From: Anthoceros angustus
Lineage: Eukaryota; Plantae; Anthocerotophyta
Direction: 5' to 3'
DNA length: 64,000 nt
Assembly: GCA_010909165.1 (NCBI GenBank)
Contig: VJWM01000019.1
Location: 186,001 to 250,000 of the forward strand
In this document: positions 1 through 64,000 of the stretch, piece by piece
Layout of the letters: every line of letters begins with the position of its first letter
How positions within the stretch are numbered: the first letter of the stretch is position 1
The notes under the pieces: generated by a model
The model's input: the letters and a program-made list of their open reading frames with translations, nothing else
What the model was told of the DNA's origin: nothing
The model's database searches: none
Program-made: the position numbers and the translations under genes

Positions 1-280
1 TTATATTAATTAAGTTCATGCATATTGGTCATAAGTTAATCATTATGTTTTCTTCTCGAAAAAATATTGCTCATAGGCTAGCTAGCTAAAAGTTTCGAGT
101 TCTAGGTAGATGCAAGCATGTTTGTTCACATTGAGGTTTCTTTTATTCATGTGTTTGGAATTAGTTTGCGTGCAAGTTGTTTTTATGTGTAAATTGGAAT
201 ATATAAGGTGCTCATTGATGAAGCATAATTTAATATGGTCTTTTGGTTATATGCAGATTGTCTATTCTTATACTTTCATC

Positions 281-760
281 ATGATGAATCACGGATGTTG
301 CGCAGGACGACAATTTCCTCGTTTGATGCTTCAAAAGAATGAATTGCCTTTATTGCAGCCAAATGAAACTTGGGAGGGGCTCCCATATGCAAGCACCATT
401 TCCAAGCAAGGATGATGTATGGAAAAGGGTCATAACGAGTCATCACACACTTGCAAAGAATATTTATAAGGATTTTATCAATCCGTGTCTCTTATAGCAC
501 CAATTGGGTTTCTTAAATCGAGCAACATCCCGGAGTTCACTAGTAGGCGCAATTGAAGACTTATGTGAAAGAGCATTATCCGGAGATGCAAGATTATGCC
601 CATGAGTTTATTAATTCCTTTCAAAGGAGAGTACCAAATCCAAACTCACATGCGGAAAATTGGTGGCAGTGCAACTTATGACCACCCTTGCATCCTTTTA
701 GGAGCTTGACACAAGACCAAGGCTGAGGCGATCATGCAATCTAAGAACTTGAGAGATGCC
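281..760 (+). pseudogene. Degenerate copy of the unknown ORF family at 47428 and 53489
   Basis: Across frameshifts it translates to FPRL..ELPLLQPNETWEGLPYA/PFPSKDDVWKRV...IAPIGFLKS...QLKTYVKEHYPEMQDYAHEF...YDHPCILLG. This is colinear with FPSF..ELPIVELGETWEGYPYAPKPFPGKDDKWTRI...IAPRAFLKS...KLTKYVREHYPELKEYAHEL...YDRPCILLG. The upstream sequence is also similar. Confidence 0.8.
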
Positions 761-1034
761 AATCCTACAAACCTGTACTCTCTGCATCGCCATTGCAATG
801 ACTTCCAATTTACTTGAGAACGATGAATCACTGGTACCCTTCCCGTTGAGGATACTAAGCAACATCAAGCTGGTTCAATCAATGGTGAAGATCTACTTGC
901 GGCGGTGATGTGTCGCCAAAAGGCTAGAAAACTTGAAGTCAATGCCTCTTCTAAGAAAACTCGAAACCTAGAGTCAACGAGATTCGACTTTTGAATTACC
1001 TTCTAATGCGGCTCAACAAGGACTTTGTTTCAAG

Positions 1035-1430
1035 TTACTAGATGATGGTATTTCACCTCATATGTCTCTAGAGAGCTTTCCTCCCATTTCAAAAGATGGT
1101 TTGTGTGGTTCTTCTCAAGAGAGGTGGAAGAACTTGAAGCCAACATAGGTTCAACTTTAGATTTGCTTCTAATGCGGTTGAAAAGATGATGCTTCCGCTT
1201 AGCAAATGATGATTTTCCAACCTCTCATCGCCTCAGAGCTTTCCTTCCATCTCGAATATAGTTTGTGTGGTTGTTCTCCAAAGAAGGTGGAAGAACATGA
1301 GGTCATTATAGGATCACTTATGAATATCCTACTCTGCGACTCAAGAAGGCAATGGGGTCAAGTTACAAAATGATGGTTCTCCAACTCGTCGCCTCATCTG
1401 AGTCCTTCCATGCTAGAAGAAGGTTTGTTA
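1035..1430. repeat. Imperfect tandem repeat, about 2.5 units of 170-190 bp
   Basis: Recurring GATGAT..TT..A.CTC.....CCTC.AGAGCTTTCC...TTTGTGTGGTT.TTCTC..AGA.GGTGGAAGAAC at about 1040, 1207 and (partial) 1372. Confidence 0.6.
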
Positions 1431-2012
1431 CAAGATGGTGCATCTCTTTCTACTCTAGATCGCTCAGTGAGCCACTTGCTTCCGCTATAGATAATGCTTT
1501 TAGAGAAGGTTTGGCACACATGTTGAATCTTATGCTGCAATCTAATGGTGAGTCAAATTCTTGCCTTCAGAGGATGTTTTCTCGCCTAATTCCTCTTTTG
1601 ATGATATCTTTAGAATTTTCATGATTAATTAGTATGTAACCCGGTTATATGATGTATTTCAACTTTCTTTTAATATATGAAAATATTCTAAATAAGTTGG
1701 TCAAGCTATGATAAATAAAAGAATTTAGAGTTTTGCATCCGGAAAGGACCCAAACAATTCATCACAGTCACCTTATAAATAGAACTATATACCATAAGTT
1801 CCCAACATCATAATATGAGTAGAAGTACGCCTACATAAAAGTTGATTGCAGATGTGACAGGTTTGGCCCAAAATTATGTATAAACCAAAGATAAGTATTG
1901 TAGTATGTACTTTGACAACTTCGTCTATGCCACTTCCGCCACACATGTACATATTTGCTGGGCGTTGGGAATCTGGGAAATTGTAGTGCTGCGGCTGCAG
2001 AGGTGTCGGGTA

Positions 2013-2666
2013 ATGGCTATGGCGGAGGAGGCAAAAGTGGTGGTGTTCTCGCACAGGCACAGCTCCTGCTCCTGGCGTGTGAGGCTGGCTCTGGCGCTGA
2101 AGGCCATTCCCTTCCGTATCGAAGTGGTTGATCTTCGCAAAGAGCATCAGTTCACGCCCCGCTTCAACCGCCTCAACCCCTTCTGTAAGGTGCCAGTCCT
2201 GGCCATGGACGGCGCCGCCATCCCCGACTCCAACGCCTGCCTGGAGTACCTGGAGGAGCGCTTCCCGGACCGCCGCCCCCTCCTCCCCCATGACCTCCGG
2301 CAGCGCGCGGCGGTGCGCGCGGCGGTCGCCGTCGTGGTGTCGGGGATCCAGCCCTTCCAGAACGGCAGGCTGCTGCTGGAGGTCGCGGCCCGGGAGGGGG
2401 AGCAGGCCAGGCTCGCCTGGGCTCGGCGCTACGTCCAGGAGGGCTTCGCCGCGCTGGAGCGCATGGTGGCGGAGAGCGCCGGGAGGTTCTGCTTCGGGGA
2501 TGAGGTGACCCTGGCGGATGTGGTGCTGATCCCGCAGGTTTACAATGCGCGATCGTTCGAGGTGGACATGGAGAAGTTCCCCACCCTGCGGAGGGTCTCG
2601 GACGCGCTGTTCCAGCTCCCGGAGGTGCAGGCCACCGCGCCCGACAAGCATCCGGGAGACCCTTGA
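2013..2666 (+). CDS. GSTZ: Glutathione S-transferase zeta class (maleylacetoacetate isomerase-like), intronless
   Basis: SSCSWRVR active-site motif, LNP..KVP, IPDS, SGIQP.QN, FCFGDEVTLADV.LIPQVYNA and a PDKHP C-terminus. One uninterrupted ORF; start ATG at 2013 or 2019. Confidence 0.93.
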   Translation: MAMAEEAKVVVFSHRHSSCSWRVRLALALKAIPFRIEVVDLRKEHQFTPRFNRLNPFCKVPVLAMDGAAIPDSNACLEYLEERFPDRRPLLPHDLRQRAAVRAAVAVVVSGIQPFQNGRLLLEVAAREGEQARLAWARRYVQEGFAALERMVAESAGRFCFGDEVTLADVVLIPQVYNARSFEVDMEKFPTLRRVSDALFQLPEVQATAPDKHPGDP

Positions 2667-5600
2667 TGTGCCGCCCAACTCCGGGGCCGGTCACTGGAAA
2701 GTGGGTTCTGGCCGTGACACGGACGTCTACACTCTCCGTCATGACCTGGATGCGAGATGCCTCGGGATCCAGGGAGATGTGCCCGGATCCCTTCGAGATG
2801 GGTGTTTGCATCGACCAGCCATCTCGGCTGACCAGCCCTGGCGATGACTTGTGTCTTCGCTGTGTTTTATTTGTCTGGAATCAGGATTTGCGCTACGCAT
2901 TATGCCATGCTGTGTGCTGCTCACCAGGCCGGTTCTGAAGTCCTTCTTGAGAGGCCGCTGCTGGCAAAAGGGCAAGGGTGAAGGCATGCAGGAGGAGATG
3001 AGGCGAAGGATCAAGCATTCTGTTGTTGTCAGCCGACTGTGTTGCTGTTAGTACTGGGTTCCTTTGTGGGGACAGTGGCGGGTGCATCTGAGGAACGCCT
3101 TCATCGGGCAGGTCTGTACTCGATGAGTTTTGAGCTTGGCTCTTGGTTTCTCTTGCCACTGTGGGCTAACACTGTCAACACTGTAAAAGCAGGTGCCGGC
3201 AATGCGCCGGTCCACACCCATCTGCATGATGTGATCACCAGGGAGTGGTCTTCCCAAGTCCTCGCGATGAGGCTCTTCAGTTGTCGCCAGAAATCGGAAG
3301 TTCTTACTTGGGATGCACCGGCGAAGCTTCATCCGCGCGTCATCAACCACGCAGGGCACACACACAGTCGGTGTATCACAAACTTCTGTTTCAGACATGG
3401 ACTTATATCCCTCGCCAAAGATCTGTTCCCCTTAGCCCACCCACGCCACATGTCCACTAACAATTCTCCTTAGCCCATGGCCAACCCTCCCACATGGCCA
3501 CTAACAATTCCCCTCGCCCGTCCATCCCAGTAGCGATTCAAGAATATGAGGTTGACACCGAAACGTTGCTTGGAAGTAGCATGGGCATACCTGAATCCAT
3601 GGTCGGTCCTACCTTCCTATGACCGGTCCACCAAGGCAGACATTCGTCTAAAGAAAATTAACACGGCAGACATTGGGCAGGTTGTGACAAGTTCCACAGA
3701 TACTCACGAATGCCGATCATCTCGAGTGCCTTCCATGTGCCTCCGTCAAGTGACACGAGCAAAAAGCTTTGATGGGCGAATGTGTAGTGGCCATCACTTC
3801 GAAAGACTTTTTCAGTCATCCGGCTTGCTTCTCAATTGGTCGTTTGCTCGCTACGAATCCCCTGAGATACAGTGCCAGGAGAGGTAGTCGAGGCTCCAGC
3901 AGAGCAATCCATGAGGGCAAGCAAAGAGTGTGTGCGTGAAGCTATGCTTGCATTCCTCTTGCTCCGTACCCCGGATGAATTCCATGAGGCCCACTTCTCG
4001 GTAGCCCACATGACGACTGTGGGACGTGACCTTCCACCGAAGCATAAGAAGACATCAGAGTACAAGTTCCAAGAGATCAAAAGCATCAAAAAAAGTTGAT
4101 CTCGGGAGTCGGAGCCAATGGTGTAGTACGACGTGATTTGCATGCGCCTTCCGTATCCGCACCTTTTGCAAACCGCAACCGCGCAACCCGCATGCCAGCT
4201 AGTAAGGTAGCACATATGGCGCTCTGGAGTGGGACGCTTCAAACTTCACAATATCTTGCGGTTCAATGTCGTTGATAGTTGATCGAGGGTGCTGTTCATG
4301 TGCCTCTGGTACTACTATGGGGGGCATTTCCAAGCGTTTTGTTTGTTGGCTGCTGGTGAGCTGGACTAATGAGCTGCATGCTACGAAGAGGCAGAATCAT
4401 CCCAGAGCCCCATGAGCTCGAATCGAGTACTTGCCTCGAGGGGTGCATTCAAGCATTCTGCTTGGGCATGCCGTGGTCGTGGTCGTCTCCAGATATTTTC
4501 TTTGGAGGCACGAGGTATGACTGAACATGATCTCTGTGACTAAGATGCGCGGGAGATGATATTCTGCCGGGCCAGGGGAATAGTGACTCCAAATCAGCTG
4601 TGGGCTGGCATAAAACGACGGTGGGCAGAAGCTGAGAATGCTAAACTGGAGGAGCCCTTGCTATGCTAGACTTCGCTGAGATACGCTGTCCCAGAGAAAT
4701 TGTAACTGCATATTTCAGCTTTGGGCTACCAGCATAGGAAACTTTGAGCAAATTGGAAAGCCTGTTGTATATACCGGTGGGGGTTGCCAAATTGTTGACG
4801 CCCTGCTCTCCACGGCTGGAGGTGCAAGGACACGCAGAGATAAGTAGGAATATGACACAGGCGTACCAACCACCTAAAAGTAAGGCTGTCACACCGCCCG
4901 CTTTACAGCTCCTTTGCCTGCTCTTTCTGTCTTGATTTATTGACCTTGCACGACCAGCTTTGTTGACTGCACAATGCCAGCCTTCTATTTGAGAAAAAGT
5001 TGCTCCTGTTGATGAGTCATGTTTGATGACAATCCTGATTCCTCAGATGAACACCTTGGATCTTTGCTAGCAACTGGGTAGATGCAAGTTTGAGAATGGG
5101 GATAACACAAGCGCAGAATGTAATTGTGCTCGTCTGGCTGCTTGTTTGCCTCTTGTCGGGCTTCGTTTCCAGGGCACTTACAACTCAGCAACCTCTCCAA
5201 GTTCCGACAGGTAGCCTTCAATGTCTCTTGCCAGCTCCTGAATTCCCCTCTGTCCACGTGTGCTAACAGACATTGTGGGCTGTGTGCAGGGGCACCTTTT
5301 CAGCGACAGGAGAGATTCAACAAACACAAGCCTCCTTCAGCTAACCGGAGTGAGAAACTCAGCCTATTTGTGTCAGCAAAGGAACATGGGAAGCACCCCA
5401 TTCGAGGGTCCCCCAGCTATGCTTCGTCCACCCCTGTCCAAGCACGCAGGACAGCTTTTGAGAGGGTGTGCTATCTTCTCGACCGGCCCGATTGCAATTC
5501 CTGGCACAGGATAATCATACCCTTGCCTCGCCTAGTCCCTCGCCCAAGATTACTCCCCCGTGCCCCACCCACCCCCCATGGCAGGCTACCACCAGATGAT

Positions 5601-6594
5601 AGGATGGAAACCGAGCCTCTGCCTCTGCCTCTGACAGAGCCCTCGCCCTAATCCAATCCCGTGGTGTGCCATGGCCAATGCTGTGTGCCCGCAACAACAG
5701 AACTCATCTCTTCTAGTAACCCTGCATCAATTCATCCGAATTTCACAGCAGGCGTGTGTGCGATAGAGTTGCTACTTAGCATCTGATACCAAATTGTCTA
5801 GCTTCAGATAGAATCTGTGGCAGACTACCTGGCCTGGGTGCTTGGTGTCTCCACCGAAGGTATTAAACCCAAAGCTGTGTTCAGGCTCACCAATAATCAG
5901 ATGAACATGCACCAACTCAAGCAAGCCGCTGTCACAGCACCAGATCTGGAGGAAATCCTGCAGAGAGAATATTTTTGCTAGAACCTACGGGGGTCATCCT
6001 TCAAACTAAGGATCCCGGGCTGTTAGTACAGCTTGCACCAAAAAGCAGAATCTTGCACCAAAAAGCTGAAACTTTCCTCCGACACGGCCATGGTAGGATA
6101 GGACTAGGCGTGTCCACGAGAGCAGAAATGAAACTCCAACTTGGCCTGCAAATCCTCAGCTACCGACCCACCCTCCTCTTTATCTGCACAGCCCTCCGGA
6201 TCCATGTGGGCCAGTTTTGCACATGGCATTCGTGCGCCATAGCATCGTTTTGTAGCATCGGGTAGGAATCTGTCACACTCTCCCCTCCCAGTGTGTGACC
6301 GGGCCGCCCACACCCGCTTCAATAATGCATGCCACTTCAAGCAAGGGAAAATATTTTTTATGCCGCGCCTGCCTGCAGGAGTCTCTCAGCAATCAGTGAG
6401 CCATGAGGATTCCCCGCTCCCTTGCAGACACCAGAGCCAATGGGGTTGGATTCCTTTAAATCCGAGCTGCCGCTCAAACAGTCTGAGGAGCAGCAGCTTC
6501 CTGCAACCCTCTTGCAAGAGTCCGGGCCAACATACGTCTCGAGCACGGTGAGACGACTTCTTCAGCATTGTCGAGCGTCTTGGGAGGCGGAGCC

Positions 6595-7194
6595 ATGGCA
6601 GGCAAGGCGGCTCTGCAGCTGGTGCTGTGTGCCCTGCTGCTGCAGCTGGTGACGCGCCCGGTGGCGGCCTACTTCACGTACACGCTGAACGTGTACGCGC
6701 ACCTGACGCTGGGGGGGTCGTCGCCCACGGAGATTGCCGTGGCGCCCTACAACCAGCCGTACGGCTTCGGCTCCATCATCGTGGCGGATGACGTGCTCAC
6801 CAGCGGGCAGGCCGGCAACACCAAGGTGGTGGGGCGGGTGAAGGGGCTGGGCGCGAACACGGACGGCGACAAGGGCATCCTCAACTCCTCGCTCTACCTC
6901 ACCTTCTTCATCGACTACCTGGGATTCAAGGGCACCGTGGTGGTGGTCGGCACCAGCGTCCGCTCTGATACCGTCCGCCCCTTCGCCATCGTGGGCGGCA
7001 CCGGCGACTTCCTCCTCGCCCAGGGCCAGGCCACGCAGAAGACCGTCGCCGTCGACCCGACCTCCGACGGCGGCGTCAGCACCACCAACCTCTGGTCCTT
7101 CACCTTCTACTTCGAACTCTTCCACCCGGCCCTCGCCCAGCTCTCCTCTGACCTCGCCCTCGACGGCGAGACCCCCGTCTGGAACATTGTCTGA
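6595..7194 (+). CDS. DIR: Dirigent-family protein (DIR1), secreted
   Basis: N-terminal signal peptide; FGSIIVADDVLT, VVGRVKG and RPFAIVGGTGDFLLAQG match dirigent motifs; intronless. Confidence 0.9.
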   Translation: MAGKAALQLVLCALLLQLVTRPVAAYFTYTLNVYAHLTLGGSSPTEIAVAPYNQPYGFGSIIVADDVLTSGQAGNTKVVGRVKGLGANTDGDKGILNSSLYLTFFIDYLGFKGTVVVVGTSVRSDTVRPFAIVGGTGDFLLAQGQATQKTVAVDPTSDGGVSTTNLWSFTFYFELFHPALAQLSSDLALDGETPVWNIV

Positions 7195-9415
7195 TTCTCC
7201 TCCGCCATAGCCACGCCCGTCTACGAGCTTCCGAATCGACGACTGAAGGACGCCGACCTCCGGACGTCGATGACGACTACCACCGCCCGTGTAAATTCTG
7301 TGCTTCATACTTCTTTAGAGATATTAGGGATATACTTCCCATTCTTTCTCTTCCGGGCAAGAAGAAGGAGGAAGGCTTGAGGAAGGCATCCTTTGAGTGC
7401 TTTTCTAACTACCACCTGGCTTGGCCTAAGTGTGACTAGACATCCTCGTGGCCATGGGGCGCACCTCGATGTCATTTGCAGGACGCCAGAGTCCTCCAGC
7501 GTCCTGCAAATCGTTTATCTCCTTAGCGATCAAAGTGTGACGCCTTCCCTTTGCCCTTCTTCGTTGCGAAAGGCGCATGAGGGAAATGTCTATCCAACCA
7601 CATGTATATACGTGTCATTTCTCTCACATCGTGACCGTGTCTGACGCTCCGGCAGTGCAATAATGCAGCACCGAGGGCCGCACAAAGATGCTCTGCTCTG
7701 ACAGGAAGCTCTGCAACGGAAGGTCTAACAATTGTGCTATAAATCCCTGAGTTCTGTACATCATAACGCGCTAACCTCGCTTCTGATTCTGTGCTGCAGT
7801 GATGGCTAGAGTTTCAGGCCTCCTGCTCTCGGCATTGGCGTTCGTGCTGGTGACAGCGGCCTCGGAGCAGATTGGGGAGCTTACATTACATACACCTTGC
7901 CTTTGTATGTGCATTTGAGGTCGGGGTTCCGCGCCCACGGAGGTGACGGTGGCGCTGTACAACAACACGTTCGGGTTCAGGGCGTTGCTGGTGGCGGACG
8001 ACTACATCTCGGCCGGGAGCGACATCACCTCGGACGCTGTAGGGCGGGTGAAGGGCTCAGGGCGAACACGGACCAGAGCAACCAGGGTCAGAACTCGTCG
8101 CTCTACCTCACATTCCTCATCAGCTACCAGGGCATCAACGGGACGGTGATCATCATCGGCACCAGCGTGCGGAGCGAGACGGTGCGGCCGTTCGCCATCG
8201 TGGGCGGCACCGGCGACTTCCTCCTCGCCCAGGGCCAGGCCACGCAGAAGACCGTCGCCGTCGACCCGACCTCCGACGGCGGCGTCAGCACCACCAACCT
8301 CTGGTCCTTCACCTTCTACTTCGAACTCTTCCACCCGGCCTCGCCCAGCTCTCCTCTGACCTCGCCCTCGACGGCGAGACCCCGTCTGGAACATTGTCTG
8401 ATTCTCCTCCGCCATAGCCACGCCCGTCTACGAGCTTCCGAATCGACGACTGAAGGACGCCGACCTCCGGACGTCGATGACGACTACCACCGCCCGTGTA
8501 AATTCTGTGCTTCATACTTCTTTAGAGATATTAGGGATATACTTCCCATTCTTTCTCTTCCGGGCAAGAAGAAGGAGGAAGGCTTGAGGAAGGCATCCTT
8601 TGAGTGCTTTTCTAACTACCACCTGGCTTGGCCTAAGTGTGACTAGACATCCTCGTGGCCATGGGGCGCACCTCGATGTCATTTGCAGGACGCCAGAGTC
8701 CCTCCAGCGTCCTGCAAATCGTTTATCTCCTTAGCGATCAAAGTGTGACGCCTTCCCTTTTGCCCTTCTTCGTTGCGAAAGGCGCATGAGGGAAATGTCT
8801 ATCCAACCACATGTATATACGTGTCATTTCTCTCACATCGTGACCGTGTCTGACGCTCCGGCAGTGCAATAATGCAGCACCGAGGGCCGCACAAAGATGC
8901 TCTGCTCTGACAGGAAGCTCTGCAACGGAAGGTCTAACAATTGTGCTATAAATCCCTGAGTTCTGTACATCATAACGCGCTAACCTCGCTTCTGATTCTG
9001 TGCTGCAGTGATGGCTAGAGTTTCAGGCCTCCTGCTCTCGGCATTGGCGTTCGTGCTGGTGACAGCGGCCTCGGAGCAGATTGGGGGAGCTTACATTACA
9101 TACACCTTGCCTTTGTATGTGCATTTGAGGTCGGGGGGTTCCGCGCCCACGGAGGTGACGGTGGCGCTGTACAACAACACGTTCGGGTTCGGGGCGTTGC
9201 TGGTGGCGGACGACTACATCTCGGCCGGGAGCGACATCACCTCGGACGCTGTAGGGCGGGTGAAGGGGCTCGGGGCGAACACGGACCAGAGCAACCAGGG
9301 TCAGAACTCGTCGCTCTACCTCACATTCCTCATCAGCTACCAGGGCATCAACGGGACGGTGATCATCATCGGCACCAGCGTGCGGAGCGAGACGGTGCGG
9401 CCGTTCGCCATCGTG
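6980..9415. repeat. About 1.21 kb near-perfect tandem duplication spanning the DIR1 3' end, the spacer and the DIR2 5' part
   Basis: Sequence from about 6980 to 8204 recurs at about 8191-9415, differing mostly by single-base homopolymer indels. Confidence 0.93.
7802..8401 (+). pseudogene. DIR: Chimeric dirigent copy (DIR2 N-terminal part fused to DIR1 C-terminal part), frameshifted
   Basis: Matches DIR2 up to the shared TTCGCCATCGTGGG (8191-8204) and DIR1 thereafter. Single-base deletions in G runs and elsewhere break the frame. Confidence 0.88.
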
Positions 9416-9625
9416 GGGGGGACCGGGGATTTTCTCCTGGCCAAGGGTTTTGCCACGCAGCAGAAGATCACCTCCGTTGTGAATGTGGACGGCAGCAGCA
9501 ACACCACCAATCTCTGGACGCTCACCCTCTACTACGACCTTTTCACCCCGCCCGTGGCCAAGCTTGCTGCTGCTAACTGGGGCACGCTGGAGCGCGCTCC
9601 CGCGCTGCAAATGGTGGTGTCGTGA
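9011..9625 (+). CDS. DIR: Dirigent-family protein (DIR2), secreted
   Basis: Signal peptide; FGALLVADDYIS, VGRVKG and RPFAIVGGTGDFLLAKG; intact intronless ORF. Confidence 0.9.
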   Translation: MARVSGLLLSALAFVLVTAASEQIGGAYITYTLPLYVHLRSGGSAPTEVTVALYNNTFGFGALLVADDYISAGSDITSDAVGRVKGLGANTDQSNQGQNSSLYLTFLISYQGINGTVIIIGTSVRSETVRPFAIVGGTGDFLLAKGFATQQKITSVVNVDGSSNTTNLWTLTLYYDLFTPPVAKLAAANWGTLERAPALQMVVS

Positions 9626-11009
9626 GAGTCTGTGGGATTGTATGGTGGAAGGAGGTGCGCCTTGAAGGATTTGAGTGGAAGGTGGTACCGACTCCGTTCA
9701 GCGTTTTAGAGTGTTTTTGTATAGGTAGGTAGTCTACATCCTCCATGCCTGGAGGTTAACCAGAAGGAGCTGCCTTCCAGCAGCCTTGTGTTCGTCCATG
9801 GCCATTGCTGATGCATGTCTAACGATGCATCTGTCTAACCCTAAAGCTACCGTGCCCTGTCCTGTACATCTTCATTCCACACACACACCGCGCCATAGAG
9901 CATTTGCCCCCTCCCTTCATAGAAGAACAAAGAAATGTCTATTACAATTCCCTTGGACGAAATTTTCCACTCATGACTTGGACTTGGTACTTGTACCATG
10001 ATGTATCTAAGCGAAGTGCACCAAGGACATCAACTTCGTCTAGGCACCCTATCTAATTGTGGATCTACATGCAGGACGCTTAATCATGGTATTTTTATAA
10101 ATATGTGTATTCCTTGAGCCATTTGGACCAGAAAAAATTATATAAGATTTATATAGTAAATGATGTGAAAAAAATTATGCAATCTCGGTTTATGTAGCAT
10201 ATATGAGGTAGATGATGAAGTTGGTCATTATGTAGTGTCTCACTTTGCAAATCCTGGGCTCAAATCTGGGCTAAGAAATAGCTTAGGCTTAAGTCTTAGA
10301 TATGCTCAAAACTTTTTTATTTTAGGGATTCCTCTTGTTTTTGCTATTTTGATAATATTTTCTTGTTGGAAAATTTTGATTAAATTTTTTATCGGTACTT
10401 AAATGGAGTGCCTAGATCATGACACATTTATAAGAACCCTTAGATGGGAACTTACATGAAGTGCCTAGACCATGGCACCATGAGATTCCTTACAGGCGTA
10501 TCCCATCCTATGGCACCAAATGGGTTCCTATGAAGTGCCTAGATTATGGCATGTATGGATTCTCTCCTTCAATGCATCACCGGGAAAATGGGAAATAGAT
10601 ACAAGGGCTCTCATATCATGTTGACAACCCTTGAGCGTGGGATAAGCAAGATTATAGAGCATGCAAGAGGAGTTGAGCAAAGCTTGAGAACTAAATTATA
10701 GAGCACACAAAATTAACTCAAATACATTGTTCAACATCTAACTCTAAATTATCAATTAGCTAACCCAACAGCTTATATAAGTAATGATTATTTCAATTAT
10801 GAATATTAAAGCATGTCCTGATAAAAAAAAATATTGATGGAAAAAAAATTATGGGAAAAACTCATCCTGCACAGGGCAACCAGGGGACCTGAGGGTTGAG
10901 GTGAAAATGAGCAATCAAGCTCCCTACCGGAAATCACCGACTGCACCTACGATGTCGTATGCGTGAAGAGTAAACGGCTGACAAACTACAGAGAAAAGGG
11001 AGGATGCGT

Positions 11010-11530
11010 TACCTGCTGTCGTCGATTTGTGGATAATCGCCGTGGAGAGGGCCCGTTGAAGAACAATTGAGACTCATTGCTTGAAGAACGCTGTGAATTA
11101 GGAAAGGGACTACCCCGCACCGTGCCTGCAGGCATGATAAGCCTTGGCGTAGGACTTGATGAATGTTTCGAAGTGCTTAGTAGCACCATACGCTTCAAGG
11201 GCGGGAATGAATTGGTGCTTGCATCCCACTATATTTTCTTGACTTTTGAGAGCCGCTCCGCGCCAGAAATTAGTATTAACATAGGCAGAGATAGTGTCAC
11301 GTCGGGTCAATGACCACCGTCATTGCTGGCCATGGTCATGGTATTGATCGACTTGTATGAAGAGTACATGTACTCAGCTCCCTCTAGGCCATGTAGCCAC
11401 TTTCACGAGCTATGGCGAACATGCCATCGCGGATGGCATCATGGGTGGCAATGCGATGACCCCATGGGCGAACAAGGTGTATTGCAGGTCATCGGCGATG
11501 AGCCGCATTCAAGGTTAAGAAGGAAGAAGC
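11010..11530 (-). mobile_element. CRE-like (restriction-like endonuclease) non-LTR retrotransposon 3' remnant, copy 1
   Basis: Duplicate of the 14270-14830 remnant: HQFIP.LE.YG, TFIKSYAKAYH, VSIVLQRALSTAII, ATHDAIRD. Confidence 0.65.
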
Positions 11531-11735
11531 CACAAGCAAGAGCGGGCCAAGATATTCACAGTCCAGAGATATATGTCCCTTTGTGTGCTATCAAAATTCC
11601 TTGACGTAAATCTAGGCGAGCCTGTGCGTCAGTATGCGCAACAAAACAAGGCCCACTCGACATATGGTCTACATACCAAGCTGGAAACATGATTCTTTGG
11701 GAAAGCAGTCCACGAGCCTGCACACAATGGAACAT

Positions 11736-11905
11736 AAGAAGAAGAAGAAGAAGAATTTTATTTAAGTCCACTAAGGACGAATTTCCGTCACGGGACTTGG
11801 TACTTACCAACTTGTACCTTGTGTGCCTAAGCTACTTGCACCAAGGGCATCCACTCCCTTTAGGCACCCCATCTAAGTACCGATCTAAGCTCAGGTTCTT
11901 ATAAA
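11736..11905 (-). mobile_element. Short element ending in the LINE-type 3' tail (hairpin + TAAATAAAA + (TTC)n); further copies at about 12633-12803 and 15033-15205
   Basis: About 45 nt plus the microsatellite tail is almost identical to the LINE 3' end at 19268-19325; the upstream part is unrelated to that LINE. Confidence 0.6.
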
Positions 11906-12096
11906 TGTGTGTCCATAAGCAATGGAGAATGAGCACATCAACATGTTGTAGGGCAGATAGGCAGGGCAAACGGCAGACAACAATCTCGGTTCCCCATTCC
12001 GCTCAGGGCATCCGGGAGTCGCAGCAGCTATCCTCGCTCTGCAGACTCAGAATTGCCAATTAGGGCGTTCTTAAATACATTGTCCTAAGAATCGCC

Positions 12097-25539: not shown

Positions 25540-28500
25540 GCCTTACCAATCTAAGCAACATGACTCTGGTGATGGAACTCCCTATCCCTCAAAAAGGAAA
25601 CCCGGTCCTAGGCTATCGCGACTCCCTAAAATCAGCTGCCGCCTCGCGATTCTTTGCCTCGCCCTCGGCCCATGGGGACCCCTCTCGCTCTTGACCTCGC
25701 CTCGATCCGGCGATTTTCCCCACAACCTCCACCTCACTCTCCTTTTGATTTTCCCTCGCGCCTTCCAGCGGACGTTGCGCCTTTGTGACCTCTATGTCCA
25801 TTGTCCGCTCCTCCTCATTTGGACAACCATACCGTGCTCCTCCCTCCATGCTCGCTGCGCCTCGCTCATCTCTTCCGGCACCACTTGCGGAGGATAGGCG
25901 CCCGCTCCTACTCGAAGGAACCATCGTAAACGCGGGTCAAGATGTCTGACCGGTGGTTTACGCCCCTCTGTCCCAACAACCACATACACGTTTAGGTGAG
26001 CACGCTCACCATGCGTGGGCTGTGACATGAGCATCCTCATCCGGGGCCGTACTGTCGCCCTTCGTCTGAGGTCCTTACCCTCTCCTCCCGTGGACAATCT
26101 GGCCGGCGTTGATTCTCGGAGATCATCCCTCCATCTGCGACACTCACGTCGGTGACTTCCCCACCTCGGTTCCCGTTCCACGGCGGTGGCTGGTTTAGCC
26201 ACCGTGGTGGTTCCACGGTGGTTGCTTGGCTCTGCGGTGGGCATTGCTCGGCCTTCTTGGTTTGGCCACCTCTCTCTTGACTCGGCCTAACCGTCTCTTT
26301 CCGCTTGTACCTCTCTTGACTTCTTGAATTTCTCCAAAGGCGCCATCGCTTCCACCGCCTCCCGACTCGAGACCTCATCTTGAAGCTCTTCAATTGTAGC
26401 ATCGCCCCTTGACTGATTTACTAAGGCCTCTGAGTGGACATGTCCTTAACTGCCTCGTGCCTTGCATAAGGCCGCACTCCGTCTGCGCTCCTCGGCCGCC
26501 TTGCTCTCGCCTTCGGGCTTCCAACTTCTCCTTGAGCAACTTCTCCTTGCACACTCACGTGAGAGCCATGGGCTTGATCGAGGAGATCACTGCGTCATGC
26601 CATGGCGAAGTCAAACCACCAAATCCCCAAATTGTCCCTTTGCCCATCCGCCTCCACAACAATTCTCAGACGCGAGCGGTGTCTCCTATCCCCACCTCGA
26701 AAAGGAAACCCGGTCCTAGGCTATCGCGACTCCCTAAAATCAGCTGCCGCCTCGCGATTCTTTGCCTCGCCCTCGGCCCATGGGGACCCCTCTCGCTCTT
26801 GACCTCGCCTCGATCCGGCGATTTTCCCCACAACCTCCACCTCACTCTCCTTTGAATTTCCTCGCGCCTTCCAGCGGACGTTGCGCGCTGTGACCTCTAT
26901 GTCCATTGTCCGCTCCTCCTCATTTGGACAACCATACCGTGTGCTCCTCCCTCCATGCTCGCTGCGCCTCGCTCATCTCTTCCGGCACCACTTGCGGAGG
27001 ATAGGCGCCCGCTCCTACTCGAAGGAACCAGCAGTAGCGCTGTGGCGTCAAGATGTCTGACCGGTGGTTTACGCCCCTCTGTCCCAACAACCACATACGT
27101 TTAGGTGAGCACGCTCACCATGCGGCGAAGCGAGGACATGAGCATCCTCATCCGGACGCAGAGCACAATACGCCTTCCGACAGAGGTCCTTACCCTCTCC
27201 TCCGTGGACAATCACAGGCGGTGCTGATTCTCGGAGATCATCCCTCCATCTGCGACACTCACGTCGGTGACTTCCCCACCTCGGTTCCCGTTCCACGGCG
27301 GTGGCTGGTTTAGCCACCGTGGTGGTTCCACGGTGGTTGCTTGGCTCTGCGGTGGGCATTGCTCGGCCTTTCTTGGTTTGGCCACCTCTCTCTTGACTCG
27401 GCCCTAAGCGTCTCTTTCCGCTTGTACCTCTCATGACTTCTTGAATTTCTCCAAAGGCGCCATCGCTTCCACCGCCTCCCGACTCGCGAGACCTCATCCC
27501 AAGCTCTTCAATTGTAGCATCGCCCCTTGACTGATTTACTAAGGCCTCCGCCGAGTGGACATGTCCCTTAATTGCGGGCGCACTCCGTGCCTTGCATAAG
27601 GCCGCACTCCGTCTGCGCTCCTCGGCCGCCTTGCTCTCGCCTTCGGGCTTCCAACTTCTCCTTGAGCAACTTCTCCTGTTGGCCTTGCACACTCACCAAG
27701 TGAGAGCCATGGGCTTGATCGAGGAGATCACTGCGTCATGCCATGGCGAAGTCAAACCAAATCCCCAAATTGGGCTGTCCCTTTGCCCATCCGCCTCCAC
27801 AACAATCGTGACGCGAGCGGTGTCTCCTATCCCCACCTCGTAGGACGGTTCGGTGAAATGTCGCCAAAAATGTCCGGAGCTCGTTGCGGTCTCGGCTGAA
27901 GTTAACCCCTCCTCTCCTAGGGGTTGATGCCTTGCCTCTTCCCGCTTCATTCTCCCCTAGCGGCGTGATTCATCCTCGCACTGGAGGGAGCAACTTGCCA
28001 TTTCCCTTTATTTTCTCCTCCTTACCTTTCCGCTGCCTTCGACTGGTGACCACAGGTGTGGCGTGGGTTCCTCCTCCTCCGCGCCCCTCCCTTTTCGCCG
28101 ACCCTGCTCGACTGCCGCCGCCTTCGCTTACCCTTGGAAACTTCCCCACCCTCTTAGAACCTTCGAGGCGCTCAACCCACTGGAATCCTTGCGAATCCTC
28201 CTTCAATTCCTCCTCTTCTACCTTGAGTTCCTGGCCGGCTTCCAACCATGTATGGACATGCCCAACTGCTAAACACCCAATGCGCAAATACATGAATTTA
28301 AAAGGCGAAATCAAGGAGGGCCGAGGGGAAGGAGAGAGTAAATTCGCCTTCTCCTCACAGGCTCTTTCAAAAATCATCCTACCCCAATCAATTTGTGTAC
28401 CCTTGACCACCTCGTGAAGAAAAACCAAGAAGTGATCCGCCATATGATCCAGCTTCCGGTTCTGTAGGAAACACAAAATCCATTTGGCCAATCCTACTAG

Positions 28501-29560
28501 CTGCACAGACACGAGTTGGCGAGTCACCCAGCCATTGTTCACTCTCACTTCCCCTGTGCTCATGAGCGCACGCAGCCTTTCAAGGTCTTCACTGGGGTCA
28601 ATCACCAAGCTCCCATCTTGATGCTTCTCGCCCATACACGCCTCGAAGAGGCCAAATCCCCAAATTGGGCTGTCCCTTTGCCCATCCGCCTCCACAACAA
28701 TTCTCGTGTGCGGTGTCTCCTATCCCCACCTCGTAGGACGGTTCGGTGAAATGTCGCCAAAAATGTCCGGAGCTCGTTGCGGTCTCGGCTGAAGTTAACC
28801 CCTCCTCTCCTAGGGGTTGATGCCTTGCCTCTTCCCGCTTCATTCTCCCCTAGCGGCGTGATTCATCCCTGCACAGGAGGAGCAACTTGCCACCATTTCC
28901 CTTTTCTCCTCCTTTACCAGCGTTCTGCTGTCTTGACTGGTGACCACAGGTGTGGCGTGGGTTCCTCCTCTGCTGTTTCCTCCCTTTTTGACCCGTTCTG
29001 TGCGCCCTTCTTACCCTTGGAAACTTCCCCACCCTCTTAGAACCTTCGAGGCGCTCTACTTTGGAATCCTTGCGAATCCTCCTTCAATTCCTCCTCTTCT
29101 ACCTTGAGTTCCTGGCCGGCTTCCAACCATGCGGGCGGACCGACTTCAACTCAGTTAAACACCGGAATGCGCAAATACATGAATCGAGAAAAGGCGAAAT
29201 CAAGGAGGGCCGAGGGAAGGAAAGTCGCCTTCTCCTCACAGGCTCTTTCGAAAATCATCCTTCCCCAATCAATTTGTGTACCCTTGACCACCTCGTGAAG
29301 AAAAACCAAGAAGTGATCCGCCATATGATCCGACTTAGGTTACATAGGAAACACAAAATCCATTTGGCCAATCCACGGTGCTTGAACACGAGTTGGCGAG
29401 TCACCCGACCATTGTTCACTCTCACTTCCCGAGGCTTCATGGTAGCGGCTGCGGCTCTCAAGGTCTTCTTTTCAATCACCAAGCTCCCATCTTGATGCTT
29501 CGCCCCCTGCTTTGCTCGAAGAGGCCAAATCCAGATTCTGCGGCCTTTTCCTCGCGTCAC
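25540..29560 (-). mobile_element. Tandemly reiterated retroelement accessory-ORF region (plant-transposon/PMD-like domain), units of about 1.1 and 0.9 kb
   Basis: Repeated blocks at 25585/26695 and 27760/28652. Minus-strand ORF 27970-28695 has HFLVFLHEVVKGTQIDWGRMIF...PSLISP, resembling the G..I.WG..I motif of plant LTR-element accessory proteins. Confidence 0.55.
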
Positions 29561-30320
29561 CCTCTTGCGACTTGGTCCTTAATTGCGGGCGCACTCTTGC
29601 ACCAATGCGCTGTCAGAGCACCATTTCTTCTCCATGAACTTCAGCCTCCGCACCCGCCACCACTCATCCATGGTCCATGTTGGGCCCTGCGTGAGTGATT
29701 TCGGCGCGGCTCGGCGCCATCTCCTTCTCTCGTTGTTTCCCAAAACAAAACCTCGACTACCCCGCAGACTCGTCAAGAGAAAAATCGAGCCGCCCTCGCG
29801 CTCCTTCCACGCCTCCGCCCTCGCGCGCTCCTTCCACGCCTCCTCGCGCGCTCCTTCCACGCCTCCTCGCATGAGATGGATTTGGCTCAAGGCGTTTCTC
29901 CTCCGCCGCCGCCCGCCGCCCGCCGCCCTCCGGAAAGTCGCGACCTCGCGGTCTTTGGGTGTGCCCTTCTCCCGATTGCGCTCCGGTGGTAGTCCCGCTC
30001 CGCCACTAGGGTTGTAAATCGTCTCAGACGTCCTGCCGCCACCGTGGTGGAACTAGCCACCACCCTTGACTACTCAAGCGTGGCATATTGTGAGCATCCC
30101 TAGCATATATAGACACCTTTTATTCTAAAATTCCCAATACCCAAGGACTCTATTTCTACCCACCCCTCGGGTCAAACCTAAGGGTCGAAAAATTATTATT
30201 ATCTCCAAGGGCCAAGGACCATTCCGTATAAAAGACGACTCGGGCGATTCTCAAAGCACTTTGCTATTCTAACACATCCAAAACAAAAAAAATCGTTCAC
30301 CCTGACACTTGGGAGCGGGG

Positions 30321-30731
30321 TTAGTGCACATGTGGTCTTCCACACATGTCCAACTGCTGCTGGTGATGTTGGAAGACGTTTGTTTTTAATTGAGGAACCG
30401 CCGTCTTCGGAAGGTAAAAAGGCAATTGCTTATTGAGGGAAGCAATTTGGTGTTGATGCTGGACAATATCCGCACGTATGATTGGAATTTCTCGCTCCAA
30501 TTCCCTTCGAAGTGCAACAATCTCGAGTTGTTGGGCCTGAATCTTGTCTTCAAAATGTTGCTTGGAAATTCGGAACTCCGCTTTAAGTTCGTCTTGTCGA
30601 CACAGGAAGTCTGATCCCAACTTCTTGATATCAACTTGGAAGGATTTGAAAAGCCTCTCGATTTTATTTTTGCCCCTTGTTCCCTTGGAGGATGTAGGAG
30701 CCTGCGATTCTGTGAAGTCTGCGGAGTCCAA
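30321..30731 (-). CDS. Hypothetical coiled-coil protein, probably TE-associated
   Basis: 136-aa ORF with a heptad-like charged segment (FEDKIQAQQLEIVALRRELERE); no family recognised. Confidence 0.3.
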   Translation of the reverse strand: MDSADFTESQAPTSSKGTRGKNKIERLFKSFQVDIKKLGSDFLCRQDELKAEFRISKQHFEDKIQAQQLEIVALRRELEREIPIIRADIVQHQHQIASLNKQLPFYLPKTAVPQLKTNVFQHHQQQLDMCGRPHVH

Positions 30732-30849
30732 GACGTTTCTCCTCCAACAGATGGTCCGAGTCCAAGCATGATATCCGAAGCCATAGGAAAGTAGGTGCTG
30801 CGCCTATGCGCTCAAAGGCGGGCCAGCTATGTATGCTATGGCCACTTTG

Positions 30850-32230
30850 GAGTAAGAGCGAAAGGTGGTAAGAGAACCAGAAGCCACCGGGCCCGAACCC
30901 GAAGCCGCCCGGTCTCCCGGCCTTTCGAGTCCTAGGCGTCCCGGCCTCCCCTGCCCGCTCAACCTCCCGGACTCAGCCGAAAGCCGCACCGCCCATGGCG
31001 CCCGGTAAACCTCAATCCGCACCGCCCGGCCTGGCTAAGCTCACGCCGCCACCACGCCTTCGGCCCTCACCGCCCGTTCGGCCTGAGATCGCACTAGCGT
31101 CGCGCCACCCGTGGCACAGATCGGACCGCTGGCGCGGGCTGAGCTCGGCCCGAGTCGGGCGCCCGGCTGAGCCGGGGCGAGGTCGGTCCGCCATGCTGGC
31201 AGGCGGATGCGAGGCGGCGGCCGTGTCGGCCTCCGGCCTCGGCGAATGCGGATCCGCCCGGCCGGCGGCCCGGCCGGCGTCGAGCCTCGCCCGCCGCTCC
31301 CGGCCTCGCTGCGCTCGCGCTCCCTCGGCCTCGGCGGGCCGCCTCGCCGCCCGCCGCCCTCCGTCGGCGTCGGCCTCGGCCCGCCCGCCACGGCTGAGGC
31401 CACCTCCCGCCCGGCCTCGGCCGGGCGGCGGCCGTGTCGGCCTCCGGCCTCCGGCTGAGCCGGGCGGCGGCCCGGCCTCCGGTCGTCGCCTTCGGAGGCC
31501 GTGGCGCCAGCGCCGCGGGGCGTCGGGCGCCGGCGTCGAGCCTCCGCCCTCGCCGCTGCGGGACTGGTCAAACCGCCCGGCCTCCGGCCTCGCCCGCCGC
31601 CCGCCGCCGGGCGGCGGCCTCCGGCTGGGCGCCCGGCCTCCGGGTCGCCGCGCCGGGCAATCGGCCTCCGGCTGGGCGGAGGCCGTCGTCCGGCCCCACG
31701 ATCGCCAGCATCGCGTCGCGTGCCGCTCGGGCTCGCGGCTGACCCGTGCCGACGACCGCCGGCTGAGCCTGCCTGGTAGGCGCCAGTGCTCCCTCGGCTG
31801 GGAGGCGTGGCGCCCGCGCCCGCGCCAGTGCTCCGTCAGCCGCGAATCCGCTGGGAATCCCCGAATCGCCCGCGTGGTCGGTCGGCTGAGCCCAGCCTGA
31901 CCCTAGCCAGCCGAGATCATGCGGTCTCGCTCGGCCTCGGCCCTAACGTGGCCGCGGAATCCGCCCGCGTGCTCGTAGCGACCTGGCCCCAATCCGCTGC
32001 GCTCATCCTCGCCGCTCCGGCTCGTCCCGCTCCCGCTCCGCTCCCGCTCCCGCTCCCGCTCCCGCTCCGCTCAAGGCCGCGGCCCGGCTTCAGCCGACTT
32101 CACCGCCGAGCCCGGCATCCACCTCGGGACCAGCGCGGCGCCACTCTCAGCGAGTCTACACCCCGCGCCAGCCAGCGCCAGGCGGATCCTCCTTCAGGCG
32201 CGCGCGGGAATAGCATCAGGCTTGAGCACA
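30850..32230. repeat. Extremely GC-rich low-complexity tract with CCG/GGC and (CTCCCG)n repeats
   Basis: Visibly dominated by GGCC/CCGC words; (CTCCCG) run at about 32025-32070. Confidence 0.8.
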
Positions 32231-32284
32231 TCGATCCAATCGCTTACGGCCCCTCAATTGAACATGCAGACCTTACTGGGCACA

Positions 32285-34290
32285 ACAAAGAAGAAGAGAA
32301 AGAATTTTATTGAAGTCCAGATCTGATCAGACAGATATTTAGAGAGACTATCATGAAAATTATTAACTGCTTTTCTGGGTCTGGCCTAGAGACTAGTGTT
32401 GTGAAGCATAATCAAATAGACAGATATTCAGAGAGACTATCATGAAAATTAACTGCTTTTCTCGGTCTGGCCTAGAGACTAGTGTTGTGAAGCATAATCG
32501 AATATCCGGTCGGTTGGTCCTCATTTCCCACATTTGTTTCAAGCAAACTCCTATAATGATAGGGTTAGGAAAATTGAAAAACCCCCTAAGTGAAGATCGA
32601 GCTGTTGTAAATAGATTCATAAATGTATGCCTGATATCTTCATATATGGGACAGAGGAAAACAAAGTGTTCCTCGATCTCAACATCCACATTGTACAACT
32701 CATATTCGGGTCTCCTTGGGTGGCTTTGGGCGACCATCTATCGATCTCAACCCTGAGATGGTGGGACCCCACCCGAAGATGACCCATAATCATCCTTAGC
32801 TTGAAGGACACATGGGTGCGAAGATAGAGAGGAAGCATTGGTTTCCCAGAGTTGGAGAGAATACGAAAAAGTTGTTTGTAAGTTTGTAGCTTAGTGGGTA
32901 AGGGAGAGATAGGAGACCAGGTATAAGACAAATAGGTAGTTTGCAATTCAAGACGGATGGACTTATTCGGAGGAGGGGAAGAAGAGGGGTGGGGTGGAAG
33001 ACTCTCACGCCATCAACTTCTCGACGGGAGGCAGGCATATAACCGTCTTGTTTCCTGAGGATGCTAACTTCCGGGATGATTGGAATGCAAGAAGGAGGTA
33101 TGAGGGAGTGGAGGTGGGGTGATTAGACTGAGCTTCTTCTAGAGAGTAAAGGCGGTATGGGAAGTTGGTTAGTCGAAATAGACCCTCAAGTTCAAGCGGG
33201 AAAGTGGCAAACTCTGCAAGAAAGATGGCAATTGGGACAGACTTCTTACATGCAATGTGGGGCCGAATTGAAGGGATGTCTGAACCTCCTCCACCTGCAC
33301 GCATCGTGATCATCGAGGGAGTGGCCCCAATCCCAACTCGGCATACATAGCCGAGGGAACAACAACTGTGTTGAAGAGCCATTGCTGAGTGGGGATGTCC
33401 TTGATGTGCATCCTAGAGCACTGTCTCCAAACTCCACATGCAGATGCCACACCCTTGACAATGCGAGCAGAGGCAGAGAGCTTCCACTGGAGTGTCGCGC
33501 CATAGAGAGTGCCACCTAGGTAGACATAAGATTGGACAACCTCCACAGGCTCACCCTTGTAGAAGAACTTTAGGTCGTGCTGAATTGGATCCCGCTTGTT
33601 GAAAAACATGACCTTGGTCTTCTTCAAGTTCACTTCCAAATCTCTTGCCGTGCAAAAGTGGGACAATGTGTCTAGTTGCTGTTGGAGGCCCTCAGAAGAA
33701 TGGGACAAAAGGGCAATGTCATCTGCATACAAGAGAATAGCTATATGCACGAAGGAGAGGAGGCAACCAGGATCCTCAGACTCCACAATCCAAGACTCCA
33801 GCTCATCAACGTACAAGCCAAATAAGTTAGGAGAAGACGGATCTCCCTGCCGCACCCCCATGTTGCAAAGCAAATCTAGAAGGTCAAAAGCAGCATAGGG
33901 TGTGCGGATCCTAACCTTCACCTTTTCATAGAGGATCCCAGTAGCATGCAAAAGATGAGCAGGCATCCCCAACCTATGAAGGCGGGCGAAGAGCTTCTCC
34001 CGGGAGATGGAGTCGAAAGCCCACTTGAAGTCAACAAAACAAACATAAACATGTCTGTTATCCTTCCATCTGCTTTTTGCCTCCTAAATAATAGCAATGA
34101 GAGTGAAAAGATTGTCTTGAGTGTTCCGCTCCGGACGAAACCCAGCCTGGCCCCTTGCTCTAATGCCAGCATTCTCAGCCCAAGAAGTAGTGAGAATTTC
34201 CAAGCAGGAACTAAAGATCTTGGCAGAGATGGACTCGACCATGATATACCTGTAGTTGGACGAGAGTTGTGAACCACATGTCTTCAAAGG
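32285..34290 (-). mobile_element. Second APE-type LINE copy, 5'-truncated (RT + C-terminus)
   Basis: GQAGFRP, CNMGVRQGDPSSPNLFGLYVDEL, LLYADDIALL, YVYLGG, HLRVGSHHLRVEIDRW and EEHFVFLCPIYEDIR; AAG-rich tail at about 32287-32312; about 88-bp tandem duplication in the 3' UTR. Confidence 0.92.
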
Positions 34291-36050
34291 CAAGCAGGAG
34301 TCTTCATTTCAATAATCCTCCTAATATTCATATTGATAATTCAGCTAAAATGCAAGGCCAAAACTCAAGCACACCAGAAGATGCTGATCCCGAAGGCGCT
34401 TATCCCGAGGACACTTTATCATATCACACCGAGGATACTAGAACGGGCAGACGATTACAACGTACTAATGCAGGTACTATTAGAAGATATTCCCCTACTA
34501 ACTAGTTTAGCTTATTGTCTTAATACAGCTATGGATCAATTTGTCCCCGCTAATTATCAAGAGGCCATCACCTGCACAGAAAAAGAAAATTGGAAGAAAG
34601 CCATAAGGTCAGAACTAGACTCTTTAAAAGCTAACAAAACTTGGATACTAATAACCTTACCTTTAGACAGAAAACTAGTAGGTTCCTAGTGGACCTTTAA
34701 AATTAAATTGAATGCTGATGGTAGCATAGAAAGATATAAGGCTAGATTAGTGGCAAAACGATATTCACAAAAATATGGTTTTGATTATGACGAAACCTTT
34801 AGTGCCATACTAAAAATAACTTCATTAAGAATTCTTATGGCCTTAGCCTCTCACCATGATTATGAGCTTATGCAATTGGATATCAAGACAGCTTTCTTAT
34901 ACGGTGACCTTGACCACACTATTTATATAGGAATATCCGAAGGCATAAGAGTGAAGAATAAGGCAAAGTATAATGCCTGTAAATTATTGAAATCACTTTA
35001 CGGGCTTAAGCAAAGTGCAATGAAGTGGTATTTTAAACTAGATGTTAGCCTTAAGTCTCTAGGCTTCACTAGACTACATTCAGATAGCAATATCTATATT
35101 AAGAGATATGGTAAGTACTTCGTTGTATTAGGAGTTTACGTTGATGACATTGTCCTCATGTCTAACTCCAAACCCATCTTAGAGGACACTAGACTAATGC
35201 TTGCAAAGAGCTTCTCTATGACTACGTGCCGAGAACTTTCGTTTTGTCTAGACATTCGGGTTCTAAGACATAGAGGAACTAGAAGCATTTTCATTCATCA
35301 TCTAATTATATTCAGGATGTTCTAACTAAGTACAACATGTTAGAGGCTAAGTCCATTTCTACGCCTATGGAAGCTAACTTAAAACTCAGCAAAGAGGAAG
35401 ATCATGAGCAAACAGGAAGATCATGAGGCAGCTCTTTCTAGAGGGAACGAGCCACCATATTCCTCTTCTATTGGAAGCCCAATGTATCTTATGATTTGCA
35501 CTGGGCCGGACCTTTCATTTTCAGTGCGAGCATTATCCCTGTTCTTAGCAGCTCTAACTCAAGCTCATTGGAAGACAGCTAAACGGGTGTTTAGATACTT
35601 GAGAGCAAAATCCGACACGGGACTCCTATACTAATCTAAGATGAACCTCTACAACTTGAAGGCTATATCGATGCTAACTGGGCAGGTAATCCTATAGGCA
35701 CGAGGATCATAAGTAGTTTTGTGTACATGCTTGGCGGAACAACAACAAGCTAGACGAGGATCATAAGTAGTTTTGTGTACATGCTTGGCGGAACAACAAC
35801 AAGCTAGAGCAGCAAGTGAGAACAAGTAGTGGCACTCAGCTCAACTGAAGCCGAATATTGCTCACTCACTCATGCTAGCAATGATGGCCTATGGCAGCTT
35901 CTACAGCTGTCCGAACTCGTAGAAGTCAACAGATACCAAGGCCGCTATATTGCGATAACCAGAGTGCTATCTCACTTACTTATAACCCTAAGTTCCATGC
36001 GAGGACAAAGTATATAGAAGTCCAATTCGACTTTATCTGAAAAGTGATAG
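34290..36050 (+). mobile_element. Ty1/copia remnant (RT-RNase H), no LTR seen, joined directly to the LINE
   Basis: NKTW, YKARLVAK, DYDETF, DIKTAFLYG, KSLYGLKQS, YVDDI, ALSSTEAEY; internal stops; about 55-bp tandem duplication at about 35700-35810. Confidence 0.92.
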
Positions 36051-36109
36051 AAGATGGTAAATTGTAATATGCAATTGTAATATGCAACTACTCTGGATTG
36101 ATTGTTGCA

Positions 36110-39100
36110 AGATGGGCTCCAGTGAATTGAACTCAATTTCTGCAATGGGAAATTGTTCCCAGGCCCCTGCGCGAGAGATGTCACGTGTTGGCCTGCAGCC
36201 CAGGCTTCGTAACAGATTCGTAGCCTCCAGCGCAGGCTTGGAATTGGACAGCCCAGACATCCGGTCAGCTTGGACTGGTCAGCTTGAGCTTCATGCATCT
36301 GGGAAGAGAATTGTTATTCAAGAGTGAGCACACGATTGATGCATCCTGGCCTGCCTGATTTCCTATACCTGCTGCCTGCTCCCTGTCCTCCAAGACTTCA
36401 ACGCTAATTGGCGTGCTTGTAAGTTGCCGCCAAGCGTGCCGCCAGGATGTTTGCATGCTTAGTTGGCGACGCTCGATCGTTGGCGTTGGTCAAGGTGGCT
36501 GAACATTGCACTCGACACCAGCTTCCCCAGTTTTGGTGAGAAAATCAGCAGATATACTTGTGTCATCTGTTTGCGAGAGTTGAGTATCTGCTTGCGCAAG
36601 TTGGTTGATCCTAGTCCCAGTCCCAGGAAGTGGCAGAAGCTATGTACATTCGTTTGCAGAAAACAGAGAGCGGTCATCACGGCCTTGACTAGTAGTGAAG
36701 GAGCACAAAATATGGAGCTAACGAGCTACAAAAATACCTTGCGCAGAAAGTCCCTGCGGGATGGGATGCTCGAAGACAGTTTGCAAGGGCCTGTGCACAT
36801 ATTTGGTCGTTCCTCAGTCCGGTCCTAGAATTCGGCACAGCTGGCCCACACTTGCATTATAGATCCGACAGGTGAGGCCATCATGGATGCAGAGTTTGCT
36901 GGTGCACAAACACACCGAATGGAAAGCCAAATGGAAACATGGGCATACAAGGTCCACCGCCCAAGGGCGCCAGTACATGGGATACTAAAATACTTTCTGA
37001 TATGTTCACAAGCATACGACAGCAGGGTTTCACTCACATCTGTCACCTCCAGCTCACTTCTTACAGCAGTTTAGCAGACTATTCTACACGCGTGTGTTCC
37101 AGTTACACCCTGTCCTAGGCAAGCACATTCAGATCCGCCACAGTCTAGCATTTTGGGCATATTGTGGTACATTTTGGGCATCGCTGTGCTTTACTGGCTA
37201 AAGTTCTCCTCCAGGATCTATATCGCTGTGTCTTTACTGGCTAAAGTTCTCCTCCAGAACCTAAACCCAGCCACAGTTCTCAAATCGACCAATCAGCCAT
37301 CACCTCTGCCATGCCACTTGCCCAATTGCGAAGGACCCAAGTTTGCACATATCACACTGCAAGATGCAGCCACTCGCCCCAATCCTCAACAGCGAATCAA
37401 GCCTCGTTGTAGGGTGATCCACAAGGACTGATCACCACCCAAATTTTCAACCAGCAATGCTAGTACTGTGCTTGCTGCCTTGTCTTTCAGAGGGTCAGGG
37501 GCACCAAGAGGGGAAGCCAGGAGCACTGCTCTTCAAAACAGCGTCCGACTCGGACACACAGCCTATTCCTACACGAGAAAATGGAGTCTACGTTGTCCAA
37601 TTCAAGCTCAAATGTAGATAATTCCAAGCCTGGTCTGGAGGCTACGAATCTGTTACGAAGCCTGGGCTGCAGGCCAACACGTCACATCTCTCGCTCAGGG
37701 GGCCTGGGAACAATTTCCCATTGCAGAAATTGAGTTCAATTCACTGAAGCCCATCTCCCTCCCAAGGAGTGCTCCAGCGTGACGACTTTGTGCACGTACA
37801 GACGTCCAGCTGCGACGTTCTCCAGACGCCTGAAGTCAAGAGCATTCCAGATCCACGCCCAAGGGCGCCAGTACATGGGATACTAAAATACTTTCTGATA
37901 TGTTCACAAGCATACGACAGCAGGGTTTCACTCACATCTGTCACCTCCAGCTCACTTCTTACAGCAGTTTAGCAGACTATTCTACACGCGTGTGTTCCAG
38001 TTACACCCTGTCCTAGGCAAGCACATTCAGATCCGCCACAGTCTAGCATTTTGGGCATATTGTGGTACATTTTGGGCATCCTTTGTGCTTTACTGGCTAA
38101 AGTTCTCCTCCAGGATCTATATCGCTGTGTCTTTACTGGCTAAAGTTCTCCTCCAGAACCTAAACCCAGCCACAGTTCTCAAATCGACCAATCAGCCATG
38201 CTTGTGTTCAAACAAGTATTCAGCTCAGTGTTCAGCTCGCACAAATTGCAAGGATGGCAAGCATGTTCACAATCGCCTTGGGATTGCTGTTGGTGGCCTG
38301 CCATCTGTGTATGCTGCTCCGCCAGCGCAACATCGCCAAGCTATGGTTTCAGATCTGCTCCAAGCTCCGCCAGGGAGGAGCAGCAGCCCGACTCTCCATC
38401 TCCTCCAGGTCCACCAGGCCTCCCGATTGTAGGCAATCTGTTCCAGCTGGGATCCGATCCGCACCGAGCACTTGCGGAGCTCAATCGGAAATACGGACCA
38501 GTTGTGTTCCTCCGGCTCGGCGCCAGGCCTACCTTGACCACCTGCTCCCCACACATCGCCAAGGAGATCCTCAAGACGCAGGATCATGTCTTCGCATCCA
38601 GAGCTCCCACTGTGGCTGCCGAATATTTCGCCTACGAGTTCAATGACATCGCCATGGCGCCTTACGGACCTGCGTGGAGGAAGGCCAGGCGGATTTGCGT
38701 TTCGGAGCTCTTGACTCCCAGGTTTGGGCAAAGTGAACATATATGTTCAACATCTCTGCGATTCAAATCATGTGATTCGTTGTCGAGAGCACCGTGTTCA
38801 TATCACACTGCAAGATGCAGCCACTCGCCCCAATCCTCAACAGCAGATCAAGCCTCGTTGTAGGGTGATCCACAAGGACTGATCACCACCCAAATTTTCA
38901 ACCAGCAATGCTAGTACTGTGCTTGCTGCCTTGTCTTCAGAGGGTCAGGGGCACCAAGAGGAAGCCAGGAGCACTGCTCTTCAAAACAGCGTCCGACTCG
39001 GACACACAGCCTATTCCTACACGAGAAAATGGAGTCTACGTTGTCCAATTCAAGCTCAAATGTAGATAATTCCAAGCCTGGTCTGGAGGCTACGAATCTG

Positions 39101-39290
39101 TTACGAAGCCTGGGCTGCAGGCCAACACGTCACATCTCTCGCTCAGGGGCCTGGGAACAATTTCCATTGCAGAAATTGAGTTCAATTCACTGAAGCCCAT
39201 CTCCCTCCCAAGGAGTGCTCCAGCGTGACGACTTTGTGCACGTACAGACGTCCAGCTGCGACGTTCTCCAGACGCCTGAAGTCAAGAGCA
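36110..39290. repeat. Local repeat cluster: about 0.9 kb unit (36955-37855) repeated at 37855-39290 with a CYP insert, and a 135-bp inverted copy at 36110-36245
   Basis: GCCCAAGGGCGCCAGTACATGGG at 36958 and 37857; GGAGGCTACGAATCTGTTACGAAGCCTGGG at about 37637 and 39086, and its reverse complement at about 36195. Confidence 0.85.
38191..38807 (+). pseudogene. CYP A fragment (5' UTR, exon 1 from 38254, part of intron 1)
   Basis: Near-identical to about 40872-41487; bounded by 9-bp microhomologies ATCAGCCAT and CATATCACA. Confidence 0.88.
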
Positions 39291-39357
39291 TTCCAGATGC
39301 CCGCCTCACCACACAACAACAGGATCAAGCATCACAAGCATCAGAAATCTCACAAAA

Positions 39358-39470
39358 TGCAGCAGCAACAGCACAAATCTCGAGACGCTCACCTTCTACT
39401 ACGATCTTTTCACCCCGCCCGTGGCGAAGGCGAAGCTTGCTGCTGCCAACTGGGCACGCTGGCGGGCGTT
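39358..39470 (+). pseudogene. 3' remnant of a third dirigent paralog (mirror of 18890-18975)
   Basis: GCAGCAACAGCACAAATCTC..GACGCTCACCTTCTACTACGATCTTTTCACCCCGCCCGTGGC aligns to the DIR2 3' end. Confidence 0.75.
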
Positions 39471-39564
39471 CTGGATCAGTTCCTATGAGACTGAGGAGGG
39501 GGGAGGGGCGCGGCGTGCATTGTGTTGTAAATATAAATCTTATTGCCCTTCAGTCGGTCACCAA

Positions 39565-39638
39565 GTCTGGGTGGTGTAGTTGGTCATCACGCTAGTCTCA
39601 CACACTAGAGGTCCCCGGTTCGAACCCGGGCTCAGACA
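39565..39638 (+). tRNA. trnV-CAC: tRNA-Val (anticodon CAC)
   Basis: 74-nt cloverleaf identical to the 18724-18797 copy. Confidence 0.96.
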
Positions 39639-40934
39639 AACACTCTTATCTACGACAGATCTGTTTCAAGCATTATGGCCAAATTTTATTATTCTGGTTA
39701 TTGAACTTGGGTAACATTTTCCATTTTCTTGTTGGAGAACTTGGGTTACATTTTCCATTGCCGACCATGGCGATACAAAGTACCTAAACAAACATATAAA
39801 TGAAAGAGACTTTATAAAATAAGCAAAGGTGAGGAGTCCCATCCACACAAGGCGGTGGAGAACAAGCATTTTATTTTTGTTGAAGAGCTTTGGTAACATT
39901 TTCCAACCGTATCAAAAACACCCACAGGGCGATACAAAGTACTTATATAAATATATACATGGAAAAGAATAAAAACTTTATAAAATAAGCAAAGATGGAT
40001 GTCCCATCCACACAAGGCAGTGGAGAACAACCCACAAATGGGCCCTTGGCTAAAATATATAAATCGCCATGCGTGTTTGCAGTGAGAGCATGGAAGTCTA
40101 TTTTTCTGAGACTCTCCCTCTCCACACATCAATCGAGTAACCCATGGTCAAGCTAAAATGTAAGTAAGTGTGAGTCAGGATGCAATCTTGCAGGTTCCTG
40201 CTTTCATTTCAGTACTTCCAGAGTCGGTATCTAGACTACCTAGTACTAAGTACTAAGCGGGCCGCAGGTAATGGAAGCTGGATGGGATGGGATGGGCTTT
40301 GGAACGAGGACTTAGATAGTGTGTGGGCTTCACCTTTCCCAACCCTGTATTCCAAACAGCTTGCCAGTAGCTAGAAACTGAGAGCTGGCGCATCTGGGCT
40401 GTCGAGAGTTGCACTCATGGGATCCTGAACATCTGGAGTAATGTGAGCCTGTCAACTTGAAGCTCTCGGTCTTTCCTCAGCACCTTCTGTGAAAGAGCCT
40501 TGAAAGTAAAACCATACATAGGTATGCAATGCACGTACGCACGCCTTGAAGGTTGATGAAAGATATCTTGCACCCGTGCAAGCCTGCTGGTTGGTAGCAC
40601 TTTTGTCTGTGGATCTGGTAGGAGTCACCGTCCGAACTGAGGGTCAGGCATCACCCAGGCTGGAGCCTAGGACCATGATGTACAATGAGGCTGCCTCCGC
40701 ACCTACTGCCTCAAACAGCTTTTGATCGGATTCCATTGTAGTGGAGCCTGAGGCAGTGTCAGACACCAGCCTGTTCACATTTAGGATTGTCCTTCTTCCC
40801 CAGGCCTGCAGGCATGCTTCCAAGTTGCTTAAGTATTCTAGTCCAGGTTTCAGCATTGTCCTGGCTTCAACATCAGCCATGCTTGTGTTCAAACAAGTAT
40901 TCAGCTCAGTGTTCAGCTCGCACAAATTGCAAGG

Positions 40935-43007
40935 ATGGCAAGCATGTTCACAATCGCCTTGGGATTGCTGTTGGTGGCCTGCCATCTGTGTATGCTGCTC
41001 CGCCAGCGCAACATCGCCAAGCTATGGTTTCAGATCTGCTCCAAGCTCCGCCAGGAGGGAGCAGCAGCCCGACTCTCCATCTCCTCCAGGTCCACCAGGC
41101 CTCCCGATTGTAGGCAATCTGTTCCAGCTGGGATCCGATCCGCACCGAGCACTTGCGGAGCTCAATCGGAAATACGGACCAGTTGTGTTCCTCGGCTCGG
41201 CGCCAGGCCTACCTTGACCACCTGCTCCCCACACATCGCCAAGGAGATCCTCAAGACGCAGGATCATGTCTTCGCATCCAGAGCTCCCACTGTGGCTGCC
41301 GAATATTTCGCCTACGAGTTCAATGACATCGCCATGGCGCCTTACGGACCTGCGTGGAGGAAGGCCAGGCGGATTTGCGTTTCGGAGCTCTTGACTCCCA
41401 GGTTTGGGCAAAGTGAACATATATGTTCAACATCTCTGCGATTCAAATCATGTGATTCGTTGTCGAGAGCACCGTGTTCATATCACAGATTTCCCATCTG
41501 AGTGTCAGGCGTCTGGAATTATTCGCAACGTCGAGAAGAGAGGAGGCGGACATCATGGTGCAAGAATTTGGGAGAACTACCAAACTGGCAAGGTGACAGA
41601 CCTGCAGATCACGCTTGGAGGCTGTGCCATGAACATCATCACCCGGATGCTCTTCAGCAAGAGCTACTGCCAGGGAATCCGATAACCGAGACAGGCTCCC
41701 AAGAGCCGGACATTCTGAAGATGCTTCACAAATCCTTCCAGCTCATGGGAGCAATCAACATCTCCGATTATCTGCCGTACCTGCGGAGGTTCGACTTGCA
41801 GGTAAGCTGCTAGCCCTTTGGATTTCAAGACAATCGTCACGACTCCCTTCCATACGTACCTGGTGCAAATGTGCATATCGTGCCAGGGCTGATCGTGTTG
41901 CACACGTTCTACAGGGCTACGAGAAGCAGATGCGAGCAATTAGGAAACAAGTAGACGACATGTATAACGGCATCATCGAGAAGCGACGGCAGCTCCAGAA
42001 ACAAAATCCTGGAAGCGAGCCACAGGACTTCGTGGACCTGCTGTTAGCTTCCACCAACGGAAAGCAAGAAGAAGAAAGAGCACCCCTGTCCGACACAGCC
42101 GTCAAGGGGATCCTTCATGTAAAGCTTGCTTGCCTCACCTCTTCTGAATCATCATTTGTAACAGAGCGTGAAAGTTGTCCCAGCTGCTAACGCCTGTACA
42201 GGATTCATGAGTGTCCTGTGCACATGTGCTTGCCAGGACATGATTGCTGCTGGCACCGACACGTCGTCCGTGTCAAGCGAGTACGTCATGGCCGAGCTCC
42301 TGCTCAACCCTAACATTCTGAAGAAAGCGCAGAGCGAGATCGACGACAAGGTAGGCATGCACAGGCTGGTGGAGGAATCGGATGTGATGGAGTTGCACTA
42401 CTTGCGATGCGTGGTAAAGGAGGCTCAGCGATTGCATCCTTCTGGCCCCTTCGTCGTGCCGCACTTTTCCATGGTCGCCACTCAGGTACCTACTAACAAC
42501 CTGAGCTTGCTTGATCTCCTGAAATTTGCAAACCGATTTCGTCATTGCGCATGGTGGTCGACGTCGCAGGTAGGTGGGTATGATGTTCCAAAAGGGACCA
42601 CGGTGCTGGTGAATGTTTTTGGACTGGGCCGCAACCCTGATGTGTGGGACAATCCGGAGCAATTCCATCCTGAGCGCTTTGCATCGGAAGCCAACCCCGA
42701 TTTGAAAGACCCCGAGTTCAGAATTGCAGTATTCGGAGGAGGAAGACGAGGGTGTCCCGGTGCCGCGCTCGGCACCCTCATTGTGCTCCTGGGAGTAGCA
42801 AGGCTCATCCAATGCTTCGACTGGGCCTGTCCACCTGGAGCCAAAGTCGACTTGACAGAGGTGTATGGAATGACATGCCCCCTCAAGCACCATCTCATGG
42901 CCATGGGGACGCCTCGCCTGCCCCACCATCTCTTCGCACAACTGGCCACAGCCCTGAAGTCTGAGGAGTCGGACCTCCTGCAAAGTGAGTTCACATCCCC
43001 AATGTAG
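40935..43007 (+). pseudogene. Cytochrome P450 (CYP703-like) paralog A, copy 2; exons 40935-41401, 41509-41801, 41915-42118, 42237-42485, 42570-43007; frameshifted as assembled
   Basis: Same motifs as copy 1. Compensating +1/-1 indels in exon 1. Exon 2 is 293 bp versus 295 bp in paralog B (two 1-bp deletions), giving a TAA at 41683-41685. About 550 aa if restored. Confidence 0.88.
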
Positions 43008-43388
43008 AAAGCAACCAGCCGACTGTCGATCCGGTTTCCAAATCAGAGTGTAACAAGGCCCCAAAACAAATAACAAAGGATTTGGTATTGTATTCGCCTC
43101 AAATTTGCTGTTTCAATTTGTTACTGAGGCACACTTTGGACCATCGGAAAACATTTCTTGCCAGCAGATGCGGTTCTCAAGCACTCTTGATGAGTTTCTT
43201 CAGCACTCTTTGTGTATATGCGGGTGGGTTGCTCACCAGTGCACTTGGCAGCACATGCCAAGGCTGCCAGGGCTCTTGAAAACTACCATATAGCTGAAGG
43301 CTTGATGGTCTGGATGTAAAGCAGACCGAGCAAGTTTGTGTCACACAAGCTTGATCGGCGTGCTCAAAGATCATCCGCCCAGGACCGA

Positions 43389-45320
43389 ATGGCAAGTTTG
43401 TTCACAGTTGCGCTGGGATTGCTGTTCGTTGCATACAGCTTGTTTGTTCTGTTGCCCACGCGAAAGGCCAAGTGGAAAGAAGGCCTCACTCTTCCTCCAG
43501 GGCCGCCGGGTCTCCCCATTGTTGGCAACCTTTTCCAGGTTGGCCCAGAACCGCACAAGAAGTTTGATGAGTGGAACCGGAAGTATGGGCCCGTTGTCTT
43601 CCTCCGCCTGGGCAGCAGGCCCACTCTGGTCACCAATTCTCCTCACATTGCCAAGGAGATCCTCAAGACGCAGGATCACATTTTCGCATCCAGGCCTCCC
43701 ACCGTGGCGGGCGAGTACTTCTCTTACGGATTCAACGACATTGCATTCGCACCTTACGGTCCCATGTGGAGGAACCACAGGCGGATTGCCGTCACAGAGC
43801 TCTTGACTCCCCGGTTTATATTCTATACTGCTTTAGCATCTGGAGCTTTGTCTTGAATTTGTGATTACGGCTTGACGCCTGCAGAGATTGAGATTGCATG
43901 ATGGTGATTGTGGAACAGGCGGGTGGAGACATTCGCGGCACAAAGAAGAGAAGAGGCTGACATTATGGTGCAAAGGATATGGAAGAACTACCACTCTGGA
44001 AGAGTGACAGACTTGCAGAGCACGCTAGGAGGTCTGTCCATGAATATCATCACACGGATGCTGTTCAGCAAGCCCTTCTTCCTGGGAGAGACACTCACTG
44101 AAACAATCTCAGAGGAGGCCAAAGCGCTTGCCACCATTCACAAGACTTTCAACCTCATGGGTTTGATCAACATCTCGGACTACTTCCCTTGGCTAAGGAG
44201 GTTCGATTTTCAGGTGACATTCGGCCGTGCAAAGCTATCTTTGCCTGATCAAGCTTACCTCAACATGCACTTGATTGAACAGGGAGTGCCGACTGAGTCT
44301 CGTCATTCCTTCGTTCGCGCAGGGTTACGAGGCACAGATGAAGCCCGTCAGGAAAGAAATGGATAAAACTTACGAGGCGATCGTTGAGGAACACAGGAGG
44401 AACGCAAAGAAGAAAAATTCTGAAAACATCCACAAGGATTTCGTGGACTTGCTGTTGGAGGCTAAAGATGAGCAAGAATTACCTTTGTCCCTCACCGCCA
44501 TCAAGGGCCTCATGCATGTAAGCTCAATGACATCTTCTTGGAGTCCATACGAGGATGTACGAAGGGCAGAGCCTTGGAACTGATGTTGATTTACACCTTC
44601 AGGACATGATTGCTGCTGCAACAGACACATCCTCAGTGTCAAGTGAGTACCTCATGGCTGAGCTCCTGCTCAACCCAGAGATTATGAGGAAAGCACAGGC
44701 CGAGATCGACAAAAAAATAGGGCAGGACAGGTTTGTGGAAGAGTCGGATGTTATGGATTTCCACTATCTCCGCTGTGTAGTGAAGGAGTCTCAACGATTG
44801 CACTCATCCGGCCCTTTCCTTATCCCCCACTACTCCATGGAAGCCACCGAGGTATGCGTATCTACACCTTTTTTTTTGTCGTGGATCAAAACGTTTGTGA
44901 GTGACGATCTCTTCACATGTGGCTTCATGGCAGTTGGGAGGACATTACATTCCAAAAGGTACCACAACGATCATCAGTGCCTACGGCTTGGGACGGAATC
45001 CAGATCTGTGGGAGAATCCAGAAAAGTTCGACCCTGACCGCTTTGCCCATGAGCCAAATCCGGACCTGCGAGAACCAGAGATGAGAGTAGTTGTGTTCGG
45101 GGGAGGAAGGCGAGGCTGTCCTGGTGCCACACTGGGCACCTACATGGTTCTGCTGGCGGTTTCCAGGCTGATCCACTGCTTTGACTGGACAATCGCACCT
45201 GGACAGACCGTTGATTTCACTCAAGAATATGGAATGACCACCCCAATGAAAAATCATCTCCAGGCTGTTGGCAAACCTCGTCTGCCGGAACATCTGTACA
45301 CTCAGTTGTCCAGAACCTGA
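43389..45320 (+). CDS. Cytochrome P450, CYP71 clan, CYP703-like paralog B; intact, 516 aa; exons 43389-43813, 43919-44213, 44323-44517, 44603-44851, 44934-45320
   Basis: All introns are GT-AG; the spliced length is 1551 nt and in frame. [72 protein letters not shown]. Confidence 0.92.
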
Positions 45321-47427
45321 AACAGCATACTTCTGTTCAGGACTGGCCACTGGGATTTCCTTATGCCCCAGACTATATCACCCGCAACAACATCTATGCC
45401 TCGGAGTTAGGCTGGTAGTATGGCATTAGCCGGTGGCCATGTAGGCAGCATCCAGAGCTGGGTGGTCTGCCATTAGCTTAACACCAACATCTGGAGTAGT
45501 ATGACAAAACAGCTGGTAGACGAAATTCAGCTGGGGCGTTTAGTAGTCGGAATTGAATTTCGTATCACATATATGTCAGTTCAGGTGACCACCTACGCTT
45601 GGATGGAATACAACCAAAAAAGCAATGCAAAGATCATTGCACATTAAGGATGCAGAGATCCCTAGTCATTAAGCATTGCCAGAACTCCCTGGAGAGCTCG
45701 TGATCAGCTACACGGGGGTGTATTTGGAAGTCATTGACCGAGGACCTCAGAACGAGACTTTGAGCTCTACGATCTTGAGTGCACGAAAAATATATAGTCG
45801 ATCGCCCTGGGCAATGTTTGTGACCTCGAGGCGCTTCAGCAAGGTGTCCTCCATCTCCATGTTGGATGCCAATTCGGTAAAAAAGCGGGGAGAGAAGTTC
45901 TGGAAGCGGCTGGCTCCATAGGTCATCTATGGTCAAGAATGAGTTACGAGGGTCTCTCTCTCTAGGGAAGTTGTTAGTTTGAGTTTGGCCATGGCCTTCT
46001 GGCTGTGACAATTCTTCGGTGCCCGGGCACTGAAAAATGAGTTCTCACGTTAAGTTGCTGGATCGTCCACGGTTAGGTCCATACTTGCGCGCTCTGTGTC
46101 CGGATTCACCCATGTGCTTACAACACGATCTCGTTATGCGTGGAGGACAAACCAAGCTGAGAATTGGCGCTCCCCTGTTCTTCGCCCAGAAGAATTGATC
46201 ACGATTCTTTTAGACTTTAGACCTTTAAAAGGGGAACGTGAAGACTTTATACGTAAAATAGGAGGTAGGAAATCTCATCCACCCAGACAAAGCACAAAGG
46301 GAAACAACCCTCATGAGCGCACCAGGACTAGCCCACAGAGGGACACAATCCTCAGGAGCGCACCAGGACTAGCCCCAGACCACTCCCATACCATTAAAAC
46401 TATCTTCCGAGTCGTATTTGTCCATATTGTTCTGAACAGTCCTCATAATAGTATTTTGAGTTATTAGAATTTGGAAGAGAAACGAAGTATATATGGGAAG
46501 AGGAACGAAGTTAATATATATTATAATATTATTTATTTTCTATTAAATATATTATCATTTTTATTATATATTAAAATAAATTAAATAAAATCTTAAAGAT
46601 GATCTATCTTCAAAGGACTCTTCAATATTTATTTAAATATTTTATTTATATGACGAAATAAGTGACAAGACTTGCGACCTTTCCTCTACTAACCTTAGAG
46701 ATAAAAGACTATTTCAAACATTACGTTGGACATTACATAAGAGTCTTCCATTTCACAACTTCATCATTGCTTCATAAGAGTCTTCCATTTCTCATCTTCC
46801 ATTTCTCAGCTTCAAGATTGATTCATAAGAGTCTTCCATTTCACAACTTCAACATTGCTTCTTGTGCAAAGTCATCGGAACTAATAGTAATGATAATCTA
46901 ATAATACTAGTGATTAATTAATTAGTAATTGAACGATTGAGTCTCTCACATTCTATCATATTTATGTTTTCAGGATTAAGTGAATCAAAGACTTAAACCA
47001 CCCTCCTCCATGTCCTGCTTACCTCATTTAGCCCTAGACTCAATTCTACTTTGGCTATTTCTGTAAAGGTCTTGAGTTTGTAAAAAGAATATGCATGTGC
47101 TACAATCTAATAGTTTGACTAGTCTATAAATTTAACATATGTAATTGATTGCGGTGCATGATAATTAAGAAAATGAAAAGTCATGTAGATCAAATTGTAT
47201 TGTTGCGCTGTCTTGATGACCTTGTGTATTGCTTAGTTAGGTTGTTGGAAATTGTAATTCTAGAAATTGTGTTATGTTTTCTTTGCAATTTTAAAGGAAT
47301 GCAAGAGTTTTGTTCATAAGAGTGGGTTCTTTTTCTGATTATTTTGGAATTAGGTAGTTGATGAAGCCTATTTTAATATTATTTTTATGATGTAGGACTG
47401 CGTGAATTCATTTTTTCTTTTTCCATC

Positions 47428-48288
47428 ATGGCACCCTTTCCACGGAAATTGCGGAAGAACAAAGATAGGGCTTTCCCTAGTTTTAATTCACTAATTGAGG
47501 AATTGCCTATAGTGGAGTTAGGTGAAACTTGGGAAGGGTACCCATATGCACCCAAACCATTTCCGGGCAAGGATGACAAATGGACAAGGATTGTTCAGGG
47601 TTCCAGAGCCGTGTCCAGCACAAGTGGGTATTATGCTGCTGTGCCTGTTATAGCACCTAGGGCATTTCTTAAATCAGAAGAACATTCCCAGAAATTCTCT
47701 TGTTCAAACAAATTGACGAAGTATGTTAGAGAACATTATCCGGAGCTGAAAGAATATGCTCATGAGCTTGCTAGTTCCTTTCAATGGAAAATACCACGTA
47801 TGAACAATCATCCAGGACATGTGGTAACAAGTAAAACTTATGACCGTCCTTGCATCCTTCTGGGACGTGAGACACAAGAAGCAGCTGACAAGTTCATGCT
47901 TTCCAAGAAGAGAGATGTCACGACAACAAACTCGGGTACTAATATTCTTGGATCTGCTCTTGGAAGCACTTGCAATTTTGTTGAAAATGGTGGGTCCGAC
48001 GAGAGGCTTGAGGCTAGGCTTACCATGCAAAGTCAAATTAGTTCCACCAGCTCGAAAGAAATAGCAACAAGTGATTCTTCTCAAAAGAGGGTAAAAGAAC
48101 AAGATATCAACACCTCTCCTAAGAGGAGTAGAAGACATATTATCAATACGCCTTCAACTCTTGGATTTCCTTCCGATGGGACTAATGCAGGCAATGGTTC
48201 CAAGATACAATCTCCCACTTTAAATCTTATGGTAAAGCTAGCTGAAGATTTATGTTCTCATGACGATGTAGGTGATTTTTGCTCTTAG
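47428..48288 (+). CDS. Unknown 286-aa protein of a repeated, probably TE-borne family; conserved N-terminal domain and Ser/Thr-rich tail
   Basis: Intact ORF, nearly identical in protein to 53489-54379 over about 260 aa; flanking non-coding DNA is also homologous. Confidence 0.65.
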   Translation: MAPFPRKLRKNKDRAFPSFNSLIEELPIVELGETWEGYPYAPKPFPGKDDKWTRIVQGSRAVSSTSGYYAAVPVIAPRAFLKSEEHSQKFSCSNKLTKYVREHYPELKEYAHELASSFQWKIPRMNNHPGHVVTSKTYDRPCILLGRETQEAADKFMLSKKRDVTTTNSGTNILGSALGSTCNFVENGGSDERLEARLTMQSQISSTSSKEIATSDSSQKRVKEQDINTSPKRSRRHIINTPSTLGFPSDGTNAGNGSKIQSPTLNLMVKLAEDLCSHDDVGDFCS

Positions 48289-49504
48289 TTATCTTTGTAC
48301 ATAGCTCTTGGATGAACTTTGATTGAATGGATGTTTGATGCTTTATATGCATTTCAATCACCATAGTATACTATTTCACTTCGTATGTTAGTTTTATTAA
48401 AAATAATAACAATAATAAACATAATAAAGAACAAAACCCATGAGAACGTATGTGTGAAACGTGATGTATCGTTTGAAAGACCTTTGGGTAGCGGGACCCT
48501 TTGATGCGGGAAACGGGGAGATCCAATGGTTGCGCGTTGGCCAAAGGCTGCCACACTTCTTTGAAGCCGACATGTTGTTACGGGTCACCTTTCTCATAGA
48601 CGAACGCATTTTTGTCACGGGTGTCATCGGAAGGCTTGCCAGAGGTCGGTCCCTCAACCTGTTCGTCTTTTGATTGCAGCAATAGAATATTTTACAATCG
48701 ATAAACCAAATTTTCATGCGGACAAGAGATGAAAGGCAGCCACATACTTACTGTTTTTTTTTTTTTGAAAACCCGTCGGTCTTGATTGCAAAGCTTGTAG
48801 AGAGGATCATGAAAAAGCAGCTCATAATGGTTAGCTCCACTTGCTCTAGCTGCTCATCCAGCCTCGCACAAGAAGCATGAACAAAGATTGCAGGATGTGA
48901 GTCTGATCTAGCAACTCTATCTCCTTCTCTCTCAACACTAATTTGCAATAGCAGTAGCGCATTCTATAATGCACCGCCTTGAAAAAATCATGCGAACTTT
49001 ACAAGGCGTCGGCAGATTATCTTACAATATATATTGCCTTCATTTATCCTAATTTTAAGATATTATGTATGCATTATTTTATGTAAATCTGGTCCCTAAT
49101 TAGAGGCCAAATTTAGTTAAAATAATATGTATATATATTTTGCCAAAAAATTAGGATTTAAATGGAATGGATATAATGTAATTAAATTATTAAATTCATA
49201 GATTTATAATCTTAATTAGATACTTTATTTAGTTAATTAAATAATTATTTTTCAATATTATCATATATTGAATAAATATTCATATATTGTATGATATACG
49301 TGTATAATTTGATCTTTGTATATCATGCCATATAGTATACCTTATGCTAGTACCCATATGTATGAAAAAGAGATATATACTATTTTTGTAGAATACGTAC
49401 ACATTTTAATGTAAAAATAATATTGTAAATCATTGAGACGTGAATTTTCCAAGTTGTAATCTACCTTGTAGATTGTACTGTAAAACTAGCGATTCGCGAA
49501 TTTT

Positions 49505-49956
49505 TTAGGTTGTAAATGATGTTATGAATGAGGTTGTAAACGATGTTGTAATGGACGTTGTAAATGACTTTGTAAACCAGGTTGTAAACCACGTTGTAAA
49601 CCATGCTGTAAACCATGCTGTAAACGACGTTGTAAACGACTTGTAATCTACAACACGTCGTAAATGGCGTTGTAATCTATAACTCGCTGTAAATGACGTT
49701 GTCATTTACGTTGTAAACAAGCCCAACTTTGTAAATGGCGTTGTAAATCGGCTACCCGGACACCTTACTCGTCCGGTTAGCTGACGTGGCGGCCAAGTCA
49801 ACAACTTGATGACGGAGCAATCTTGTCTGCCACGTTCGCAATTTTACAACCTAGTTAAGCTGTCAGTTTACAAACGTGTGAATGCCGGTTTTTACAACGT
49901 GAGATTGTAAATTACGTTGTAAAATGCGTTGTAAAACACCTGCGATTCTTGTAGTG
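49505..49956. mobile_element. CACTA transposon right terminus with a subterminal GTTGTAAA repeat array
   Basis: Ends ...GCGATTCTTGTAGTG (reverse complement CACTACAAGAATCGC), preceded by many (G)TTGTAAA and TTTACAAC units. Confidence 0.85.
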
Positions 49957-50103
49957 AGCTAGCAGACGGTAGGCGCGGGAATAGCCAGTGCTTTGTTCCA
50001 CATGGGGTCTACATTCATGAAACTCGTGACTCTTATAAAATTGGAGGAGATGTTCAGGATGTAGGCATGATGGAAGGAATTAGAATTAAATACCAGGTGG
50101 GTA

Positions 50104-50187
50104 TGTTATAGCTGATTTTATAGTCACCCCGAAGAGGTGTGACTCTTGGGAAGTGAGGTAGCCTATCTAGTTTGATATTCCTATACT
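50104..50187 (-). repeat. Very short (about 84 bp) LTR-like unit next to a polypurine tract
   Basis: TGTTATAG...CCTATAC, followed on the plus strand by CTTCCCCTCAAGG (minus-strand PPT CCTTGAGGGGAAG) just beyond the RNase H end; homologous to 56955-57039. Confidence 0.6.
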
Positions 50188-50189
50188 TC

Positions 50190-52700
50190 CCCTCAAGGTA
50201 GACCTATTAGGCTAACTTGTTGTCTTGGTCGGAGAGCACACTAACACCCAGAAGAGCTGCACAAGCGAAGTGTTTGTCCCGTGGGAGAGTCAAGATGTCA
50301 GCCCCCATCAGCTCTGTTGGGCAGTACTCAAGTCATACATCCCCGGCTGCGCACTTCTTACGTCCATAGTGATATTGGAGATCAATGCACGTGGACCTAG
50401 AACTAAACTTCGGGTTGCCTGCGAGAGCGAGATTGGATTGGTTGTCTATCTTGATGACCAGTGGCCTCTGCTGCATCATACTGAGTTCATCAAGGAGCCG
50501 GATGCGATCCACTACGCGCTTGGTGGTGAGCGTAGCAGCCATGTACTCATATTCGGTAGATGAGAGTGTTATGGCAGTCTGCCGCTTGGATCCCCAATCA
50601 ATTGCGGCGTCACAAAGCATCAAGGCGAATCCTGATGTGGATTTCTTGGAGTCCACGTCTCCCCCCTAATTAGTATCGGTGTAGGCTGAAAGTTGGGGAA
50701 AGGAGGCAGTAGCTGCATTGCCGATGGGAGGTCCATGGTACTTGAGTCCATAAGCCATGGCCCCCTTAAGATAGCGCAAAGTCTGCTTAAGGGCGGACCA
50801 ATGTGCAGGTCCGAGGTTAGCCATCTGTTGAGCGAGTACACGAACAGCGTGCCCGATGTCGGGACGCTTATGGTTGTGCAGATCCAATTGATCCGCCCAA
50901 CTGCTTCTTGATAGGGAATCATCCCCATATACTGCTCCTCGTCGGTCTTGGGTGCCTAGTTACAGGACAAGGGTGCTCCGACGGCGAGCGGAGTAGGTGC
51001 AAGTTTGCATTCCAGCATGTTGAAGCAAGTTAGCGTGTTCTTAAGATATTGCGTTTGAGTAATATGCAAGGTTCTAAGTGCACGGTCACGAGTAACCTTC
51101 ATCCCATGCAATAGTGAATATCACCTAAATCAACCATGCTGAACTTAGACTTGAGCATTAGGATGGTCTTCGCGAGCAACCCATGCTTATCATTGCTAGC
51201 AAGGATGCAATCATCCACGTACAAGGCGAGGATGACAAGAGCATCATCAGGCCGGAGAATGTAGACGTTACCATCGGATCCAGGGCACTTAGTAAATCTG
51301 CAAGCTATGAGGAAGTCATCCATGTAGACATTCCAATTCTTGGCGGATTGCTGAAGGCCATAGATACTGCGTTGTAGCAAACATACGAGATGGTCTTTGC
51401 CTTTCTCCTCATAGCCCTCGGGTTGACGCATATATATTTTCTCTTGCAATTTCCCATACAAAATTATCGTCTTAACATCCAGCTGTACACCTCCCAATCA
51501 TGAAAGGTAGCACGAGCGAGGATGACGCGTAGAGAGCTAGTCTGGATGACAGGGGAAAAGAGGTTATCTGCATCGTAGTCGTCCTTAGCACGCTGAGTGT
51601 AGCCTTGTGCCACGAGTCTTGCTTTATAACGGTCGATGGCGCTGGCGACGTCGGAGGTGTACTTGATCTTGAAGGTCCACTTGCTGCCGACTTCGGATCG
51701 GCCGGGTGGCAGATCACAAAGTTGCCATGTCTTGTTATCTTGCAAGGACTAAAACTCATCGTCAACAACCTTCTTCGACTCAACTTCTTGTGGCCCGGAA
51801 GGGCGGCCGTTAATATGGTAGGATCCACTATATCAAAAGTTGATTACAAAACTTGAACAGGAGTGGAAGTGGCCACGCTGGTAGCATGTCTGTTAGAAGT
51901 CCGTTGAGTTTGTTCAAGGTTCTCAAGTGCCTTCCTGCTAAGGGTCCGCTCCCTAGCGAAGTGCTGGAGGTCCGTTTGCAGGAGGAGGTGAATCAGGGGG
52001 GTGAGATACCTCTTCTGCAGGAAAGAGAAGGGATCCACCAAGATCAAGGTCCGAGTCTTCACTGCTAGAGGGCACGGGAGAGGGAGGAGCTTGAGAGGTG
52101 GAAGGAGTGGAAGGAGGGGCAGGAATGACCGGCACAAGTAATGGCATAAGCGCCATGTAACATGTTAACAGGGGGATGAATAGTAGGTTGAGGAGCCGGA
52201 AGCACATATGTAGCTGGCAGAGGTGCACACTCCCATTCATCCTCCCCCCTTGCACCAACGTCAGCAAAGACATCCGATGCGGAAAAAGTAGGATCAAAAG
52301 GAGGTACATCTCCCCCATGGGCAGCAGCAGGGGAAATGAGGAGGGGCTCCTCGTTGAAGATCCTCCGTCACGGCTGTCCCCCTTTATTCAACATGTCTGG
52401 GGGCACCATAACCTCCTGAAGGAAGGTGAGGAAGAATGCGCGCTCCGCCGGGGGCTAACCCACCTGTCTATCGCAGGCAGGGAGGAGGAGGAGCATGACA
52501 CTAGCACCAAGGCAGCGGCGGAGCCCAGGACCAGGCGTAGGCAGGAGAAGGATGACTGGGAGGGCATCCCGGATCGACTAGAACGGACCCCCTCACCACT
52601 GAGGGAGATATGGGAAGAAATTCTCTCTGCCCTGCTGCTAAACAAGGCACCCCAGGAGGAGGTCACACCCATGGCTGCACTGGTGGAGGAAGAGGCTTGT
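50190..52700 (-). mobile_element. Ty1/copia remnant (RT-RNase H and upstream linker)
   Basis: DNKTW, YKARLVAQG, DVKT, YGLQQSA, LYVDDCIL, KSTSGF, LSSTEYEY, IDNQS; frameshifts and stops. The left boundary is firm, the right one approximate. Confidence 0.88.
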
Positions 52701-53488
52701 GAGGTGGTGCCCTTTTGATTTTGTTGGAGTGGGTGCCGAGGTGCAGCTTCTCCTTGTGTGCGGTGTTGCAGTGAAGAACTTGAGCCTGCTTTGCGGTCTT
52801 GTGTCGGCTGCGAAGTTCCAAGTGTGCCAGGCTTTGGCTAACGCACAACGATTGGATTGCCCCGTTTTGCACATAAAGGTGTCCTCCCTTCAAGGAGTGA
52901 TGGAACTCCCCAGTTAAGCATGCTTAGGCGGATCGATTGCTCGGATGGGGTGTCCATCCCCAAGTTCATGGCCTTCTCATTATAAATACCATGCCTTCGT
53001 CTCTGTAGAGTGTGGGGCCGCCGATTGTTAGTGCGTTAGTGCCATAGGACGTGGTTATTCGAAAAAACGATTCTTAGTGCCCTAGGACGTGGTTACTCGA
53101 AAAAAGGACCTTAAGGTGTTCCAAGCGATACATCACATTTCACACATACGTTCTCCTAGTTTAATTAATTAATTACTGTAAAAAAGATCTAAAAAAACTT
53201 CAAATTATCATACAACATATCACACTTTACAATTGATCGCCATTTTGAGCTTCAAGTGTCAATAAACATTGGGCTTCAAGTGTTTAAAAATTTTGGGTCG
53301 AGGATTGAGTTTTGTATACATACTTCTACTTCCAAAATATAGTTATGAGGAAAAACTAATATGTGATTTATGGTTCAAAGAAAACTAACATATGGAGTGA
53401 AATAGTATACTATGGTGATTGAAATCCATATAAAACATGAAATATCCATTCGCCACAAGATGTTCATACAAGAGCTAAGTACAAAGAT

Positions 53489-54379
53489 CTAATACGATAA
53501 CGAGAAAAAATCATCTATACCGTCCTCAGAACTTAAATCTCCAGCTAGCGCTGAAGTGGAAGGAATTGGCTCAACCACAGGATCTGGTGTGGGAGATTGC
53601 AACTTGGAACCCTTGCCTGCTTTAGTCCCACCGGAAGAAAATCCAAGAGTTGAAGGCGCGTTGACTAAATGTCTTCTACTCCTCTGAGGAGAGGTGTTGA
53701 TATCTTGTTCTTTTATCCTCTTTCGAGAAGAGTCACTTGTTGCTATTTCTTTCGAGTTTGTGGAACTAATTTGACTTTGCATGGTAAGCCTAGCCTCAAG
53801 CCTCTCGTCAGACCCACCATTTTCAACAAAATTGCAAGTGCTTCCAAGAGCAGATCCAAGAATATTAGTACCCGAGTTTGTTGTCGTGACATCTCTCTTC
53901 TTGGAAAGCATGAACTTGTCAGCTGCTTCTTGTGTCTCACGTCCCAGAAGAATGCAAGGACGGCCATAAGTTTTACTTGTTACCACATGTCCTGGATGAT
54001 TGTTCATACGTGGTATTTTCCATTGAAAGGAACAAGCAAGCTCATGAGCATATTCTTTCAGCTCCGGATAATGATCTCTAACATAATTCGTCAATTTGTT
54101 TGAGCAAGAGAATTTCTGGGAATGTTCTTCTGATTTAAGAAATGCCCTAGGTGCTATAACAGGCACAGCAGCATAATACCCACTTGTGCTGGACACGGCT
54201 CTGGAACCCTGAACAATCCTTGTCCATTTGTCATCCTTGCCCGGAAATGGTTTGGGCGCATATGGGTACCCTTCCCAAGTTTCACCTAACCCCAATATAG
54301 GCAACTCCTCGATTAGTGCATTAAATCTAGGGAAAGCCCTATCTTTGTCCTTGCGCAATTTCCGTGGAATTGATGCCAT
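53489..54379 (-). CDS. Unknown 296-aa protein, paralog of 47428-48288
   Basis: Intact ORF; shared flanks extend from about 52800 to 54600 and mirror about 47200-48570. Confidence 0.65.
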   Translation of the reverse strand: MASIPRKLRKDKDRAFPRFNALIEELPILGLGETWEGYPYAPKPFPGKDDKWTRIVQGSRAVSSTSGYYAAVPVIAPRAFLKSEEHSQKFSCSNKLTNYVRDHYPELKEYAHELACSFQWKIPRMNNHPGHVVTSKTYGRPCILLGRETQEAADKFMLSKKRDVTTTNSGTNILGSALGSTCNFVENGGSDERLEARLTMQSQISSTNSKEIATSDSSRKRIKEQDINTSPQRSRRHLVNAPSTLGFSSGGTKAGKGSKLQSPTPDPVVEPIPSTSALAGDLSSEDGIDDFFSLSY

Positions 54380-54597
54380 GATGGAAAAAGAAATATGAAT
54401 TCACACAGTCCTACATCATAAAAGTCCATGCTAAATTAGACTTCATCAATTACCTAATTCCAAACACATGAGAAAAGGAACTCACTCTTGTGAACAAAAT
54501 TCTTACATTCCTTCAAAATTGCGAAGAAAAGATAACACAATTCTAAAATTCAAAACTTTCTCACATCCTAACTAAGAGTACACAAGTTCATCACGAC

Positions 54598-54970
54598 ATG
54601 CAACAAGAAACAAGGTCATCAAGACATGCAATAAGAAACAAGGTCATCAAGACATGCAACAAGAAACAAGGTCATCAAGACATGTGCAATAAGAAACAAG
54701 GTCATCAAGACATGTGCAACAAGAAACAAGGTCATCAAGACATGCAACAAGAAACAAGGTCATCAAGACATGCAACAAGAAACAAGGTCATCAAGACATG
54801 TGCAACAAGGTCATCAAGACATGTGCAAAGGTCATCAAGACATGTGTCATCAAGACATGTGCAACAAGGTCATCAAGACATGTGCAACAAGGTCATCAAG
54901 ACATGTGCAACAAGGTCATCAAGACATGTGCAACAAGAAACAAGGTCATTAAGACATGTGCAACAAGAAA
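54598..54970. repeat. Minisatellite built from CAAGGTCATCAAGACATG(TG)CAA(CAAGAAA) units of about 23-30 bp
   Basis: About 14 head-to-tail units of variable length with no spacers. Confidence 0.93.
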
Positions 54971-55462
54971 CTATGCAGCTCTCGGTCACCACAAATGATT
55001 ACCTACCTAGAATCCAGAGAGTAATTAAACTATTGTATTGGCACACACATATAGTTGCAACTGTTGTATTGGTTCACACATATAGTTGCAAATACACTGG
55101 TCTCTCGATGACAATATTTGATGTACTTGATTTTTAATTCATATGCTTGTCTTTTTATTCGATGGTATAATACATATATAGCTGGAATTACATTAGTTTC
55201 TCGTTAACAAAAGGTCATATACTCCATGTTTTGTGCGTATATTATTATTTTTATTCTTATATTTTTTCTTTGATTCACATAATTTTTGAGATTGCAACAA
55301 TATATAATTAGAACTATGTAAGGTCTGGAATATGAAAGTTTATATACTTAATATTTTAATTTACACATTCGATATCACATGATCCAATAACAAAAATACA
55401 TATGAGATTATAATAGATTCTATTATTTAATTAGTAACGAATTAACTTTTGATTAATTACTA

Positions 55463-55507
<45 letters not shown>
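55463..55507. repeat. (TAT)n microsatellite
   Basis: Directly visible run of about 15 units. Confidence 0.95.
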
Positions 55508-55618
55508 CTTTTCCATAAACTCTAGAGTAGGAGGAGATCTATTCTAACTTCACACCCTCTTTTAAACTTGAATGAGGGTGAGGTATAAGAGTGCAAAACC
55601 CATCTTGTAACTTCAACC

Positions 55619-56926
55619 TTATGTGAACCTACTGCTACCTTTCATCACATGTTGTCGCAGTCCTGGTAGATAAATATTGGATGATAAGTAGTACCTGTCA
55701 ATTTTGCGCCCACTAAAGTGCTCAAAATCAGCTTCTTCCTTTGGAGCAGCTCATTTTGAAGGTTCAAACTGTTGCTGCTGCCAAATCTGCCAGTGCACTA
55801 ATTACTACCATAAAAACATTTGACACACAAGCAGGCTAGTATGTCAGCATGAGAGACTCCACCGTACCGGCTGTGCCTCATCGTCCTTGATAGAAAGTAT
55901 ACGGTTTAAAGAGAGCAGCCACGTGCTCAAACTTTGTTAGATGACATTTTTGAGTCTCCCAAGGCGATTGAAGTATGTTTCTCATTTCTTGGCAAATGGT
56001 AACAAACCCAAGATTTCAACCCTTCTAATTTTGTCCATATGTATATTAGTTGGAAATTAAACATTCGTAACGACAATCAAGATAATTAGTTGAAGGGAGG
56101 GAGCACGGCTGGCTTTGAAGAGTACAGGACCAAGTGCTTGTCAATGCTAAAAGGTAATTAAGAACAAATCTCAAGGTTTCGAGCCTCACTGAGAGGTCTT
56201 GTGTTTTACCTGTTCTGGCAAAGTGAACCGAACTGAGATACATGAATATCTTGAACACCCCGAGGTTTGGGAATGAAGTGCATTGGCCTGATCTTCACCT
56301 TGCCCGTGTCACGGGCGAGTAGGGGATCCTTGGTAAAATATTCATACAAAATGTTGAAAAGCAGGTCCAAACTTAAAGGATTTCAAGACGATGGATGATG
56401 CCACATGATATATTGCCAGCCCAAACTGACGGCTATGCTTCACCACATGTACAAGGAGGGGCGGAGGTGGGGATGTTCATGAATCACCTGTGAAAACATG
56501 CAAAAACATTTGGAGGCATACGCAGCGTTTTCCAAATTCCAATTTTCTTTTTGGTTCGAGGGTGCTAGTGTTCAAGATTGTGTCATGTCTACAATCTGCA
56601 TACAAGGAGTGTAGGCTGTAGTGGGTTCTTTTTCAATCTTAACGAGACCTCTCACAGCAACATCTCAAAGTTAAGATTTGATTTCAACAATTGGAATGGT
56701 GGCGAGGACTTGAAATGTCACCGTGCATCGAAGTTTGTATTGGTTGCAAAATTGACGATAACATCCACCTTGGTCACGACTTGGGTGGCCATAATTTGGT
56801 CCATCCCAAGACTCCAGCTAGTGATATTGCCAGGTACAACGTAGCGGTGAGCTAGCTTTCCATGAATTCCTGGAAGCGGTTGTCATGTATTTTGCGTAGC
56901 ACCTCAAACACTTCCGAATTCTTGAC
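55619..56926 (-). pseudogene. FAR: Fatty acyl-CoA/ACP reductase (FAR, MS2-like) pseudogene; first exon missing, centre largely deleted
   Basis: Minus-strand remnants in FAR order: SEVFEVLRKIHDNRFQEFMES*, VVPGNIT..LGMD..VDVIVNFATNTNFDAR, AIYHVASS, EYFTKDP, LFKPYTFYQG and IYLPGLRQHVMK, with GT-AG introns after NFDxR and YxG as in plant FARs. Confidence 0.78.
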
Positions 56927-56954
56927 CTTGAGGAGTAGCAGTTTCAAGAGCGAG

Positions 56955-57039
56955 AGTTATAGGAATATCAGACTAGATATGCGATCTCACTTTCCAAGAG
57001 TCACACCTCTTTGGGGTGACTATAAAGTCAGCTATAACT
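56955..57039. repeat. Solo 85-bp LTR-like unit with an 8-bp terminal inverted repeat (AGTTATAG...CTATAACT), just upstream of the first recognisable FAR exon
   Basis: Reverse complement is highly similar to 50104-50187; no clear target-site duplication. Confidence 0.6.
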
Positions 57040-57711
57040 GTGGACAACGGACGATTACTTTGACCTCCCTTTTAGTTAGTTATAGGAGTTTCTGTTTTTT
57101 TTTGTGAGGATTTGTGTTTTAAAATAAATGATAAGCGTGGATAATAAGGCCTATCTGGCCAACTACGCCGGCGCGACGGCAACTTCACTGTAAGCAAGGT
57201 CCGGAGGAGGTCCTGTGGAGACGAGAAAGGCAAATTCGAAGGAGTGGGTCGTAATTATGGAAGGTTGACACGTCGAAGGTGGCATGGGGCCAGTATGACT
57301 TGTAGAAGGCCAGGGCCACAGACTTGCCAGAAGTCGTTACAGGCAGGGAGCGCGGTAGTCACGACCCGAGGAGAGGCGCCCAAGAAGGCGGCAGGCGTGA
57401 AAGTGTGGCACTAGATGCAGGGGGGCGGGAGTTACTGGTCACGAAAGGGCATCTTCCCATGTGATGATTACGCCCGGCGCCGCGCTGCAGCTAGGAGAAG
57501 AAGGAGACCCCCAAACTTAGTGTCTTGGCAATTCTCTCAGTCTCTCAAGCTTCGTCACCCGGCTCTATGGGGTTTGCTCTCCCAGCGGTCGAACGCTCCA
57601 ACTTCAAGGGCTCGGGCCTTCTCAGCGCACCGTTTCCCTGTGGGGCTAAGGACGACGGGAGTCGCGGTTGCGCAGGAGCTAGTCTGTGAGCGAGGCGACC
57701 AACGCAACGGC

Positions 57712-57985
57712 ATGGCACCCAAGAAGGCAACGGAGTCTCTGGAGCCTTGGACGCTGGTGGAGAAGAATATCACCACCAAGCGCTACCTAGACTTCGGGAC
57801 GTGGCTAGAGGAAGCAGGCGAGCTTGTACGGGAATGGCACCTGGATGTGTTCTAAGCCGTATGGACCTACGACAGTATGACGCTGGTCCGGGAATATGCC
57901 CGGAGGCTATTGGCTTTGGCGAACAAGGCCGTCTGCTCTAAGAGCTTGAGGGAGGATCCCAGGCATTGGATGGTGGAGGCGCTCC
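57712..57985 (+). mobile_element. Degenerate retroelement accessory-ORF fragment
   Basis: MAPKKATESLEPW...DVF*AVWTYDSMTLVREYARR...WMVEALRAVY resembles N-termini of plant TE accessory proteins; one internal stop. Confidence 0.3.
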
Positions 57986-59395
57986 GGGCGGTATATAATG
58001 ATTTATAGCACTATATAGATCAATTTAACATATTAAATGTATAATTACATACTTTCAGCAATCAAAAAAGACTTAAGTGATAAAACATGAAAAGGCAACT
58101 TGAGCAAAAGCGAAAAGCTATGCCTATTCCCTAAGGTCGTAACCCTAACGAATGGGTATGACTAGCTATTGACTAATCAACCCCAAGTATTATCCTAAGT
58201 TACTTACTATTACTTATGGATAAGACTAAACCCTGAACCCTATTCATATTCAACACATCTATTCCTTCACTCCCACTTGTTGATTATGTGTAGGATTGTC
58301 CTTCGCAAGGCGAGCTCCTTGTGAAGACTAGGTTTAGCTGAGTTCATCTCGAAGTGCTCTCAGAAGTTTACGCTCCAGGGATCCGCCGAAACGGCAACCA
58401 TGACTTGCGCCAACATAAGACTTCTGGAGATGAGGTGTGCTTTTATTATAGTGCTCCTTCATACTCTCGCGCTCATTTGCACTGAACACCTGGAGAAGCG
58501 GATCTGGTTTCTCACTATGCCCTCTTCTTCTGGCTCCGAGGTTTCTGCCCCTCGACGGGGACAGCGGGCACGGGACTGCGTAGGGAGGTTTGCCTCTCCT
58601 AGGACAGTTGTCTCTACCAGCAAAGTGACTGGGGAGATAGCGCCAACGAGTGTGAAGAAGGAAGCCGGCCCTAGCCGCGAGAAACGCCCCAGAGGACGCC
58701 CTCCTGACACCACCAAAGCTATTCTGGAGTAGCGGAGAGCAGCAGCTGCTGCTGCTAAACCATCCAGTGATGCGGCTTCTAACATGGGTGCTCCTTGCAG
58801 ACAAAGCCTCAATAATTCTCCAAAGCTGCTTGTGCCAAACCCTGGTTTGCAGACGGTGAGTGCGCCTACTCCGATTCTGACTCCCGGCCTCTTGTCCCTT
58901 GGAAGTTCCCATGCGGGGATTATGAAAAAGAGATCAAGATAGTGAGCCTGGGGTCCTGCAACCAGCCATGCTCACCTCTCTGGTACAAGTGCAGGTACAC
59001 CCGCATCAGGATGGTTAGAGTCAGAGTATCCATCTGCTATGAGTTCCCTGGACATGTGGTCAGCTTTTACAGTAAGCTTCTTCAACATCTGTGAGTTGTG
59101 CATGTTACCATGTAATTGCTTGCGCTTACACTCCCACTGGCTGTCCACAGGGTCTGAAAACCGGATCAATGAAGAGAAAGACCTGGAGTTGAAAGAGAGA
59201 CTTTCCTACCAGGAGCGTAGGAAGCACAATTCTTCTAGGTCCGTCGAGATTTTTTCCTTTCCTTCTGAGCGTGACTCTTATGAAGATCTTGAAGAAACTA
59301 GTGAGGAGTCCATCTCCCCTCGGTCAGGGGATGAACGTTCTTTAAGCTATGTGTCTGACACAGACCACAGCTTCTGAGCTCATGTAGCTCATAGT

Positions 59396-61752
59396 TCATT
59401 GTGTGTTAGTTAGGAAAGCATCAAACTCTCCTAACCCAAGACTCTTCACATGTTTTTCGTGCAGCTCCTTTGAGAGCGCTTTGGTCAATACATCTGCAGG
59501 ATTGTCCTCTGTAGGCACATACTCAAGACGCATTGTTCCTGCTGCCACTAGGCCACGGATGTAGTAATACTCTACACCAATGTGCTTGGTGGGTGCGTGG
59601 AACACTGGGTTTTTAGCCAAAGCCATTGAACCCTGATTGTCTGTCCGTATTGTTGTGCAGGTTGGTAACTGAATCCCCAGTTCCTTAAAGAGTAATCTGC
59701 ACTAGACCACCTCGGTTGCTAAGGTGAGTATCCGATACGGCTTCAGTACTTGATAGCGCCACTGTTGGCTGTTTCTTGCTAGTCCAACATATGGGCCCTC
59801 CTGCAATGCTGACGACATAACCAGACACTGACCTTCTTGTGTGTATGTCTCCAGCATAGTCAGAGTCGGTAAATACTTCCAAGTCGAGAGATTGACCCTT
59901 CTGGCGACAATACTTGATACCAATATTCGGAGTTCCCTTAAGGTATCTAAATACTCGCTTTACGCAAGTCCAATGCTCTTGTCCTAGATTCTCGAGGTAC
60001 TGAGAGAGAACACTTGTTGCATAATCTATCTTAGGTCGTGTGGTGTTAGCTGCATTGATGAGCTTTCCTACACCCTGACGATAAGGTATGCTTTGCATTT
60101 GTTGCTTCTCTGATTCTGTCACTGGTGACATGGAGGTACTAAGCTTCAATCCACTTGGCAGGGGTGTTGCTGCTGGCTTGGTGTCCTTCAACCCTAACTG
60201 CTCAGCACTCTCAAGTAAGTACCGAGGTTGTGTGAGAGTTATAACTCTCTTACTTCTATTGCACTGAATATGTATTCATAGAGAGCTGCTTAAAGGTCCG
60301 AGATTGGACATCTTGAATTGTGTAGCCAACATATCAGTGATTTGATTGATGAAACTCTGGCTGTTACTGGACAGGATCAAGTCATCGACATATACTGCCA
60401 GGTAACACACAACATCTCCCTTAATATAAATGTACAAGTTGCCATCAGCTTGACTTTTCACAAAGCCTAGTGCCCGCAGCTCCTCATCCAGGATTGCGTT
60501 CCATTCCATGGCTGATTGTTTTAGTCCATAGAGTGTCTTGATTACCTTACAGACATAGTCCTCTTTTCCTTTGATCTCATAGCCTGGAGGCTGCTACATA
60601 TAGATTTCAGTATCAAGCTTTCCATGTAGAAAAGCTGTATTCACGTCGAACATTTGTAGTTCGTAATTGTTATATGCTGATATTGCACACAATGTGCGCA
60701 GAGTTGCTAGCTTTACGACAAGAGCAAAGGTCTCCAGATAGTCCAAGCCTGGTACTTGTGAGAACCCTCTTGCTACGAGTCGAGCTTTATATCTGTCGAA
60801 AGTTACATCAGCTTTAACTTTCAACTTGAAGACCCACTTACATGAGACCATTTTCTGACCTGGAGGTACCTTTGCTAGTTCCCATGTGCCATTCTCTATG
60901 AGTGAATCATATTCGGACGGAATAGCTTTCTCCCATTCTTTGTGGTCAGGTCTCCGCAGAGCTTCTTCATAAGATTGAGGTTCAATCGGGTCAAGTGAAG
61001 TGGTTGCATAGGCATGAACAGAGGATGACGAGACACGGAAGTCTGGAGCACTGTAATAGTCAGATGGTCTCCGTTCACGAGTAGGATACCGACGAGCTCG
61101 TTCAGGCTCTGCAACAACAGGATCTGCACCAAGGCCATCAACATCAGCACCAACAATATCATCGTCAACTGGGTGAGGAGGATCATTGACTGGCACTGGA
61201 TATTGGTCCTATATTGCAGGCTCGCGAACTGGTTCATCTGCTAACATGGCTGCATTATCCCCATCAGCAGGAGCAATATCCGGGACAGGTGCAAGTGCTT
61301 TAGCATGTGCTAAAGTGCCATGGTCAGTAGGGTCGAAGTGAGATACATCGGGAAGAACATTCTCTTCGGAATCATCAGAGTTCGGTTGAGAAGTAACTCC
61401 CACTGAGGTCCAGGGACGATGTTCATCAAAGGTAACGCTGCGAGCGTAGATAACCCTATTAGTAGGAACATCGTACAGCTTATAGGCCTTGATACCCTCT
61501 GTGTATCCTAGCATAAGAAGCTTTCGAGCCTTGTCTGAAAACTTCTTGCGTTTTTCTTTAGGTACAAACGCATAAGCCAAGCATCCAAACGTTCGGAGAT
61601 GAAGAATGGAAGGCTTGTGGCTGGTGAATGCCTTATAAGGCGTCATGCCATCAACTGAGGTGGTTGGCAACCTGTTCTTAAGGTATGTGGAAGTCATAAG
61701 GGCTTCAACCCAGTATGGTAAGGGTAGCTTAGCCTCATGAAGCAGAGATGAA
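59396..61752 (-). mobile_element. Ty1/copia remnant (integrase C-terminus, RT, RNase H), interrupted by a CACTA element
   Basis: YWVEALMTSTYLKNRLP, HLRTFGC, LGYT, ENGTW, YKARLVARGF, FDVNTAFLHG, YVDDL, KKQPTVALSSTEA, TKHIGVEYYYIR, PADVLTKAL. Confidence 0.93.
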
Positions 61753-64000
61753 CACTACTACAATCAATCAAGATTTATGACGCGAAAAATGATGCCCGTG
61801 CAACGTGGAGGGTTGATTTATAACGCGGGCCACCTTGCCTTTTTCGTTGTTTATAACGTCACTCAAACTTCGTCATACTTTAAAAAAATAACGCGTCCAC
61901 CACAAGCGGTCAAGCCGGAGAACCCGGTTGCCGGTGCTAGAGGGTTTCCGGTGGGGACGTCCGTACCAGCACACAGCTAACTAGACGGGCCTTAACCCGT
62001 TGGGGTTAACCAAACCATGAGCAACGGTAACCGAAAACCCCCAAGCCAACTTCCACCGGGGCCCCGTACAGGCAAACGGAGACGGGCGCCCCGTCCGGCG
62101 CCACAGCCTCCAAACCCCGTCCCATCGACGGCAACGCACCCCGTTCGACGTAACGGCGAGTCAGCATCTCGTCCTTGCGGGTCGTCCCGTACACCCCATC
62201 TTCCGCGTTCGCACCATGGCGGTGGTGGGCATGTTGTTCGGCGCGGACACTCATGACCCTTTGCGGTTCGCCGATCGCTTTCCAGCGGCTCGGTGATTTG
62301 CGACCGTACGACTATTGCAGGTAGAGAGAGCAAAATCCAAAGCACAAAAGTTTAAATTTGAAAATGCAGCTATCCATCAATTCCCGCCAATTCAAACTAA
62401 CCGCAGATGTTGATCAGTAGTTAGCATAAACCACCACAATATAACTAAAACACGCTAACCATGGTTGACAAAATTGCCTCCATGGTTACCATATTACGCC
62501 TGCCTAGGTCGCCAACTCCCAACCACGGCCCAAAGCGTTGCGAGGATGCTTGTGGCAATTTTTTACAATTCATCCGCATCCATTTATAGTTTACTTACGG
62601 GCTACCCCTAATTGCACTGACATCATGAGTCCCATGTTCGCCACATGACGACTTGGTGCGTCGTGCCCCACCTTCCAAACCAACATCGGTCTCACATTCC
62701 GGGGCATACCTAGAGGAGGAAATCGAGGCTCCTTGTTTTTCTTCCGCTTGCTTCTATCTTCTGCGTCAAGCAAGACTCCGTTTATCTCTAGGGCCATTGA
62801 CTAGTCTTCGCTTTAGGGAGCCTTTCTTTTGGCTGCGATAAGCACCAAAATCACCACAACATTATGTCATAGAAGCCCATAACCGCAAAGACACCGCATC
62901 CACCGGGTTTTCTTTCACTCACCGCACTAATACCTCAAAACTAACCTTAGAATAATCTGTTGGATGCCTTCGGGCTGCAACATCAAAAATGGGGTGATTA
63001 GTCATCAAAACCCTCATACGTTTCCGATAGTGTAAACGGAGTCCAAGTGCATGCATTTCGTTCTAGTCCGGATTACCGAGTTCCGTGCAGTAGCCCGTGT
63101 TATCCTCCTGTTTTCACTATCCGCCAAAGTGAATGATGGTGTGGCCTGTAATGCCCTCCCCCGCTCACCATCGCAGTTCGAGATGGGCACATCGTCTCCT
63201 GCTGCCCGCCATCTGTGCCTCCACGGATCTTTGGTAGATCGTGATACAATTTGGGTCACCTGAGAACCCACCACCTGCCGTTGAGCGTCATGCACACATG
63301 AAATGAGAAGAACCCTTGGAAGAACTGAAATGGCTAGAAATGCACGTGTTCTACAAACCTGCCTCCAAATTGTTTTCATGCGTCTTCTTCAATTGCGCAT
63401 CCCTATAAGCTTGGATGGCATCAACACCATGCACGTTGCACCAGTCCTCTTCACCTTTTGTGGGAAGAACCCCCCACCGGGTCTTGAAGGCCTTGCGGAG
63501 GTCAGTGGCGCCACCCCGGCCATATGGATTGCACCCACCACCATCGTTCTTCTTCATCCGATCCTCCGTTGGCACTGGAGGCGAGGCCAAACACCATTCT
63601 TAGCGGTCCGGCTCTCGAACTCCAGGCCCGCACTTTTCGGTCCATGCCTCCTACATCACGGACCCAAGTCTCAAATCTCGATCATGGGTCCCTCCTTTCC
63701 GCATTTGCCTTGCCAGATATTCTCTTCAACACTTGGAAGTTCTTGGCCGAGCCAAACAGACGACTTGTGATGGATGAAATCTACATTGGTGGCCGTCGGG
63801 AAAGACCTGCACCCATCCACCATCTCGGCCTGAGCGAGACTAAATGTCGAGTGTATGGCTTCAACAATTTGACAACTCGAACTGACTCATTAACCCTTTT
63901 GTGGAACCCCGACTTGTCGATCGGGGTGAGGACGCCGAAAATTGCACACTCATCTGCATGTGCGCCCCTTGACAAGGTGGCTGCCTCACAGCTCAGACGA
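61753..64000. mobile_element. CACTA transposon left terminus and internal sequence, running off the window
   Basis: CACTACTACAATCAATC begins exactly where the copia integrase frame stops; AAC/GTT-rich subterminal motifs follow. Internal ORFs were not confidently identified. Confidence 0.75.

Follow-up and report, generated by a model that had tools for sequence, protein, structure and literature searches.

CYP703-lineage P450 genes beside dirigent genes in a locally duplicated neighbourhood of the Anthoceros angustus genome

Introduction

Plant biosynthetic gene clusters of the Osbourn-type definition, such as the avenacin, thalianol and noscapine clusters, are commonly rich in tandem duplications and transposons. 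Three protein families are of concern here. Dirigent proteins (Pfam PF03018) include the solved beta-barrels PsPTS1 (PDB 6OOD), DRR206 (4REV) and AtDIR6 (5LAL), and MS2/FAR proteins combine the domains PF07993 and PF03015. CYP703, a conserved land-plant gene for precursors of the spore and pollen wall, is usually single-copy (CYP703A; bioRxiv 10.1101/2024.10.10.617703), and CYP703A2 is described in Morant et al. (2007) as an in-chain hydroxylase of lauric acid for sporopollenin.

We analysed a 64,000-nucleotide stretch of Anthoceros angustus DNA, hereafter referred to as the window (assembly GCA_010909165.1, contig VJWM01000019.1, positions 186,001 to 250,000). The initial annotation had proposed that dirigent, CYP703-like and FAR genes form a biosynthetic cluster here. 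The reading we prefer, with a probability of about 0.7, is an ordinary neighbourhood built by local duplication, without evidence of a working metabolic cluster. The coordinates of all features are collected in Table 1.

Table 1. Features of the window (positions count from its first nucleotide)
Feature	Position	Strand	Evidence or remark
Glutathione S-transferase (GST) gene, single ORF, 253 aa	1905-2666	+	Pfam GST_N_2 3.5e-19, GST_C_2 3e-8
DIR1, dirigent gene, intact single-exon ORF	6595-7194	+	Pfam Dirigent 7.9e-25, 87.7 bits
DIR2, chimeric frameshifted dirigent copy	7799-8420	+	C-terminal part Pfam Dirigent 38.4 bits
DIR3, dirigent gene, intact single-exon ORF	9011-9625	+	Pfam Dirigent 1.2e-21, 77.4 bits
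Tandem duplication, 2.4 kb unit x2, 95.6% identity	9796-15509		self-BLAST, tblastn
Dirigent N-terminal scrap	12187-12379	+	tblastn
CYP A', inverted near-identical CYP A copy	15397-17427	-	Pfam p450 1.5e-48 and 3.2e-19
Inverted repeat, 3.7 kb	15419-19150		98.5% identity
tRNA-Val(CAC), copy in inverted duplicate	18724-18797	-	ARAGORN
Dirigent C-terminal scrap, inverted copy	18902-18982	-	tblastn with DIR3 residues 167-191, E 4e-8
Spacer between inverted copies	19150-36900		LINE and Copia debris, G+C-rich tandem duplications
Extra CYP A exon-1 copy	38254-38725	+	99.5% identical to CYP A, within small tandem duplication
Dirigent C-terminal scrap	39319-39453	+	tblastn with DIR3 residues 150-191, 69% identity, E 1e-11
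tRNA-Val(CAC)	39565-39638	+	ARAGORN
CYP A, CYP703-lineage P450	40935-43007	+	
CYP B, CYP703-lineage P450, intact, 516 codons, 5 exons	43389-45320	+	
CYP B exons	43389-43813, 43919-44213, 44323-44517, 44603-44851, 44934-45320	+	
FAR pseudogene, possibly MS2-type, fragmentary	55622-56882	-	
FAR pieces	55622-56476	-	
FAR exon	56721-56882	-	Pfam NAD_binding_4 ('Male sterility protein'), E 9.8e-5, 22.1 bits, cut-off 20.1; profile positions 64-103 of 258

Results

The introns of CYP B are all GT-AG. Pfam p450 matches were obtained on all five of its exons (exon 2 under the Pfam cut-off) and on those CYP A exons tested, and the P450 motifs FGGGRRGCPG, ExxR (as KE(S/A)QR), P(D/E)RF and I-helix AA(A/G)TDTS are present. 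CYP A has the catalytic motifs, and its first two exons carry 1-nt indels. Exon 1 of CYP A' has an undisturbed reading frame, the exon-2 frameshift is common to both copies, and further indels are found in exon 3. If a messy edge is left out of the comparison, CYP A and its inverted copy differ by 8 substitutions and 12 indel events, the latter mostly of 1 nt in short runs. After alignment, we abandoned the view that CYP A is plainly a pseudogene, frameshifted in every copy: exon 1 keeps its frame in CYP A', and the indels are for the most part 1-nt events in short runs, each particular to one copy. Comparison of CYP A with CYP B gave a dS of ~1.5 and a dN/dS of 0.15. The two are old, constrained tandem paralogs at 40.9-45.3 kb, and the claim that two distinct P450 paralogs stand in tandem is borne out.

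Searches and trees of the window P450s were run with single exons or uninterrupted ORFs as queries. In an all-against-all search, the best single-domain matches of the C-terminal half of CYP A included the protein P0136 at 49% identity. This protein is the Ulmus CYP703A2 orthologue, and its relatives at 73-88% identity carry the name cytochrome P450 703A2. In a careful 38-row tree built from the C-terminal half, the window P450s, CYP703A and relatives from Adiantum, Selaginella and Sphagnum form one clade with support 100/99; in a quick tree of the same half with 100 rows the CYP703 clade had an SH-aLRT of 99. An independent tree of exons 1-2 again put the window P450s inside the CYP703 clade (98/96). 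The outgroups consisted of the nearest representatives at 50% identity, among them CYP788A1, 71A1, 93A, 81Q, 75 and 71AU. Summed by exon, CYP B is 42.5% identical to P0136, 44.4% to P0400 and 43.5% to maize P0406, compared to 34-39.5% for other P450 families; under the nomenclature convention that at least 40% amino-acid identity defines a family, it passes by a small margin. A word-based search among proteins of up to 491 aa, a size that full-length CYP703s exceed, with a 281-aa ORF of CYP A returned generic CYP71-clan names only, and a metagenome scan with CYP B exon 1 returned one match, at 43%. Exact-protein look-ups of the Selaginella and Adiantum relatives gave no match.

Both half-protein trees, the best matches and the identities agree in placing the window P450s in the CYP703 lineage of the CYP71 clan, as the "CYP703-like" call had it. 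A position of CYP B outside this lineage, which the initial annotation had named as grounds for giving up its proposal, is therefore not what is found. The window proteins resemble the CYP703A2 orthologue P0136 in the common motifs YLRCVV and GPFLIPH, and CYP703A2 in the I-helix (AAATDTS), ExxR, P(E/D)RF and FGGGRRGCPG motifs; the identity of CYP B to CYP703A is 42-44%. Differences were noted as well. Whereas CYP703A is usually single-copy, the window holds at least two old CYP703 paralogs plus recent copies, and CYP B has five exons with short introns, unlike a Sphagnum relative without an intron at the exon 4/5 junction. Judged by family membership, CYP B, and probably CYP A as well, is predicted to be an ER-anchored in-chain hydroxylase of medium-chain fatty acids feeding sporopollenin, as is established for CYP703A2.

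DIR1, DIR2 and DIR3 lie in tandem at 6.6-9.6 kb with a period of 1.2 kb (self-BLAST). DIR1 and DIR3, which are 56% identical in pairwise alignment, both exceed the Pfam Dirigent gathering score of 29.1 bits. The hydrophobic N-terminus of DIR1 resembles a signal peptide, as is typical of secreted proteins. Against the PDB, DIR1 matches PsPTS1 at 4e-13 and also DRR206 and AtDIR6, the E-values for the solved beta-barrels ranging from 4e-13 to 4e-7. The window dirigents are very divergent in sequence from known members of the family, and DIR3 found no relative at E <= 1e-3 when 5.8 billion proteins were searched by a word-based method. By similarity, they are putative secreted beta-barrel proteins. 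DIR2 is a chimera, near-identical to DIR3 in its 5' part and to DIR1 in its 3' part. It is broken solely by five 1-2 nt deletions, four of which fall in G or C runs, and differs from its parents by only a couple of substitutions; it is either a pseudogene or a product of assembly indel errors. Thus, the annotation of two intact dirigent genes and a damaged third holds.

The features named in the initial annotation are real and lie at the positions it gave. The order dirigent scrap, tRNA-Val(CAC), CYP A, CYP B is found at 39.3-45.3 kb, as originally described, with the scrap directly upstream of the tRNA gene and CYP A. The portion from the dirigent scrap through the tRNA gene up to the CYP A 3' end recurs as the inverted repeat. 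Each copy of the 2.4 kb tandem unit contains the final ~90 bp of CYP A, the dirigent N-terminal scrap adjoins the first copy, and nested duplicate copies are found by self-BLAST at 36.9-39.3 kb. The spacer contains LINE (RVT_1, Exo_endo_phos) and Copia (RVT_2) debris; its G+C-rich tandem duplications are without recognisable genes. Direct repeats at 19.6 and 32.7 kb were considered as LTRs, and this was rejected because the second copy contains a LINE-type reverse transcriptase ORF. The duplication architecture is in this way established.

A question raised by this architecture is whether the inverted CYP A', the chimeric DIR2 and the frameshifts are assembly artefacts, with the true locus consisting of DIR1, DIR3, tRNA, CYP A and CYP B, all intact. 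The indel-dominated differences between the CYP A copies and the deletions in DIR2 have the look of long-read consensus errors in repeats. The frameshifts of CYP A and DIR2 may indeed be assembly errors, because they are mostly 1-2 base indels in short runs or near-identical repeats. However, each copy is flanked by different sequence, genuine substitutions distinguish the copies, and CYP A and CYP A' share the exon-2 frameshift. Fold-back artefacts would not be expected to enclose 20 kb of unrelated transposons, as the spacer of the inverted repeat does, and the unique genes CYP B, DIR1, DIR3 and GST are clean. We consider it unlikely that artefacts account for much of the complexity of the locus.

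Local duplication, the explanation we prefer, would have started from a layout in which a dirigent gene, a tRNA-Val gene and the old CYP A/CYP B tandem stood side by side. The block from the dirigent 3' end through tRNA-Val to CYP A was then probably copied, recently and in inverted orientation, to a place beside the tandem dirigent array, the remainder being filled by LINE and Copia insertions and by tandem duplications of small size.

Scanning every ORF of at least 44 aa between 45.3 and 58.2 kb with Pfam brought up the FAR remnant, which simple FAR motif regexes did not pick up. Its one NAD_binding_4 exon is its likeness to MS2/FAR. Three or four further pieces resemble, by eye, the FAR C-terminal region; they gave no Pfam match at E <= 1, to Sterile (PF03015) or otherwise, and a protein atlas look-up of one FAR-like piece gave no usable match. 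Unlike MS2/FAR, the remnant is without the Rossmann GxxGxxG and the YxxxK region, neither of which was found by motif scans and the ORF census. It has at least one frameshift, and its 5' end is truncated at a transposon-like repeat (an 81-bp repeat, 56958-57038 and 50105-50185, by self-BLAST). The decay of this gene, which the initial annotation had recognised, is established: one NAD_binding_4 exon is supported and the catalytic parts are missing. The gene appears to be dead, with its cofactor-binding and active-site parts gone, and as a fragmentary pseudogene it cannot supply anything to a pathway.

The ORF census, run with Pfam over 1-58 kb, showed, beyond P450, dirigent and FAR domains, GST, DUF7081, reverse transcriptases and a LINE endonuclease domain, and no further biosynthetic domains. 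The intact enzyme-type genes are P450, dirigents and one GST only. An exact-protein look-up of the GST gave no match.

The original cluster proposal can be stated as hydroxylated fatty acids from CYP703, or phenolics from a neofunctionalised paralog, being joined by dirigent-guided phenoxy-radical coupling into a spore-wall or phenolic-lipid polymer. The CYP703 lineage of the P450s is consistent with it, as are the adjoining intact dirigents of secreted type and the dirigent scraps that move with the tRNA-CYP A block. The presence of two old CYP703 paralogs under purifying selection, though CYP703A is usually single-copy (bioRxiv 10.1101/2024.10.10.617703), points the same way. The window also resembles plant biosynthetic gene clusters in being transposon-rich and tandemly duplicated, with non-homologous families (P450, dirigent, GST) physically close. 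Against this, FAR is non-functional, which leaves two intact candidate classes of enzyme, P450 and dirigent. Where a cluster would show at least three intact non-homologous pathway enzymes side by side, one of the trio named is a fragment, and unlike the avenacin, thalianol and noscapine clusters the window is without a signature scaffold-forming enzyme. The dirigent array is separated from the CYP A/B pair by 20 kb of transposons and repeats, and the neighbourhood is pieced together from transposons and from tandem and inverted duplications of recent date. In Sphagnum magellanicum, S. jensenii and Magnolia sinica, the 10 kb on either side of the CYP703 homologues contain no dirigent or FAR, so the linkage is absent from these genomes at +-10 kb, and the literature searched gave no functional dirigent-CYP703 link. 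We therefore set the cluster proposal aside and regard a functional cluster as very unlikely.

Discussion

Two old, selectively maintained CYP703 paralogs together with very recent copies in a non-seed plant are a modest yet genuine addition to what is known of P450 evolution, and the CYP A/CYP B pair is a natural case in which to test sub- or neofunctionalisation. The indel pattern carries a caution of its own: frameshifts in the repeats of this assembly call for read-level support before they are taken as pseudogenisation.

A more ambitious picture is that the two anciently diverged CYP703 paralogs are tied to a lineage-specific dirigent array, and that one paralog and the dirigents assemble a phenolic-aliphatic polymer of the spore wall or cuticle. 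We regard this as a long shot; if true, it would give the first genetic handle on phenolic coupling into sporopollenin-like material. As the evidence stands, the dirigent adjacency does not qualify as a biosynthetic cluster.

The adjacency is nevertheless a cheap lead. Before the rearrangements no more than ~1.5 kb separated CYP A from a dirigent gene, and today the distance from CYP A' to the dirigent array is 5.8 kb; therefore, the adjacency is real and survived duplication. The FAR relic 10 kb from a CYP703 gene is suggestive as a second sporopollenin-type enzyme, though its position could be due to chance. Both the dirigent-CYP A adjacency and the FAR relic near CYP703 count against a reading of the locus as purely local duplication.

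Gene content of the locus

The window comes from a plant nuclear genome: introns are short and of the GT-AG type, coding regions are rich in G+C, fragments of retroelements are frequent, and nothing in it resembles human DNA. A gene census confirmed the features reported in the initial annotation, namely intact dirigent genes, a third, damaged copy, the tandem P450 paralogs CYP A and CYP B and a decayed, possibly MS2-type fatty acyl-CoA reductase (FAR) gene. The locus combines duplicated CYP703 genes with a neighbouring dirigent array, both of known kinds.

Coordinates of genes, gene fragments and retroelement pieces (window positions)
Feature	Position	Strand	Remarks
GST	1905-2666	+	intact, single exon, 253 aa; 4 kb upstream of dirigent array
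DIR1	6595-7194	+	intact; Pfam Dirigent, 7.9e-25
DIR2	7799-8420	+	near-exact chimera, 5′ part from DIR3, 3′ part from DIR1
DIR3	9011-9625	+	intact; Pfam Dirigent, 1.2e-21
Dirigent scrap	12187-12379		
CYP A'	15397-17427	-	P450, inverted copy of CYP A
tRNA-Val(CAC)	18724-18797	-	
Dirigent scrap	18902-18982	-	
Extra CYP A exon 1	38254-38725		
Dirigent scrap	39319-39453		next to tRNA-Val
tRNA-Val(CAC)	39565-39638	+	
CYP A	40935-43007	+	P450
CYP B	43389-45320	+	P450
CYP B exons	43389-43813, 43919-44213, 44323-44517, 44603-44851, 44934-45317		then stop codon
DUF7081 ORF	47428-48285	+	intact, 286 aa; E 1.5e-12
DUF7081 ORF	53492-54379	-	intact, 296 aa; E 1.6e-11
FAR remnant	55622-56882	-	Pfam support for one exon
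Copia-type fragments (RVT_2, SH3_retrovirus)	60597-61697, 34708-35322, 51102-51497	-, +, -	

DIR1 and DIR3 are 56% identical. Among solved dirigents DIR1 matched PsPTS1 (4e-13), DRR206 and AtDIR6; no relative of DIR3 was found in a word-based protein search. Exact look-up of the GST protein returned no record in the collections. Pfam scans were run on 131 ORFs of at least 44 aa (45.3-58.2 kb) and on 150 ORFs of at least 75 aa (1-6.6, 9.6-15.4 and 17.4-36.8 kb). Beyond the named genes, they revealed reverse transcriptases, a LINE endonuclease domain and chance-level matches only, and neither ORF set contained a PKS, ACOS, TKPR, laccase or peroxidase.

The P450s belong to the CYP703 clade

CYP B splice sites were read directly from the sequence. 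Each of the four introns has GT-AG borders and a length of 82-109 bp, and the 516-aa product carries a hydrophobic N-terminal anchor, a PPGPPGLP hinge and the AAATDTS, KESQR, PDRF and FGGGRRGCPG elements.

Single exons or uninterrupted ORFs were used as input for P450 searches and trees. In an all-against-all search the query was a 281-aa CYP A ORF that covers exons 4 and 5 and continues in frame across the small intron between them. Its best single-domain matches were P450 proteins from a Logan contig (P0133, 52%), Adiantum (P0003, 50%) and Ulmus (P0136, 49%); the closest P450 matches, from Ginkgo, Adiantum, Selaginella and Sphagnum, were just 40-52% identical. Relatives of P0136 with 73-88% identity occur across angiosperms under the name cytochrome P450 703A2, and P0136 is a CYP703A2 orthologue. 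Full-length identity to P0136 was 40-49% for P0133, P0003, P0005 (Selaginella) and P0142 (Sphagnum).

For the C-terminal half, a careful maximum-likelihood tree was built from 38 rows and 211 columns, with 25 outgroups from other CYP71-clan families, among them CYP788A1, 71A1-like, 93A, 81Q, 75 and 71AU. In it CYP A, CYP A' and exons 4 and 5 of CYP B grouped with five CYP703A proteins and with P0133, P0003, P0005 and P0142 (ultrafast bootstrap 100, SH-aLRT 99). The same CYP703 clade was recovered in a 100-row quick tree (SH-aLRT 99) and in an independent tree of exons 1-2 (support 98/96). Within it the P450s of the window fall among non-seed-plant relatives, and one of the two trees makes them sister to a Sphagnum protein. 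Summed over exons, the identity of CYP B is 42.5-44.4% with CYP703A proteins and 34-39.5% with the others, and motifs common to the window P450s and P0136 include DMIAAATDTS, YLRCVV and GPFLIPH. The "CYP703-like" label given earlier is thus borne out by both half-protein trees, the identity range and the shared motifs; from tree placement and identity, CYP B lies inside the CYP703 lineage. Where CYP B has its exon 4/5 junction, the CYP703-clade gene of Sphagnum magellanicum (within CM038925.1, 9340033-9361908) lacks an intron, and intron positions therefore vary within the clade.

Between CYP A and CYP B dS is about 1.5 and dN/dS is 0.15 (413 codons). They are old paralogs, both under purifying selection through most of their history. 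A single copy of CYP703A is reportedly the usual state (bioRxiv 10.1101/2024.10.10.617703), and two old CYP703 paralogs are for that reason mildly unusual.

Recent duplications and the state of the copies

Self-comparison revealed that 15419-19150 is an inverted, 98.5% identical copy of 39199-42949, comprising a dirigent scrap, tRNA-Val and CYP A to just before its stop codon. It also revealed that the DIR2 chimera was made by tandem duplication with a 1.2-kb period. A 2.4-kb unit is present in two copies (9796-12208 and 13058-15509), each including the final ~90 bp of CYP A, and 36.9-39.3 kb holds nested tandem copies, among them the CYP A exon-1 copy. The dirigent 3′ scrap adjoining tRNA-Val is 87% identical; a dirigent gene therefore formerly lay ~1.5 kb upstream of CYP A. 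The dirigent-P450 adjacency is thus old and real, and the present abundance of copies is due to recent duplication.

One 1-nt deletion in exon 2 is common to CYP A and CYP A', and each copy has other 1-nt indels of its own. Indel sites in CYP A lie near 41068 and 41192 (exon 1), near 41561 and, for the shared deletion, 41680 (exon 2), and near 42072 and 42106 (exon 3). When a scrambled edge of 200 bp is set aside, the two copies differ by only 8 substitutions but 12 indel events, mostly of single bases in short runs. DIR2 is interrupted solely by five deletions of 1-2 nt, four of them within G or C runs, against 2-3 substitutions relative to its parent copies. An excess of indels over substitutions is unlike neutral decay and is expected of consensus errors in near-identical repeats. 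The comparison of near-identical copies thus points to probable consensus indel errors where this assembly is repetitive. Frameshifts in these parts are therefore unreliable, and CYP A, CYP A' and DIR2 are no more than candidate pseudogenes.

The FAR gene and the cluster question

The FAR gene is dead. Its sole statistically supported exon (56721-56882, minus strand) matches NAD_binding_4 positions 64-103 of 258 with E 9.8e-5 (22.1 bits, cut-off 20.1). The pieces downstream (...IYHVASS, NPLSLDLLFNILYEYF..., ...KPYTFYQGR and ...YLPGLRQHVMKG) we take to be FAR C-terminal-like, a likeness that Pfam did not confirm. The gap between this exon and the next piece is only ~250 bp, whereas an intact gene would have ~200 codons there, YxxxK among them. 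Upstream there is no exon with GxxGxxG, and the 5′ end of the remnant is abutted by an 81-bp repeat common to the Copia-rich region. The decay is independent of single-base errors.

The initial annotation had read the locus as a possible biosynthetic cluster of P450, dirigent and FAR genes. The old adjacency of dirigent and CYP A speaks for this, as does the occurrence of a FAR relic close to a CYP703 gene. However, of the three enzymes named, FAR is dead, further pathway enzymes are absent, and 31 kb with transposons separates the intact CYP pair from the intact dirigents, with just the recent copy CYP A' near them (5.8 kb). Within 10 kb of the CYP703 homologues in Sphagnum magellanicum, S. 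jensenii and Magnolia sinica there is neither a dirigent nor a FAR gene, and the literature searched held no report tying dirigents to CYP703 by function or position. If some 200 P450 genes and a dozen or more dirigent loci are assumed in ~120 Mb, a rough guess is that one or two dirigent-P450 neighbourhoods per genome would arise by chance. The cluster reading is unsupported, weakened and unlikely.

Repeats and transposon debris

The two DUF7081 ORFs form an inverted pair (89.5% identity) on either side of Copia RT debris (50.3-52 kb) and may be part of a transposon. A microsatellite-like stretch with a 30-bp period lies at 54.58-54.97 kb. The 81-bp repeat is inverted, 91% identical and found at 56958-57038, at the truncated FAR 5′ end, and at 50105-50185, beside the Copia debris; both copies encode a peptide-like stretch, ...HFPRVTPL.GDYK.SYN..., and the repeat is probably a transposon end. 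The Copia-type fragments amount to no complete element within the window.

Between 19 and 37 kb the sequence is filled with fragments of LINE and Copia elements and with G+C-rich tandem duplications. Three of the latter follow one another at 21808-29532 (units of ~1.7, 1.1 and 0.9 kb, 87-92% identity), with G+C of 0.53-0.58, strongly negative GC skew and long ORFs on both strands that had no Pfam match. On either side of this block are 1.5-kb direct repeats of 80% identity (19619-21146 and 32712-34260). The second copy holds a LINE-type RT ORF (RVT_1, 33313-33972, minus strand) with Exo_endo_phos matches nearby; the direct repeats are therefore LINE copies and not LTRs.
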